From an uncultured delta proteobacterium (lineage in GTDB: Bacteria; Desulfobacterota; Binatia; UBA9968): a DNA stretch of 64,000 nt. The notes beneath the pieces are model-generated. The model was not told the origin of the DNA. It saw nothing but the letters and a program-made list of their open reading frames with translations, and did not search any database. Both the position numbers and the translations under genes were made by a program. The stretch spans positions 96,001-160,000 of the forward strand of contig CAWDPO010000040.1 in the NCBI GenBank assembly GCA_963804165.1. Reading direction: 5' to 3'. Below are positions 1 to 64,000 of this stretch, in pieces. Position 1 is the first letter of the stretch, and the number at the start of each line of letters is the position of its first letter.

Positions 1-380
1 GGGTTATAGCTCAGATCTCGCTCCGGCTGCAGAAGCTCGACCAGTTTCTCAAACGGTAGCTCTTGGTGAGCGTACGCTTCCAAAGAGATCTCCTTAACGC
101 GCTTCAGCAATGCTCGAAAGATCGGGTCGCCAGATACATCCGTGCGCAACACCAGAGTATTGGCGAAAAAGCCGATCAGTTCCTCGCTCTTGCTGTGAGT
201 ACGGCCGGCGATAGGAGTGCCTACGACGATGTCAGTCGCCCCCGTGTAGCGGGAGAGAAGTACTTTGAATGCCGCAAGCAAGGTCATGAACAACGTGGCC
301 CCCTCGCGATGGCTTAAGGCTTTGAGCGCTTCAGAGAGGGGCTTTGGGATCGACACAGGCTGCTTTGCGCCCCGGAACGT
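1..380 (-). CDS. NRPS, continuation of condensation domain (frameshifted at ~381; runs off window edge)
   Basis: After a one-base shift at ~381 the minus strand reads TFRGAKQPVSIPKPLSEALKALSHREGATLFMTLLAAF...IGFFANTLVLRTD...AYAHQELPFEKLVE, the C-terminal half of a C domain. Confidence 0.85.
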
Positions 381-3300
381 GCTGTATCGGCGCCCGTGGC
401 CGGTCCGCCGGCAGATGCAATACTGCCGGCGCGCCTGCGAGTTGTTGGTTCCAGTAAGCAAGCTGCTGCTCGAGTTCCTTCCCCTGCAGCCAATCACGCT
501 GCCAAACTGCATAGTCGGCATATTGAATCGGTAAGTCAGGCAGCGGCGAGGGCTTTCCATTGGAGAAAGCCTCATAGAGAATTGAAAGCTCTCGGAAGAA
601 CACCCCCATGGACCAACCATCCGATACAATATGATGCATGGTTACGAGCAAGACGTGATCGTCATCGCCTAGCCGCACCAGCTTGGATCGCAGAAGCGGC
701 CCCCGGGCCAGATCGAAGGCTCGTTGGTTTTCCTCGTCGGCAAGACGTTGCGCCTCAGCTTCTCGTTCACCCTCAGAAAGATGCATCAGTTCCACCACAG
801 GTAGCGATAGGGTGACCGATGACGAGATGACCTGAATGGGTTGCCCTTCCACCATCGAAAAGCAGGTCCGCAGCGCTTCGTGCCGTCGCACGATCTCGTT
901 GAGACTCTGCTCAAGCGCTGCTACGCTCAGCGTGCCCTTAAGCCGTATCCCGTTCGCAAGATTGTAAACCGAACTGTTCGGCTCGAGTTGATCCAAGAAC
1001 CACAACCGCGTTTGCGCGAAGGAGAGCGGCAAATCACCGTCTCGCAAAGTCGCGGGCATGGAGAGTCTTGTGATTTCTTGTGTTGCGCGCTGAGACTCTT
1101 CGACGCCCTTGGCGAGGCCAGCTATGGTGGGCGCCTCAAATAGAGCGCGTAACGGTAGCTCAATTTGGCTGGCCTTACGCAGCCGGGAAATCACTTGCAT
1201 GGCCAACAAAGAATGGCCGCCGAATTCAAAAAAGTTGTCATGAATACCGATGCGCTCAAGCTTCAGTACCTCTGCCCAGATCCCTGCGAGCCCCTCCTCG
1301 ACCTGGGTTCGAGGCGCCACATAGCTCACTTCTGGCTCAGGTTTGCTCTGGTCCGGTGGCGGAAGGGCCCTTCGATTCGCTTTTCCGTTGGGAAGGAGCG
1401 GCAATGAATCTAGAAACACGAAGGCCGTGGGGAACATGTATTCGGGCAGCTTTTGTTTTAGAAAACTGCGCAAATCGTTTGTCGATAAGGCTGGATGCTG
1501 ATTCGGAACGATATAGGCCACCAGCCGTTTGTCGCCGAGAACGTCCTCGCGCGCCACGACTACAGCTTCGCGAACCGAAGGGTGCTGACCCAGTGCTGAT
1601 TCAATCTCACCCAGCTCGATGCGAAAACCACGGATCTTGACCTGATCATCGATACGACCAATAAACTCGATATTTCCATCACTCAGGAAACGAGCTAGAT
1701 CTCCGGTCCTGTATAGACGCGCACCGGGTAGGGAGCTAAAGGGACTGGCAATAAAATTTTCGGCCGTGAGCGCCGGTCGGTTCAAGTAGCCGCGGGCCAA
1801 GCCGACTCCACCAATATAAACCTCTCCATTCACGCCGACAGGAACAGGTTGTAGATCGTTGTCCAGAAGATAGATCTGCGCGTTGGCAATAGGATTGCCG
1901 ATCGTCACTCTATTGGATGAAAATATTTTGCCAGCACTCGCGTTTGCGGTTGTTTCGGTCGGGCCGTAGAGGTTCCATATCTCAAGAGCGGGCAGCGCGG
2001 TAAAGGACTTCTCGACCAACTCCTCATTGAGTTGCTCGCCACCGAGAAATAGGGCCGAGAGGTCTTCGGTCGGCGTTGCGGTCTGACCAGATTGTTGGAT
2101 GCCGTCCAGTATGACCTTCCATAACGATACTACGCAATTGATACCGACTCTGCCCTTTTTCTGAATCTCCGGGAGATAGGCAGCAGGGTCGGCCACTACA
2201 TCGCGTGGAACAAGGCACACTTCTTTACCGCGTAACAGTGGAGCGAACAGTTGTTTCAGGCAAGCATCGAAGGTGATCTCGGTGATCATCGGTACGGTGC
2301 CTATAGCATCATTCAATAAACAGCTGTTCACCCAGTGAAGATAGTTCACCAAGCTCCTGTGCTCGATCATGACTCCCTTGGGTTGTCCCGTTGAGCCTGA
2401 GGTGTAGGTCACATAAGCCAATCCGGTGGGCGTTCCCCGGAGGATCGGGTTTTCGATGCGTTCTTGCCGAATAGTTACCCACTCCGGGTCGAGGCACAAA
2501 AGATGCGCTTCACCTGAAGGGAGACGTTCAATCAGCGGCTGCTGCGTCACCAGGACCGAAGTTTGTGTGTCTTGCAGGAAAAACACGAGCCGTTCGTTCG
2601 GCGACTCGTGATCCAGCGGTACATAGGCTCCGCCAGTTTTCAGGATGCCCAGCACTGCAACGACCATCTCCAACGAGCGCTCCATGAAGATGCCGACCAA
2701 CAGCTCTGGCCCCACTCCGAGTCGTATGAGGTAGTGCGCCAACTGATTGGCTCGCTGATTGAGCTCTCGATAAGTGATCTCCTGATTCTCGAAGACAACG
2801 GCGATGGCGTCAGGTGTTCGTTCTACTTGTTCCTCAAATAACTGGTGAACGCATTTGTCCTCAGGATAGTCGCGCTTCGTGTCATTCCACTCAACCAGGA
2901 GCTGATGCTGCTCGGCATTCGTCAGCAGCGAGAAATCCAAAAGCCGCCTGGCCGGGTCAGCCACGATCTCCTTCAAAAGGTTCTCAAAGTGACTCAACAT
3001 CCGTTCGATCGTCGATCCATCAAACAGATCAGTGTTGTATTGCAGGTGTGCACGCAGTCCTTCGTTCTCCTCTCGAATCGACAGAGTCAGATCAAATTTC
3101 GCTGTATCGCTGCCGCCGACTACAGGACTTACACTCAACCCTTGAAACTTCAGAGTTGTAGCCGGAGCATTCTGAAAAACGAACATCACCTGGAATAGCG
3201 GCGAGTGACTGAGGTTGCGTTGCGGCTGCAACTCTTCCACCAGCTTCTCAAACGGTACATCTTGGTGGGCATAGGCCTCGAAAGCGGTTACCCGCGCCCG

Positions 3301-4254
3301 AGCCAGTAGCTCGCGAAAGGTAGGATTGCCGGATAGATCACCACGCAGCACCAGAGTGTTGACAAGAAACCCAATCAAATCCTCCATCTCGGCCCGAGTC
3401 CGACCCGCAATCGGAGAACCCGTCACAATGTCCTCTTGCCCGGTATATCGACAAAGTAAGGTCTGAAAGGCCGCTAGCAACGTCATGAAGAGAGTCGCGC
3501 CCTCCTGGCGGCTTAGTGCTTTGACCTGATCGGACAAAGCTTTGGAAAGCTCTAGTGAATGTCCGGCTCCACGATAGCTCTGAACCGCCGGGCGTCGCCG
3601 ATCGGTAGGCAACTGTAAAGTAGGAATATTCTCCAGCTGCTTCTTCCAGTAGGAAAGCTGAGTGTCTAAAATTTCTCCCTTGAGCCAATCACGCTGCCAA
3701 ACTGCATAGTCGGCATATTGAATCGGTAAGTCAGGCAGCGGCGAGGGCTTTCCATTGGAGAAAGCCTCATAGAGAATTGAAAGCTCTCGGAAAAACACCC
3801 CCATGGACCAACCATCCGAGACAATATGATGCATGGTTACGAGCAAGACGTGATCGTCATCGCCTAGCCGCACCAGCTTGGATCGCAGAAGCGGCCCCCG
3901 GGCCAGATCGAAGGCTCGTTGGTTTTCCTCGTCGGCAAGACGTTGCGCCTCAGCTTCTCGTTCAGCCTCGGAAAGATGACTGAGATCCAAAAGAGGCAAA
4001 GACAGTGTGAAAGATGAGGAGATGACCTGAATGGGTCGCCCTTGCACCATCGAAAAGCTGGTCCGCAGCGCTTCGTGCCGTCGCACGATCTCGTTGAGAC
4101 TCTGCTCAAGCGCTGCTACGCTCAGCGTGCCCTTAAGCCGTATCCCGTTCGCAAGATTGTAAACCGAACTGTTCGGCTCGAGTTGATCCAAGAACCACAA
4201 CCGCGCTTGCGCGAAGGAGAGCGGCAAATCACCGTCTCGCAAAGTCGCGGGCAT
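331..4254 (-). CDS. NRPS segment: C-A-T-C(partial)
   Basis: Two HHIVSDGWS C-domain cores, A-domain motifs YTSGSTGQPKG, NLYGPTE, YRTGD, QVKIRGFRIELGEIE, and T-domain GGHSLL. It is joined to the upstream ORF by a frameshift at 4370-4372. Confidence 0.95.
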   Translation of the reverse strand: MPATLRDGDLPLSFAQARLWFLDQLEPNSSVYNLANGIRLKGTLSVAALEQSLNEIVRRHEALRTSFSMVQGRPIQVISSSFTLSLPLLDLSHLSEAEREAEAQRLADEENQRAFDLARGPLLRSKLVRLGDDDHVLLVTMHHIVSDGWSMGVFFRELSILYEAFSNGKPSPLPDLPIQYADYAVWQRDWLKGEILDTQLSYWKKQLENIPTLQLPTDRRRPAVQSYRGAGHSLELSKALSDQVKALSRQEGATLFMTLLAAFQTLLCRYTGQEDIVTGSPIAGRTRAEMEDLIGFLVNTLVLRGDLSGNPTFRELLARARVTAFEAYAHQDVPFEKLVEELQPQRNLSHSPLFQVMFVFQNAPATTLKFQGLSVSPVVGGSDTAKFDLTLSIREENEGLRAHLQYNTDLFDGSTIERMLSHFENLLKEIVADPARRLLDFSLLTNAEQHQLLVEWNDTKRDYPEDKCVHQLFEEQVERTPDAIAVVFENQEITYRELNQRANQLAHYLIRLGVGPELLVGIFMERSLEMVVAVLGILKTGGAYVPLDHESPNERLVFFLQDTQTSVLVTQQPLIERLPSGEAHLLCLDPEWVTIRQERIENPILRGTPTGLAYVTYTSGSTGQPKGVMIEHRSLVNYLHWVNSCLLNDAIGTVPMITEITFDACLKQLFAPLLRGKEVCLVPRDVVADPAAYLPEIQKKGRVGINCVVSLWKVILDGIQQSGQTATPTEDLSALFLGGEQLNEELVEKSFTALPALEIWNLYGPTETTANASAGKIFSSNRVTIGNPIANAQIYLLDNDLQPVPVGVNGEVYIGGVGLARGYLNRPALTAENFIASPFSSLPGARLYRTGDLARFLSDGNIEFIGRIDDQVKIRGFRIELGEIESALGQHPSVREAVVVAREDVLGDKRLVAYIVPNQHPALSTNDLRSFLKQKLPEYMFPTAFVFLDSLPLLPNGKANRRALPPPDQSKPEPEVSYVAPRTQVEEGLAGIWAEVLKLERIGIHDNFFEFGGHSLLAMQVISRLRKASQIELPLRALFEAPTIAGLAKGVEESQRATQEITRLSMPATLRDGDLPLSFAQTRLWFLDQLEPNSSVYNLANGIRLKGTLSVAALEQSLNEIVRRHEALRTCFSMVEGQPIQVISSSVTLSLPVVELMHLSEGEREAEAQRLADEENQRAFDLARGPLLRSKLVRLGDDDHVLLVTMHHIVSDGWSMGVFFRELSILYEAFSNGKPSPLPDLPIQYADYAVWQRDWLQGKELEQQLAYWNQQLAGAPAVLHLPADRPRAPIQHVPGRKAACVDPKAPL
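488..1281. repeat. Direct repeat copy 1 of NRPS T-C junction (~0.8 kb)
   Basis: Near-identical to 3683-4478 (offset ~3195), with long stretches identical base for base. Confidence 0.9.
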
Positions 4255-4478
4255 GGAGAGTCTTGTGATTTCTTGTGTTGCGCGCTGAGACTCTTCGACG
4301 CCCTTGGCGAGGCCAGCTATGGTGGGCGCCTCAAATAGAGCGCGTAACGGTAGCTCAATTTGGCTGGCCTTTACGCAGCCGGGCGATCACTTGAGTGGCC
4401 AACAAAGAATGGCCTCCTAATTCAAAAAAGTTGTCATGAATACCCACTCGCTCAAGCTTCAGCACCTCTACCCAGATA
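3683..4478. repeat. Direct repeat copy 2 of NRPS T-C junction
   Basis: Near-identical to 488-1281 but carries one extra T (GGCCTTTACGC versus GGCCTTACGC). Confidence 0.9.
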
Positions 4479-5872
4479 CCGACCAATATCTCCTCCACAG
4501 AACTGCGCGGCGCCACGTAATTTTCTTCCAATCCGATTACACTTTGATCAGGAGGGGGAAGCGCTCTTTGGTCTACCTTGCCGTTGGGGGTACGTGGGAG
4601 CTCGGCTAAATGCACAAACGCTGAAGGCACCATGTAATCGGGCAATTTCTGTTTGAGGAAACTGCGCAAATTTTGCGCTGACGGAGCGGGCTGTTGCTTT
4701 GAAGTGAAATATCCGACGAGCCGTTTGTCGTCCGGAACGTCCTCGCGCGCGAGGATCACACATTCCCGGACCCCTGGGTGTTGACTCAGTGTCGCCTCGA
4801 TCTCTCCGGGCTCAATCCGCACGCCGCGTATTTTTACCTGAAAGTCCTTCCGTCCAGTAAACGCGATGGTTCCGTCAGAGAGTAAGCGCCCCATGTCTCC
4901 AGTGCGGTAGATGTGTTTGGTTCCGCCTTCCGGATCGGGCACGAACGCAGCCATGGCAATTTCCGGTTTTTGCCAATACCCCAGTGCGAGATGTTCGCTT
5001 CTGATCCCTATTTCTCCGTAGATCTCAGTTTGTTCGCCTGCTTCGTTGAGCAAAAGAATCTCGGTGTCCTGGACCGGATAGCCTACCGGCACTATGTTGC
5101 CAATGACCTGTGTCTCGTGATTGATGAAATACTGTAAGGCTAACGTGGACTCGGTGGGCCCCAGACCATTAACAAAAATGGCATTCACGGAGAAATGCCG
5201 CCGGAAGAGATCAATATCCTTTTTTAGTACTTCTTCTCCGCCAAGAACAGCCAAACGAATTGCCGAAAGATCCTCCCTGCCCGTCAACGAGGCAACGAGG
5301 TAACGATAGACGGTAGGCGTAGAGTGATAGATGGTGATTTTTTCCTCGACCATGCGTGCGAGCAACGTGGTTGGGTCTTCTTCTTTGACGTCCATCGGAT
5401 ACAAGGTCGCTCCGTTCAACAGGGCGCCGAATATATCCATGACCGCGGCATCGAAACCATAGGACGGAATAAGCGTCAGCCGATCATCAGCGTTGAGATG
5501 CAGACTGTTCGTATAGTTGGCGATGTGATGCAAAACATTGCGATGGCTCTGGACCACTCCTTTGGGCTGTCCCGTTGAGCCTGAGGTGTAGAGAATATAG
5601 GCTAGCGCGTTCGGCAAAATTGGCAGGTCGAGATTAGCCGTCGATACGGCGTCGTCGATCTCATTGATATCGATAATTTTCAACGGGCCGGTGGCTAACA
5701 TCTTGGCAACGGCAATGGTGTCGCGAGTGGTGAGGAGAGCCGTCGCCTGGGAATCTTCCAGGATATGAGCCAGTCTTTCTTTCGGATGAGTAAGATCTAG
5801 CGGAACATAAGTGTTTCCACTCTTCAGCACTCCGAAAATAGCGGCAATCATCGGCGCGTCGTGCTCGAACAA
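4355..5872 (-). CDS. NRPS segment: adenylation + thiolation domain (A-domain reading extends upstream to ~6055 across frameshifts)
   Basis: YTSGSTGQPKG, NGLGPTE, YRTGD, QVKIRGVRIEPGEIE and GGHSLL. The upstream sequence reads PHQVAVKTRNYRWTYAELNGAANQIA in the same frame. Confidence 0.92.
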   Translation of the reverse strand: MFEHDAPMIAAIFGVLKSGNTYVPLDLTHPKERLAHILEDSQATALLTTRDTIAVAKMLATGPLKIIDINEIDDAVSTANLDLPILPNALAYILYTSGSTGQPKGVVQSHRNVLHHIANYTNSLHLNADDRLTLIPSYGFDAAVMDIFGALLNGATLYPMDVKEEDPTTLLARMVEEKITIYHSTPTVYRYLVASLTGREDLSAIRLAVLGGEEVLKKDIDLFRRHFSVNAIFVNGLGPTESTLALQYFINHETQVIGNIVPVGYPVQDTEILLLNEAGEQTEIYGEIGIRSEHLALGYWQKPEIAMAAFVPDPEGGTKHIYRTGDMGRLLSDGTIAFTGRKDFQVKIRGVRIEPGEIEATLSQHPGVRECVILAREDVPDDKRLVGYFTSKQQPAPSAQNLRSFLKQKLPDYMVPSAFVHLAELPRTPNGKVDQRALPPPDQSVIGLEENYVAPRSSVEEILVGIWVEVLKLERVGIHDNFFELGGHSLLATQVIARLRKGQPN

Positions 5873-6048
5873 GAGGGCAATCCGTTGTTCTCCGCCGTCG
5901 CACGAGCGTAGTATCGTTTGCGCTATTTGGTTGGCTGCGCCATTGAGCTCAGCGTACGTCCACCGATAATTGCGGGTTTTGACGGCGACCTGATGAGGAT
6001 TGAGCGTTCACCTGCTTTTCAAACCGCCCTGAAATGGATTGCTCGATA

Positions 6049-9000
6049 TCATCTTTTTCTAAACTCAATGAAGGAATTGTCTGGAGCGATTCGATTCCGT
6101 CGGGCGCGAAGTTGATTCCGCTCAGCTTCGCTAAAGAGCGGGAGCGACGAGATTCGCTGTTGTGAATTCGCCGTTATAGCCTCTAGCAGAGTATGATAAT
6201 GACTCAGTAACCGGCTAATTGTAGTCGGCTCGAACAAGTCGGGGTTATAAACCAACGAAAGCCAAATCGCTCCGTCTCGATCCCCCGCATACAAAGTCAG
6301 GTCAAAATTCGATGCTGGCTCGTCAAACTCAAGCAGTTCTGCTGTCAGTCCCGGTAGGTTGAGCGCTTCATCTTCACCGAACTCGAGCATGTTGAAAAAA
6401 ACCTGGAACAAGGGCGTACGGCTTAGGTCGCGATCGGGCCGGAGCTCTTCCAACAGCTTCTCAAAGGGCAGATCTTGATGCGTGTAAGCATCCAAAGCCA
6501 CCCGGCGTACCCGGGCCAATAAATCCGGGAAAGTGGGGTTATCCGAAAGCTCTGTACGCAGCACCAGGCTGTTCAGAAAAAATCCGATCAGTCCCTCCGT
6601 CTCGATTTGGTGCCGACCCGCTATGGGCGAGCCCACAGTTATGTCACTCTGCCCGGTGTAGCGCTGCAATAGGATCTGAAATGCTGCGAGCAAAGTCATG
6701 AACAACGTAACGTTCTCCTGATGACTTAACATCATGAGTGCGTCAGACAGAGCCTTGGATAAAACTAAGGAATCCCTTGCGCCCCGGTACGTTTGCACTG
6801 GAGATCGCGGATGATCGGTGGGTAGCGCGAGCACCGGCACGCTCTCGAGCTGCTGTTTCCAATAGGAGATCTGAGTCGTTAGCGATTCCCCTTGGAGCCA
6901 CTGTCGTTGCCAGAGAGCAAAGTCTTTGTACTGGATCGGTAGTTCAGGTAGCGACGATTTTTCGCCGGCAGCGTAGGCCTGATAGAGCACCGAAAGTTCG
7001 TGGAAGATTACCCCCATGGACCAACCGTCCGAAACAATGTGGTGCATGGTTACAAGGAAAATGTGATGCTGTGAGCCTAGCCGGATCAAGACGGAGCGCA
7101 GTAGAGGCGCTTGAGCCAAATCGAAGGGGCGTTTAGCCTCCGCGGTCATCATTTGCCGGGCTCGATAATCCCGTTTGTCTAGAGGAAGATCCTGCAAGTC
7201 CACCACGGACATAGCTATCGTCAGGCTCGGAGCGATAACCTGAATCGGTTCTCCGTCGACCATAGCGAACGTGGTACGCAGGGCTTCGTGGCGGCGCACG
7301 ATCTCGTTAAGACTCTGATTCAGTGCTGGGATATCGAGTGATCCGGTGAGGCGAACCGCGGTCGGCATGTTGTAGGTTGGATTACCTGGCTCCAACCGAT
7401 CCAGAACCCACAATCGCTGTTGCGCAAAGGAGAGGGGAAAATGACCGTGCCATGAAACAGGGCGTAGGGGCGGAACAAATTGCGAATCCTCTTCGGTTCG
7501 CCGGGCGCTCTCTACCAGCTCGGCTAGACCGGCTATCGTCGGCGCTTCAAATAGAAGTCGTAGTGGAAAGTCGCTTCGGAAGGCACGCCGCAAGCGGGAA
7601 ATCACCCGGGTAGCGAGTAACGAGTGACCCCCTAATTCGAAGAAATTGTCGTGAACGCCAATCCGCTCAAGCTTCAGCACTTCGGTCCAGATACCAGCTA
7701 CTTCCTCCTCGATCGGGTTTCGAACAGGTACGAACGTGACCGTTTCGGGTCTGAGCCGGTCGGGCGCCGGCAGTGCGCGGCGGTCTATCTTGCCGTTTGG
7801 AGTGAGGGGAAGGGCCTCAAGTGAGACAAACGCCGAGGGCACCATATAGAGGGGCAACTTATTTGTCAGAAAGTCACGCAGCTCCGCAGTGGAAGGAGAT
7901 AAAGCTTGGTTCGGAACAACATAAGCCACCAGTTGTTTATCGCTGCTTGTATCTCCCCAGGCTAAGACCACGGCTTGGTCAACAGCGAAATGTTGCTCCA
8001 GCACAGTTTCAATTTCACTCAGCTCTATGCGGAAACCGCGGATTTTGACTTGGTTATCGATGCGTCCGAGGAACTCAATGTTACCGTCCGGCAGATAGCG
8101 AGCTGAGTCACCCGTTCGATACAACCTTTTGCCCCGTTCGTCGCTAAAAGGATTTGGCAGGAACTTTTCCGAGGTAGCCTCGGGCCTGCCCCGGTAGCCC
8201 CGGGCTAGACCGTCACCGCCTATGAACAGTTCCCCGGCCACCCCTATGGGGACGGGCTGCATATCGTGATCCAGAATATAAACTTGTGTGTTTGCAATTG
8301 GTCGGCCGATGGTAGCCGGTCCGGTAGAGTGTCTTAAAGCGAACGTGGAATAAGTGGTGTCCTCAGAGGGCCCATACAAGTCGAAAACTTGCCGAACCGT
8401 GCCCTGTTCATAGAGTTGCTCCACCAGCCGCGGGCTGAGGGGTTCACCGGCCAAGCATATCGTCTCCACGGATGGCGGAAGGTCTCCGCTCCTCAACAAC
8501 TCCGCGACAGCCGAAGGCACAGTGTTGATTAGAGTGACATCAGCGGCAACATCCAAAGTGGACAGGTGCAATGCATTTTCAACCAGGATCACCTTGCCCC
8601 CGTGGCTTAGCGGGAGGAATATTTCGAAAACTGAAAGATCAAAGCAGATTGAGGTGGAGGCGAGCACTCCCCGGGTCTCTTCTCGCGCAAAGACATCCAT
8701 GGCCCAATGCAGCAGTGTGACGGCGCTGTGATGCTCAATGGCCACTCCTTTGGGCACTCCCGTGGAGCCAGAGGTATAGATGACATAGGCGAGGTTTTCC
8801 GCGGTAAGCTCGCCCACCGGATTTTCCTCACTGTGGCAGTCAATCATCCGCCCATCTGCATCCATACAAACCAAGCTTCCATGGCGCGGCGGTAGTTTCG
8901 CAACCAAGGATTGCTGTGTGAGCAGCACGGAAAGGTGAGCATCCTCGAGCATGAAGGCCAATCTTTCCTTTGGATACGCTGGGTCGAGAGGCACATAAGT

Positions 9001-9345
9001 CCCGCCGGCTTTGAGGATGCCGAGGATGCCTATGATCATCTCCGGAGATCGCTCCATAAACACGCCAACGAGGATCTCCGGGCGGACTCCGAGGACGCGC
9101 AGGTAATGCGCCAGCTGGTTGGCCCGAATGTTGAGCTCGCGATAGGTTAGTTGATTGCCGTCGAATAAGACGGCGATAGCGTCCGGGGTTTTCTCTGCCT
9201 GAGTCTCAAATAGCTGATGGATACACCGGTTTTTGGGATAATCTCGCCGCGTGTCGTTCCACTCAACAAGCAGTTGACGTCGTTCGGCTTCGCTAATCAT
9301 GCACAACCCTGACTGAGGCTCAGCCATAAGCCGTCTCCTCGACAA
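6049..9345 (-). CDS. NRPS first segment: A-T-C; A domain pocket resembles Ala-type
   Basis: YTSGSTGVPKG, FDLSVFE, LYGPSEDTTYST, GGHSLL, HHIVSDGWS. The hand-read pocket ~DLFNCALTYK is close to the Ala code DLFNNALTYK (inference). Confidence 0.95.
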   Translation of the reverse strand: MSRRRLMAEPQSGLCMISEAERRQLLVEWNDTRRDYPKNRCIHQLFETQAEKTPDAIAVLFDGNQLTYRELNIRANQLAHYLRVLGVRPEILVGVFMERSPEMIIGILGILKAGGTYVPLDPAYPKERLAFMLEDAHLSVLLTQQSLVAKLPPRHGSLVCMDADGRMIDCHSEENPVGELTAENLAYVIYTSGSTGVPKGVAIEHHSAVTLLHWAMDVFAREETRGVLASTSICFDLSVFEIFLPLSHGGKVILVENALHLSTLDVAADVTLINTVPSAVAELLRSGDLPPSVETICLAGEPLSPRLVEQLYEQGTVRQVFDLYGPSEDTTYSTFALRHSTGPATIGRPIANTQVYILDHDMQPVPIGVAGELFIGGDGLARGYRGRPEATSEKFLPNPFSDERGKRLYRTGDSARYLPDGNIEFLGRIDNQVKIRGFRIELSEIETVLEQHFAVDQAVVLAWGDTSSDKQLVAYVVPNQALSPSTAELRDFLTNKLPLYMVPSAFVSLEALPLTPNGKIDRRALPAPDRLRPETVTFVPVRNPIEEEVAGIWTEVLKLERIGVHDNFFELGGHSLLATRVISRLRRAFRSDFPLRLLFEAPTIAGLAELVESARRTEEDSQFVPPLRPVSWHGHFPLSFAQQRLWVLDRLEPGNPTYNMPTAVRLTGSLDIPALNQSLNEIVRRHEALRTTFAMVDGEPIQVIAPSLTIAMSVVDLQDLPLDKRDYRARQMMTAEAKRPFDLAQAPLLRSVLIRLGSQHHIFLVTMHHIVSDGWSMGVIFHELSVLYQAYAAGEKSSLPELPIQYKDFALWQRQWLQGESLTTQISYWKQQLESVPVLALPTDHPRSPVQTYRGARDSLVLSKALSDALMMLSHQENVTLFMTLLAAFQILLQRYTGQSDITVGSPIAGRHQIETEGLIGFFLNSLVLRTELSDNPTFPDLLARVRRVALDAYTHQDLPFEKLLEELRPDRDLSRTPLFQVFFNMLEFGEDEALNLPGLTAELLEFDEPASNFDLTLYAGDRDGAIWLSLVYNPDLFEPTTISRLLSHYHTLLEAITANSQQRISSLPLFSEAERNQLRARRNRIAPDNSFIEFRKR

Positions 9346-9689
9346 CCCATGGCGACCAAACGAACATTACAGATAGCGGTTCTAGAATTAATTACAAGCC
9401 ACGTTACTTGGTTAATATTACAATTTTATGAAATTTGTTCGGCGCAAGACACCTCATCCACATTACACTCGCTAGCAGGAAATCTTTGAACGGATGGTCG
9501 GTCGGGAGTGTACTCACAAATTTATACTGTTCAAGAGATCAGAGGTATTGGAGAATAAATACCAAACCTGATTCGTTAACACGTCAGGCGGCAAAATCTC
9601 GAAGAGCTAATTTTTCTCGACAGAGCACTTCCTCGGGAGCGAATCCGCCAGGTTGATAAACTATTCTCGTGAAATAGGATGGTTCCTCC

Positions 9690-9878
9690 TGCCGCCGAGA
9701 GACCTTTTCGTAAATAGTGCGGATCGATTTTGGTATCGTTGAACAACGAGCCATCAAAGAATCGAATGGCGGCTGGCCGGACACCAAGACTAGGGCACAC
9801 TTTTCGACGACAGAACCACAAATCGATTTTTTATTATCGTCTCAGAATTTGACGTGATTCAAGTAGGTCGGCTGAAAA
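9690..9878 (-). pseudogene. Remnant of the 16709-17212 hypothetical family plus its upstream region
   Basis: IDPHYLRKGLS matches MDPQYLRKGLS, and 9827-9878 nearly repeats 17239-17290. Confidence 0.55.
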
Positions 9879-9979
9879 GACATCCGATTCAAACGGAATG
9901 TGGCCGATCAAGGCATTTATACCCATTATCGAGCCGTGCGAAGTGGTGAACCGGACGTGCGCTATAAAAGGGAGCGGCG

Positions 9980-10114
9980 TCAGAACGGTGTCGAGGCTAA
10001 GGTCAGGAGTGGATCATCGCCGACGCCGATCAGCCATAAGACGAACAGACTGATAACGCCAGTAGCCGATAAAGCCGCCAATAGTGCGCTCGCTATGATG
10101 ATTCTATCGTACAT
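9980..10114 (-). CDS. 44-aa hydrophobic microprotein (MYDRIIIASALLAALSATGVISLFVLWLIGVGDDPLLTLASTPF)
   Basis: Hand-translated; one clear transmembrane stretch; below the ORF-track cutoff. Confidence 0.45.
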   Translation of the reverse strand: MYDRIIIASALLAALSATGVISLFVLWLIGVGDDPLLTLASTPF

Positions 10115-10786
10115 CCTTGCGCCACCTTATCTGCAGGGTTTTATCAGCAGATCGTCTGTCAAGCTTTCTTGGCTCAGCCTCCGAAACGGTTAGCCTGGCA
10201 CAAAGGGGGAAACTTTCGGCGGGTACATGCGTGAGCATGCACTGGCGTCAATAGTTTCCCCTTTGTGCGTTGCGCACAGTGTTGGCACACTGCGCGTGTG
10301 AAAGGGGGTTACCTATTCACGGCAGAAGACTAGAGCAAAACCAGGGCCGAAAGACTCTTGAAGAGACAAAAGAATCATGGATGGAAAAAAGAGCCGTCTT
10401 GCCCATAGCTTAGCGCGATGATTCAATAAGCCGATTCCTGGTTCACATGGATCCGACCTAATGACATTCGTAAACTGTGGCTATTTTACTACGCACTTGT
10501 TTGTGAAACCCGACTCAGCAAGTGTGGTCGAGGAATTTACTGTGGTGAATCCTTCCCACACTGAGGACTCCAAGGGAAGAACGCATACCATCACAGTGGC
10601 TCCCTGATTAATTCAAAAAATTCAATGAATCGCTCGACAACACTTTCGTGACCGCTACAGATGGTCGGCCGAAACAAACCTGTCTTCACCATCTAGCGCC
10701 CCCCATCGTGCGATGCCTGTCCGCCTCGAATCACGATTCCAAGATGACGATAATTGCACGAGGGCGAGCTCTTGCCAGGCAGGCTA

Positions 10787-10945
10787 CTATTTTTTCATCA
10801 GCGGGGGCCGCCCGGTAGCACCATGCTGGCCAATGGGGCGCTTGGACTCCTGTTCGAACGGCTCATTTATCTGTGACGGCGGAGTTTTTTTGTTCTTACG
10901 TCTCTTTACAGTAGACGGTGTTTTCCTCTTTCCTTTACGCGGCAT
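10787..10945 (-). CDS. Small basic hypothetical protein (MPRKGKRK...GQHGATGRPPLMKK)
   Basis: AAGGAGG RBS directly upstream of the ATG at 10945; Lys/Arg-rich. Confidence 0.55.
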   Translation of the reverse strand: MPRKGKRKTPSTVKRRKNKKTPPSQINEPFEQESKRPIGQHGATGRPPLMKK

Positions 10946-11068
10946 AAAGACCTCCTTAGCAAAAATATGCATGGACCCAAGCAATCATCGGGCCGCTTTG
11001 AAATTTTTTCTCGCATCAATATTTGGGGATTTAATCTATCAAGTTGTGACTGAGAACGAAGATGGATC

Positions 11069-11269
11069 TCAGACTCTCTCCAGGTCCCGGGTATCATCCG
11101 TCGTGTCGAAGGTAAGCGTTTCGCCCTTGATTATATTTCTAGCTGCGACTGCACTAAGGGACTCCAGTTTCAAAGCCTTCTTACAGGACAGCTTGCCATC
11201 TTCGTCCGGCACAAATTCGACAAAATCACCGGACATGAGATCGTCGACAGCCTTAACGCGCCATACCAT
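11069..11269 (-). CDS. Small hypothetical protein with SAF-like motif
   Basis: AVAARNIIKGETLT resembles a SAF/beta-clip motif; co-oriented with the downstream small gene. Confidence 0.4.
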   Translation of the reverse strand: MVWRVKAVDDLMSGDFVEFVPDEDGKLSCKKALKLESLSAVAARNIIKGETLTFDTTDDTRDLERV

Positions 11270-11275
11270 TACTCA

Positions 11276-12364
11276 ATGGTATGGCAAATTTTGGTCGAAT
11301 CTACCCCCCAAGAGCAAATACCTTTATTTAGCCTCTCGAAGGATTTAAAGTCATCACCTGGTCGCACCGAGGTTTGGCTTACGCGCTCGTGTCCGGGCCT
11401 CGATTCACCTGCGTGGCACTCCTGTATGGTATGGCACGAAGGGACCAGCGATCCTCGAGAAAAACAGGGACATGAATTAGACGAAATCCTGATGTGGTCG
11501 GACAACGGAATGCAAGGGGGTGCAAGCGTGAAGGCGCAAATGGTGAGACGACGCCCGTTTGTGGAATTAAGCACAAGCGCGACCCCCGCCGGCACATGGG
11601 CGGCCGGCTGTGAATTAAGCATTGGATCTGTCATCGAACAAACCTCCCACCGTCCCTGGCCGCTACCGCAAACCCGCTGGGTTATGTCCATGCGCTGGCA
11701 CGAGCTTTTGTTCCTTCACTGGCCGGTGCGTGCGGAGTTGATTCGCCCGTTGATTCCAAAGTTGTTGGAACTCGATACATTCGACGGTTGGTGCTGGATC
11801 GGTATCGTGCCGTTTCGAATGAGTGGCGTACGACCACGTTACATTCCGTTCAACATGTCTTTTCCGGAACTAAATGTCCGCACGTATGTGAAAGTGCCGG
11901 GTAGAAGCGGTGTCTGGTTTTTTAGTCTTGATGCAGCGAATTGGCTTGCAGTGAGAGCGGCGCGCTGGCTCGGAATGCCTTACTATTTGGCCAGAATGAC
12001 ATTGGCGTTGGAAAGGGAAACCGTAACGTATAGGAGCATGCGGGTTCAAAAGAAAGCCGCGCGGGCGGAATTTACCGCGGTCTACCGACCGGCCGGACCG
12101 GTCTATCACGCGGCTCCGGATACGCTGGACCACTGGCTTACAGAACGATATTGCCTCTATGCTGCGGTGCGACCGAATCAAGTGGTTTACGGCGAAATTC
12201 ATCATCCGCGGTGGCCGCTCCAACCTGCGGAAGTGGAGCTGTGTACCAACACGATGGCGGAGGCAACAGGAATCAAACTGCCGGAAACAAAACCCATCTG
12301 TCATTTTTCTCGTTTCCAGGAGGTGGTCGCCTGGCCGATTATTCCCATTCAACAAATGAAGTAA
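11276..12364 (+). CDS. DUF2071 / YqjF family protein (true start likely ~11600-11690)
   Basis: HRPWPLP...W.ELLFLHWPV, FPELNVRTYV, GVWFFSLDA, WLTERYCLY, EIHHPRWPLQPA motifs. Confidence 0.88.
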   Translation: MVWQILVESTPQEQIPLFSLSKDLKSSPGRTEVWLTRSCPGLDSPAWHSCMVWHEGTSDPREKQGHELDEILMWSDNGMQGGASVKAQMVRRRPFVELSTSATPAGTWAAGCELSIGSVIEQTSHRPWPLPQTRWVMSMRWHELLFLHWPVRAELIRPLIPKLLELDTFDGWCWIGIVPFRMSGVRPRYIPFNMSFPELNVRTYVKVPGRSGVWFFSLDAANWLAVRAARWLGMPYYLARMTLALERETVTYRSMRVQKKAARAEFTAVYRPAGPVYHAAPDTLDHWLTERYCLYAAVRPNQVVYGEIHHPRWPLQPAEVELCTNTMAEATGIKLPETKPICHFSRFQEVVAWPIIPIQQMK

Positions 12365-12603
12365 CCCTCAGTGGGCGAACGGCTGATGCCCTGAACACCT
12401 CGATGGGATCGATAATTTTTTATTTGAGTTGTTCCGGTTGCTATGCCAATCGCTTTGGCATCTTTTCCAGAGAGCGGCCGTGCACGGCGATTTGGTGTTC
12501 GCTGCATGTTTCAGCTCGTCATTGGCATACCGCACGACGGTGCCGTCCTCTTTCGGAAACGCGTCAACTCGATCGCAGCTTAGGTTGAGCACTTTGAGGT
12601 GTC

Positions 12604-12975
12604 CTATTTGTGGTCACCCGGTTTCACAGTGATTCTATTATTGACGACGACACCGACATGAGCGGTTTTTGTCAGTTCCACCGCTTTATCGCGAATGGCG
12701 GCCGACTCCACTGTACCGGACAGCGTGACTTCGTTTCTTGTCACGTCGGCGTCAACTTTAAGATTCGCCTTGCGCAGGTGCTCGTCGCTTTTCAATATGG
12801 ATCTCACTGCTTCTTCCAGCTTAGCATTTGCCGCACTCGGACTGCCTGCGCCTTGTGCGAAGGCCACGGCCGAGGTCGCTGACGAGGATTCCTCGGGCTG
12901 GCTTCGGCGAAACACGGAAAGCAAGCTCGCTGTACCTAGCACTAGGATTGCCGTCAGAAATTTGCGTGCTATCAA
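12604..12975 (-). CDS. BON domain protein with signal peptide
   Basis: N-terminal hydrophobic segment; LKVDADVTRNEVTLSGTV...AVELTK...VVNNRITV BON pattern. Confidence 0.8.
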   Translation of the reverse strand: MIARKFLTAILVLGTASLLSVFRRSQPEESSSATSAVAFAQGAGSPSAANAKLEEAVRSILKSDEHLRKANLKVDADVTRNEVTLSGTVESAAIRDKAVELTKTAHVGVVVNNRITVKPGDHK

Positions 12976-13813
12976 GAGAACCCTCCACTAACGATGACGG
13001 GACTTCTGCGCTCGTTTTTTATTTGCAGGAGCAAGTCTATGCCAACACCCATATCGAAGGAGTTGGTGGTAAGGCGCGTTCCCGCCGTGGTTCAAACCGC
13101 TGAGATCACCTCCGTGGCTAAAAACGCGGCAAAGTAAGCGCCTGAATCAAAGCGCGGGAAGCACAACCAATCAATGGAACTATCACAAGCCACCAGAGCA
13201 GCGGTGTGACAATCGCCGATCATGGCGTAGTCTTCGATAAGCGATGCCATAAGCCTTACGACAGGAGCCTCCTGATTTAACGTTTGCTGATCAGAAAGGC
13301 TGCAAAATCTATGGTTAGTTGAATTGATTTCGCTATGCGCAATATTTCAGTACGCAGGGAATGTGCCATGGAGCGGAAGGACAATCTAGGCGGGTATCCA
13401 ACGCTAGACTGAAACAAATTACTGAGCCGGTCTAATTTGACACAAGCTCTTTCTCAAGTGGGGATAGTCGCGGGGTTTCTCCGCCCGGGCCAAGTTCCAT
13501 AAGCAGAACCATATGCCAGGTTTGTTGCAGCCGCGTAAATGGAAACAGGATTTGTGTGTCTCAGTATTGAGACAATTTGAAGATTTCTCAGGCAGACGAT
13601 TGCGTGTTTACTTCCTTGTGGGATTGGGTTCTGACAGCTCCGCGCTCGCTCGCATTTTGTCGAAATCCTTTGTCAGCCATTTTCCTGCAGTTCATGCAGA
13701 AATGCCACGACGTGCTTAGATACTATCGACTCCTGAGCCACTTTGACAAGCTAATTCGGCCGACAAAATTGGAACATAATCTGCACCGATGTAGTACCTG
13801 CGGGTGGGTATAC

Positions 13814-14315
13814 ATGGGAACTCTAACTGTCTCATACGCGCAAGCTCTTAGAGTGATCGGTCAGAATCTAGTGCCGCTTGGCATCAATGCTTTTGAGTTA
13901 GCGACATGGGGGAACGATTATATCGTTTGGATAAAGCACCGCGAGTCGGCGCGACACCCATCGGCGAATACGGTTTTGGATAAAATCACCCAAAAAATCC
14001 TAGGACATGCCGATTCAGATGAGACAGACTCCGAATCGTATGTACTTTAGCGATGTGGAAATTTTCATTGCGGATACTGAACGGCAATCGAAACGGAGAC
14101 CGAATAGCCCAAAAGACGTTCGCGATCTATCGTTCGTATTGCGTGTGCTGGGTAACTACCTGGATCGACAATCGGCCCGGGAATTCACTATTTCGTGGTC
14201 TATGGACGCCATAAAGGTTCGCTATGATCAAAAGGAGGAAAGCTTCACATTCCAGAATCTATACGATCTGGGAATTCATATGTACCTCAAAAGGTCCAGC
14301 CGTTGTCCCATCTGA
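13814..14315 (+). CDS. Hypothetical protein, frameshifted at ~14025; paralog of 61006-61476
   Basis: ALRVIGQNL...FEL...GNDYIV, then in the shifted frame LSFVLRVLGNYLDR...FTISW. Confidence 0.65.
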
Positions 14316-14492
14316 GGAGCGCCATCTATGTCGGTTTTTCCACACAGACCTGCCACACCGGAGGAAAACTCGCACACCCACCAGGCATCGTTAATATGGG
14401 GTGTTCAAAACTTCCAGATTTTTCTCGTGAAAAATCGCTCTCTTAAAGAGCAGGATTCTGACTGCTGACAATTTGCGCTTGACCGTACGAAT

Positions 14493-14507
14493 GGGTACGG
14501 CGCTTGC
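14493..14507 (+). promoter_or_regulatory. Putative sigma54 promoter (GGGTACGGCGCTTGC)
   Basis: GG-N10-GC spacing ~45 bp upstream of the receiver gene; imperfect -24 box. Confidence 0.45.
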
Positions 14508-14550
14508 GTCTTCGATTCAGTCTAAGACAAACTTGGAGAGCGTCACCGTT

Positions 14551-14934
14551 ATGGCAAAGCATGTTCTCATCGTTGATGATAATGGGCATCTGCGACGAAT
14601 ACTCGCGACCTTCCTACAATCGCGTGGATACGCAACCTCAGAAGCGGCAAGTGGCCACGAAGCGATCGAAACGGCAATCGCCGTGAAACCCAATCTCATC
14701 CTGTTGGATCTGACTCTCCCCGATATGAAGGGAACAGACGCCGCCCGGGCGATAAGAAAAGACCCAAGCACTGCACGCATCCCGATCGTTGGTTGCAGTG
14801 CCTATTTCGGATCGGAATTGCGGCAAGAGGCGCTACGTGCCGGAATGGCCGATTACTTGCAAAAACCAGTGTCTGCCGCCGGGATTGAGGCAGTAGTCGA
14901 ACAACTGATTCATTCGGACAACGCCCCCGCCTAA
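14551..14934 (+). CDS. Single-domain response regulator (receiver)
   Basis: VLIVDD, LILLDLTLPDMKG, IPIVGCSA, YLQKP motifs. Confidence 0.9.
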   Translation: MAKHVLIVDDNGHLRRILATFLQSRGYATSEAASGHEAIETAIAVKPNLILLDLTLPDMKGTDAARAIRKDPSTARIPIVGCSAYFGSELRQEALRAGMADYLQKPVSAAGIEAVVEQLIHSDNAPA

Positions 14935-15023
14935 TGAATTCTTTTGAGTATGATTCCGCATCGCGTTGACAGCCCTGGCACAGGTGGAAATGCCGTCAGC
15001 CAGGACTGTTCAATCGGCGGTTT

Positions 15024-15347
15024 CTATGCTTGCCAGCAGGATGAAACAGCTTGCGGAAATGGTTCGGTGTCGAGCTTTTTGGATGGTAATTGATGCACGT
15101 CTGCGTCCTCTTTGCGCCGGTTGCATAACTGCGGCAATGTTTCGTCAATCCATTGTGTCGCCAGCTGAAATCCAGAAATCAGCCCGTCTTCTTCAGTGAT
15201 CATTGAATCGCTGGTATGCAGTCTCGCCAAAGGGTTGGAGTTTTGTCGGATGCTAATTTCTGCGACGGGAGAAAATTTAGACGGCTGAAAATCGCCTCTC
15301 GCGAGCAAGACGAAAACCCAATACCCTTTGTACCGCACCGTGACCAT
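15024..15347 (-). CDS. Hypothetical protein
   Basis: ATG start with GAGG upstream; no recognisable family. Confidence 0.4.
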   Translation of the reverse strand: MVTVRYKGYWVFVLLARGDFQPSKFSPVAEISIRQNSNPLARLHTSDSMITEEDGLISGFQLATQWIDETLPQLCNRRKEDADVHQLPSKKLDTEPFPQAVSSCWQA

Positions 15348-15628
15348 TGGAGGACCTCTACTAGTTTCGCTCGGGCTTTCAATCTACGTCCCGATTAGTG
15401 AGCCCGGGCCTTGTGTGGATGCCAGAGACCACGACCGGTGTTTCTTTATTGCAAGTGCATAGTGAGAGGCTACCAACTATTGGCTACGGCCCTAAGTTTA
15501 CTAGGGTTCCAAATCCGGCCAATCCCTACTAAGGGCGCCGATTGCACTCTTTCCCCAATTAGCAACGTGAGCCTAAAACGTCAGCCGCTCTACTCCGTCG
15601 GTGATAAGCATTAACTGAGAGATGCCTC

Positions 15629-16592
15629 ATGAGTATTCTTCAAAACGCCGTCGATTCGATCTCTATCGGACTTGACGATTATCGTTCTTCAGACCCGCGT
15701 CGGCTGGTTTCCGCGACCAGGAATATCTACGCCGGAATTTTGTTGCTCTTTAAGCATAAGCTTTCGCTATTGAGCCCAGCCGGATCGGATGAGGTTCTGC
15801 TTAAACAAAAAGTTCAGCCTTCGAAGCAGCCCGACGGTCAAATCGGTTGGATCGGAAAAGGCAGAAAGACCGTCGACGCAATTCAAATTCAAGAGCGGTT
15901 CGAAGCCCTTGATATTGAGGTTCGATTGGGTCCGTGTAATGCGGATCAACGACTATCGAAACGAAATCGAGCACCATTTTAGTACCAAGACTAGGGACTC
16001 GGTCAGCAAGCTGATATCCAATTGCTTTATCGTTATTCGCGATTTTATTGCCGATCATCTTGACCGGGATGCGAAGGATATCCTAGGCCACGATGCCTGG
16101 GCTAGTTTTGTTGAAGTTGCCGAAGGTCATGAGCGAGAGAAAAGCGGTTGTCTACGTACAATGGATTCGGTTGACTGGGAGTCCTCGACTGTTGAAGAGG
16201 CCTTGGCCGACTATGATTGCCCGAACTGCGGTTCTGATTTAATTCGCATAAACAATCCTAAACCGGCACGGGCGGATAACCAATTTGTTTGCAAGTCGTG
16301 TAATCAGCAATGGGACTACGAGTCGATTGCTGCCGAAGCATTAGAATCTTTGGGAGCTGCCTATCATTCCAGCGCAATGAATGCCGGCGGAGAATTTGAA
16401 ATTGTCCAGTGTCCGACTTGTAATAATGAAGCATACATTTTCAGTGAACAACATTGTGGCGTATGCGGCGAGACCGCCAAACATATCTGTGATAGTTGCG
16501 GCAGGGAAATCCTCTCATCGGAACTTTATCTAGGTGGGCGCTGTGGTTACTGCGAGCACATGATGAATAAGGATGCGTCTCGTCGACGTTAG
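15629..16592 (+). CDS. HEPN-like protein with C-terminal Zn-ribbons, frameshifted at ~15923
   Basis: Joining the two ORFs gives ~320 aa with RNEIEH (RxxxxH) followed by six CxxC pairs (CPNC, CKSC, CPTC, CGVC, CDSC, CGYC). Confidence 0.7.
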
Positions 16593-16708
16593 GCGGCAAT
16601 TTTTGGAACAGTCGCTGCGCACAAAAACGGACAACCCAAACCATTCGGCCCTTCTCGGATTCGGTTCATTTTGGCAAGTAACTGTTCTGGCTGATCAGGG
16701 CAATCCAT

Positions 16709-17212
16709 CTAGATACCCACCGACGTGGACTGTCGCGGCTTACTACGCGCATTTGGATGACGCTTTCGTGAACTTTTCAACTTGAGGTTTGTTTTCACCC
16801 TGCCGCGATGGCTCTGATAGATAAATTTAGGCAGAACGTTTGAACGGGTCTCTGGTGAGGGCAGTTTGTTGCCAGCCCGTATGGGCTTCTGGGACTTCTT
16901 TCTCCAGTGCGAGAGGCCTTTCCGCAAATACTGGGGATCCATGCCCACGGCTTCGCAGATGTTGATGAAAGAGAAGAACCATTCAGGATCATCTGCAAAA
17001 ATCCATTCGTCGGTATCTTTGAAGAGACGATTGGCCTCGTGTCCTGCGTATTTTTGAAAGCATTCGACCGCATCTAGCAGAATTGCGAGCATAAGCTTCT
17101 TTTCAGGCTGGGTAGGGCTGGTTCCGTAGAGACCGAGAATGTCCAAATCGGATAAGGAACCGATGGAGTTGAACATGCCGGTGTGGAAGGTTGCTGTTCC
17201 GTTCATGTGCAA
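16709..17212 (-). CDS. Conserved hypothetical protein (PEKKLMLAILLDAVECFQKY family)
   Basis: PEKxLMLA.L.DA..CFQKY...EWI......FSF.NIC...G.DP.YLR.GL pattern, with remnants elsewhere in the window. Confidence 0.7.
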   Translation of the reverse strand: MHMNGTATFHTGMFNSIGSLSDLDILGLYGTSPTQPEKKLMLAILLDAVECFQKYAGHEANRLFKDTDEWIFADDPEWFFSFINICEAVGMDPQYLRKGLSHWRKKSQKPIRAGNKLPSPETRSNVLPKFIYQSHRGRVKTNLKLKSSRKRHPNARSKPRQSTSVGI

Positions 17213-17347
17213 TATGATAGCGATGGAAGCATAAACTGTTTTTTTATTATCCTCTCAGAATTTGACACGATTCAAGTAGTCGGCTGAAAAATTTAGCGAC
17301 CGAATGGACGGGTCGGAATGCGGGTGCGCCAGAAGCCGTCCGATGGA

Positions 17348-18112
17348 TCATGCCGTCGCGATACGGACTCCTCCGGTGACCGCATGATTTCTATCGAGAA
17401 TATTCAGAGCCTCCACTGCGCGTTCTTCCGCTTCGACCATGATCAAGACCTGCCCGGAGCTGATGTCGGGCAAGTTGGGAATGTCTTCTGCAGCTACTGC
17501 TTGTGCCTGAGTTTCCCCGGCCAAACTTTGCTGCTCGGATTCGTCCTGCATGGCGATAAGAATTGAATTCTCGCTAAAGCCAGCGCTCTTTAGATCTTCG
17601 ATGGCTTTTTTGGCAGCCTCGCGATCGTGAACCAGGCCTGTCACTCTCGTCTCCCCGAGTAGCAGCTCGTCCTCGTCTTGCGCAGCCCTGTACTCGAAGG
17701 ACTCGGACACTGCTAGAAGCGTTTCGCCAACCAACATACGATCTCCCGTGGCTGTGGCAAGCTCGCCCAGCGAGGTAATGCCGAGTAACTCGTTATCTTG
17801 ATTGACCACGAGGATCCTCCGTACTTGATTTTCCTGCATGATCCGAGCCGCTTCTTCGACTGCTGCGTTCTCAGAGCAACACACAACCTCCGGGGTCATA
17901 ACTTCACGCACCGTCGCTGCAGTCGGATCGCGTCCTTCGGCAACCGCGCGAATGGTAATATCGCGGTCCGTGATCATACCCACTAGCTGATTGCCTTCGC
18001 ACACAGGCAGCGAGCCGACATCCAATTCCCTCATTTTTTCGGCAGCTCGTTGCAACGTAGCGTCTGATTGGACTGTCGCGACACGGGAGTTGATAAATTC
18101 TTTAAGCTGCAT
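17348..18112 (-). CDS. CBS-pair protein with C-terminal YflT-like stress domain (paralog 1)
   Basis: AAEKMRELDVGSLPVC...GMITDRDI, QVRRILVV...GITSLGEL; C-terminal TGLVHDREAAKKAIEDLKSAGF. Confidence 0.88.
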   Translation of the reverse strand: MQLKEFINSRVATVQSDATLQRAAEKMRELDVGSLPVCEGNQLVGMITDRDITIRAVAEGRDPTAATVREVMTPEVVCCSENAAVEEAARIMQENQVRRILVVNQDNELLGITSLGELATATGDRMLVGETLLAVSESFEYRAAQDEDELLLGETRVTGLVHDREAAKKAIEDLKSAGFSENSILIAMQDESEQQSLAGETQAQAVAAEDIPNLPDISSGQVLIMVEAEERAVEALNILDRNHAVTGGVRIATA

Positions 18113-18225
18113 AGAGCACCTCTTCTAGGTTAAGGCTTAGAAAAATCAACCATCAACGGCTTCTTCTGCATCGCTTCATGGAGAGCAGGGCGTGCTTGGA
18201 TGCCGCGCCTCGCTGAAACGCTGGA

Positions 18226-18240
18226 GCAAATAGGGGGCCA
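18226..18240 (-). promoter_or_regulatory. Putative sigma54 promoter (TGGCCCCCTATTTGC)
   Basis: GG-N10-GC on the minus strand ~115 bp upstream of CBS paralog 1. Confidence 0.55.
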
Positions 18241-18988
18241 GCTAGGCATTTCCGCTCTATCGTCGATGGTTTGTCGGGCCCTTAACAGAGTGCTGCTGAT
18301 AATGATCAATTGTACTCCGACCCCCGCTGCATTCGATAAGCTATATATTCGATTAAAGCATCTTAGAAAGTTAGTCCGGGATTTGGCCTTGGTCGCACGA
18401 ATATTCATTCAATTCATGTGATCGACTTCGTTAGAGATCACCAGGCAATGCCGCGGTCGTAGTTTTAACTTATATTTTGCCAGATACCGGACTAGCTTCT
18501 TTGTCTTGCTGCTGCCCAATCAACGGGAGTCGCGGAAAAGGAGACGTGGATTTTCTTACGATGCCAACGCCGTTTCAGCTTCTGCGCGGCGAAGACAAAT
18601 TACACGAGTTCGGTCCGCGCAAGATCTCTACCTCATTAACAGGGCTCAGAGGTATTGTAGCTGTAAGTAATTGGCGACACTTTGTCGGCAATTTTCACAG
18701 CCTCGCCAGGCCAACGAAGCTCCGTCTCATAAAGCGACTTGCTCTAGCTTAAGATCGGTAGAAATCGAAATGTTGGCTTTGAGCACGCGCGCTGCATCCG
18801 CATGAATGCTTCCCGGCTGCGGCCATCAGATTCCGAGGCAATGCAATTGGTGCTTGTCATTCGCATGGATTACAGGAATGCCGAGCGCGCTTGGCGCGGC
18901 ATTTCAGCGCCGCCAGGGCAGCGGCCATCGGCAGTGCACTAGTCAAAAGATTCTCTCCTCCCTCAAATTCGAGATCGCGTTCCCGGTC

Positions 18989-19003
18989 TGGCACGCGCCT
19001 TGC
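18989..19003 (+). promoter_or_regulatory. sigma54 promoter (TGGCACGCGCCTTGC)
   Basis: Perfect TGGCAC-N5-TTGC consensus. Confidence 0.75.
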
Positions 19004-19215
19004 GCAACTCTTTTGATAGTCTCTTGCAGGAGGTGTGAAATGAGGGATCCCGTGAAAAACAGAAGGTGACAACACTCAAGGGTTGTGTCTTTCCAAAGCG
19101 GACCGCCCTCGTGGCGTGGCGCAATTAGAGACCGGGTTGCTTCTCTGTGAGCGACCAAAGTTCGTTACCGAGGGTGGGGCCGAATCACTTAAACAAAAAA
19201 GAAGGGAGTTTGCGT

Positions 19216-19383
19216 ATGTGCTATAACTGTGGATGCCAAAAGCCCGATGACGATATGGGCAACCCGAAGAACATTACCAATAAGACATTCGAGGAAGCGG
19301 CAAAAGCATCTGGCCAAAACCCGGAAGAGGCCAAAAAAAACGCGTTGGAGCTGCTACAAAAAAACGCGGGCAGAAAACAATAA
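19216..19383 (+). CDS. 55-aa Cys-motif microprotein (MCYNCGCQKPDDDMG...)
   Basis: GAAGGGAG RBS before the ATG at 19216; CxxCxC N-terminus followed by a helical acidic/basic tail. Confidence 0.7.
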   Translation: MCYNCGCQKPDDDMGNPKNITNKTFEEAAKASGQNPEEAKKNALELLQKNAGRKQ

Positions 19384-19887
19384 AAACTTTCAAACTCTGC
19401 CAGCAGATGGGGCGCTAGGGGACTCAGCACGATTCTCCTGGCGCTTTATTTTTCAGATACCTTAAGAAGGATCGGTTCTCGGTTCTTTTTGCTGCCCTAG
19501 ACTATTTGGCGAGTCTAAGCGGGCATGGAGTCAAATCGGCATCGAACCTTCATAGCGCGCAGCACTGCACGAGCCTACTTTTCAAGAGGTCCGGTTCACG
19601 CTCAAATGCCCCGCGACTGACACTTGAAGAGGTGGCACAGCGAACGTGCACGAACCTGAAGAATCCGAAATTACCTCAAGGGAAGTGGACAGAGGCATAT
19701 ATGAGGCACGTATAAGGACCTGAGGTGCGGAGCGGGTGACACGCCCCGCCCGGCGACCGCGCTGCTGACAAAGTGCATCTCAAAAATCCATTTTCGAGCA
19801 CATGAAATGATCAGTTCGTGAAGTGCTATGCAAAAACGTTAACGGCGATGAGATCGCTTCAATTGAGTAGAAAGCCGGCGCATCGTT

Positions 19888-20142
19888 CTATTGATCGTTA
19901 GCGGAGGCAAGAGCGTTTGTAATGGCCGGGACTGCTTCGGGACACAGATCAGCCGCGGTGCGGAGAAGCGCTTTCGCTTGTTCCCTTTCGCAGAGAATTT
20001 GCATGAAGTTATGGAAATGATCGTCCGGTCCACGCCGCTCGATGCTTCCGTTGATCAACGTCTCAAACTCCGGCGACGGCACGCCGCATTTACCGAGCAA
20101 CTTGTCGTAACTCTCAACCGCCATCTCGATTGTTAATTTCAT
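19888..20142 (-). CDS. Uncharacterised ~85-aa protein (family paralog 1)
   Basis: Similar to 22337-22590 and 48928-49185. Confidence 0.7.
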   Translation of the reverse strand: MKLTIEMAVESYDKLLGKCGVPSPEFETLINGSIERRGPDDHFHNFMQILCEREQAKALLRTAADLCPEAVPAITNALASANDQ

Positions 20143-20810
20143 GCCCGTGAGGCTAACCCTATTCCATAGATATACAAGGACTTGTCAAAGAAATCTTACA
20201 AACCGGTTCCTGGCGACTAGGGCAAGCCGTCAACTCAGCTCTTTTTGTTCATTTGTGGAAAGCCGATCTAGAGCATTGGTGGTTCTGAGAGTTTGAGTCT
20301 GCCGCTATTTTTCCCCGGCATGACCGAAATGCGGGGAGCAAATTTTAGCGATCTACCGGAGATATCGGAGGGGGTCGAAAAACAACTCCAAGTTCAAAAA
20401 TTCATCAGAGCATAATCCAAACTAACGGAATAACTAAACACCAAAGTCGCCAAGAAAAACCAGAGCACAAAATTCACTGCCAACAACGGCAGATGCCACC
20501 ACTTCATTTACAAAGTCTAGAACAATGAATGGACACAATTCTAGGCGGTCGAAAAAAAACTTTTTCTGGCAAAGGGCAACACGCTCAACTCTTGCCGCTG
20601 ATCCCCCACATTGTTGTTGTGAGTTTAGCCACGGGCTGAACAAGAACACGAGGAAGCCTAAACTTCCGTGAAATAGGAGTTCGATAGCTTCGGATCAATC
20701 GCCTCTTGCTAGGACAGTTCCTTCTCTTTGAAGGAATGTTTTAGCGGTAAAATCGCCTCTTCGCTCTCCGGCATTAATAAATTCACGAATAAAATCCTTA
20801 ACCTCACTCA

Positions 20811-20825
20811 TGGCATGCGCGTTGC
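20811..20825 (+). promoter_or_regulatory. sigma54 promoter (TGGCATGCGCGTTGC)
   Basis: Consensus -24/-12 upstream of the PepSY-like operon. Confidence 0.75.
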
Positions 20826-20958
20826 CTATACCAATTGACGACGGTGCCGTGCAAACCCTGGAAGGGAGCAGAGACTACAAAAAACAGATTTTGACACGCC
20901 GAGGTTACATGGCAGCGCGATGAATTAACTCGTTAACCGATTGGGAGAGCAAAGCACA

Positions 20959-21711
20959 ATGAAAACGCGGATTTCACTTTTGAGTGTGATCATAGCTGGA
21001 ATGGCATTGACTGTTTCGTTCGCGACGGCTACTCACGCCGCCGAGCGAGACCAACGCAAAGATAATAGTAATCGCTATAGCGATCGGGATCGGATGAAAA
21101 CGGCGAAAGATGCTGAAGACAAATTGGAACAAGCGTTAAAAACCGGCGAAACCAAGGATTTCTATCGTCGCGAAATCGAAAAGATGGGTTGGCAAATCAC
21201 TGCTGTGAACTACGACAAGCCTGACTACCTCGAGTACGAAATCGTCAAAGGCGATGATTCGTATGAAGTACAAATTGACTTCGACAAAAACAGCGCCAAA
21301 GCAACGAAAGTCGACGTGGCCACGAATATCTGGAGAACCGACGCCACCGAACGGGCGTTGAAGGACCGGAAAAAAGTTACCTATCCAAGCCGCACGACGA
21401 CGAATCCGGAGCGCTATAGTGATCGGGATCGTATGAAAACCGCAAAGGATTCCGAGGACAAATTGGAACAAGCGTTAAAAACCGGCGAAACCAAGGATTT
21501 CTATCGTCGCGAAATCGAAAAGATGGGTTGGAAAGTGACTTCGGTGAATTACGATAAGCCGGACTATGTCGAGTATGAGATTGTCAAAGGTGATCAGTCT
21601 TACGAGGTGCAGATCGACATCGATAAGAACAGCCGTAAGGCGACCAAGGTCGACGTTACCATGAACGCGTGGAAAACCGACGCGACCAAACAGGCGCTCA
21701 AGCAGAAATGA
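20959..21711 (+). CDS. Secreted protein with two tandem PepSY-like repeats
   Basis: Signal peptide; 113-aa repeat (GWQITAVNYDKPDYLEYEIVKGDDSYEVQID); a ~72-nt stretch is identical between the copies (21121 and 21460). Confidence 0.8.
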   Translation: MKTRISLLSVIIAGMALTVSFATATHAAERDQRKDNSNRYSDRDRMKTAKDAEDKLEQALKTGETKDFYRREIEKMGWQITAVNYDKPDYLEYEIVKGDDSYEVQIDFDKNSAKATKVDVATNIWRTDATERALKDRKKVTYPSRTTTNPERYSDRDRMKTAKDSEDKLEQALKTGETKDFYRREIEKMGWKVTSVNYDKPDYVEYEIVKGDQSYEVQIDIDKNSRKATKVDVTMNAWKTDATKQALKQK

Positions 21712-21796
21712 ATCGCACGCACGGCGCTAACTCCAAGTTCGGAGGAAGCCGGGCTTAAACAGACGTCAAACAGACAAGGAAATGGAGGATCGTCCG

Positions 21797-21880
21797 ATGG
21801 TACCTGGATTTATACTATGGCTGCTGGGAGTTCCGCTTAGTTTAGTGTTGCTGCTCTGGTTATTCGGAGTTTTCAGTTGA
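21797..21880 (+). CDS. 27-aa membrane microprotein (MVPGFILWLLGVPLSLVLLLWLFGVFS)
   Basis: GGAGGA RBS; hydrophobic; shares LWLLGxP with 33796-33918. Confidence 0.65.
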   Translation: MVPGFILWLLGVPLSLVLLLWLFGVFS

Positions 21881-21984
21881 GGGATTAACAGCCGCTGCAA
21901 GCGGTCAAGGGTCACTGGGTAGGTGTTCGTCATCGTCCGGGATACGAACTCCTCCAGTGACCGCATGAAAAAGAGAGGTGATTT

Positions 21985-22149
21985 ATGAATTGTCGTAAAA
22001 AGATCTTTTCAGTACTGATCTTAGCTTGTTCGCTGGCCGGTATTCTTAACGCGTTCGCCTGCAATACGGTTCGCGGGTTGGGAGAAGACATTGAGCGTGG
22101 AGGAGAAAAAACTCAGGATGCCGCGGAAAGAGTGAAAAGACGGTTGTAG
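21985..22149 (+). CDS. Entericidin A/B family lipoprotein
   Basis: Hand-translated MNCRKKIFSVLILACSLAGILNAFACNTVRGLGEDIERGGEKTQDAAERVKRRL; ACNTxxGxGEDI signature; GAGAGGTG RBS. Confidence 0.85.
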   Translation: MNCRKKIFSVLILACSLAGILNAFACNTVRGLGEDIERGGEKTQDAAERVKRRL

Positions 22150-22336
22150 GAACGGCGCAATCAAATATGAATGATGGTCGCGGCGAAGAGCCTTAACAGC
22201 GCCGCGTTGCGTCTGCCCCATCGCTACTCCGGAGTTTATACAATGGCGATCTCGGCGATCTGTTTGTTTGGCCGAGAGGCTTGAGACCTACCGTTTTTAT
22301 TCTTGACTTTAGTCAGCGGTGGATTAAATTCACGCC

Positions 22337-22590
22337 GTGAAGATCTTGATTGAAATGTCCCCAGAGGATTACGAGCTTTTTGTAGCCGAATGCGATATCA
22401 CCTCCGCGGGTATACCATTCTGAAGAATGGCATTGTCGCTTTGGATCAAAGTGAGGGTCGCGACAGGGAAACTATCGAGATCCTTTGCGACAAAGATGAA
22501 GCGGTCCTGCTCTTCGACGCCGCAAACCGGCTTTACCCCCAAGCCGCTCCTGCTATCGCGAACGGAATTGCCCGCGCGGGCGAGTCTTAG
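22337..22590 (+). CDS. Uncharacterised ~85-aa protein (family paralog 2), frameshifted at ~22410
   Basis: VKILIEMSPEDYELFVAECDITS, then in the shifted frame YTILKNG...IEILCDKDEAVLLFDAANRLYPQAAPAIA. Confidence 0.65.
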
Positions 22591-22683
22591 ACTGGTCGTT
22601 TCGCTCATTTTCCCTTCTTCGCGCCAAGCTCGCCGCCTGAGGCACAGCCATTCTTGGCCTGTCATTTGCTGTAAACACGTTCG

Positions 22684-23853
22684 ATGACACGAAATCTGCC
22701 CGAACGGCTTATACGTGTAAACACCTCACCGAATCATGCGGTTAGGATTTCGGGTTTGCGATACACGACTGACAAGATTCCGGGAATCGCGCGGCGAAGA
22801 AAAGCCAAGGATTTTTGCTTCTACAGTCCGAAAGGGCGGCAAATACGCAACGCCGTTGAATTGCGCAGGATAAAATCGTTGGCTGTTCCTCCGGCATGGA
22901 CGAACGTATGGATCAGTCCTTATTCCAACAGCCATTTACAGGCGACCGGAAGAGATGCCAGAGGGCGGAAACAATTTCGCTATCATCCCCGTTGGCGTGA
23001 AGTACGTGATCAGAACAAATATGATCGTTTGATGCTGTTCGGTCGGGTTCTACCTAAATTGCGCACGGCTGTGGCTAAGGATTTAGGTTTGCCGGGATTG
23101 CCGCGCGCCAAAGTCATGGCAACGATAGTTAAACTCCTGGAAACGACGTTTATCCGAATCGGGAATGATGAGTACGCCCGTGAAAACCAATCCTTCGGAT
23201 TGACGACGCTGCGCAATAAGCACGTTAAGATCAGCGGATCGAAGATCCGATTTCGCTTTCGCGGCAAGAGCGGGATCACCCGCGATACGGATCTCAGCGA
23301 TCGAAAACTGGCGCAAATTGTCAGACGGTGCCAAGAACTCCCGGGGCAAGAACTTTTTCAGTATCTTGACGATGACGGCGAACCGCACGCGATTAATTCC
23401 AGCGATGTTAATGATTATCTCCGGGCAGTGGCGGGAATCGATTTGACAGCAAAGGACTTTCGTACCTGGGCGGGTACCGTACTGGCCGCACGCGCGTTTG
23501 CCGAGCTAGATTCTTTTAGTTCAAGGACCGAGGCTAAGCGAAACGTGGTCAAGGCTATTGAGAATGTCGCAAAAAGCCTAGGCAGGGAAGGGGGGGAGGA
23601 AGGGGGGAAGGAGGAGGAAAGAGAGGGGGGAGAGGGGAGACGAGAGAGAGACACACGGGCGGTTTGCCAGAAGTGCTATATCCACCCTGCAATTGTAAAT
23701 TCGTATCTCGATGGCTGCTTAGCCAAGAGTTTAAGCCGCCGAACACAGCAGCTGGTGGCCGCCGCGCCCAGTTCTTTAAGGCCTGATGAGGCTATGGTGA
23801 TGAGAGTTCTCGGCCAGAGCTTGAAGACCGACTCTGCTAAAAAGGTCGCATAA
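22684..23853 (+). CDS. Bacterial DNA topoisomerase IB with purine-rich in-frame insertion
   Basis: PPAWTNVWI, GRDARGRKQFRYH, IRIGNDEYA, FRGKSG, AKDFRTW and YIHP (catalytic Tyr) motifs. Confidence 0.92.
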   Translation: MTRNLPERLIRVNTSPNHAVRISGLRYTTDKIPGIARRRKAKDFCFYSPKGRQIRNAVELRRIKSLAVPPAWTNVWISPYSNSHLQATGRDARGRKQFRYHPRWREVRDQNKYDRLMLFGRVLPKLRTAVAKDLGLPGLPRAKVMATIVKLLETTFIRIGNDEYARENQSFGLTTLRNKHVKISGSKIRFRFRGKSGITRDTDLSDRKLAQIVRRCQELPGQELFQYLDDDGEPHAINSSDVNDYLRAVAGIDLTAKDFRTWAGTVLAARAFAELDSFSSRTEAKRNVVKAIENVAKSLGREGGEEGGKEEEREGGEGRRERDTRAVCQKCYIHPAIVNSYLDGCLAKSLSRRTQQLVAAAPSSLRPDEAMVMRVLGQSLKTDSAKKVA

Positions 23854-24395
23854 AGTGGCTGACCGAGGGCAGTGTTTTGGAAGCGAACGCACGGCGGGAA
23901 GGCCTATGCTCCGGCGAATAGGCGAGGGCGGCTAGTTTGTTCAGGAAAGTGCTGAACAGAAATTAAACCGGCGCGAGATCCTTTCCAGTTCGTCGTCTGA
24001 GTTCAGGATACTTTTTTCTTGGCGTCGTTTCTTTTGTTGCGCATTAGTTATCCTTCAATCGGAAGTTGACGAATACTCGTGTTTGCGAGCTCTGTTCCGG
24101 GCCGTGTTTTCCCGGGATGGAAGAGTAAGCCTTCCGATAGCCTTACCGTCACTCCACCACAAAGGCGTCCTGACCCCCAGGGTGCCTTTTTTCGTTTTTG
24201 CGTTGCAGTTCTGTGATTCACATTCGGTTAGGCTTATGGGCATCGTCACGACGGAATGTGCGGACTGTCTGGTGTCCGTCATTCGCCTAATTCCTGCTTT
24301 CGGTTGTACGCAAAACCACGTCGAATTGCTGTCGGGCGATGGGCCGCCCGGCGAAAAACCTATCGAGCTCGCTGAAAACGAAGGCGTACAGTCTT

Positions 24396-24410
24396 TGGCA
24401 TGTTGGTTGC
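24396..24410 (+). promoter_or_regulatory. sigma54 promoter (TGGCATGTTGGTTGC)
   Basis: Consensus, ~90 bp upstream of the PG-binding gene. Confidence 0.75.
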
Positions 24411-24500
24411 TCCCTATCATGGAGTAACTTTTGATCTCTGGGGATCTTTTGAAAATCGCCAGAACACTACACGAACATCAAATCTAAAAGGAGGAAATCT

Positions 24501-25085
24501 ATGAAGCCAAAGATTTTGTTACTTTCCGGATCGATTTTGACTGCGGCGTGGATGACCAGCGGTGTCGCGTTTGCGCAGCCTTCAGGAGCCACCAAACCAG
24601 AAAAGATCAATCCGGACGTATCCGGACCCGGAGCATCGAAGGGCGGATCGCAATCAGAACGCACCGGAGAAACTGGAGTGCCGTTACCCAAAGGCAGTCC
24701 GCAAGCCGGAACTGTAGAAATGGGTAAAAGCAAAACGAGTAGCTCCGACATGAGCACCACAGAGAAACGTGGCGCGTCGGGGAACGTCAAAGAGGTCCAG
24801 CAGGCGCTTAAAGATAAGGGCTATGATCCTGGTCCAATCGACGGCGCAATGGGCGCGCGTACAAAGGAAGCGCTCAAGTCTTTTCAGACCGCGAGTAATC
24901 TTCGACCCACTGGTACGCTCAACGCTGAAACTGCAGAGAAGCTCGGCGTCCAATCCAGCAGTTCGACAAGTTCGAGTCGATCCAGCACCGGACCGGCAGC
25001 GTCCCGCGACAAAATGAAGTCCGGCGATACGAGCGTGGGCAAAGACACCGACCAGCCGAATCAAACGCCGTCAAAAATGAAGTAA
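24501..25085 (+). CDS. Secreted peptidoglycan-binding (PG_binding_1) protein
   Basis: Signal peptide; VKEVQQALKDKGYDPGPIDGAMGARTKEALKSFQ...TGTL; AAGGAGG RBS. Confidence 0.88.
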   Translation: MKPKILLLSGSILTAAWMTSGVAFAQPSGATKPEKINPDVSGPGASKGGSQSERTGETGVPLPKGSPQAGTVEMGKSKTSSSDMSTTEKRGASGNVKEVQQALKDKGYDPGPIDGAMGARTKEALKSFQTASNLRPTGTLNAETAEKLGVQSSSSTSSSRSSTGPAASRDKMKSGDTSVGKDTDQPNQTPSKMK

Positions 25086-25752
25086 ACAGGACAAGCGAAA
25101 TCTGATCAGGTCACCGCCGCGGTCAGACGCCGCGCGGTGGCTTGGTCGTGATGTAATGGCGCGCTACTTCGTTTGTTCATTTTGTACGGATCATTGGACG
25201 GTCGGTGAGTTTGTGGATCCAATGGTGTGGATGACGGGACTTAACTTAACTATTATAGATGTACCGCGCCTCGCGGCGGAATCTTCATATGGGTAAAGCG
25301 ATTCATTCCAGGTGAGGCAATCGTCAACCATCCCAAGCCAGTCGCTCTTCACGGTCGCGGCGGAAGGATAGACGACCTAACAATTTCCTTCCTGACGCGT
25401 CACAAACAGAGACAGTTGCGCCTGGATTCCTGCCAGGAAAGTGCCGGGCAGCACGAACCGTGGCGTTCTAAGTGATACGGAATTGAGTTGCTAGAGAAGC
25501 GGTACAAAGACGCTTTGGCTCAATTAGCGCCGTCCACCACGATTGTTTGGACGGTGCAGGGATCTCGTGAGCAAGTGCGTCCGAGAGGTGCTGTCGGTAA
25601 AGCTTCATCCCGGTTATCGCGCTGTCCGGGCCGGAAAAACTAGGTCCACGGAGGCGGCCAGTTCCGTCGTCCTCTGTGCATCAGATGATGGCGCAGCTGC
25701 TGCACTTGAAGACTCACTGAGCATCAACGCTTGCGGTTAAACTGCCGCGGCA

Positions 25753-26049
25753 TTATGGAATATCTGCCTCACTTATGTTTCCTATCGATTCCCCGCATTG
25801 GCCTCGCAAGAACTCACATATCTTCTCGCAGCATTCCTCATTGTCGAATTCAAGGGTTCCAATGTAGCGGCTATCAGCGAACTGAATAATCGCAAAGCAT
25901 TGCGTTGTCCCGACAGTTGAACGATGTACTTCTTCTAGAATTGCTGCTTGTTCATCCTGAAGATCCCCTAGGCCGGATATACGAGTCCACACCGGAGGCC
26001 AATTAGGAACGCCCCGATAAACCATGCATGGATGTGTTCGTAACTGCAT
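25753..26049 (-). CDS. Hypothetical protein (LRxHP...YRGxxNWPPVW family)
   Basis: Compact 98-aa ORF with a conserved-looking NWPPVW motif. Confidence 0.55.
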   Translation of the reverse strand: MQLRTHPCMVYRGVPNWPPVWTRISGLGDLQDEQAAILEEVHRSTVGTTQCFAIIQFADSRYIGTLEFDNEECCEKICEFLRGQCGESIGNISEADIP

Positions 26050-26780
26050 AAAACCCCACCAATCGCGCTCGTGACCTGGAGTTGGAAAAAAGCTTACAGC
26101 TGCTGCGGTAAGCCGCGGCGGGACAAAGAATAGAATGAGTGACGAACCGATAGGCTAAATCAGTAAGATATGATTCAGCCAACAGAGCCGAAACTGTCTG
26201 TGGAACGTACTGACCAGCCAAACGGTAGGGGAAGGCAAAATGGGGGTGGGAAAATCGATGCTAATAGAATGTTGGCCGTGTCTCGATTGATAAATAGGAA
26301 TGGCAGTTTTTATGGTAGAAGCTGAATAAGTGGGTTGAGTGAGAAGACGGGGATCATCTGCCAAGAATTCTGACAGTCCTATGCAGCAGCTAACTATGAG
26401 TAGCGCCGCTAGGAGCCTTCTGCACATGCGAAAATCCTTCTATAAATTCCCTTATTTTGTCAAGAGGTCATTTTCACACGGGCGCTATGTAGGACGGTGG
26501 ACCACATGCGAACGGGAGCGGTCTGAAGGGCATCGAAGCGGTGCTATCCGTCGATTGAATCGGGTCAGCAAAATCTTCCCGCAAACTAGCGTCGCTTCGT
26601 TTTTTGTCGCTTCAGCAGGATGTGTCCATCGGATAGGGTCGAAACAGCTTCCCACCCCTGCTCTCCGAGCTTATTTAGTTCATCGAGCAGCAAGTCCCCT
26701 CTTGTGAAAGTCGTTAGACGATAAGCCCACTTCATTCTCACATCCTCGTCAGGAACTTCTTTACAGGATTTTATATCGTG

Positions 26781-27347
26781 CTACCTGCTAAATTCCGACG
26801 GTTGACCCCAAGCTGCACCGAGCCACCCTACCAGCCAGACGATCGCCACGATAATTCCGAACCCGATCAATAGGACGGCGGAAATTATCCCTGCCACGAA
26901 GAGCCAGTCCTCCAGGTCGGCGCGGCGGGCTTCGCTTCCGGCATAGCGCTCGAGCAGCTCGGCGTTTTTGGCGTTACTCCGAAACCAAATGGAGAAAATG
27001 TCACCGAAGACGGGAATGGCGCCGATCAGTGCATTTGAGGCAAGATTCAGACCCATGCGAATCAGTACAATTTTGGGGACATTCAGTTGAACCGCGATAA
27101 CGAGAATCGCCGATCCCGCGATATTCGCGAGGGCATCGCCGATCCCGGGGATCAATCCCAAGATGGGATCCAGTCCGACTCGTATGGATGTGCCCGGAAT
27201 CGTGAACTGCTGGTCCAGTAGATGAGCGAGGAACCTGACAAAATGAAGGCGGCTGGCATTGGCAGATCGCGGCAGTGCTCTCGCCGTCCGCGCGCCACCG
27301 TTTGTTTCAGATCGCATGCTCATTCTAAATGTTTCCCGGCTGCGCAC
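26781..27347 (-). CDS. DUF4112 membrane protein
   Basis: LLD..FTIPGT.IRVGLDPILGLIPGIGD...GAIPVFGDIF..WFRSN.KN signature. Confidence 0.88.
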   Translation of the reverse strand: MRSRETFRMSMRSETNGGARTARALPRSANASRLHFVRFLAHLLDQQFTIPGTSIRVGLDPILGLIPGIGDALANIAGSAILVIAVQLNVPKIVLIRMGLNLASNALIGAIPVFGDIFSIWFRSNAKNAELLERYAGSEARRADLEDWLFVAGIISAVLLIGFGIIVAIVWLVGWLGAAWGQPSEFSR

Positions 27348-27510
27348 GCTCTACATGCGACCCGAAAAAATCTCGCGGCAAACCTTGGACGATGAAACTG
27401 CCATATCCTTTGCATAAGGTATCACGATGGTTCGGTCACACACGCCAGGAAAGCGCTACGCCAATCTTGATGTGGCTCAAGTAGAAAATGAAAAAGCAAT
27501 GAGCTGGGTG

Positions 27511-27681
27511 TTATTCTTCCGCAGTGGCTTCTAGAATCTGATTTTCCGTTGCTTGCAGCCAGACTTCTTGACCGTTTTTGAGCTTCACAGGCGTGAAGCC
27601 GGCTTTGTCTCCCGGCAATATTTTTTCGAAATTCTGAAAATTTATTTCTACTTGGTCACCTTTGTCGTTTTCAAATTTCAT
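27511..27681 (-). CDS. 56-aa hypothetical microprotein (MKFENDKGDQVEINF...)
   Basis: Hand-translated open frame with globular-like composition; below the ORF-track cutoff. Confidence 0.45.
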   Translation of the reverse strand: MKFENDKGDQVEINFQNFEKILPGDKAGFTPVKLKNGQEVWLQATENQILEATAEE

Positions 27682-27861
27682 AGATCATAAATAGCATGCG
27701 GAGGGCCGTGGTGTAAGGTACACCAGAATCAAATAAGCCGATGGCTTCCTTTATTAACCGTGGTTTGGCTTGCCCAAGTTGCCATACACGCCTGCCGACA
27801 TGGTCGAAATGCTCGAGTCGATAGTGAGTCCTGTTACTGTTTTCTCGGGAATGGGCGCGGG

Positions 27862-29511
27862 TTATGTGCTGCCTTCCGTTAGGCGAACCAGCAGTCCTTC
27901 TTCTGCACGAAGTTCGAGTTCACCTCGTACAAAGTCGCCCGAGCGATCCATATGCGTAGAGAGCGCAATCCTTCCCTCAGACGCCTTGTTTGAAAAATTA
28001 ATAACCTGCGGCTGGGACCCCAGATTGAGTGCGACTAGAAATGCGCTCTCCTGATCACGGCGAACATAGGTGAGTAGATCCCCATCGGCTTCCATCGGTT
28101 CGAATTGTCCCACTTCGAGCGCGGACTCGCCGCGGCGAACTTTGATGAGGTGGTTGTAAAGCGTGAGCATCGAGGCCGGATCATCGCGCTCTGCTTCGAC
28201 GTTCACCTCGCTGCAGTCCTCAGCAATCGGCAGCCAGGGTTCGCCCTCGGTAAATCCGGCGTTCTTTGCCGCGCTCCACTGCATGGGAGTTCGCTGTGGA
28301 TCGCGACCCAGACCCTGACCCGGAACATTTTTCTCGAACGGGTCCTGCACCTTCTCCAAAGGAATCCTCGCGTCACGCATGCCGATTTCATCGCCATAGT
28401 AAAGCGTCGGCGTGCCTCGCAGGGTGAGAAGCAGCATCGCCGCCACCCGCGCCTGTGCCGGACCAACCCGGGATGCAATGCGCGACCGGTCGTGGTTTCC
28501 GAGAACCCAGTTCGGCCATCCATGCTGCGGCAGTGCCGCCTCGTATTCCCCGATGATGCGAGCGATATCACGAGCCTGCCACTTCGCGAGGAGAAGCTGA
28601 AAGTTAAAAGGGATGTGGACACCGCCAAGATCTGCGCCATAGTATTGTACGAGCCGCTCGACGGGCAGATAAATTTCGCCGATCAGCACCCGATCTTGGT
28701 ACTGGTTGACCAGGTGGCGCATGCGCGCAATCACCCCGTGCACATCCGATTGATCCGTGGTGTAGAGCGGAATCAGCTTTTGATAAGGATCGGTGCCCTC
28801 GCGCCAGCTCGGGTTGGGAGGATTATCGCGAAATTGATCGTCTTCGATTAAATGCCAGAGAACATCCACCCGAAAACCGTCGACACCGCGTTCCAGCCAG
28901 AAGCGCAAAACGTTGAGCATCTCCTCAACAACTTCGGGATTGCGCCAGTTGAGGTCGGGTTGTTCGCGAAGGAAGGCATGGTAGTAGTATTGCTCTGTGG
29001 GCGCGTCGTATTCCCAAGCGCTTCCACCAAAGCACGATAGCCAGTTGTTCGGCGGCCTACCACCGGCGCCGGGGTCGCGCCAGATGTACCAGTTGCGCTT
29101 GGGGTTGTCGCGCGACGATCGCGATTCAACAAACCACGGATGTTGGTCGGAACTGTGATTAGGGACAAAATCGAGGATGACCTTGAGGTCGCGCGCATGC
29201 GCCTCTCCGATCAGTCGATCGAAATCAGCGAGCGTGCCGAACAACAGATGGATCGCGTTATAGTCCGCCACATCGTAGCCGAAGTCCTTCATCGGCGACG
29301 GGTAAATAGGCGAGATCCAAACGGCGTCGACGCCGAGCCAGCGAAGATAATCCAGCCGTGAGATCAAGCCCGTGAGGTCGCCCACACCGTCGCCATTGCT
29401 GTCCATGAATGAGCGCGGATAGACTTGATAGATAATTCCCCGCTGCCACCAAAGGTACGTCGTCGCTCTTTTTAAGGTGTCCCGGGTTTCCTCGATTCGG
29501 TGATTGGCCAT
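27862..29511 (-). CDS. GH13 alpha-glucosidase / oligo-1,6-glucosidase
   Basis: YQVYPRSFMDSNGDGVGDL, DFVPNH, DGFRVD, GEIY, GNHD, RDPQRTPMQW. Confidence 0.92.
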   Translation of the reverse strand: MANHRIEETRDTLKRATTYLWWQRGIIYQVYPRSFMDSNGDGVGDLTGLISRLDYLRWLGVDAVWISPIYPSPMKDFGYDVADYNAIHLLFGTLADFDRLIGEAHARDLKVILDFVPNHSSDQHPWFVESRSSRDNPKRNWYIWRDPGAGGRPPNNWLSCFGGSAWEYDAPTEQYYYHAFLREQPDLNWRNPEVVEEMLNVLRFWLERGVDGFRVDVLWHLIEDDQFRDNPPNPSWREGTDPYQKLIPLYTTDQSDVHGVIARMRHLVNQYQDRVLIGEIYLPVERLVQYYGADLGGVHIPFNFQLLLAKWQARDIARIIGEYEAALPQHGWPNWVLGNHDRSRIASRVGPAQARVAAMLLLTLRGTPTLYYGDEIGMRDARIPLEKVQDPFEKNVPGQGLGRDPQRTPMQWSAAKNAGFTEGEPWLPIAEDCSEVNVEAERDDPASMLTLYNHLIKVRRGESALEVGQFEPMEADGDLLTYVRRDQESAFLVALNLGSQPQVINFSNKASEGRIALSTHMDRSGDFVRGELELRAEEGLLVRLTEGST

Positions 29512-29551
29512 GGGTGCCGTCCGAGATCTGATTTGGTAAATTCAGTTCGTT

Positions 29552-31498
29552 TCAACTGCCTAAATCCAAGGATGGGAATAATACAACGGCGGCGTGCCCC
29601 GGGATACGCCATCCCTCATCGGTTTCCACCGGTGGGGTGCCAGAGCCGCCGTAGCGGGAATTCTCGCTCGACCAAAGGATTTCCCAGCGCCGTTTTTCAG
29701 GCGGCGCCAGCAGCGGCTCAGGGGCTGTTTGCAGATGTAAGTCGGCTCCTAGATTCACCAGCAAGAGCCGATCGCCGCTTGTTTCATTGAAAAAGCGAAT
29801 CAGGAATGCCTCAGGACCGAGCACCGCGCCGTCCAGAGTAACTGTATGCTGGCCGCTGAAAGCTGCATCTTCCTTGCGCAGGCGCAGAAGATCGCAATGC
29901 AGCGCGAACACGTCGGCGTGACGCTCACGCTCAATTAGATCGAGCTTGCATCGCTCGAACGTTTCGCGATCGCCCGGGTCAGGAAGGTTCTGCTGCATTT
30001 CGGCCGTCGCTAAACTGCGAAACTGATTTAAAAATTCGGCCCGTCCTTGGCGCACTGCGGCCGCGAGTTCGGGCTGATGGTCCGCAAAAAAGAGAAAGGG
30101 ATTCGATGCTGCGAACTCCTGTCCCTGGAAAAGCATGGGTGTGCCGGGAGCGAGCAGCATCAAAGCTGTTATAGCTCGGTAGCGGCCTGGACTCGTCAGC
30201 CGATGGAGACGAAGTCCCAAGCCGGAATTAGCGATCTGATCGTGATTTTGGATGAAGTTGATAAAACCTGCCGATGGGGTTCCGACAGCGGGCGTGCCGC
30301 GCCGCTGTTTCTGCCAGCTATAGTGTTGCCCTTGATATAGATAACCCCATTTGACGGCGGAAACGAACTCCTGAGGAGAGCCACGATAGTCCGTGTAATA
30401 GGCCTCGTTCCGTCCTGTCATGGCGACGACGGCGGTGTGATGGAAGTCATCATTCCAGAGCGCGTCCATACCATAGCCGTCCTGTTCCACAGGCCGGATG
30501 AGCTTCACGTGCTGGGGCTCGTTTTCCGCGACGATAATTATCTGCCGCCCATGCGCGACTTGGCGCGCATGGCGGGTGACCTCCGCGAGCACGTGCGGCG
30601 AAGTCGCATCGAAAATCTGCTGCGTGGCGTCGAGCCGGAGACCGTCAATGTGAAATTCGTCGATCCAGTAGCCGGCATTGGCGATGATGAACTCGCGCAC
30701 CGGTCCGGAATTTTTTCCGTCGAAATTGATCGGCCTGCCCCATTCGTTTTCATAGCGATCGGTGAAGTAGTCGTCTGAGAATTCCGTGAAATAGGCGCCG
30801 TCCGAGCCGAAGTGGTTATAGACGACATCAAGGATCACTGCGAGTCCCGTGCGATGCGCACGATCGACGAAACGGCGAAAGTCCTCCGGCGTGCCATATA
30901 ACCGCGTCGGCGCGTACAGAGCTACACCGTCGTATCCCCAGCCAAAGGAGCCGGTAAAATCGGCGACCGGCATGACCTCCAAGACGGTAATTCCCAACCC
31001 GGCGAGGCTTTCCAACTCGCGAGCGGCTGCCTCCCAGGTTCCTTGCCGCGTAAACGTTCCGATATGCATTTCGTAGATGACCTGCCCCTCGAGATGAATC
31101 CCGCGCCAATGATGGTCGGTCCACTCAAAGTCCCCTGGATCGACGATTTGCGATGAGCCATGTGGCCCATCGGGCTGAAAACGGGAGGCCGGGTCCGGAT
31201 ATGCGTTTGCACCATCCAGACGATATCGATAGAGCATTCCCGGCGCCGCATCGAATACCAGCCCGGAAAAATACCCCGCACCGTCCGGCTCGAGGTTATA
31301 AGCAGCTGCGGAATGCACGCCGCCAGCAGGCTCCAGCAGGACCTCCACTCGATTTCGGCGTGGCGCCCAGACCCGGAAATGGACTCCGCCCCCAGCCTGA
31401 AGCTCTGCGCCCACCGGCAAGCGCCGGAATTCGGCTTTATCATTTTTCATGGGAACATTTCCGAAATCTTTCCCGACAGCTGATTCGTGAAACCTCAT
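29552..31498 (-). CDS. treZ: Malto-oligosyltrehalose trehalohydrolase
   Basis: FRVWAP, PDPASRFQPDGPHG, YEMHIGTFT, WGYDG, DVVYNH, DGLRLDA, WNDDFHH, QNHDQ. Confidence 0.92.
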   Translation of the reverse strand: MRFHESAVGKDFGNVPMKNDKAEFRRLPVGAELQAGGGVHFRVWAPRRNRVEVLLEPAGGVHSAAAYNLEPDGAGYFSGLVFDAAPGMLYRYRLDGANAYPDPASRFQPDGPHGSSQIVDPGDFEWTDHHWRGIHLEGQVIYEMHIGTFTRQGTWEAAARELESLAGLGITVLEVMPVADFTGSFGWGYDGVALYAPTRLYGTPEDFRRFVDRAHRTGLAVILDVVYNHFGSDGAYFTEFSDDYFTDRYENEWGRPINFDGKNSGPVREFIIANAGYWIDEFHIDGLRLDATQQIFDATSPHVLAEVTRHARQVAHGRQIIIVAENEPQHVKLIRPVEQDGYGMDALWNDDFHHTAVVAMTGRNEAYYTDYRGSPQEFVSAVKWGYLYQGQHYSWQKQRRGTPAVGTPSAGFINFIQNHDQIANSGLGLRLHRLTSPGRYRAITALMLLAPGTPMLFQGQEFAASNPFLFFADHQPELAAAVRQGRAEFLNQFRSLATAEMQQNLPDPGDRETFERCKLDLIERERHADVFALHCDLLRLRKEDAAFSGQHTVTLDGAVLGPEAFLIRFFNETSGDRLLLVNLGADLHLQTAPEPLLAPPEKRRWEILWSSENSRYGGSGTPPVETDEGWRIPGHAAVVLFPSLDLGS

Positions 31499-31510
31499 CT
31501 ATATCCAAAG

Positions 31511-31685
31511 CTAGAAGCAAGAGCCGTAACGCTCTACGTATTTAGGATCAGCGAACATGCGCGAATTACACAAGTGCTGTTCGTTCTCGCGGCGGTACTC
31601 TTCCCACCTTGTCATGTCATAAACTCCGCCGGTAAACTCTTCGACTCGAATCCCTCTACTATATGTTTGCAGCTTTAACTGACAT
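31511..31685 (-). pseudogene. Degenerate or frameshifted small protein at the head of the treZ operon
   Basis: AAGGAG RBS and ATG at 31685, but the frame stops early; another frame gives GGVYDMTRWEEYRRENE...ADPKYVERYGSCF. Confidence 0.4.
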
Positions 31686-31718
31686 GCACTGTCTCCTTTC
31701 CTTCCCGCACCGTAAAGA

Positions 31719-31733
31719 GCAAGCGCTATGCCT
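31719..31733 (-). promoter_or_regulatory. Putative sigma54 promoter (AGGCATAGCGCTTGC)
   Basis: GG-N10-GC upstream of the treZ/GH13 operon. Confidence 0.65.
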
Positions 31734-31824
31734 TTTGTTTTGGTGTCATTGGGCTGTTGTTGCCATTTCTCTCCTCGATTTGAGCCTAGGCTTCCCGAAT
31801 TTGAGGAACACGCCAAGACGGGAC

Positions 31825-31903
31825 CTCAATCTAGAAACGTCAAACAAATCGGGCTAGCGATTCCACCGAACGTGCTGGCGCGGGCGGCTAAGTTGAACAA
31901 TTA
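31825..31903 (+). pseudogene. C-terminal remnant of ABC transporter substrate-binding protein
   Basis: LNLET.KQIGLAIPPNVLARAAK matches the INLKTAKQIGLTIPPNVLARAD C-terminal signature. Confidence 0.55.
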
Positions 31904-32548
31904 ATCGACGAAGCTACGATGCTGGGGATTGAACTGAATTCTCCTTCAAAATCTTCCGTGAAATCGAACTTACGCGTCGTTCAGTTCCGATAGGGGCTTT
32001 CTAATCGATCGACTTCCGAACTCGTATTCTGCCTCCTCATTGAGTTGATTGAATCGCGTCACTATCTGATCGATGCACGCGTTGGTGGGGTTGTGTGGTC
32101 TGCGGGTGTGTCTGTTTCTCCGTCGGCTTGTAAAAACCTTGGCAATGAATTCAATCTGGACTGTCCGATTTACCGCACAGATAAGGGAAAAAGCCCTATA
32201 AACTTCCTGGTATCGCGGTGCCAAAAAAATCACTGCATTGACTGTCGCTTCATTTGATCTGCGGCAAGGTATGAATAGCAAAATTCAAAGTTACACCACC
32301 CGCCCTTTGCCAATGATATGGCCTTCGACTCCGAGCTCTTGGTTAGATGCGGTCGAATGCTTTCAAAAATACGGCACGAGACCACTCGTCTATTCAAAGA
32401 CACAGTCCGTGTTAATCTACAGTTCGTAGAATATTATCTACACAAATGGGAATTGTTGTTAGACCCAAAGAGCCTACATCAAAACGTTATCCGTGTTTTT
32501 GTTGCATTAAGGATGGCGTCGCCGACTTAAACATGGTTTTTCGTCGTT

Positions 32549-32563
32549 GGGCATCAAACTTGC
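32549..32563 (+). promoter_or_regulatory. Putative sigma54 promoter (GGGCATCAAACTTGC)
   Basis: GG-N10-GC upstream of the BON operon. Confidence 0.65.
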
Positions 32564-32791
32564 TCTACTCTTTCTTTGACGAGGCAAAGTTAGTTCCCCC
32601 CTCTTAGTACTACACAGGTTTTGCTGCCGTCAGCCCCACGACTCGATAACGCACTGACCAGTCGGGCGCTCAGTCATTCGAATAAAATCTAGTCTGATCC
32701 CACTTAGGGACAAAGGAGGAGGAATGCCCTAGTCCAAGAACTCTGCAGCTGCGTAAAAACGAGTAATAAAAAATTCTTAAAAGGAGATTGT

Positions 32792-33181
32792 ATGCGGACA
32801 CGTGCTCTCGGTTTAATTCTCGCGGTTCTAATATTGGGTTGTGGCAAGAAAGATGATGTTTCTAAGAAAGATCAGCCCGCTCAAACCGCCGCAGATAATA
32901 GCGGTCGCAACGTTAAAGATGCTGACGGAGCGACCAAGACTTCGGGAGATCAGTCGGAGAGCGAAGCTGATCGGACCATTACCCAGAATATTCGCCAGGC
33001 CATTGTCGCCGATGATTCTCTTTCCACTAACGGCAAGAACGTCAAGATTATTACAGTCGACGGCACGGTGACGTTACGGGGACCGGTTAAGAGCGAAAAA
33101 GAGAAAGAGGCTATTGTCGCCAAGGCCCAGCAAGTCGCAGGAGTAAAAAAAGTCGATAACCAATTGGAGATCGCCAGCTAA
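32792..33181 (+). CDS. BON domain (OsmY-like) lipoprotein
   Basis: Lipobox LILGC; DQSESEADRTITQNIRQAI...NVKIIT..G.VTLRGPV...VDNQL. Confidence 0.9.
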   Translation: MRTRALGLILAVLILGCGKKDDVSKKDQPAQTAADNSGRNVKDADGATKTSGDQSESEADRTITQNIRQAIVADDSLSTNGKNVKIITVDGTVTLRGPVKSEKEKEAIVAKAQQVAGVKKVDNQLEIAS

Positions 33182-33209
33182 AATTCACTAAAATTCAAAG
33201 GAGAATACC

Positions 33210-33749
33210 ATGTCAAAATCAGTTTTTGGTCTAATCGATAATGAAAGCCAAGCCGAAAGCATAGTCAGCGAACTCAAGAGTGCCGGCTTTTCCAATAACG
33301 ATATCTCGGTGCTGTTCCCCGACAAATCTGGGACCAGAGATTTTGCCCACGAACAGCACACCAAGGCCCCGGAAGGCGCCGCGACAGGAGCAGGCACGGG
33401 GGGAGTACTGGGTGGAGCTTTGGGATGGTTGATTGGAATCGGATCTTTGGCCATTCCCGGGGTCGGTCCGTTCATAGCGGCCGGACCGATCATGGCAGCT
33501 CTGGCCGGCGCAGGTGTTGGTGCGGCTGTGGGCGGGTTAAGTGGGGCGCTGGTGGGCTTGGGCATCCCCGAGTATGAGGCTAAACAGTACGAGGGGAAAA
33601 TCAAAGAGGGCAACATATTGATTTCGGTGCACTCGGAAGACAGCGATGAGGTAAAACGCGCCAAAGATATTTTTGAACGTAACGGCGCGCACGACATCTC
33701 TTCGACAGGAGAAGAAGGCGTTCCCAAGCGGGAAGAAAGGCGCGCTTAG
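33210..33749 (+). CDS. Glycine-rich general stress membrane protein (YflT-like), paralog 1
   Basis: DFAHEQHTKAPEGAATG, IPGVGPFIAAGP, GIPEYEAKQYE. Confidence 0.85.
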   Translation: MSKSVFGLIDNESQAESIVSELKSAGFSNNDISVLFPDKSGTRDFAHEQHTKAPEGAATGAGTGGVLGGALGWLIGIGSLAIPGVGPFIAAGPIMAALAGAGVGAAVGGLSGALVGLGIPEYEAKQYEGKIKEGNILISVHSEDSDEVKRAKDIFERNGAHDISSTGEEGVPKREERRA

Positions 33750-33795
33750 CTGCGCTTGTTACGGTCCGCGGGATCGAAAATTTTTAGGAGGAATT

Positions 33796-33918
33796 ATGAA
33801 GATTTTATCGCAGCTCGTAAAAAGCGAGACGGGCGCGTTGGGTTGGGGCCTCCTTTGGCTACTAGGGATTCCCATACCTATATTAGTAGTGTTGTTCCTA
33901 ATGCGTGGTTGCACATAA
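33796..33918 (+). CDS. 40-aa membrane microprotein (LWLLGIP motif)
   Basis: AGGAGG RBS before the ATG at 33796; MKILSQLVKSETGALGWGLLWLLGIPIPILVVLFLMRGCT. Confidence 0.7.
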   Translation: MKILSQLVKSETGALGWGLLWLLGIPIPILVVLFLMRGCT

Positions 33919-33992
33919 TCGGAAATTCTCGTGCGCATGACGATTTTAGCAAGAAAAATTAACCGGCTTAACTTTTTCGGGGAGAAAAACAC

Positions 33993-34433
33993 ATGAATGC
34001 TTTAGAGCTTCTTAAAACAGACCATCAGAAAGTTAAAGAACTATTTAAAAAGGCAGAAGGTGCGAACTCGGAACGCCAGAAGCAACTCTTTGAGCAAATC
34101 AAGAAAGAACTAGAAACTCACACGCATATCGAGGAGACGATTTTCTATCCGGCGGTAGGACAAACTGACGAGCTAAAGGACATGGTGCTCGAATCCCTCG
34201 AGGAGCACAAACAGGTAAAGACTCTTCTCCGAGAAATGGAGAATCTTACTTCGGACAGCGAGAAGTTTGAACCCAAACTTAAAGTGTTAATGGAAAACGT
34301 CGAACATCATGCGGAGGAGGAGGAAGAAGGAAAAATGTTTCCTAAGATACGTAAACTCATGAACACCGAGAAACTCGAGCGGTTGGGTGAAGAATTGGAG
34401 GCAGCTAAAGGAAAAGGGAGCCGGGCAGCTTGA
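33993..34433 (+). CDS. Hemerythrin-like domain protein
   Basis: LKTDH, HTHIEETIFYPA, EEH, HHAEEEE...MFP motifs. Confidence 0.9.
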   Translation: MNALELLKTDHQKVKELFKKAEGANSERQKQLFEQIKKELETHTHIEETIFYPAVGQTDELKDMVLESLEEHKQVKTLLREMENLTSDSEKFEPKLKVLMENVEHHAEEEEEGKMFPKIRKLMNTEKLERLGEELEAAKGKGSRAA

Positions 34434-34641
34434 AAAGCACGGAGCGCTGCCAACCGAGTCCAACGCTATTGCACGTCAATTGCCGTGCCAACTAGACGGC
34501 ACGCGCAAACTGTAAGCCGACGGTGCTGGTAACCACCATGGGCAGCGGAGATTCAGCTAATCCGCGTAGCCGAATAGCTGAGGCTTTCCGTCAAGCCGTG
34601 AATACACGCCGATAAAGCATGAAAACCCTAGGAGGTGTTCC

Positions 34642-35454
34642 GTGCAGCTTAAAGAATTTATCAATACCCGTGTCGAAACAATTCAATCCGACGATACTTT
34701 ACAACGAGCCGCCGAAAAGATGAGGGAATTGGACGTCGGATCCCTGCCCGTGTGCGAAGGCGGTCAGCTCGTGGGCATGATCACGGACCGAGACATTACA
34801 ATACGCGCGGTTGCTATAGGAAGCGATCCGGTTAGGGCGATGGTACACGAAGTGATGACGCCGGAGGTTTTGTGTTGCTTTGAAAACGAAGAAGTCGAAG
34901 AAGCCGCTCGGATCATGCAAGAAAATCAAGTGCGGCGAATTCTTGTGCTCAACGAAGCTAAGGAGTTAGTCGGCATCACCTCGCTGGGCGAGCTCGCCAC
35001 GGTGACGGGAGATCGTCTATTGGCCGGCGAGACGCTTGAATCGGTTTCAGAGGCATCCGAATCCCGGACGATCCAAGAAGAAAACGAGCTTGATGATGAG
35101 GAGTCTGACGATGACTCGAATACCGAGGGCGGCGGCGAGCTGCCACGTGAGACGAGAGTGACAGGCTTTCTCCACGATCGCGAGGCCGCCAAGAAAGCTA
35201 TCGAAGAATTAAAAGGCGCCGGCTTTACTGACAGCGCAATTTTCATCGGCATACAGGACGAATCCGAACAGCAAAGTTTTGTCGAGGAGACTCAGGCACA
35301 AGCCATAACGGGGGAGGATATTCCGAGCTTGCCGGAACTCAAATCCGGACAAGTCCTGATTATGGTCGAAGCCGAGGAACGGGCAGCCGACGCTCTGGAT
35401 ATTCTCAGCCGCAACCATGCGGTCACCGGAGGAGTTCGTATCCCGACGGCATGA
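34642..35454 (+). CDS. CBS-pair protein with C-terminal YflT-like domain (paralog 2)
   Basis: Highly similar to 17348-18112; AGGAGG RBS; GTG start. Confidence 0.88.
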   Translation: MQLKEFINTRVETIQSDDTLQRAAEKMRELDVGSLPVCEGGQLVGMITDRDITIRAVAIGSDPVRAMVHEVMTPEVLCCFENEEVEEAARIMQENQVRRILVLNEAKELVGITSLGELATVTGDRLLAGETLESVSEASESRTIQEENELDDEESDDDSNTEGGGELPRETRVTGFLHDREAAKKAIEELKGAGFTDSAIFIGIQDESEQQSFVEETQAQAITGEDIPSLPELKSGQVLIMVEAEERAADALDILSRNHAVTGGVRIPTA

Positions 35455-35820
35455 TCATCCTATCGACCGGACCGAAGGACTAAGCGTGTGATTCCTTCAT
35501 TATTCACCTGGCTGCCGCTATTCGGGGCTTTGCCGACTGTGCCCATGCTACGATGAAGCGGTTAATCCGTCGCTGCCCTATGTGCAAAGAAGTCATGGGA
35601 ATCCTCATTGGCGAACGGGTGAAAAATGTTCGGCCTATCCGTGGGCTCTGCATGAGATGCGGTTACGGCTTTCGGTGGTCGATTATTCGATCGTGGGCGA
35701 CCTAAGACATCGCACTCCACCATGCTATGCGTCACTTGATATCAGCTCCATGTAGCCCAAAGTCTCGCGATAGAACTTCGAAGGAGCCGCGGGGTCAACG
35801 ATCGGGTCCCGGATTTATCC

Positions 35821-36822
35821 GTGCGCGAAACGGCGCGTAGGAAACCTAGAATGGATAATTTCGCTGACCCGGGCTGCGGCGTTCGCGCCGCGGGAAACTT
35901 CATTACTTTAAGGGCGCTGTGGTTGCTTACGCGGGATGCATTTTTTCAATGGATTGACGATAATCCTTTCCGATTAGCAGCAGCCCTGGCCTACTACACG
36001 CTGTTCTCCATGGCCCCACTTTTGTTGATCGCGGTCGCAGTCGCCGGCGTAGTATTTGGGCGAGAAGCTTCCCAAAACCAGATTATAAGCGCGGTCGGGG
36101 ATCTCGTTGGAGTTGAAAGCGCGCGAGCGATCCAGGCGATCATTGAAAGCGCTGGCCAGAAGCCCGAGTCAGGTTTTTTAGCCTCTGCTATAGGAATGAT
36201 TTTCTTGCTGCTAGGGGCGGGAGGCGTGGTAGAGCAGCTGCAAGACTCGCTTAATATAATCTGGCGTGTCGCGCCCAAAACCGGTCGCGGGATCATGGGT
36301 TTTTTTCGGGATCGCTTGGTCTCCTATTCAATGGTATTGAGCGTGGGCTTTTTGTTACTCGTCTCACTGGTCATCAGCGCAGTCTTAAATGCGGTTTCGG
36401 GAATAATAGGGGGCTTCCTACCGATCGACGTTGCAACGGCGCACGCTTTAGATCTCGTCGTCTCATTTGCGTTCATCACATTCCTCTTCGCAGTAATTTA
36501 CAAATTCGTGCCCGACGTCCAAATCTCATGGAGAGATGTATGGATCGGAGCGGCCACAACCTCATTGCTATTTTCCGTCGGAAAATTTTTAATCGGCTTT
36601 TATCTGGGCCACAGCACGGTCACATCCATCTATGGTGCAGCCGGTTCACTCGTTACGCTTTTGTTGTGGGTCTACTATTCATCTCTGATGTTTTTATTCG
36701 GCGCCGAGTTGACCCAAGTCTATGCGACCCGGTACGGATCGAGAGTCTCTGCGTCAGAAAAGTTCAAAGCCCTAACCTGGTGCGTGAGTCGTAAAAAATG
36801 CTTTCCTTATGTTGCGATATAA
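35821..36822 (+). CDS. YihY/virulence factor BrkB family membrane protein
   Basis: AAALAYYTLFS, LQDSLNIIW, YGAAGS...LLWVYYS...GAE motifs. Confidence 0.9.
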   Translation: MRETARRKPRMDNFADPGCGVRAAGNFITLRALWLLTRDAFFQWIDDNPFRLAAALAYYTLFSMAPLLLIAVAVAGVVFGREASQNQIISAVGDLVGVESARAIQAIIESAGQKPESGFLASAIGMIFLLLGAGGVVEQLQDSLNIIWRVAPKTGRGIMGFFRDRLVSYSMVLSVGFLLLVSLVISAVLNAVSGIIGGFLPIDVATAHALDLVVSFAFITFLFAVIYKFVPDVQISWRDVWIGAATTSLLFSVGKFLIGFYLGHSTVTSIYGAAGSLVTLLLWVYYSSLMFLFGAELTQVYATRYGSRVSASEKFKALTWCVSRKKCFPYVAI

Positions 36823-36839
36823 GTTGACTCCGCTGCTTC

Positions 36840-38780
36840 GTGTCTGCGTCTGAACGAGGAGCTATGAAAAATCCACGAACCCATCTCCAGGGCATTGGCG
36901 ATCGCAGCACCGGAACAGTACCGCCTCTGATCGCCTTCGGAAGTTTGGTTTTGATTATCGCGTGTCTCTATTGGGCGCAAACAGTTTTGATCCCGATTGC
37001 TCTCTCGATCATGCTAACCTTTCTGCTGAGCCCGGTCGCCGGCACCTTAGAACGGATAGGTCTAAAACGACTCCCTTCAGTCCTCCTTATCGTCGTTCTC
37101 ACGTTTTCCAGCCTCGCCATGATCGGTTGGGTTGTGAGTATCGAGTTTACAAGCTTGGGCAACGAACTACCCAAATATACGGGTAATATCAGACAAAAAA
37201 TCTCCGACGTGCGCGGTGCGGGTAAGGGAGGCGCCCTGGAGAATGTGCAAAAGGCTATTAATCAGGTTAAGGAAGAGATTCAGAAAAAGCAGGAACCTGC
37301 AGAAAAACTCTCAAAGGATAAAGAAATTCCCCGTCCTGTGGTTGTGGAGGCTAAGGAATCATCCAGGTTTTGGCCCGTTCCTTTGGCCTCCACAGCGATG
37401 TTGGAACCGCTTGCCGCAATCGGCCTCGTGATCGTGCTGGTGATCTTTATGCTGATTCAGCGCGAAGACCTGCGCAACCGTTTGATCCGTCTCGTGGGTT
37501 ACGGTCGTTTGACGGTTACCACTAGGGCCCTGGAAGAAGCCGGTCAACGCATAAGCCACTACTTGCTCATGCAAACGATCATCAATTCCTCGTTCGGGGT
37601 CGCGGTCAGTGTGGCTCTTTATTTGATCGGCGTTCCATATGCCGTGCTTTGGGGCTTTTTCGCAACCGTGCTCCGTTTCATTCCCTATGTCGGACCCTTT
37701 GCGGCTGCAATCATGCCGAGCGCCCTTAGCTTGGCGGTTTTCGAAGGTTGGCTCTGGCCGGTCCTGGTTGTGGGAATTTTTGTCGCTCTGGAGCTTATCT
37801 GTAATATGGTTTTGGAGCCCTTACTCTATGCCGAGAGCGCGGGGGTTTCAGAAGTCGGACTTTTAGTCGCAGTCGCTTTCTGGACATGGCTTTGGGGGCC
37901 GGTTGGACTCGTCCTCGCGACCCCGCTCACGGTCTGTGTGGTCGTGCTTTGCAAATACGTACCCCGGATGGATTTTATCGCAGTGCTGATAAGCGATCAG
38001 CCGGCCATGGAATCAAACATAAGCTATTATCAGAGGCTGTTAGCTATGGACCAGGCCGAAGCAGCGGAAATCGTCGAAGAGCATCTTAAGACTCATCCGC
38101 AGGAACAGCTCTTCGATGAGGTACTGATTCCAGCATTGAGCCACGCCCGGAGGGATCGCGAGCTTGGCCGGCTGACGGAAGATGGCGAACAATTTGTGTT
38201 CCGAGCGACACGGGAGATTATCGAGGACCTGAACAGTTTGAAGCCCCAGAGTTCTTCGGAAGTATCAGACTCTTCACAACCAGGGACGATCGACGAAGAT
38301 GCTTCGGCTATGCTGCCGAAAGTTTCCATCTTGGGATGTTCCGCGCAAGACGAAGCGGACGAATTGGCACTTCTCATGTTTCGGCAGCTACTTGATTCCA
38401 GCAGATATGAAGTTGAAATTATCTCCAACGCGGTGCTCACTTCCGAGGTTGTTGCCCTGATCGGTGAAAAAAGTCCGGCGATGATTTGTATCGCAGCCAT
38501 AATACCCGGCGGACTTGCGCAAGCACGATATCTCTGCAAACGGTTGCGCGCACGTTTCCCCAATCTCAAGATCGTGGTAGGGAGATGGGGCACGGAAAGC
38601 GAGGATAGTAACGGTATCGTGCTCGCGGGTGCTGATAAGGTCGGGACTACCATCGTTGAGACACGCGAGCAGATAATTCAATTGTGCCAAATCAGCGTTC
38701 ATTCAGATGCTCAGTCCGTTACAACTCTCCCTCATTTTTCTCCTGCCAACGACCACCCATCCGCCGGGATTGTCACCTAG
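36840..38780 (+). CDS. AI-2E family permease with C-terminal B12-binding-like domain
   Basis: EDLRNRLIRL, LRFIPYVGP, WTWLWGPVGLVLATPLTVC, YYQRLLA; C-terminal alpha/beta domain (RYLCKRLR...VVGRWG). Confidence 0.85.
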   Translation: MSASERGAMKNPRTHLQGIGDRSTGTVPPLIAFGSLVLIIACLYWAQTVLIPIALSIMLTFLLSPVAGTLERIGLKRLPSVLLIVVLTFSSLAMIGWVVSIEFTSLGNELPKYTGNIRQKISDVRGAGKGGALENVQKAINQVKEEIQKKQEPAEKLSKDKEIPRPVVVEAKESSRFWPVPLASTAMLEPLAAIGLVIVLVIFMLIQREDLRNRLIRLVGYGRLTVTTRALEEAGQRISHYLLMQTIINSSFGVAVSVALYLIGVPYAVLWGFFATVLRFIPYVGPFAAAIMPSALSLAVFEGWLWPVLVVGIFVALELICNMVLEPLLYAESAGVSEVGLLVAVAFWTWLWGPVGLVLATPLTVCVVVLCKYVPRMDFIAVLISDQPAMESNISYYQRLLAMDQAEAAEIVEEHLKTHPQEQLFDEVLIPALSHARRDRELGRLTEDGEQFVFRATREIIEDLNSLKPQSSSEVSDSSQPGTIDEDASAMLPKVSILGCSAQDEADELALLMFRQLLDSSRYEVEIISNAVLTSEVVALIGEKSPAMICIAAIIPGGLAQARYLCKRLRARFPNLKIVVGRWGTESEDSNGIVLAGADKVGTTIVETREQIIQLCQISVHSDAQSVTTLPHFSPANDHPSAGIVT

Positions 38781-39198
38781 TTTTGAATGAGTAGCAAACA
38801 CTTAGGAATTAGATTGCCGTCGTGAGCTGCTGCACGCCGGACGATCGTGCTTTTGCACTCGCTCAGGTAGGACTGAGAAGTGAGCGGATCGGTCACATAG
38901 ACTAGGTTTTCAAAGTCGTCGCATCGGAAACAGTGTAACAAAAGCCTATTCATTGCGGATGCGATTTACGGTGTTAAAATCGCAGATTCGCGGGATTCCA
39001 ACCGGACATTCATCCAGAGAGTCGCAACATTGTCCGCAATTTCGATGTTCACTAAGACAGCGCTCTGGATAACGCGTTTTCCTTTTTGCAAGAATATTCT
39101 GCGTATTTAACGCATCGGAGATGCACTGCTCTGACATGAGGCATCAGGATAAAATATCCTGCGTCGGGTCCTGCCAATAGGAAAACATGTAAGTCGGT

Positions 39199-42100
39199 TT
39201 ACCTTGGAGCATGAGAGTTCTCTGCGCCTAAGACAACGCGTACGCGGTGCGTCGCTCCGTCATCGGCGAGTTGGATATACATGCTGCCGCTGGCCATCCG
39301 CACGCCATCGAATTCGATAGACGACACCCCGCGCATTACCCCGTGTGGATTCTCGACCACGATTTCGTATCGCGACGATTGATAGCGAAAGGTAATCCTA
39401 AAGTTCCGCCATGCACGTTGGATACAAGGGTCGAGATGAAGCCTCGTGCCGCGCAGACGCACACCCAGGATCCACTCGATGCCCGCCCTATACATCCAAC
39501 CCGCTGATCCCGTGTACCAAGTCCAACCGCCGCGTCCGACATGCGACGGTTCTGCATAGATATCACCGGCGACGACGTACGGCTCGACTTTGTAGCGGGA
39601 AACGCCAGCGCGAGTGTTCGAGTGATTGATCGGGTTCAAGAGCGAGAAAAGTTCACCGGCCTTGTCGCCTTCGCCGAGTGCCGCGAAAGCCAGGACAGAC
39701 CAGATCGCCCCATGAGTATAGTGGCCACCGTTTTCGCGGATGCCGGGCGGGTACCCTTTGATATAACCTGGATCCGGACTCGCGTGGTCGAACGGCGGGG
39801 TGAACAAGACCGCGAGCCCCTCTGCGCGGCGAACGAGATGTTTCTCAACGGCTGCCATGGCGCGCGCTCCACGAGCCGGCTCAGCGGCACCGGAAATGAC
39901 CCCCCAGGATTGGGCGATTGAGTCGATGCGACATTCGGCGTTCTCGGTGGACCCGAGCGGCGTCCCATCGTCAAAATAAGCGCGCCGATACCATTCGCCG
40001 TCCCACGCCTCGCGTTCCAGCGATGCTTTGAGTGCACTGACATGCAGTCGCCACTTTTCGGCGCGTGGGTGCTCACCGCGTGCCTGGGCAAGGCGAGCAA
40101 ATTCCCATAGTATGGTGTGAAGAAACCAACCGAGCCAGACGCTCTCGCCACTTCCGGCAGATCCGACCCGGTTCATTCCATCGTTCCAGTCTCCCGTGCC
40201 GATCAGTGGAAGACCGTGGCGGCCGACCGCTAGACTGCGATCGAGGGCACGCGCACAATGCTCGAACAGTGTGCCGGTTTGTGCAGAAACGTGGGGCTCG
40301 AAATAGGAATCTTCCTGTCCCAAAGCGAGAACGGGACCATCGAGAAAAGGAACGATCTCGTCGAGGAGAGCGATCTCGTTTGTGACTTCCAGATATTGGA
40401 TGACTACGTACGGCAACCAGAGCAGATCATCGGAGACCCGCGTGCGCACGCCGCGGCCTGATGGGGGATGCCACCAATGCTGCACATCTCCTTCGACGAA
40501 TTGCCGCGCGGCGGCCCGCACGATTTGGGCCCGTGCAATATCTCGTTGCGCAACCGTCAGCGCGATCACGTCTTGGAGCTGATCGCGAAAACCGTACGCG
40601 CCACCCGCTTGATAAAACGCGGAGCGCGACCAAACCCGACAGGCCAGCGTTTGATAGAGCAGCCAACGATTGAGCATTAGGTTCAACGATCGATCGGGGG
40701 TTGCCACCTGGACCGTGCCAAGAATGTCATCCCAGTGCTTGATAACCGCGCGCAAAGTTTCGTCAAGGTCGACCCCACGGTAGAGCGCGACCAATTTTCG
40801 GGCTTGTTCACTGGTGGCCGCCTCGCCCAGGAAAAAAACAATTTCGGCGCGGCCTCCCGCACTTAGCTCGACCGTGGTTTGCAGAGCAGCGCACGGGTCG
40901 AGGCCAGCGCCGACCCTGCCTGAGAAACGGTCCCCTCGTTCGAGAGATGCCGGATGATCGGAAGTACCATTGCGACCGAAGAACTCCGTCCGATCACCAG
41001 TCCACGCGGTTTGTCGTCCGCTCATATCGGCAAACGCTACGCGACCGGCAAACTCGCTGTTCCAAGCGTTGCGTGCAAACATCGCCCCCGTTTCCTTGTC
41101 GATCTCGGTGATAATAAAGGGAGCAGAGCCGCTCCGGGAAACGCCCAGCACCCACTCGACATAGGCGGTCACACAAAGACGTCTGGATCGGTCTGAGCGA
41201 TTCTCAACGGTTAGGCGGGAGATCTTAATCGGGTCCGAGAGTGACACGAACTGCAAGAGGTCAAGCGCTACTCCGTGTGACGTGTGCTCGAAGCGGCTGT
41301 ATCCCTGGCCATGCCGAGCCGTATACGGCCAAGCCGCCTCACGGATCGGCAGCACTGTCGGGCTCCACAAGTCGCCAGTGTCTTCATCGCGCACGTATAT
41401 CGTCTCGCCGGAAGGGTCGGTGACGGGATCATTCGACCAAGGGGTGAGTTGGTTCTCGCGGCTGTTTAGCGACCAGGTATAACCAGAGCCCGACTCTGAT
41501 ACCTGAAAACCGAAAGAGGGGTTCGCGATAACATTGATCCATGGTGCCGGCGTCCACTGTCCCTCGCCGAGGATCGTCATATATTCTCGTCCGTCGGCAG
41601 TGAATCCGCCCAAGCCATTGAAGAACTCCAGATCCGGCCGTTCAGGCGAGACATCCGAAGATTTAGTCTCCGGCGGCCGCAATGGCGGTGGAATCGCAGG
41701 CGTTGGGGCTCGTTGTTGACGTTCCACTTGTTCAGCCAGGCTGCCGCGGCGGCTCAAGAGCACAGCCCGGGCGGCAGTCTGGAGCAATGTGCGATCCTCA
41801 GCCGAAATAAGATCTCCTCTGAGAATAAACACGCTGCCGAAGGAGTCTTGTCCCTCTTGCTGGAGGCGCGACTGGCTGGCTCTCACCTGGCTCTCCAAAG
41901 CCTCTTGGAGGTTTTGGGCGTAAGAAGAAGCCTGCTCGTTCAAGATCACGAGATCCACCGCCAATTGCTTCATTCGCCAGTATTCGTGGGCGCGAAGCAA
42001 CTGGCGCACGATATTCTGGTCTTCAGCATCATCGATGCGAATAAGCACGATTGGCAGATCGCCGGAAATCCCGTGTCGCCACAGTCCCGGAGGGCCTTGG

Positions 42101-45100
42101 TTGTTGCCCATGAGCACTGCAGATGAAGGTCGGAGCGTAGCGTCCGAGTACAAGATACAGCTGGCCAGTTCCTGAAAGAGGTAGGCCTCATCGGCGTTAA
42201 TTCCTATATGATGCAGCTGGACCTGGGCCTGTGTCCACGCTAGCGTCGCGGCTCGCTCAAATGTTGCTGAATTGTTGTATTCGTCGGCTAGGGCGATCGC
42301 TTCGTCGCGCGATGACGCGATGAGAGTCGAGAACGTGACCCGCGCGGAGTCTCCCGGCGCGAGCCGTACACGGCGCCTGAGACTCACAATCGGGTCGAGC
42401 ACCGCGCCAACCGTGTTAGAGAGTGGAAGTCCATCGATGACAGACGTCGGCGTTCGGATGCTGCGACCGTGGCCGAGAAACCGTGCGCGGTCGGTTTCGT
42501 ATTCCATCTCGCCCACGGCTTCTCCTTCGGCAACGACCACGTGCACCACCCAGACTTGGGGCTCGCCGTGAGATCTTGGCCGGCGCGTGGCGAGCAGAGC
42601 GCCGAGATCGGCGAGATATTCCGTCTGAATAAACAGATTGGAAAAAGCCGGGTGAGCCGCATCCGCTGCCGGAGGCGCCAGGACGATTTCGGCGTACGAT
42701 GTCAACTCGATCTCCCGGGTTCGTGCGCCGAGATTCGTGATCGATACCCGGCGCACTTCCGCGTCGTGCGCGGGCGGAACCACGACTTCAAGCGTGGTCC
42801 CAATTGCGCCATCGCGGCGCCGTATCTCGACGTGATCCTCGGAAAAAGTGACTTCATAGCTATCCGGCTCGACGCCGCTTGGCTGGTATGCAGCCGACCA
42901 GACCTGGCCGCTGGATCTGTCGCGCAGGAAAAAATACGTCCCCCAGACGTCACGCGTGCGGTCTTCCCGCCAACGTGTAACTGAAAGGTTGCGCCAGTGA
43001 CTGTAGCCGGAACCCGCGGTGGTGACCATCACCGAATATCGTCCGTTGGAGAGAAGGTGGATGGCGGGATTCGCGTCGTGCGGAGAGTTGAAGCGACGCA
43101 ACACCGGTGGAACAAGATCGCGAACGTTTGCAACGGCCCGCACCTCCTCGACCCTCGGCCGCGTCACCAAGACGTCACGTGGAGTGCGTTCCTGGAGCAG
43201 CAACTCAGTGGCGCGCATGCGCGGCTCGTTGTGGAAACGCGCGCGCATCACGCCGTCGTGGAGCACGTTTGCGAGTGCCACGAGCGACATCCCCTGGTGA
43301 TGCGCCATATAGGCGTGCACGACGGCAACTTCTTGGTTCTCGGGGACGCGCGTGGCGGTGTAGTCGAGCGCTTCGTAAAAACCAAAGCGGCCGCTCGCGC
43401 CAGCCTCGGCGAGACGTGCGAAATTCTGTGCCGCGGTTTTTGCGTCAATCATCGCCGCCAGCGCTGTCGCGTAGGGCGCGATGACCACATCTTCACTCAG
43501 GCCGCGTTTGAGGCCTAAGCCTGGCACGCCAAAATTCGAGTACTGGTAGGTCAGCTCCAGATCGCGCGCGTTGTAGGCCGATTCCGAGACTCCCCACGGA
43601 ACGCCACGCTCGATTCCATACTTCCTCTGACGGCGAACGACGAGAAAACAGGTTTGCCCTATTAGGCTCTCCGACGGCGAACGCATCACAAGAGCGGGCA
43701 TGAGATACTCGAACATCGAGCCCGACCAGGAAACCAGCGCAGACCCGCGATCGACGGGCGTCAAAGCGCGACCGAGGTGAAACCAATGCGCCGAAGGTAC
43801 GTCGCCCTTTGCGATGGCGATAAAGCTTGTAAGCCGCGCCTCCGAGGCAAGCAGATCGTAACAACTCGGATCGAGGCTGTTGTCGGAAACGCGATAGCCG
43901 ATCGCAAAGAGTTTTCGTGTTGGATCGAAGAGGAAACCAAAATCCATCTGGTCGAATATCGTCTGCGTGAGTTGGCCGAGAGTCGAGAGGCGGCGAACCA
44001 GCGCTTCGCAGGCTGTGGTAGAACTGGCGAGCCCCTCTATAATCACATCGATTCGCGCAAGGGCATCGCTCTGTGCGGCGCTGTCCTTTCTCAAATGTTC
44101 GCGTAGTTTAGTGAGTTCACTTATGGCGCCTTCGCAGCGGTCCGGCGCATCGGCTAAGGTAGGGACCGAGGGAAAAAAGCGCTCTACCGCTCTTGAAACC
44201 AAATCTTGTTCGGGGATCGTTACAGGATTTATGCGAGCCTTGCCAAAGACAAGCCGCGCCCAGGGGATCGCCTCGTCGATATCGCGTGCATGACTTTCAA
44301 TGGCCGCTCGCACAGCCTCCGCCCAGATGACCAATTCCCCCTCGGCGCTCTCACCTCGTTCTGTGGTCAGTGTGCGCGCAATGTCCGCCATGGTTTGAGC
44401 GCGGCTCACGAGCTCAGTAAGCCGCACGATCCAATCGCGTGGAGTCATGGGGACTGAATTCAGAGCAGTGGTTAGGGCATTGAGCGCTTCGTCCAAGTGT
44501 TTCCGTGTGACTGTTTGGGTGCGCCGGTCATCAACGATCGAGCGCAGGGATTCGCGAAGGAGGATGATGGCATCGGCGATCCCAGAGAGCGCATGCGGGC
44601 CGAGCAGCGGGCGGTCGATCATCTCTTGGCAGGCCTGTCCTAGCGTGATGAGGTGACCGGCAAGATTTCCACTATCGACCGAAGATATATATTTAGGATC
44701 GAGTGGACGGAGGTCCCGCGTATCGTACCAGTTATAGAAGTGGCCGCGGAAACGCTCGAGGTCTTTCATCGTGCCCAGCGTCGCTTCGAGCCGCTCGACT
44801 GCGGCAACCGTGCCGAGCCACCCGAAATCGTGCGCGGCAACAATGGAGAGAAGATATAGCCCGAGGTTAGTGGGTGACGTGCGATGGGCCACAACCGGCG
44901 TCGGCTGCTCCTGAAAATTATCGGGCGGAAGCGCGTGGTCCTCCGCGCCGACAAACGTCTCGAAGAATCGCCAGGTCCGCCGCGCAGTCAAGCGGAGCGT
45001 ACGCACGTCATCCTCGGCGAGGGGTTGAGCCGCAGGCGCGTGCGCCGGCAGACTAATCCAATAAGTCACCATGGGCGATAGAGCCCAGAGAAGAACGAAC

Positions 45101-48051
45101 GGCGCCACGATCGGCCAAACTTCCGGCGCATGGAACACAACAAGGATGCCTACGGTGACCGCAAGCGCTACCGTGCCGTTCATGCGCTGATAGCAGCCTG
45201 TGAGGCTGAGATCGAAAACGGATTTCGCTTGCGCTGCCGTCACCCACTCGAGGAGATTTCGGCGGGTCACATAGACGCGCGAGAGAGTCCGGACGATCGC
45301 GTCGGTCATCAACCATGCCTGATCGGCAAGTAATGTCACCGTGAGTCCGACGTGTGACGCGGCAAGCATGAGGTCCGTACCGACTGCCCGTACATGGCTG
45401 CGTTTTGAAATCCCGCGACGATGCGGGATAGCAGCAAAGAATACGTGTAAAAGGGACGGAATGGCGATACATGCGAATACGAACGTCGTCCACATCAAAG
45501 GTGAAGCGAACGGCAGCGTCCAACCGGCAATCAAGGTGACAAACGCAGCCGGGGCAAACAACGTGCGTCGAAGATTATCGAGCATTTTCCACCGGCCGAT
45601 CAGCGGAATAGAGGCACGGATTGGATCGCGGTTGGTGTCCGATGAACGTCCAATGATCCACGGCAACAACTGCCAATCACCGCGCGCCCAGCGATGCTGG
45701 CGCACCACGGCGACCTCGTAGTGTGAGGGAAACTCCTCGAAGAATTCGATATCGGTGACGAGTCCCGAGCGCGCAAAGATACCTTCATAAAGGTCATGAC
45801 TTAATAAGGAATTCTCCGGCACCCTTCCAGCAAGGGCAGCTTCGAATGCGTCGACATCGTAAACGCCTTTCCCGGTGTAAGAGCCCTCGCCGAAAAGGTC
45901 CTGGTAGACGTCGGACACAGCCGTAGCGTAAGGGTCAATGCCAGCCGGCCCCGAGGAAATCCGCTGGTAAAGAGAGCCCTCACGATCAGTTGGAAGCGTC
46001 GGCGTGACACGCGGTTGAAGCAAAGCGTAGCCCTCAATGACTCGGCCCGCACAAGGATCAAACCGAGGCCGATTAAGGGGATGTGCCATCGTACCTACCA
46101 ATCGGCAGGCGCTCCCTCTCGGCAGGCGGGTGTCAGAATCCAGTGTAATGACGTAGCGGATACTAGACGGCGCGATAGGCGCTTTATCGCCTGTTGGCAG
46201 GAAGGACGTGTCCGTGGCACCGCGCAACAAGCGATTCAGTTCATGAAGCTTACCGCGTTTGCGTTCCCAGCCGATCCACTTGCCCTCGCTTTCATTCCAT
46301 CGACGCCGGCGATGGAAAAGGAAAAATCGCTGGCCCCCATCTGGCGCTGGACCATGGCGGCGATTCAGTTGCGCGATACCATAGGCGCTCGTGGCTAAGA
46401 TCTCGTCGTCTCCCGGCATGTCTTCCTGCGGTGCATCTGTCCAGTCGGTTAGAAGCGCGAAACGAAGATCGCCATCTGAATTTGCCAGATAGTGCACTTC
46501 CAGCCGCTCGATCTGCTCCGCAATCTGAGCAGTGTCGATGAGGAGAGTCGGAACGACAACCAAGGTTCGAAGATCCGCCGGCACTCCATCACGGAGCGCG
46601 AGCCTCGGTAGCGTGCGTGGCCCGAGAAGCGAGGTGACCTCACGGTTGACTAATGCGATCGCGAGTTCCGAAGCCGGTATAAGCGCTAGAAGCCCGGCTA
46701 ATAACAGACCCGCAATTCCAACGTGCCCTGCGCCAGAATTGAACAGAAACAAAGTCAGGATGACACCGCTGACAATTGCAATGGTTGCAAGGTACCGAGA
46801 CGTCGCGTTAGTCACATAGGCGCGTCGAAGCCTAGTCTTGATCGACATGCGAAAGCCGATTTCCCGCTCGAAGGCGACACGCCCATTGGCGATGAGATAA
46901 TAGCCGGGATCCGCGCGGCGTTCCGTGTTTGGGTCGCTGACCCCTTGGGATTCACTTCTGAACTGGCTCGCTTGAAAAACCGCCCGGCGGGCAATTTCAC
47001 CCTCGTCGTGCGTTGAACGCCGCGAGAGTTCTTCAATTGCATCCCTATAACGATCTCGTGTCACGAAGTCCGGTTCGGCAAAGCCCGTATCGGTCCAAAG
47101 GATTGCGTCGACAAGACTCACGCTTTCGAAGAAATCCGCCCAGTCGAAGGCGGAGATCAGACGCATGCTGGTGATCACGTTGCGCACGGTTACGTTCATC
47201 GCAGCCTGCCGCTGATGCTCGACTCGGACAGTCTCATCAGACGTTGTGCCTTGAGCTGCCAGCTTTTCTTCTATCCAACGAAGTGCCGGTGTGACTACCG
47301 GGTCTTGGTCGCGCAGCCGCTGGACAAGTTGCACCGCAAAGGCCGTCGTTAACGAAACGCGCTCGAACGGCCGTAGAACCGTCGCCGCGGGCTCGATTGA
47401 ATTGCCGCCAAGTCCGAGGAGGCGGTCGGCCACGGCGTCGGCCGCCTGGCGCGCCGCTCTGTCATGCACCATTCGCTCCGCTAAGCGCCGTAGATTTTCA
47501 ACGAGCACCACTCTCAGATTAATCGCTACCGCCCAGAGCTCGCCAATTGTTAACGGTTGCACACGTTGGTAGGCGCGCACGAACCGACGAAGCATTTCAG
47601 GGTCGAATCGGCTGTCGGTATGGGCGACGAACGCCCACGCCAAGCCAAAGACCCGCGGATAACCTTGAAGGTGGCCCTCTGCCAGCTTAGGGAGTTCTCG
47701 GTAGTAGCCGGACGGGAGATCGTCGTGGATCTCACGCAGCTGTTCGTCGACGATGTGATAATTGTCGACCAGCCACTCTGCCGCAGGTGTGATCGCACGC
47801 TCCTCCCGAATTGCCTGCGCGATTGCGCGATATGCTTTGAGGAGCACGCGTCCGTTATCTAGCACGCGGGGCAATAATGGACGACCCTTTCGCGGAGTGG
47901 TCGTGACGCGTTGTGCGGCGGCGAGGCTCTCACCGTGCTGCTCAAGACGCTCTCCGCTGAAAAGTTCAGCCCGAATCGGTTCTTCGAGCGGCGGAAGGGC
48001 GATAGCCTCTAAATGCTTCTTGCGTAGGTTCGGAGAAAATAACGATTCCAA
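39199..48051 (-). CDS. cgs: Cyclic beta-1,2-glucan synthase (NdvB/ChvB/Cgs) with GH94 phosphorylase domain
   Basis: 2950 aa; GWERKRGKL, LSHDLYEG, HRWARGDWQL, PDNFQE, SWSGSMFEYLMP, GFRDQLQD, GDWNDGMN, RENGG, GGWTWYTGSA. Confidence 0.92.
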   Translation of the reverse strand: MESLFSPNLRKKHLEAIALPPLEEPIRAELFSGERLEQHGESLAAAQRVTTTPRKGRPLLPRVLDNGRVLLKAYRAIAQAIREERAITPAAEWLVDNYHIVDEQLREIHDDLPSGYYRELPKLAEGHLQGYPRVFGLAWAFVAHTDSRFDPEMLRRFVRAYQRVQPLTIGELWAVAINLRVVLVENLRRLAERMVHDRAARQAADAVADRLLGLGGNSIEPAATVLRPFERVSLTTAFAVQLVQRLRDQDPVVTPALRWIEEKLAAQGTTSDETVRVEHQRQAAMNVTVRNVITSMRLISAFDWADFFESVSLVDAILWTDTGFAEPDFVTRDRYRDAIEELSRRSTHDEGEIARRAVFQASQFRSESQGVSDPNTERRADPGYYLIANGRVAFEREIGFRMSIKTRLRRAYVTNATSRYLATIAIVSGVILTLFLFNSGAGHVGIAGLLLAGLLALIPASELAIALVNREVTSLLGPRTLPRLALRDGVPADLRTLVVVPTLLIDTAQIAEQIERLEVHYLANSDGDLRFALLTDWTDAPQEDMPGDDEILATSAYGIAQLNRRHGPAPDGGQRFFLFHRRRRWNESEGKWIGWERKRGKLHELNRLLRGATDTSFLPTGDKAPIAPSSIRYVITLDSDTRLPRGSACRLVGTMAHPLNRPRFDPCAGRVIEGYALLQPRVTPTLPTDREGSLYQRISSGPAGIDPYATAVSDVYQDLFGEGSYTGKGVYDVDAFEAALAGRVPENSLLSHDLYEGIFARSGLVTDIEFFEEFPSHYEVAVVRQHRWARGDWQLLPWIIGRSSDTNRDPIRASIPLIGRWKMLDNLRRTLFAPAAFVTLIAGWTLPFASPLMWTTFVFACIAIPSLLHVFFAAIPHRRGISKRSHVRAVGTDLMLAASHVGLTVTLLADQAWLMTDAIVRTLSRVYVTRRNLLEWVTAAQAKSVFDLSLTGCYQRMNGTVALAVTVGILVVFHAPEVWPIVAPFVLLWALSPMVTYWISLPAHAPAAQPLAEDDVRTLRLTARRTWRFFETFVGAEDHALPPDNFQEQPTPVVAHRTSPTNLGLYLLSIVAAHDFGWLGTVAAVERLEATLGTMKDLERFRGHFYNWYDTRDLRPLDPKYISSVDSGNLAGHLITLGQACQEMIDRPLLGPHALSGIADAIILLRESLRSIVDDRRTQTVTRKHLDEALNALTTALNSVPMTPRDWIVRLTELVSRAQTMADIARTLTTERGESAEGELVIWAEAVRAAIESHARDIDEAIPWARLVFGKARINPVTIPEQDLVSRAVERFFPSVPTLADAPDRCEGAISELTKLREHLRKDSAAQSDALARIDVIIEGLASSTTACEALVRRLSTLGQLTQTIFDQMDFGFLFDPTRKLFAIGYRVSDNSLDPSCYDLLASEARLTSFIAIAKGDVPSAHWFHLGRALTPVDRGSALVSWSGSMFEYLMPALVMRSPSESLIGQTCFLVVRRQRKYGIERGVPWGVSESAYNARDLELTYQYSNFGVPGLGLKRGLSEDVVIAPYATALAAMIDAKTAAQNFARLAEAGASGRFGFYEALDYTATRVPENQEVAVVHAYMAHHQGMSLVALANVLHDGVMRARFHNEPRMRATELLLQERTPRDVLVTRPRVEEVRAVANVRDLVPPVLRRFNSPHDANPAIHLLSNGRYSVMVTTAGSGYSHWRNLSVTRWREDRTRDVWGTYFFLRDRSSGQVWSAAYQPSGVEPDSYEVTFSEDHVEIRRRDGAIGTTLEVVVPPAHDAEVRRVSITNLGARTREIELTSYAEIVLAPPAADAAHPAFSNLFIQTEYLADLGALLATRRPRSHGEPQVWVVHVVVAEGEAVGEMEYETDRARFLGHGRSIRTPTSVIDGLPLSNTVGAVLDPIVSLRRRVRLAPGDSARVTFSTLIASSRDEAIALADEYNNSATFERAATLAWTQAQVQLHHIGINADEAYLFQELASCILYSDATLRPSSAVLMGNNQGPPGLWRHGISGDLPIVLIRIDDAEDQNIVRQLLRAHEYWRMKQLAVDLVILNEQASSYAQNLQEALESQVRASQSRLQQEGQDSFGSVFILRGDLISAEDRTLLQTAARAVLLSRRGSLAEQVERQQRAPTPAIPPPLRPPETKSSDVSPERPDLEFFNGLGGFTADGREYMTILGEGQWTPAPWINVIANPSFGFQVSESGSGYTWSLNSRENQLTPWSNDPVTDPSGETIYVRDEDTGDLWSPTVLPIREAAWPYTARHGQGYSRFEHTSHGVALDLLQFVSLSDPIKISRLTVENRSDRSRRLCVTAYVEWVLGVSRSGSAPFIITEIDKETGAMFARNAWNSEFAGRVAFADMSGRQTAWTGDRTEFFGRNGTSDHPASLERGDRFSGRVGAGLDPCAALQTTVELSAGGRAEIVFFLGEAATSEQARKLVALYRGVDLDETLRAVIKHWDDILGTVQVATPDRSLNLMLNRWLLYQTLACRVWSRSAFYQAGGAYGFRDQLQDVIALTVAQRDIARAQIVRAAARQFVEGDVQHWWHPPSGRGVRTRVSDDLLWLPYVVIQYLEVTNEIALLDEIVPFLDGPVLALGQEDSYFEPHVSAQTGTLFEHCARALDRSLAVGRHGLPLIGTGDWNDGMNRVGSAGSGESVWLGWFLHTILWEFARLAQARGEHPRAEKWRLHVSALKASLEREAWDGEWYRRAYFDDGTPLGSTENAECRIDSIAQSWGVISGAAEPARGARAMAAVEKHLVRRAEGLAVLFTPPFDHASPDPGYIKGYPPGIRENGGHYTHGAIWSVLAFAALGEGDKAGELFSLLNPINHSNTRAGVSRYKVEPYVVAGDIYAEPSHVGRGGWTWYTGSAGWMYRAGIEWILGVRLRGTRLHLDPCIQRAWRNFRITFRYQSSRYEIVVENPHGVMRGVSSIEFDGVRMASGSMYIQLADDGATHRVRVVLGAENSHAPR

Positions 48052-48427
48052 CCAAATACCTCAGCACGGTCCATCCCGCCGCGCGCATACCCATGCTATC
48101 GGGCTTCAGGGCCCTCGGGACCAGATCCTGCGGTGGGAAAACTAACAGCAAGTGGGTTTTCCGAAACAGAGACACATTCACGTCTCAGTCTCGCCCTAGC
48201 GGCGTCTCCTTGCTCAACCGCACCAGTCGAAGAATCTGTGCGCAAATCCTGTACCATCCTCGCAATTCTTAAACGCCACTTCTTAGTCCAAGCACCTCTA
48301 TATTTCTGTATGTCATTCACCTAATCCTGCTTTCTCTTGTAGGTCAAATCAAGTCGACTTGTTGTCGCGCGATGGCTGCCCGGCGAAAAACCTAGCGACC
48401 ACGCTGCACAGTAACGCGTGCAATCTT

Positions 48428-48442
48428 TGGCATGTTGGTTGC
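48428..48442 (+). promoter_or_regulatory. sigma54 promoter (TGGCATGTTGGTTGC), duplicate of 24396
   Basis: Consensus; part of a ~92-bp cassette homologous to 24320-24412. Confidence 0.7.
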
Positions 48443-48927
48443 TCTGCTCCTTTAGTACTTTTGATTTCTGAAACCAGCCATCTTGAAAATCTAAGTATGG
48501 TGACTTGGTCGTTATTCAGATCGCAGCGCCATTTCATTCGTCAATTTTGGTTTGTGGTCAAACTTGCTCAGTACCACGGGGTGGCGTGCTCGATCACGAG
48601 CGTGAAGCGAAACGAATTGTCGACCGTTAAGAGGGGTCCGCGGATAGATGAGCGACCGATAGACGGCAATCTATCTATATACATAGGAGGCAGCGATGAA
48701 CGACGACATTCTTACAGGGCGGTCGTCATAGCCAGCGGTTTTTTAGAGGCGGAGAAAAGAAACCCTACAGGCTTGATGAACTATTAGAGGTTTTTCGCAG
48801 CTTGTTCGACAATGAGTAGAGGGCGAATTTTCGTTCACCATGGTAACGGCTGCGGAATGTCGTTGGTAGAGACCGCTCTCGTTTCGCTGTTTGTATCATG
48901 GGATACAGTATGACTAGGCTCAGAATC

Positions 48928-49185
48928 ATGGACGAACATCTCACCATTATCATGACTCTTAACCGTTACAATCTGTTTGTGGAGAAACTAGACCCAGCGT
49001 CGCGAGCGTATGAGATCATGAAAAATGCCTCCATTGAGCGCAGTGATTCCAAAGATCACTACGTGGGCGCAATGAGGATTGCCTGCCGATCGGACGAGGC
49101 TGATATGCTTCTCAATCAGGCAAACAGAGTCTGCCCCGAGGCAGCCCCGGACATCGCGACCGCGATCGATTCCATCGACAAATAG
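48928..49185 (+). CDS. Uncharacterised ~85-aa protein (family paralog 3)
   Basis: YEIMKNASIER...IACRSDEADMLL.QANRVCPEAAPDIA aligns by eye with 19888-20142. Confidence 0.7.
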   Translation: MDEHLTIIMTLNRYNLFVEKLDPASRAYEIMKNASIERSDSKDHYVGAMRIACRSDEADMLLNQANRVCPEAAPDIATAIDSIDK

Positions 49186-49381
49186 GGTCATTGCCGCCTT
49201 CCTCTTTTTTCTATTGCCGTCAGAGATCGAGCAGGCCGCAGTCAAAGATTTCCTGCCGAAGCCCTACAGTCTGGATAAGGTGGTCAAAACACTCCATCGT
49301 GCCAGTGGTTGACCGAGGAGTTCCACGAGAGACTTCCCTGGCGTAGTGAAGTTGCCTTGAAATCACCCAAGCCGAGGCGCG

Positions 49382-49744
49382 TTATGCGGCGAGCAGTTCA
49401 CTAAGCACATTTTTTAGTTTCGCAATATCTAGCGGTTTTTTAAGATAGTTTATCGCTCCGTATTTCATGGAGCTGTCTCTTGTGCCCATCGCGGGATAAC
49501 CCGTCATCATAATCACTTGAGTTGAAGGCGACCGCTTTTTGATTTCCACGAGCAGAGCCACACCATCGATCGGATACATATTAATATCGAGAATTGCGAC
49601 TCGAATGTCTTCTTGATCGACAAGATCTAGCGCTGCGTACGCGTTCTTTGCTGTTTTGACTTGATAGCCTTCCTTGGAAAGTATCCAATCCAGAAGCACT
49701 AACAAGTTTTCTTCGTCGTCGACGACGAGAATTGATGGGTCCGT
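49382..49744 (-). CDS. Single-domain response regulator (start appears as ACG)
   Basis: The frame extends upstream of the track start: DPSILVVDDEENLL...AILDINM..DG...MMTGY...YLKKP. Confidence 0.85.
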   Translation of the reverse strand, partial: TDPSILVVDDEENLLVLLDWILSKEGYQVKTAKNAYAALDLVDQEDIRVAILDINMYPIDGVALLVEIKKRSPSTQVIMMTGYPAMGTRDSSMKYGAINYLKKPLDIAKLKNVLSELLAA

Positions 49745-49798
49745 ATCTTACTTCCCTACAATCGATAGTGGCTAACGGTTTATTGGTTTCGTAATACA

Positions 49799-49813
49799 GC
49801 AATTCAGATGCCG
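49799..49813 (-). promoter_or_regulatory. Putative sigma54 promoter (CGGCATCTGAATTGC)
   Basis: GG-N10-GC ~55 bp upstream of the receiver gene. Confidence 0.65.
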
Positions 49814-50305
49814 AACGCTAACGAGTCTGATCACTCTCGCCCTAGGTGCGAAGAATAAACTGTCGGGAATATGCTGAGTGGAATACGGTGAATACCAGAA
49901 GCAAATCGACCAGAGGTTTTTTAGCTTTTAGATTCATGGATGAAAGGTAAAGTTCAATTTAACCCCCGCTTACTAGTGGCGGGGCGATAAGTTACGTAAG
50001 ATTCTCGAGACAATTACGAAGAGGCGCGTCGATCGATCATTGCAGCGATCTGTAATATGATTTCCAGTTTTCTGAAGTAATCCACACCTAGCGACCAAAA
50101 TTAACGCTATAACACCCAACCCTCTAGAATGATCGCATGACAGTAGATGCGATGCTTACGCCACTGCACTAGCAGTCGGCAAAATTCTACAAATCGTCGG
50201 CTTTAGCTCTACATATCTCCTCTAGAGGACGATCTGCATTTTGCGGGCATGAGCTCTATCTCGATTTTTACTCGCGTTTCGTGGTGTGATCCGAAGCTTA
50301 GTTCG

Positions 50306-50320
50306 TGGCATACAGCTTGC
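50306..50320 (+). promoter_or_regulatory. sigma54 promoter (TGGCATACAGCTTGC)
   Basis: Consensus, upstream of the CBS paralog 3-katE operon. Confidence 0.78.
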
Positions 50321-50370
50321 TCGATTTACCCAGTACTAAATCCGTGCGGAAGAAACTAAGGAGATGCTTT

Positions 50371-51204
50371 ATGCAGCTTAAAGATTTCGTCAACACTCGA
50401 GTAGAAACTGTTGAACCCAACGATACATTACAATGTGCTGCCGAAAAAATGAAAGAGTTGGATGTTGGGTCTTTGCCGGTCTGTGACAATGGCCATCTCG
50501 CCGGAGTGATTACGGATCGCGATATCATAGTCCGCGCGATTGCCCAAGGTAGCGATCCAGTAATCGTAATGGTGCGCGAAGTTATGACGCCCGAGGCTTT
50601 GTGGTGTTTTGAGGATGACGAGGTCGAAGAAGCCGCTCGGATCATGCAAGAGAATCAAGTGCGCCGAATAATGGTTCTCAACGATGCCAATGAGTTGGTC
50701 GGTATTACGTCGCTGGGCGAGTTAGCCACGGTCACGGGAAATCGCCTCTTAGCCGGCGAAACCCTCGAATCCGTTTCTGAGGACTCACGGGTTTCGCAAG
50801 CAGAAGACCCAGTCGAGTGGGAGTCCGAGGATAATTCGGACGTCGAAAGCGTCGGCGAATCTTCGCTGGAAACGAGAGTGACAGGCATTTTTCACGACCG
50901 CGAGTCTGCCAAAAAAACGATCGAGGAATTAAGAGACGCGGGATTTACGGATCGCGCAATTCTCATTGCGATGCACGATGAATCCGCTCAGGAAAGTTTC
51001 ATCGAGGAGACTCAAGTACAAGCCATAGCGCGCGAGGAAAATCCCAGCTTGCCCGATCTGAACTCTGGGCAGATCTTGATCGTGGTTGAAGCCGAGGAAC
51101 GCGTAGACGACGCTCTTGAAATACTCAATCGTAATCATGCGGTCACCGCTGGGGCTCGTATTCCCGCCCCATGCATGACAAAGGCGCCCTACGGGAAAAC
51201 ATGA
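50371..51204 (+). CDS. CBS-pair protein with C-terminal YflT-like domain (paralog 3)
   Basis: AAGGAG RBS; MQLKDFVN start matches the paralogs. Confidence 0.88.
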   Translation: MQLKDFVNTRVETVEPNDTLQCAAEKMKELDVGSLPVCDNGHLAGVITDRDIIVRAIAQGSDPVIVMVREVMTPEALWCFEDDEVEEAARIMQENQVRRIMVLNDANELVGITSLGELATVTGNRLLAGETLESVSEDSRVSQAEDPVEWESEDNSDVESVGESSLETRVTGIFHDRESAKKTIEELRDAGFTDRAILIAMHDESAQESFIEETQVQAIAREENPSLPDLNSGQILIVVEAEERVDDALEILNRNHAVTAGARIPAPCMTKAPYGKT

Positions 51205-51270
51205 ATTGTTAGCTGGACGATGTGCGAGTAAACCCTACGTTGGGTTGCAGCTACTTCAATAAGGATTTAT

Positions 51271-53727
51271 ATGGCGAGCCGAAAAAAAACCCGTTCTACT
51301 CGTTCCACTAAAAACACAAAAACAAGGTCCACCGTCGGTCCCTCGAATAGAAAAACAAACAGCGACGTTGGAGACGCCCATTTGCGTTCGACCGTTGGCG
51401 GCCCTGCACGCGCTGGCGGTTCCGCCGAGGATGCGCTGTCTGTTAAGTTCCAGGCGACCCAGAAGCTCGTCGCAGACATGCCATACAACTCGAACAAAGC
51501 GCTCGAGCACGGCGAACTTTCTTCGCAGCCTCAAGAGGGGCAGAGAGTCACTCCCACCGATCCGTCAGCGACCGGCAGCACGTTGACCGAAACCAATCCA
51601 TCCGATAAGACAGGCGCCGGCAAGCCGCAGCTGGGGACCAATCCAGGCAGTCTTCCACTCGACCGGGTCCGTGTCGATTCGAGCGGGCAGACGCTCACCA
51701 CTAACCAGGGCGTTCCCATCGCCGACAATCAGAATTCGCTCAAAGCGGGGTATCGCGGACCTGCACTGCTGCAAGATTTTATTCTGCGCGAGAAGATCAC
51801 TCATTTTGACCACGAGCGCATACCGGAGCGCATTGTCCACGCCCGGGGTTCGGCGGCACATGGGTATTTCGAATGCTACGAATCGCTTAAAAAATATACG
51901 GCTGCGTCGCTGTTCGCCGAGGGCGGGAAGAGGACACCGGTCTTCGTCCGCTTCTCGACCGTCATTGGCGAACGGGGCTCTGCCGACACGGTGCGGGATG
52001 TGCGAGGTTTTGCTGTCAAGTTCTACACCGACCAAGGCAATTGGGACCTGGTCGGCAACAACATTCCCGTCTTCTTCATTCAGGACGCGATGAAATTTCC
52101 GGATCTGGTTCATGCAGCCAAGCCCGAGCCTCATTTCGCCGTACCGCAAGCGTCAACGGCCCACGATACTTTCTGGGACTTTATTTCCCTGATGCCGGAA
52201 TCGACGCACATGATGTTGTGGGTGATGTCGGACCGCGCCATTCCTCGCAGCTATCGCATGATGCAGGGCTTCGGTGTGCATACCTTTCGGTTAGTGAATG
52301 ACGACGGCGAGTCTCGTTTCGTAAAATTTCACTGGCGCCCGATGGCCGGAACCCACTCGCTCGATTGGGACGAGGCAGTCAAAATCGCAGGGGCTGATGC
52401 CGACTTTCACCGCCGCGACTTGTGGGAGGCGATCGAATCCGGCGCCTATCCGGAGTACGAGTTCGGCATGCAGATCTTCACTGAAGAGCAGGCCGAAAAG
52501 TTCAGCTTCGACGTATTAGACGCCACTAAAATCGTGCCGGAGGAACTCGTGCCTTTGACGCCTGTCGGGAAAATGGTTCTTAATCGCAACCCGGATAATT
52601 TCTTTGCGGAAACCGAGCAGGTTGCCTTCTGCGCCGCGCACATTGTTCCCGGATTGGACTTTTCTAACGATCCGCTACTGGCCGGTCGCATTCACTCATA
52701 TCAAGACACGCAGATATCGCGGCTCGGCGGCGCCAACTTTCATGAAATTCCCATTAACGCGCCGGTGGCGCCGCCGCACAACAACCAGCGTGATGGAATG
52801 CATCGTCAGGCGATCAATCGGGGCCGCGTCGCATACGAACCGAACTCGCTCGCAGGCGGCTGTCCTTTCCAGGCCGGCGCGGCTGGTTTTACTTCTTTTC
52901 CAGAGCCTCTAGTCGGGGACCAGGTGCGCGGTAAGCCTGAGCGCTTCGCGGATCATTACACGCAGGCGACGCTGTTCTGGAACAGCCAGACGGATGTTGA
53001 GAAGGCGCATATCATTCGGGGTTTTCGCTTCGAGCTGTCCCGCGCACAGATCCCAGCAGTGCGGACACGTGTCGTCGCCATGCTTGCCAACGTCGCAGAG
53101 GATCTTGCCGCCAGCGTCGCCCAAGGGCTTGGCATGGCTATGCCGGCGGCTTTGCCGAAGGTCATGGAAAAACCAACCGCGCCCGAAGTCGAGGCATCGC
53201 CTGCGCTGTCGCTGTTCGCCCGCCCCGGCGACGGCAGCATACGCACCCGGAGGATTGCAATTTTAGTCGCCGACGGGGTGGCTGGCGCGGATCTGAAGGC
53301 GCTGCACGACGGTCTCGTCGCACAGGGAGCGGTACCGCGCTATGTCGGAGCTCGCCTCGGCAGCGTTGAAAGCGCAGATGGAGATCCGATCGAAATAGAT
53401 ACGACTCTGGAGGCGGTTCCCGCCGTGCTCTATGACGCACTCGTAGTGCCTAGTGGCCGCGAAGCCGTAAAAACGCTCGGCAACCTGGGCCAGGCGGCGG
53501 AGTTCGTTAAGGAACAGTATCGCCATTGCAAACCGATTTTGGTGCTCGGCGCGGGCAGAGACTTGGTAGAAAATGCGGGAGTGCCGTTAACCCTATCAAA
53601 CGGCGAACGCGATCCTGGGCTACTGCAATTCCCGGATGAACACGTCGAGGCAGCTCTCGAACACTTTATAGCGGCGATTGCAAAGCACCGCCATTTTGCA
53701 AGGGAAATTGATCCTCCGCCGGTTTAA
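51271..53727 (+). CDS. katE: Large-subunit catalase HPII with C-terminal DJ-1/GATase-like domain
   Basis: [42 protein letters not shown]. Confidence 0.95.
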
Positions 53728-53879
53728 CCCACCCACGCAACCCGCCAACCGAGCTTCAGTCTCTTAAACTTCACGGGTCAGTCCGGATCCGAGCGACAGC
53801 GTTAAATCAAGCAACTCACAACCGCTCGCCGTCTTTCCCTGCACGCCCACATGACGGTGACCAGCCAGCCAGCGCACCG

Positions 53880-54545
53880 TTATCCGCGGCCGGTCATGGA
53901 GTGAGGCGCATCTACCGGTTTAGACTCCGGCGATCCCTTCTCGCGCAACACGATGCTGAGAACAATCATCACGGCGATGGAAAAAAACTCGCTCTGCCAA
54001 TTTTGCAGTGACTCGAACCAGAATTGGGCCGTGGCGAGATACTCGATCATGCTGACCGCGTGACCGCCGTGCGCGACTTCCCGCATGCTGTGTATCCTCG
54101 CGCCGCTCACGGCGTGCCACGCGAAAGCGATACCAAATAATAAAAGCAAGGCGAGGCTCAACGAATGACTGTAAAGGGTCAGGCTCAACCCACCCCGGCG
54201 TACGGGCCACGGCGTATCCTGCTTTAATCGCGCCACCCGCGGATCACGATCCACGGCTTCATTGCCATCAAGGGATTTGGATTCCGCCGAGCCTTTCTGA
54301 AACAGGAACGTCGTGAGCACGACGTAGGCGAACATCTGCAGAAATTCACTTTCCCAGTTTTCCATTGTCGCTTCGATAAAAGCATCACTGACCAGGTACT
54401 CCGCGAAGGTGATCGGCGCGAGGCGATGGTCGATACGCTCTTGATTATGCTGGCGCTGCCCGACAACGCTCAAGCCGATTTCAAAAATCGCGAATAAGGC
54501 AAAGAGTACGATCGATAGTCCGTTATTGTGGAGTACGCGCTTCAT
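53880..54545 (-). CDS. DUF6766-type membrane protein
   Basis: Repeated ENWESEFLQ / QNWQSEF and KGS.ESK motifs. Confidence 0.8.
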   Translation of the reverse strand: MKRVLHNNGLSIVLFALFAIFEIGLSVVGQRQHNQERIDHRLAPITFAEYLVSDAFIEATMENWESEFLQMFAYVVLTTFLFQKGSAESKSLDGNEAVDRDPRVARLKQDTPWPVRRGGLSLTLYSHSLSLALLLLFGIAFAWHAVSGARIHSMREVAHGGHAVSMIEYLATAQFWFESLQNWQSEFFSIAVMIVLSIVLREKGSPESKPVDAPHSMTGRG

Positions 54546-54971
54546 TAGTTACGCCCCGACCAAATTCCCTGTGAACTCGACGAAGCAAATTTCGGTCCTC
54601 GAATGAGAGGTCAGGGAAGAAGCAACAAGCTCACGCCATCGCTTTGCGCTGCAGATTGTCCGCGTCGTTCCTACTGCATGTGAGGAAATCCCCTGCGAAA
54701 GTGATTCCAGATACGCTTGAGGCGAGAATGAGCGATATCGCAGGTGTCCGAAGTTTGCGACAGTGGTTTTAAGCAAAGAGGAAGTAATTCGGCGAACGAA
54801 CGAAGACGCGGCAAGTCATCTGGATTGCGGATTGAAAAGGATTTCGAGTTGGAGTTTTGTCCACGATCTCAGCGCTCGCGTGCGTATTGAAAAATCCGTA
54901 TTGTCCGAATTTTTGAGACAGTTTTCAGCGGACTGCGCCGAGAAAGCGCTGATATATCTTCGTCGATCTGC

Positions 54972-54986
54972 TGGCATACTAGTTGC
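54972..54986 (+). promoter_or_regulatory. sigma54 promoter (TGGCATACTAGTTGC)
   Basis: Consensus, upstream of the ferritin-like operon. Confidence 0.78.
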
Positions 54987-55063
54987 GCCTTAGAGTGAAA
55001 AGGATCGCTGGAATTCCCAAAGCGACCATTTAACTAACCTATCGCAGCTTTAAAGGAGAAAAA

Positions 55064-55657
55064 ATGAAAAACGAACAATTCAACCAGCTACTGTACGAAG
55101 CGTTGGAAACCGAAATAGGCGGTGTCCAGGTTTATGAAAACGCCATTCAATGCGCGGTCAACGATGACCTCAAAGAAGAGTGGCAGGAGTATCTCGAACA
55201 AACCCAAAAGCATGAACAGATCGTGCGCGGCCTATTTGAAAAATTCGGCCTGGATCCCGAAGCGGAGACGCCGGGACGCAAGGTGGTTCGGCACATCGGT
55301 GAATCGCTGGTCAAAGCGATGCAGATGGCGCGCGAAACCGGCGAACCGGACGCCGCGCAAATCGTCGCCGCTGAATGCGTCGTCGAAGCGGAAACGAAGG
55401 ATCATCTCAACTGGGAGCTCTTGGCGCAGGTGGCGGAAAAAAGCAAAGGCGACGACCGAAAGATCCTGCGCGACGCTCTTGACCAAGTTGAGGATGAAGA
55501 AGACGAGCACCTTTACCATACCACGGGATGGAGTCGCGAGTTGTGGATCCAGTCGCTGGGATTGCCGGCGGTGATACCGCCACCGGAAGAAGAAAAAGAC
55601 GTGAAGACGGCGATCGGCGCGGCACGTGCTAAGCAAAGCCGTAAAGAAATGCTTTAG
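55064..55657 (+). CDS. Ferritin-like (DUF892-like) stress protein
   Basis: ALETEIGGVQVYE, EQTQKH, ETKDHLNW, EDEEDEHLYH (ExxH-type motifs). Confidence 0.82.
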   Translation: MKNEQFNQLLYEALETEIGGVQVYENAIQCAVNDDLKEEWQEYLEQTQKHEQIVRGLFEKFGLDPEAETPGRKVVRHIGESLVKAMQMARETGEPDAAQIVAAECVVEAETKDHLNWELLAQVAEKSKGDDRKILRDALDQVEDEEDEHLYHTTGWSRELWIQSLGLPAVIPPPEEEKDVKTAIGAARAKQSRKEML

Positions 55658-55813
55658 GCCGCTGGGCCTGAGAGTCGATTGTTTTCCTGCTGCGAGTTTC
55701 ACAGCCTCAGCAGGAATCATGATTGGAATCTTCGAGGAAAAAACGATCGAAGAGATAGCTGTCATGCCAGGTAAAACTGTCGTTTTGGCATCAAACACAG
55801 AAAGGAGATAGAT

Positions 55814-56380
55814 ATGGCGGGTAAAAACACAGCTGCGTTCGGGATTTATCCCAACGAGGCAAGTCTGAGGATTGGCATCGAAGCGCTGCAGAGAGATGGC
55901 TTTCGAGTTGAGGACATCTCGGTGCTCTTTCCGGGAAACAGGGGCACCAAGGATTTTGCTCATGAGAAAGGAACTAAAGCACCGGAAGGCGCTGCCACAG
56001 GCGGTGGCTCCGGCGCTGTAGTGGGTGGGGTTCTGGGTTGGCTGGTGGGAATAGGCAGCATTGCGATTCCCGGCGTGGGCCCATTTATCGCCGCGGGTCC
56101 GATCATGGCAGCGTTGGCGGGCGCCGGGGTGGGTGGCGCGGTCGGCGGCTTGACGGGAGCGCTCATCGGCGCCGGAATTCCCGAGTACGAAGCGAAAAGA
56201 TACGAAGGTCTGGTAAAAAATGGCGGCATCCTGGTTTCCGTCCATTGCGATAACTCGGAGTGGACTGCAAAGGCGAAGGATATTCTGGAAAGAACCGGAG
56301 CTGACGATATCTCCTCCGCAGGGGAAGCGAGCGCGGACTTTGCAGAGACCGACAAACCGAAACCTCGTACTCACGTGTAG
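55814..56380 (+). CDS. Glycine-rich general stress membrane protein, paralog 2
   Basis: DFAHEKGTKAPEGAATG, GIPEYEAKRYEG; paralog of 33210-33749. Confidence 0.85.
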   Translation: MAGKNTAAFGIYPNEASLRIGIEALQRDGFRVEDISVLFPGNRGTKDFAHEKGTKAPEGAATGGGSGAVVGGVLGWLVGIGSIAIPGVGPFIAAGPIMAALAGAGVGGAVGGLTGALIGAGIPEYEAKRYEGLVKNGGILVSVHCDNSEWTAKAKDILERTGADDISSAGEASADFAETDKPKPRTHV

Positions 56381-56444
56381 ATGGATTCGCGGCCGGTGTT
56401 GGATGGTCAAGGAAAAGCTCACCGACGGAAGGAGGTGAACTCGA

Positions 56445-56603
56445 ATGGCCGACCAGAATTGTGCTCACACCGGGTGCAACTGTAAAGTCGAACAGGGTAA
56501 AGGCGTTTCCAAAGGCGGCAATACTTACTGCAGCGATCATTGCGGGAACGCCGGCTCGTCTGCTTCGAGCAAGTGCCAATGCAGACACCCAGGTTGCCAG
56601 TAG
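56445..56603 (+). CDS. Bacterial metallothionein (SmtA/BmtA-like), 52 aa
   Basis: MADQNCAHTGCNCKVEQGKGVSKGGNTYCSDHCGNAGSSASSKCQCRHPGCQ; CxxxxCxC...YCSxxC...CxCxHxxC pattern; AAGGAGGT RBS. Confidence 0.88.
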   Translation: MADQNCAHTGCNCKVEQGKGVSKGGNTYCSDHCGNAGSSASSKCQCRHPGCQ

Positions 56604-56733
56604 AGTTCTAAGACGGATGGCGGTTATTGCAGCCGCCATCCGTCCTTTCAAGGCGATGATTTCATCACCTACGCGGGTCTCATTCAACTCGGGCGGTTCA
56701 CCTGGGTCGTGTTCATAAACGGGCAAAAATGAA

Positions 56734-57852
56734 ATGACTACTTCGAAACATCAGCGGCAAATCCGTTATGCGGTGGTCGGCTTGGGACATATCGCTCAAG
56801 TGGCCGTGCTCCCAGCGTTCGCGCATGCGCGGGAGAATTCGCAACTGACGGCGTTGGTGTCCGATGATCCGAAAAAACTAAAAACCCTGGGGCGCCGTTA
56901 TCACGTCGATCATCTCTTTTCTTACCGCGAATATGACGATTGCTTACGCAGCGGCATGGTGGACGCGGTTTATATTGCTTTGCCGAACCATCTGCATGCG
57001 GATTACAGCATACGCGCCGCGCGGGCCGGGATTCACGTTTTGTGCGAAAAACCCATGGCTGTTACCGAAAAGGAGTGTTGGGCGATGCTTCGCGCCGGGG
57101 AGCGTGCCGGCACTAAATTGATGATCGCCTATCGGCTTCATTTTGAAGAAGCTAATATGACGGCCGTAAGGATCGTACGCTCGGGAAAACTCGGCAATCC
57201 GCGCTTCTTCACGTCGGCGTTTTCGATGCAGGTGCGCCCGGACAATATTCGCACCGATCGAGAAAAAGGCGGTGGTACGCTTTACGACATCGGCATTTAT
57301 TGCATCAATGCCGCGCGCTATCTCTTCGGCGCAGAGCCCACGGAGGTGGTCGCATTCAGCAGCGCTAACAAAAAGGACCCGCGCTTCAAAGAAATCGACG
57401 AAACGACCAGCGCGCTTTTGCGCTTTCCGGACGATCGTCTGGCGGTCTTCACTTCGAGCTTTGGCGCGGCCGACGTGGCCAGTTACCGTCTGGTCGGCAC
57501 GAAAGGCGACGTGCGACTCGAGCAGGCTTACGAGTACGTTTATCCGATCGATCTATTCGTCACGGTCAAGGGCAAAAGCCGGAAGCAAACCTTTCGCAAA
57601 CGAGATCAGTTTGCGCCCGAGCTGATTTATTTCTCCAATTGTATTTTGAATAACAAGCGTCCCGAGCCCTCCGGGGCGGAGGGACTCGCGGACGTGCGTA
57701 TTATCGAGGCGCTCTATCGTTCGGCAAAACGACGGAGGCCGGTGAAAATCGAAGCCGTGCGCCAACGGCAAAGGCCGTCGATCAAACAAACAATACATCG
57801 CCCGGCTGTCGACAAGCCCGCACTTGTGCACACCGAGAGCGCTGCGTTGTAA
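56734..57852 (+). CDS. Gfo/Idh/MocA family oxidoreductase (glucose-fructose oxidoreductase-like)
   Basis: YAVVGLGHI, HVLCEKPMA, MIAYRLHF, GGGTLYDIGIYC. Confidence 0.9.
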   Translation: MTTSKHQRQIRYAVVGLGHIAQVAVLPAFAHARENSQLTALVSDDPKKLKTLGRRYHVDHLFSYREYDDCLRSGMVDAVYIALPNHLHADYSIRAARAGIHVLCEKPMAVTEKECWAMLRAGERAGTKLMIAYRLHFEEANMTAVRIVRSGKLGNPRFFTSAFSMQVRPDNIRTDREKGGGTLYDIGIYCINAARYLFGAEPTEVVAFSSANKKDPRFKEIDETTSALLRFPDDRLAVFTSSFGAADVASYRLVGTKGDVRLEQAYEYVYPIDLFVTVKGKSRKQTFRKRDQFAPELIYFSNCILNNKRPEPSGAEGLADVRIIEALYRSAKRRRPVKIEAVRQRQRPSIKQTIHRPAVDKPALVHTESAAL

Positions 57853-57947
57853 CGCGAAATTCCTGATCAGGGAAAGTTTTACCATTGCCTTCGCGATCGA
57901 TAGGGAATAGCCGCAGCGTCTAGTCCTAGAGAAAGGGGAGAATCGCT

Positions 57948-58022
57948 ATGAATAATATCTTCTACATCATTGGCGTCATTGTAGTGGTGCTTTTCATTCT
58001 TGGTTACTTGGGCCTGCGGTAG
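57948..58022 (+). CDS. 24-aa single-TM microprotein (MNNIFYIIGVIVVVLFILGYLGLR)
   Basis: AAGGGGAG RBS; almost entirely hydrophobic with a C-terminal GLR. Confidence 0.7.
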   Translation: MNNIFYIIGVIVVVLFILGYLGLR

Positions 58023-58095
58023 TGTCATCACTTCGCTACTCGAAAGGTTAGTGTCCTGGCCCAGAAGTTCATTGAATAATCATTTGGCTTTGACC

Positions 58096-58184
58096 GTCAT
58101 GCCGGTGAAGACCGGCATCCAGAACTCTTTGAAAAATCCTGGATTCCGGGTCGCGCTAGCTATTTCCAACTTGCCCGGAATGAC
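58096..58184. repeat. REP/RPE-like palindromic element
   Basis: GTCATGCCGG-TGAAGA-CCGGCATCCAG ... CTGGATTCCGG ... CCGGAATGAC; a half copy lies near 61620-61650. Confidence 0.65.
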
Positions 58185-58591
58185 GATTGAATTATGCGAG
58201 CGTCCTGAAGTTGAGTTGAGAACAGCGATGTTAGGGCTGATAGGTTTTACAGGGATCAAGAGAAAAGAACCGCCGAATCCTAAGAATCCGCCCATAAAAG
58301 AGCCCAAGACTCGGAAGAAACCCATCGGAGATCCTCCACCCAAGAGACGGCCAAAACGAGTTGCGCCTTTGGAGAACTTAACGGCGTGACGCGAAATGGC
58401 CAAGTATTTTGCCGCTCATGCCCAGGCAGAGGCGTCTCAGTTTTGGCGGTGCGCGGCGCTTCATTCCAATTCACAGCGCTCGTGAACGAGCTGTCCTCTT
58501 TGAAGCCGGCCATCCGACTTACCCGTTGATTGCATCGCCACCGCGTTGGCGGTTTTATAATGGAGAGGCTGACGGAAAGGCGGTTTGATCT

Positions 58592-59551
58592 ATGGCATTT
58601 TGCTTGCTGCCGGACGAATCGGTGGAAGATGGAATCAAGCGGGTTGTCAGCGAAGAAATCAGCCAAGCGATCAAAGAAATTGATAACCCCAGATTGAAGC
58701 GCAGCGAAGCCATCCACGAAGTCCGCAAACACTGCAAGAAGATCCGCGGGCTGCTCCGACTCGTCAGACGAGAGTTCGAAGAGACTTATCAGTTTGAAAA
58801 CGGCTGGTTTCGCGATGCGGCGAAAGGGCTTGCCGAGCTGCGCGACGCCGAAGCCATAATCGAGACCTACGATAGCCTGATGGATAAATTCAGCGATCAA
58901 GTCGACCGGCGCGCCTTTGCGCCGATGCGCCGGGCATTGACCCTGCGACGGAAAAAGATCATGGAAGAGACCGGAGACTTGAGTCAGAAACTCAAACAGC
59001 TTCGCACCCACATGGAGAAAGCCGCCCGACGGGTCGCGGCTTGGAAACTAAAGGTGAAAGAATTCGACGGTATCGAAGGGGGACTCGTCGCCACCTATCG
59101 ACGAGCGCGCAAGACCCTGGTCACCGCCTACGACGAGCCGAGCGCGGAGAATTTTCACGAATGGCGAAAGCAGGCCAAGTATCACGATTATCATATGAGA
59201 TTGTTACGCGAACTGTGGAAACCGGTTATGCGCTCGCTGTCGAAGCAGACCGACGATCTGTCGGATCTACTGGGTGACGATCATAACCTCGACGTCCTTC
59301 ACAAGATGTTGCTCAAATCTCCTAAAAAATACGGCAAGAAACGGGATATCCAGGTGCTCCTGGGTTTGATCGACCGGAGCAGCGCCGAGCTAAGGATGGA
59401 AGCCCACTCCGTCGGCGCAAGAATCTTTGCGGAAAAGCCAAAGACTTTCGGCCGCCGCTTCAGCGATTATTGGGAAGCATGGCGGTCCGAGGCCGAGCTT
59501 CCCTCGAAAAAACTCAGCGAAGAGCCCGCCGTCGTCACTGTGGCCGCATGA
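58592..59551 (+). CDS. CHAD domain protein
   Basis: IHEVRKHCKKIRGLLRL, LRDAE, FHEWRKQAK, LGDDHNL. Confidence 0.9.
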   Translation: MAFCLLPDESVEDGIKRVVSEEISQAIKEIDNPRLKRSEAIHEVRKHCKKIRGLLRLVRREFEETYQFENGWFRDAAKGLAELRDAEAIIETYDSLMDKFSDQVDRRAFAPMRRALTLRRKKIMEETGDLSQKLKQLRTHMEKAARRVAAWKLKVKEFDGIEGGLVATYRRARKTLVTAYDEPSAENFHEWRKQAKYHDYHMRLLRELWKPVMRSLSKQTDDLSDLLGDDHNLDVLHKMLLKSPKKYGKKRDIQVLLGLIDRSSAELRMEAHSVGARIFAEKPKTFGRRFSDYWEAWRSEAELPSKKLSEEPAVVTVAA

Positions 59552-59655
59552 CTTCCTCATTCGGCGCGCCTTTTTGGGCCAGGCTCTAGCCTAGTATCCT
59601 GTCCCAGAAGTTCGCGACATAATTCTCGCGTCATTCCGTCGGAAAATCTCCCCTT

Positions 59656-59676
59656 CCCCTCTTTGGCAAAGAGGGG
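59656..59676. repeat. Short palindrome CCCCTCTTTG-G-CAAAGAGGGG (REP-like)
   Basis: Perfect 10-bp inverted repeat in the intergenic region between convergent genes. Confidence 0.5.
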
Positions 59677-59984
59677 TGAGAATCGCACGGCGCCACACTA
59701 GATTATTGGCCCGCGTAAACGGGTGTTCTCGATCCTTCGCCTTCGGTGCCCGGCCAAGGCGTAGCCAATTGATCCGGACTCGATTCCATTTTCAATTGCC
59801 GGTGTTGCAAACGCCCGGAGCCTTTATCGTCTCTAAGTATCGCTCGCCGATTTTTCGCTAGCGCACCTCCGCTCCTGTGACACCGATCGCGAGGTAACCT
59901 TGGACGATATTTTGTGAAGCGCATTAGTTGCTAAGCTAACCAAACGGTCCTTCGTGTCAGTCTTTGCAGCTTCGGATATGGCAG

Positions 59985-60959
59985 CTATTTACGAACGCGC
60001 TCCGCTGCGACCGACTCACCTTGCGATTGCCGCTTTGTCCTGCGAGGGGTGAGAAACACGACGGCATGAGAGCCGACCTTAATGTCAATCTCTTTCTGTC
60101 GAGCCGATTTCCGATCTTTGCCGGTTGGCCAAGACTTGTCGTCGATATGAACGGGAAAGTCGTCCCATCTAAGTTGTAGATGTCGCCCCTGACGAACCGG
60201 AAGATTCGCATTCGCGAGGCCGCCCGCTAAGGTTTTCGTCAGATAGGTGCGCAACTTGCCTTGCTCACGACGGGACAGCAAAACCACGTCGAGAAGTCCA
60301 TCGTTGGTATCCGCGCCGGGAACCAGATCGAGGTTGGGACCGACGTACCGGATATTCAATGCTTCCAGCATAATATATTCACCCGACAGATCTTGGTCAT
60401 CCAGGCGAATCTTCAATTTCTTTGGACGATGTTTGTGGATCTCGTCTTTCAAGATACGCAGGACCGACTTGATCTCCGCCTTGCGGCCGACCTCCTCCGG
60501 AGGATCAACATTTTTCTGGACTTCCAGTCTGGCGACCGTCGTGGCAAATAGTCCGACTCCGAAGCCCTCGATGAAGTAATTTGAGCCCCATGGACCCTTG
60601 GCACGGCCAATGTCAAAATTGATGCGCCGCGCCGACTTCCATCCCCGGACCAGCTGTTTCAGCGGCCTACCCGTCAGGCCGAGCGAGTGAGCGATGTTGT
60701 TGGCCGTTCCCACGGGTAAAATGGCTATAGGGGTGCGGTTGCCAACCATTCTCCGGGCGACCTTGCCGACGGTGCCGTCGCCGCCTGCGACCGCAATGAT
60801 GTCGCAGGATTTCTTCTTGATCGCCTTTTTCCATTTATTCTGTTTCGCAGATTGATAGTTGACTTTGTGTCCGGCGGCACGAATCATAGCGACAATCTGC
60901 TTACCCGACAGCTGCGAGTCGTCACCGGCGGATGGATTATGAATGAGCGTAATTTTAAT
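59985..60959 (-). CDS. Diacylglycerol kinase family protein (start appears as ATT)
   Basis: LIHNPSAG, AGGDGTV, LPVGTANNIA, DGLLDV; the frame extends to an ATT at 60959 behind AAGGAGGT. Confidence 0.88.
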   Translation of the reverse strand: MKITLIHNPSAGDDSQLSGKQIVAMIRAAGHKVNYQSAKQNKWKKAIKKKSCDIIAVAGGDGTVGKVARRMVGNRTPIAILPVGTANNIAHSLGLTGRPLKQLVRGWKSARRINFDIGRAKGPWGSNYFIEGFGVGLFATTVARLEVQKNVDPPEEVGRKAEIKSVLRILKDEIHKHRPKKLKIRLDDQDLSGEYIMLEALNIRYVGPNLDLVPGADTNDGLLDVVLLSRREQGKLRTYLTKTLAGGLANANLPVRQGRHLQLRWDDFPVHIDDKSWPTGKDRKSARQKEIDIKVGSHAVVFLTPRRTKRQSQGESVAAERVRK

Positions 60960-61005
60960 GGGTCTACCTCCTTAGACCGGCACTCTCACGGGCCAATGCT
61001 CGGTG

Positions 61006-61476
61006 TCAGGCGCGATGACTGGACCGTCGGATTCGGGTATACAAACCCAATTGCCGCAGTTTTTCGCTGCTAAATATCATACAGTCGCTTTGTCCGTCGA
61101 AGCCTCGGCAATCGACGGAAACGGAATCAGACATCCAGGAAATATGAAAAGCGCTTACCCCGTTCCGGTCGAGCAGATCCCCCAGAGTACGTAATAGTCG
61201 AGACAGGTTGCATGGCGTCTGCAAACGCGCAAGAGAATAATTCCGTCTCTGTTTATGTCCTTGGGCGTCAAGCCGTGAAATATAGGATGGATTGAAACGC
61301 AATGACCGGATTGCGGCACACCGGCCGCCAGGCTCAAAAGAATCGCTCTTATTGAGATCTGTGAGCGAATCACTGCGCACGATATAACCGTCACCGTCAT
61401 TCTCCAGCTCAAAAACCGCCACCCGCGCGGCCTCCAGCGACTGTCCGATCACTCTTAACGATTTAGCATGAGTCAT
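61006..61476 (-). CDS. Hypothetical protein, paralog of 13814-14315
   Basis: KSLRVIGQSLE...FELENDGDGYIV and LSRLLRTLGDLLDR...FHISW. Confidence 0.7.
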   Translation of the reverse strand: MTHAKSLRVIGQSLEAARVAVFELENDGDGYIVRSDSLTDLNKSDSFEPGGRCAAIRSLRFNPSYISRLDAQGHKQRRNYSLARLQTPCNLSRLLRTLGDLLDRNGVSAFHISWMSDSVSVDCRGFDGQSDCMIFSSEKLRQLGLYTRIRRSSHRA

Positions 61477-61764
61477 TGGATATTGGTTTTCATCTTATTA
61501 ATGCGCCAGCTGCCAACATAGCCGGGAGAAATGTTTTTAATGTCCCTTTCGGGGATGGTTGAAATTCAGGCCGGCGCAGGGCGGCCTCGACGTTCGATCT
61601 CGGTTCAAGTTCAAAAAACCGCCTGGATTCCGGCTTCCGCCGGACCGACGGAAACAAGAGTCGACTTCCAGTCGACAATTCTTTTAAAACCCTTCGGCTT
61701 GGAGTCACGGCTCGTTGAGTTTTTGATCGATGAACATCCCTTCCGATATTGAGACCAGGACTGA

Positions 61765-61779
61765 GCAATGGATATGCCA
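61765..61779 (-). promoter_or_regulatory. sigma54 promoter (TGGCATATCCATTGC)
   Basis: Consensus on the minus strand upstream of the 61476/DAGK operon. Confidence 0.72.
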
Positions 61780-61946
61780 GTGCAAACCCCTTAAAAGTAA
61801 AGGCGGTTGTAGGTGAGAGTATGCGGAAACCGGACAAGCTGAAGGAAATCAACTTATGCGGAGGAATTTATCGTTCAAGTGAGTTTGCAACGACCCAGGT
61901 ATGGCGGGAAGCCAGCGATGACTCTTGCCCGCGAGCTTTTTTGTTG

Positions 61947-64000
61947 TCACGCCGTCTCGGCAGCGAACTTGGTGGGGAGATAAATCGTAAACGTCGTGCC
62001 TTTTCCCGGCTGGCTTTTAACCTCGATGCGCCCGCCGTGGTTCTTGACGATACGCTCGCAGATCGGCAGTCCTAAGCCCAGACCGGTTACTTTCCTCGCT
62101 GTATAAAACGGCTGAAAAATTTTCGGCAGGTCTTTCTCATCGATGCCTAAACCCGTGTCAGCGACGGTGATCACGACATTCTGGTTCGCCTCGATATCTT
62201 GGAGCGTGGCGCCGATTGTGAGTGTGCCGCCGCCAGGCATGGCGTCCAGCGCATTCAGATATAGATTGATCAGCACCTGTTCGAGCTGCTGCGCATCGCC
62301 ATGAATGTTGGGCAGGTGGTCGGCTGGTATTTGCCGCACCGCTTCCACTTTTTGTCTATGCAGACGACTGTTGATCATCTGCAGGCTCGTCTCGATGAGC
62401 GATGCGACATTGACCGCCTGAGGATGGGTCTCGCCCGGTCGGCTGTATTGCATCAGGCTTTGAATTAGCTTTTGACAGCGCTTGGTTTCGTCATCGATGA
62501 TCGTCAATGCCTGATGGCGTGGGTCCGAGGGATCGGTCTCGCTCAATAGATCTTCGGCAAACCCCATAATGATGCCGAGGGGATTATTAAATTCATGCGC
62601 CATCGAAGCAGTGATCTCACCGAGCGCCACCAGCCGGCCGGAGGCGATCAGTTGCTGTTCCAGCGCGCGGTTGTGTTGCCGTAGCTGCTCTTCGCTGGCG
62701 ATCAGTTCCTGCATCCGCCTGCGTTCGGTGATGTCGTCGATGGCCAGCAAGATCAGTTGATTTTGGCCGCTTTCCCGCTCGATGCGTCTGGCGTTGAGCA
62801 GCATCCTGCGCTGGCCGATGGTGGGAAATTCGTGCTCGATTTCGAAATCACTGAACCCCAGGTTCTTGGCTATGATCTGCTCGAGCAATCCGCGCAGCTT
62901 CGGGATGTTCCATTGGCCGTTGCCGAGCTCGAAGATGGAGCGGTTTTGCGTATCCGCCGGATTTGCCTGAAACGCTTGGTAAAAAGTCCGATTGGCCGAG
63001 ACTACGCGCAGGTCCTTGTCGAGGACCAGGAGCGGTTCGCGCACGGTCTCGACGATCCCTTCGGCGAAATTGCGCGCTTCCCGCATGGCGATTTCCGATT
63101 GTTTCAGCGGGCTGACGTCGTTGAAGGTCAAAACCACGCCATCGATTTTGTTGTCCGTCGTGCGATACGGCAGGCAGGTCATGGTGAACCAGCGGCCGTC
63201 GGATGCGCGCACTTCCTTCCTTAATACGGCAAGACTCCGGAGCACGTGTTTGGCATCCGCGACGAGGTCTACTCCGGCAAAGTGATGGGTCATGTTGTCA
63301 ATCGGCCGGCCCACGTCCGAAGCGATCAGGCTCATGAGGCTCGTTGCCGATGGGGTGAAGCGCTTGATGCGAAACTCGCTGTCGAGAAATATCGTCGCCA
63401 CTTCCGAAGAATTCAAAAAATTCACCAGGTCGTTATTGACTGCGGTGAGCTCTTCGACCTTCAGATTGAGCTGGCTGTTGACGGTGTTCAGTTCCTCGTT
63501 GACCGCCTGGATCTCTTCCTTGGAGGTCTCCAACTCCTCGTTGGTCGACTGCAGCTCTTCGTTGATCGAGAGAATCTCTTCGTTGGCAGCCTTGAGCTCT
63601 TCGGCCGAGGTTTCGTATTCGTCGATGGTGATCTGAAATTCGCTCTTTAAGGACTTCAATTCGGCTTCGAGTTGAGCCACCAGGGACTCATCTTCGCCAT
63701 GCTGGGTAACGCTATCGCGGCTCGGCAGCGCGCGCGGCTCTTCGCGCACATCCTCGAAGATCACCGCGTAGATCCGGTCGCCCTGTAAACGGCCGATCAC
63801 CGGCCGGATCGTGATGTTGACGGACAAGGTCGAGGCGCCGCGCTTGAGCGGGATGCGCTCCAACGTGACCGGTTCGTTATCGCTGACGATCTTGCGCAGA
63901 GCGACACGGAACTTCGCCGAAAGCATGTTTTCGAACATGTCGAGCAGATTGAGATTGGCATCGCCCGTCGGATGTTCGAGATACTTGCCGGTGGAACCGA
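61947..64000 (-). CDS. CheB/CheR-fusion-type PAS sensor histidine kinase (5' part outside window)
   Basis: NEE-repeat coiled coil (SINEELQSTNEELETSKEEIQAVNEELNTVN), PAS domains, H-box AHEFNNPL, N/G boxes (NLYLNALDA, DTGLGI, GLGLGL). Confidence 0.9.
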   Translation of the reverse strand, partial: GSTGKYLEHPTGDANLNLLDMFENMLSAKFRVALRKIVSDNEPVTLERIPLKRGASTLSVNITIRPVIGRLQGDRIYAVIFEDVREEPRALPSRDSVTQHGEDESLVAQLEAELKSLKSEFQITIDEYETSAEELKAANEEILSINEELQSTNEELETSKEEIQAVNEELNTVNSQLNLKVEELTAVNNDLVNFLNSSEVATIFLDSEFRIKRFTPSATSLMSLIASDVGRPIDNMTHHFAGVDLVADAKHVLRSLAVLRKEVRASDGRWFTMTCLPYRTTDNKIDGVVLTFNDVSPLKQSEIAMREARNFAEGIVETVREPLLVLDKDLRVVSANRTFYQAFQANPADTQNRSIFELGNGQWNIPKLRGLLEQIIAKNLGFSDFEIEHEFPTIGQRRMLLNARRIERESGQNQLILLAIDDITERRRMQELIASEEQLRQHNRALEQQLIASGRLVALGEITASMAHEFNNPLGIIMGFAEDLLSETDPSDPRHQALTIIDDETKRCQKLIQSLMQYSRPGETHPQAVNVASLIETSLQMINSRLHRQKVEAVRQIPADHLPNIHGDAQQLEQVLINLYLNALDAMPGGGTLTIGATLQDIEANQNVVITVADTGLGIDEKDLPKIFQPFYTARKVTGLGLGLPICERIVKNHGGRIEVKSQPGKGTTFTIYLPTKFAAETA

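Follow-up and report, generated by a model that had tools for sequence, protein, structure and literature searches.

Across 47 kb of the window (the whole stretch of DNA analysed, 64,000 nucleotides) stress-protection genes are clustered, and sites of the sigma-54 type, TGGCAY-N5-TTGC, stand before nearly every operon. What is established concerns the motif itself: it is present and enriched, stands before genes and points at them, was recovered de novo and is kept at the orthologous promoters of a diverged lineage. Together these findings suggest, with a probability we put at roughly 0.7, that the island is a stress/dormancy regulon of at least 12 units with sigma-54 (-24/-12) promoters, served by an activator (bEBP) encoded outside the window.

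Sites and the genes behind them

Genes behind the sites (listed below) encode the catalase KatE, TreZ, BON, three CBS-YflT paralogs, ferritin-like, entericidin and hemerythrin proteins and TopoIB, and two single-domain receivers likewise lie behind sigma-54-type sites. Many operons of broad-spectrum protectants thus share one promoter type, and the downstream gene set is classic general-stress content; the predicted regulon, with 12 or more transcription units, would serve stress and desiccation protection, and the cyclic-glucan synthase probably belongs to it.

12604-12975: second BON gene, behind the weak candidate 13354-13368 (minus)
13354..13368, minus: weak candidate TGGCAC-N5-CTGC (circular PWM), before a trehalase-N fragment (13092-13250)
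14493..14507, plus: two-mismatch site GGGTAC-N5-TTGC, 42 nt before a single-domain response regulator (14551-14934)
18226..18240, minus: one-mismatch site TGGCCC-N5-TTGC, 112 nt before CBS-YflT paralog 1 (17348-18112)
18989..19003, plus: perfect site, before a small ORF without family (19210-19383, 57 aa)
20811..20825, plus: perfect site, 132 nt before a secreted 250-aa protein (20959-21711)
21985-22149: entericidin-family lipoprotein, following the secreted protein of site 20811
22655..22669, plus: one-mismatch site, before a bacterial topoisomerase IB (22756-23853)
24396..24410, plus: perfect site, 89 nt before a peptidoglycan-binding-domain protein (24501-25085)
27862-29511: alpha-amylase-family enzyme, next after TreZ
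31719..31733, minus: one-mismatch site, before TreZ (29552-31498; 598 bits against a cutoff of 539)
32549..32563, plus: one-mismatch site, 227 nt before BON (32792-33181)
33210-33749, 33993-34433, 34642-35454: YflT, hemerythrin and CBS-YflT paralog 2, after BON on the same strand
35821-36822, 36840-38780: BrkB and an AI-2E/B12-binding transporter, further genes on the strand of BON
39199-48051: GH94/cyclic-glucan-synthase-like gene (2950 aa), behind the weak candidate 48242-48256 (minus)
48242..48256, minus: weak candidate TGGTAC-N5-TTGC (circular PWM), about 190 nt before the glucan synthase gene
48428..48442, plus: perfect site in a copy of the 24396 module; candidate downstream ORFs 48491-48787 and 48910-49185, both without family
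49799..49813, minus: one-mismatch site, before a single-domain receiver (49382-49747)
50306..50320, plus: perfect site, 49 nt before CBS-YflT paralog 3 (50371-51204)
51271-53727: catalase HPII KatE, after CBS-YflT paralog 3 and behind site 50306
54972..54986, plus: perfect site, 76 nt before a ferritin-like/DUF892-like protein (55064-55657)
55814-56380, 56445-56603, 56734-57852: YflT-like protein, metallothionein-like ORF and GFO/IDH/MocA oxidoreductase, following 55064-55657
58593..58607, plus: perfect match, uncertain as a candidate promoter, overlapping the ATG (58592) of a CHAD gene (58592-59551)
59985-60887: DAGK/YegS-like lipid kinase, also behind site 61765-61779 (minus)
61765..61779, minus: perfect site, before a 156-aa protein of no known kind (61006-61476)
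61947..63998, minus: histidine kinase PAS_10-PAS-HisKA-HATPase, its 5' end outside the window

On both strands of the whole window the motif occurs perfectly eight times against 0.27 expected from 100 dinucleotide-preserving shuffles, none of which reaches eight, the largest count being three. A sequence-only reading had estimated about 0.25 by chance, in agreement with this figure, and had named seven perfect sites (18989, 20811, 24396, 48428, 50306 and 54972 on the plus strand, 61765-61779 on the minus strand), all of which are present; the match at 58593 (plus) is an eighth. When one mismatch is tolerated and GG and GC are held fixed, the count is 13 (eight perfect, five with one mismatch) against 2.05 expected and a maximum of six in 40 shuffles, and the two doublets have the 10-nt spacing of the sigma-54 consensus TGGCAC-N5-TTGCW; none of the 13 falls in the first 13 kb, the NRPS region. 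The near-consensus sites proposed earlier were also found, with one mismatch each at 18226-18240 (minus), 31719-31733 (minus), 32549 (plus) and 49799-49813 (minus), and two at 14493 (plus; GGGTAC-N5-TTGCG). Twelve of the 13 lie upstream of, and are co-oriented with, a gene having a ribosome-binding site, with leaders of 42-290 nt, which bears out the proposal that intergenic, correctly oriented sites head the katE, treZ, BON, ferritin-like, CBS and entericidin operons; the exception is 58593, at the CHAD start codon. Chance, for which this single doubtful site and nothing else speaks, is rejected as an origin, its probability being virtually negligible given the shuffles, the placement, the orientation and the conservation across genomes.

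Information content in the PWM is highest at TGGCA and TTGC, although PWM enrichment is circular because the matrix was trained on the island's own sites. Given 26 upstream regions and no guidance, a Gibbs sampler arrived at TGGCAY-N5-TTGC in its best restart, the only one of eight to do so; 12 of the regions had the motif, and its information content was 11.4 against 10.2-10.6 for shuffled sets. Matches to sigma-70-like promoters are not enriched between 48 and 62 kb (12 against 8.1 +/- 2.8). The GG-N10-GC geometry, and two conserved blocks with centres about 11 nt apart, are the pattern of sigma-54 and not of sigma-70-family promoters.

It is very improbable that the motif instead serves to bind some other regulator, or that it belongs to a dispersed repeat. 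The perfect sites 24396 and 48428 cannot be counted as independent, because both lie within copies of one duplicated module of about 200 bp, and sigma-54 machinery is lacking locally: no rpoN and no Sigma54_activat/AAA+ activator (bEBP) occurs among the 69 ORFs scanned in the window, nor either among the 90 scanned in related loci. However, beyond that one pair the site flanks are unrelated to each other, the motif is asymmetric, always directed at a gene and, wherever a position is informative, in accord with the sigma-54 consensus, it is kept in relatives while the flanks diverge, and an Rfam search of the window gave no RNA family.

Conservation in related genomes

In four related MAGs ('delta proteobacterium'/Thermodesulfobacteriota), whose proteins are 50-88% identical, five loci (L001-L004 and L007) hold 16 sites with at most one mismatch, against about 3.7 expected, and 14 of these are correctly placed before genes. 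Their targets are BON (three loci), TreZ (two), CBS-YflT (five, one via DUF1003) and BrkB (two), with a GAF-phosphorylase and one gene of no known kind besides, so that conservation at orthologous promoters, a test set beforehand, is found for BON, TreZ, CBS-YflT and BrkB across the four MAGs. Five loci with distant CBS homologs only have two sites against about 2.6 expected. An Erythrobacter CBS homolog has an EcfG-type GGAAC-N17-CGTT 58 nt upstream in place of the sigma-54-type site, and the promoter class of one gene family therefore varies between lineages. Sigma-54-like sites are also seen at CBS, Mn-catalase, BrkB and receiver genes on Burkholderiaceae plasmids and replicons.

The content of the island could also be read as a developmental resting-stage programme, with cyst- or spore-like dormancy and desiccation tolerance in place of a rapid stress response, paralleling the sigma-54 activator cascades of myxobacteria. 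Trehalose synthesis, cyclic glucan synthase, the peptidoglycan-binding protein, KatE, topoisomerase IB and CHAD would suit long-term protection, and the closest relatives carry delta proteobacteria labels. Nla-type activators have a role in myxobacterial development, and papers on the M. xanthus sporulation transcriptome reportedly discuss trehalose and enhancer-binding proteins. We nevertheless regard this reading as quite unlikely: the window ORFs include no sporulation or development marker genes, and the same families are found in vegetative general stress regulons of other phyla (EcfG motif, locus L008).

Predicted activator, enhancer search and candidate input

Sigma-54 promoters have a fully silent off-state and require ATP hydrolysis by an activator. 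At the island, sigma-54 RNA polymerase would bind and occupy the promoters as a closed complex, which would fire only once an ATP-hydrolysing bEBP, encoded outside the window, becomes active, most likely via a two-component phosphorelay. The candidate input is the PAS kinase at the window end, of which the part inside the window has PAS_10, PAS_4/9, HisKA and HATPase_c domains only, and whose catalytic core is closest to AtoS/ZraS, partners of sigma-54 activators. The gene runs past the window edge at its 5' end, so the CheB/CheR-type label given to the kinase by the sequence-only reading is tentative. The receiver domain of 49382-49747 is closest to AtoC/ZraR/NtrC. As both orphan receivers stand behind sigma-54-type sites, they resemble outputs or feedback elements more than proven inputs, and the two, one of them NtrC-type, could act as phosphate sinks or modulators.

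A shared upstream activator sequence, of the kind that sigma-54 promoters have 80-200 nt upstream, was not found, dyad and k-mer counts upstream of the sites being unremarkable, and a Gibbs search for an enhancer yielded only the A-tract-like CGAAAAACCT (information content 10.1 against 9.0-9.5 for shuffled sets), a signal partly due to the duplicated module. Because no shared enhancer was found, a single response, and not a set of circuits each with its own activator, can be proposed only tentatively; of the sigma-54 general stress response proposed from sequence, motif, enrichment, orientation and conservation hold. The sites might be genuine sigma-54 promoters answering to several bEBPs, each with its own signal, so that oxidative, osmotic and envelope subsets form separate circuits, as the missing common enhancer would allow; in Deltaproteobacteria the bEBPs can number in the dozens, each with a small regulon, and D. 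vulgaris has 37 (PMC4641369). Against such a division, which we hold to be unlikely, the genes form a functionally coherent set, lie clustered together and travel with the motif in relatives, and the CBS-YflT paralogs of three different operons each have the site. Activators that have no DNA-binding domain, such as FlgR and CtcC, act from solution and would leave no enhancer. Co-regulation of the island as one response is the reading we favour.

Relation to known stress responses

General stress responses are textbook cases of sigma-factor replacement within the sigma-70 family. The RpoS regulon of Gammaproteobacteria comprises katE, osmY, ots/tre genes, yciE/F and ecnB, functions nearly identical to those of the island (KatE, BON, trehalose synthesis, DUF892-like protein, entericidin), but it works through sigma-70-family -35/-10 promoters and accumulation of the sigma factor, whereas the -24/-12 promoters of the island would depend on a bEBP that hydrolyses ATP. 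In the SigB regulon of Bacillus, YflT is general stress protein 17M and KatE is also a member; YflT-domain proteins and catalase are thus common to both systems, the sigma class differs, and no partner-switching (Rsb) genes were seen among the scanned window ORFs. The EcfG-NepR-PhyR system of Alphaproteobacteria shares CBS, BON and KatE families and single-domain receivers with the island. An EcfG-type response was nonetheless rejected: the promoter motif GGAAC-N16-17-CGTT has one match in the window, within an NRPS gene, and the scanned window ORFs include no ECF sigma, NepR or PhyR and no sigma-70-family or PhyR-like domains.

Compared with known sigma-54/bEBP circuits (NtrC, PspF, ZraR, AtoC), the island likewise has -24 GG/-12 GC elements of the form TGGCAY-N5-TTGC before operons, and an AtoS/ZraS-like kinase and an NtrC-like receiver nearby. 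It differs in its targets, general-stress protectants as against nitrogen, motility, transport and envelope, and in that neither an activator (in the window or related loci) nor an enhancer was found for it. According to PMC3162934, sigma-54 is usually tied to nitrogen, motility and transport functions and to the exterior of the cell.

Our literature search found no description of a stress regulon wired to sigma-54 in this way, in keeping with the earlier view that the system is undescribed, a view tempered by partial precedents in the available text of PMC4641369 and PMC4745423. In the first, DVU3305 of D. vulgaris is a bEBP whose targets are annotated as 'general stress response', but its small regulon is there given as two operons only, with no island-wide wiring. 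The second reports that KatE is lost in a B. pseudomallei rpoN2 mutant, with no -24/-12 promoter and no island-wide wiring mentioned in the text available. In the Rrp2-RpoN-RpoS cascade of Borrelia, too, sigma-54 and a bEBP reportedly stand atop a global adaptive response, but there rpoS is the one promoter under sigma-54 and RpoS takes care of the rest, whereas the island has its sites directly on about a dozen effector operons. The lxa low-oxygen locus of B. cenocepacia is a stress/persistence island of about 50 genes in which one motif recurs at 17 places between genes (PMC3721108); the motif there is an inverted repeat of Anr/Fnr-like type, TGA-N6-TCA, in contrast to the -24/-12 promoter type seen here.

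We raise, tentatively and as rather doubtful, a fourth general stress response beside RpoS, SigB and EcfG, in which sigma-54 and one dedicated bEBP, possibly without a DNA-binding domain, would directly switch the whole protectant regulon, conserved across an uncultured deltaproteobacterial lineage and with a parallel origin or transfer in Burkholderiaceae replicons. The Burkholderiaceae parallels are cultured organisms where sigma-54 stress wiring is testable. If the island is wired as we propose, a stress/dormancy regulon on sigma-54 would follow a different control logic: it would be tightly shut off, fire only through an energy-dependent step and integrate signals at the AAA+ activator. 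Its promoter signature could also be searched for when stress regulons of uncultured soil lineages are to be delimited. The wiring shared among related uncultured bacteria points to an undescribed switch for a general stress or dormancy response.

Motif enrichment and placement in the window

A pattern search of the 64-kb window found eight exact matches to TGGCAY-N5-TTGC against a mean of 0.27 in 100 dinucleotide-preserving shuffles, none of which reached eight (top shuffle, three). The eight comprise all seven perfect sites of the sequence-only reading, each at its reported coordinate, and one absent from that list, at 58593(+). With up to one mismatch to TGGCAY-N5-TTGCW allowed and GG and GC fixed, 13 sites were present where 2.05 were expected (maximum 6 in 40 shuffles). 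Four of the five sites previously called near-consensus belong to this set, at 18226-18240(-), 31719-31733(-), 32549(+) and 49799-49813(-), whereas the fifth, 14493(+), has two mismatches; a further one-mismatch site, 22655(+), lies 5' of topoisomerase IB. The first 13 kb, holding NRPS genes, contain no site with up to one mismatch in the pattern search. A PWM built from the sites added weaker candidates at 48242-48256(-), about 190 nt 5' of the glucan synthase gene, and 13354-13368(-), 5' of the second BON gene, but as this PWM was made from the same sites its statistics are circular and carry little weight. An unguided Gibbs sampler, run on the 300 nt upstream of 26 gene starts, found TGGCAY-N5-TTGC in 12 of the 26 regions in its best restart, the only one of eight to recover the motif (IC 11.4 vs 10.2-10.6 in four shuffled sets).

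The two conserved motif blocks are centred about 11 nt apart, a spacing characteristic of sigma-54 that rules out -35/-10 recognition by sigma-70-family factors, and the sites are therefore taken as sigma-54 promoters. A simple scan showed no enrichment of sigma-70-type matches in 48-62 kb (12 vs 8.1 +/- 2.8), and Rfam matched no family over the window. Of the 13 sites, 12 lie in front of an ORF with a ribosome-binding site and point towards it, with 42-290 nt between the -12 element and the start codon, bearing out the earlier observation of an enriched, correctly placed motif. Genes were assigned with Pfam and NCBIfam.

Genes of the island (window coordinates; strand where assigned)
12604-12975 and 32792-33181, BON proteins
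14551-14934 and 49382-49747(-), single-domain receivers
17348-18112, 34642-35454 and 50371-51204, three CBS-pair + YflT paralogs, 64-71% identical
21985-22149, entericidin-family lipoprotein, over the Pfam cutoff
22756-23853, topoisomerase IB
24501-25085, peptidoglycan-binding protein
27862-29511, alpha-amylase-family enzyme
29552-31498, TreZ (598 bits, over cutoff)
33210-33749 and 55814-56380, YflT-like proteins
33993-34433, hemerythrin
35821-36822, BrkB
36840-38780(+), AI-2E transporter fused to a B12-binding domain
39199-48051, GH94/cyclic-glucan-synthase-like protein, 2950 aa
51271-53727, catalase HPII, KatE (1035 bits)
53880-54545, DUF6766
55064-55657, ferritin-like/DUF892-like protein, weak match
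58592-59551, CHAD
59985-60887, YegS/DAGK-like kinase
61947-63998, PAS kinase, 5' end beyond the window

The same gene content is held by the RpoS, SigB and EcfG regulons of other phyla. The sole exception to the placement is the perfect site 58593, which overlaps the CHAD initiator ATG (58592) and has a terminator-like hairpin directly 5' of it. Within 58586-58622 there is an in-frame TGA two codons 5' of this ATG, and at 58622 an in-frame GTG, close to the expected start of a sigma-54 transcript; the site could serve this GTG or be a chance match. Sites 24396 and 48428 do not count as two independent cases, as a stretch of some 200 bp (roughly -135 to +60) is duplicated between them. The module, at 24260-24460 and 48290-48490, lies 5' of two unrelated genes, the leader common to both copies contains CTTTTGAT...TTGAAAATC, and the upstream part of the second copy overlaps the divergent candidate site of the glucan synthase.

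Several smaller features accompany the island. A 52-aa Cys-rich ORF inside the ferritin-like operon (56445-56603, +) resembles prokaryotic metallothionein at 26.6 bits, under the cutoff of 33. Another 52-aa ORF (13092-13250, -), flanked by a weak sigma-54-type site and a BON gene, is similar to trehalase-like TREH_N (E 3e-8) over the N-terminal portion of that domain alone and is probably a gene remnant. The NRPS genes (331-9345, -), with modules C-A-T-C, A-T and A-T-C, are free of sigma-54-type sites; the adenylation domain of the middle ORF begins at profile position 58, pointing to a frameshift or split in the interval 5872-6049.

Conservation in related loci and a Burkholderiaceae parallel

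A search of genome contigs with the CBS-YflT alignment gave 10 loci. Five of these, in four MAGs labelled 'uncultured delta proteobacterium' or Thermodesulfobacteriota, have in common TopoIB, BON, YflT, AI-2E/B12, TreZ, GlgX, CBS-YflT, BrkB, hemerythrin, KatE and DUF6766, their proteins being 50-88% identical to those of the window. They contain 16 sites with up to one mismatch against about 3.7 expected, 14 of them upstream of genes and two (L001 5776 and L007 17089) within ORFs.

Gene-preceding sites in the five related loci (L001-L004 and L007)
5' of BON: L001 3700, L002 2050, L004 1904
5' of TreZ: L002 5328, L004 5268
5' of CBS-YflT: L002 9932, L003 3015, L004 9911, L007 9851; L001 9327, via a DUF1003 gene
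5' of BrkB: L001 8634(-), L003 5211(-)
5' of GAF-phosphorylase: L007 5778
5' of a gene without assigned function: L001 16703

There are also two-mismatch sites 5' of YflT and hemerythrin genes. MAFFT aligned the orthologous promoter regions of near relatives (L002, L004 and L007) but misplaced distant ones, and promoters were therefore compared by anchored listings. The sequence-only reading had named a lack of motif conservation in orthologs as refuting it; the 14 gene-preceding sites show that the motif is conserved there. The AI-2E transporter with its B12-binding-like C-terminal fusion is also kept (L001 5069-6886, L002 3386-5257).

The other five loci, which have distant CBS homologs only, contain two sites against about 2.6 expected. 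In one of these, from an Erythrobacter MAG (L008), GGAAC-N17-CGTT lies at 9943, 58 nt 5' of the CBS homolog; this is the EcfG-type promoter motif expected in an alphaproteobacterium. Promoter class is therefore lineage-specific for one gene family, the CBS homologs having promoter motifs of more than one class.

When PLSDB plasmids were searched by tblastn with CBS-YflT, most matches were from Alphaproteobacteria and Burkholderiaceae. On Caballeronia zhejiangensis p2 (L011, record 217961-231949) the CBS gene lies within a stress island, beside Mn-catalase, BrkB, DUF3597, two single-domain receivers and cytochrome oxidase, and sigma-54-like sites are present in nearly every intergenic region. 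With the relaxed pattern NGGCAY-N5-WTGCW there are eight matches here against 0.73 expected (30 kb), compared with 1 vs 0.77 and 3 vs 1.0 expected in the flanking stretches, and a perfect TGGCAT-N5-TTGCT is upstream of the Mn-catalase. The CBS ortholog of Mycetohabitans rhizoxinica pBRH01 has CGGCAC-N5-TTGCT 44 nt 5' of its start, and that of a B. multivorans plasmid a one-mismatch site. Sigma-54-like sites in stress islands of Burkholderiaceae replicons occur, besides L011, at L013 6624, 11637 and 13434, L015 11941 and L014 11936, the genes behind them including Mn-catalase, BrkB, CBS, receiver, cytochrome oxidase and DUF4142; several intergenic regions have divergent back-to-back pairs. The two Caballeronia receivers are not orthologs of the window receivers, with which they share just 21-28% identity; the Burkholderiaceae sites are therefore analogous wiring, separate from the window island.

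Activator, enhancer and signalling genes

Sigma-54 promoters need an AAA+ activator. No Sigma54_activat, sigma-54 or sigma-70-family domain was found in the 69 scanned window ORFs, among them every ORF of at least 250 aa, and no bEBP in 90 ORFs of related loci; the island promoters would be fired by an AAA+ activator encoded outside the window. Dyad and k-mer enumeration (29 upstream regions) and Gibbs sampling (14 regions) gave no convincing shared enhancer, the best Gibbs candidate, A-tract-like CGAAAAACCT, being barely over shuffled controls and owing part of its score to the 24396/48428 duplication. This leaves three options: more than one activator, a single activator whose sites are degenerate, or an activator working from solution.

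The HisKA/HATPase core of the PAS kinase scores best against AtoS and ZraS, partners of sigma-54 activators, and receiver 49382-49747 is nearest to the AtoC, ZraR and NtrC receivers. Both single-domain receivers lie behind sigma-54-type sites, which suggests that they take part in feedback. Nothing in the sequences analysed supports the earlier proposal that a CheB/CheR kinase and orphan receivers act as inputs; any CheB/CheR parts of the PAS kinase would fall beyond the window edge. Receiver 49382-49747 has no ATG, GTG or TTG 5' of its conserved N-terminal ILVVDDE, and translation from TTG 49705, the first canonical start, would cut off the acidic pocket; the true start may be non-canonical, or the sequence may contain an error. 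A pseudogenised AAA+ domain 3' of this NtrC-like receiver was also considered; nothing recognisable was present in the stop-to-stop ORFs of 48050-50300. At L007 9851-12008 a sigma-54-type site is followed by a YflT-only fragment and then by receiver and histidine kinase genes. Their two products, like the Caballeronia receivers, are just 21-28% identical to their window counterparts and not orthologous to them, and we therefore claim no conserved signalling module.

Known systems and the preferred reading

A full-text search of the main texts of openly available papers found no general-stress gene set described with -24/-12 promoters. In the excerpts consulted, the Borrelia Rrp2-RpoN-RpoS cascade is among the nearest known cases; two target operons of the D. 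vulgaris bEBP DVU3305 are labelled 'general stress response' (PMC4641369), and a B. pseudomallei rpoN2 mutant loses KatE, that text defining no promoter (PMC4745423). Excerpts of a comparative study tie sigma-54 to the cell exterior, naming general stress for SigB and RpoS only (PMC3162934). Those on the G. sulfurreducens RpoN regulon describe stress genes without a detectable RpoN promoter and an RpoD-type trehalose phosphatase promoter (PMC2725144), and the excerpted Geobacter metallireducens genome paper does not link trehalose to sigma-54. The B. cenocepacia lxa locus was rejected as the same system because its motif is, in the portion seen, Anr/Fnr-type (PMC3721108).

The promoter machinery is known and so is the gene content; it is their combination that is unreported. 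From statistics, placement and comparative conservation, the identity of the window sites as sigma-54 promoters is well supported, if unproven. The best explanation, to which we assign a probability of about 0.7, is that they would form a sigma-54-promoter regulon of stress-protection operons, with its bEBP encoded outside the window.
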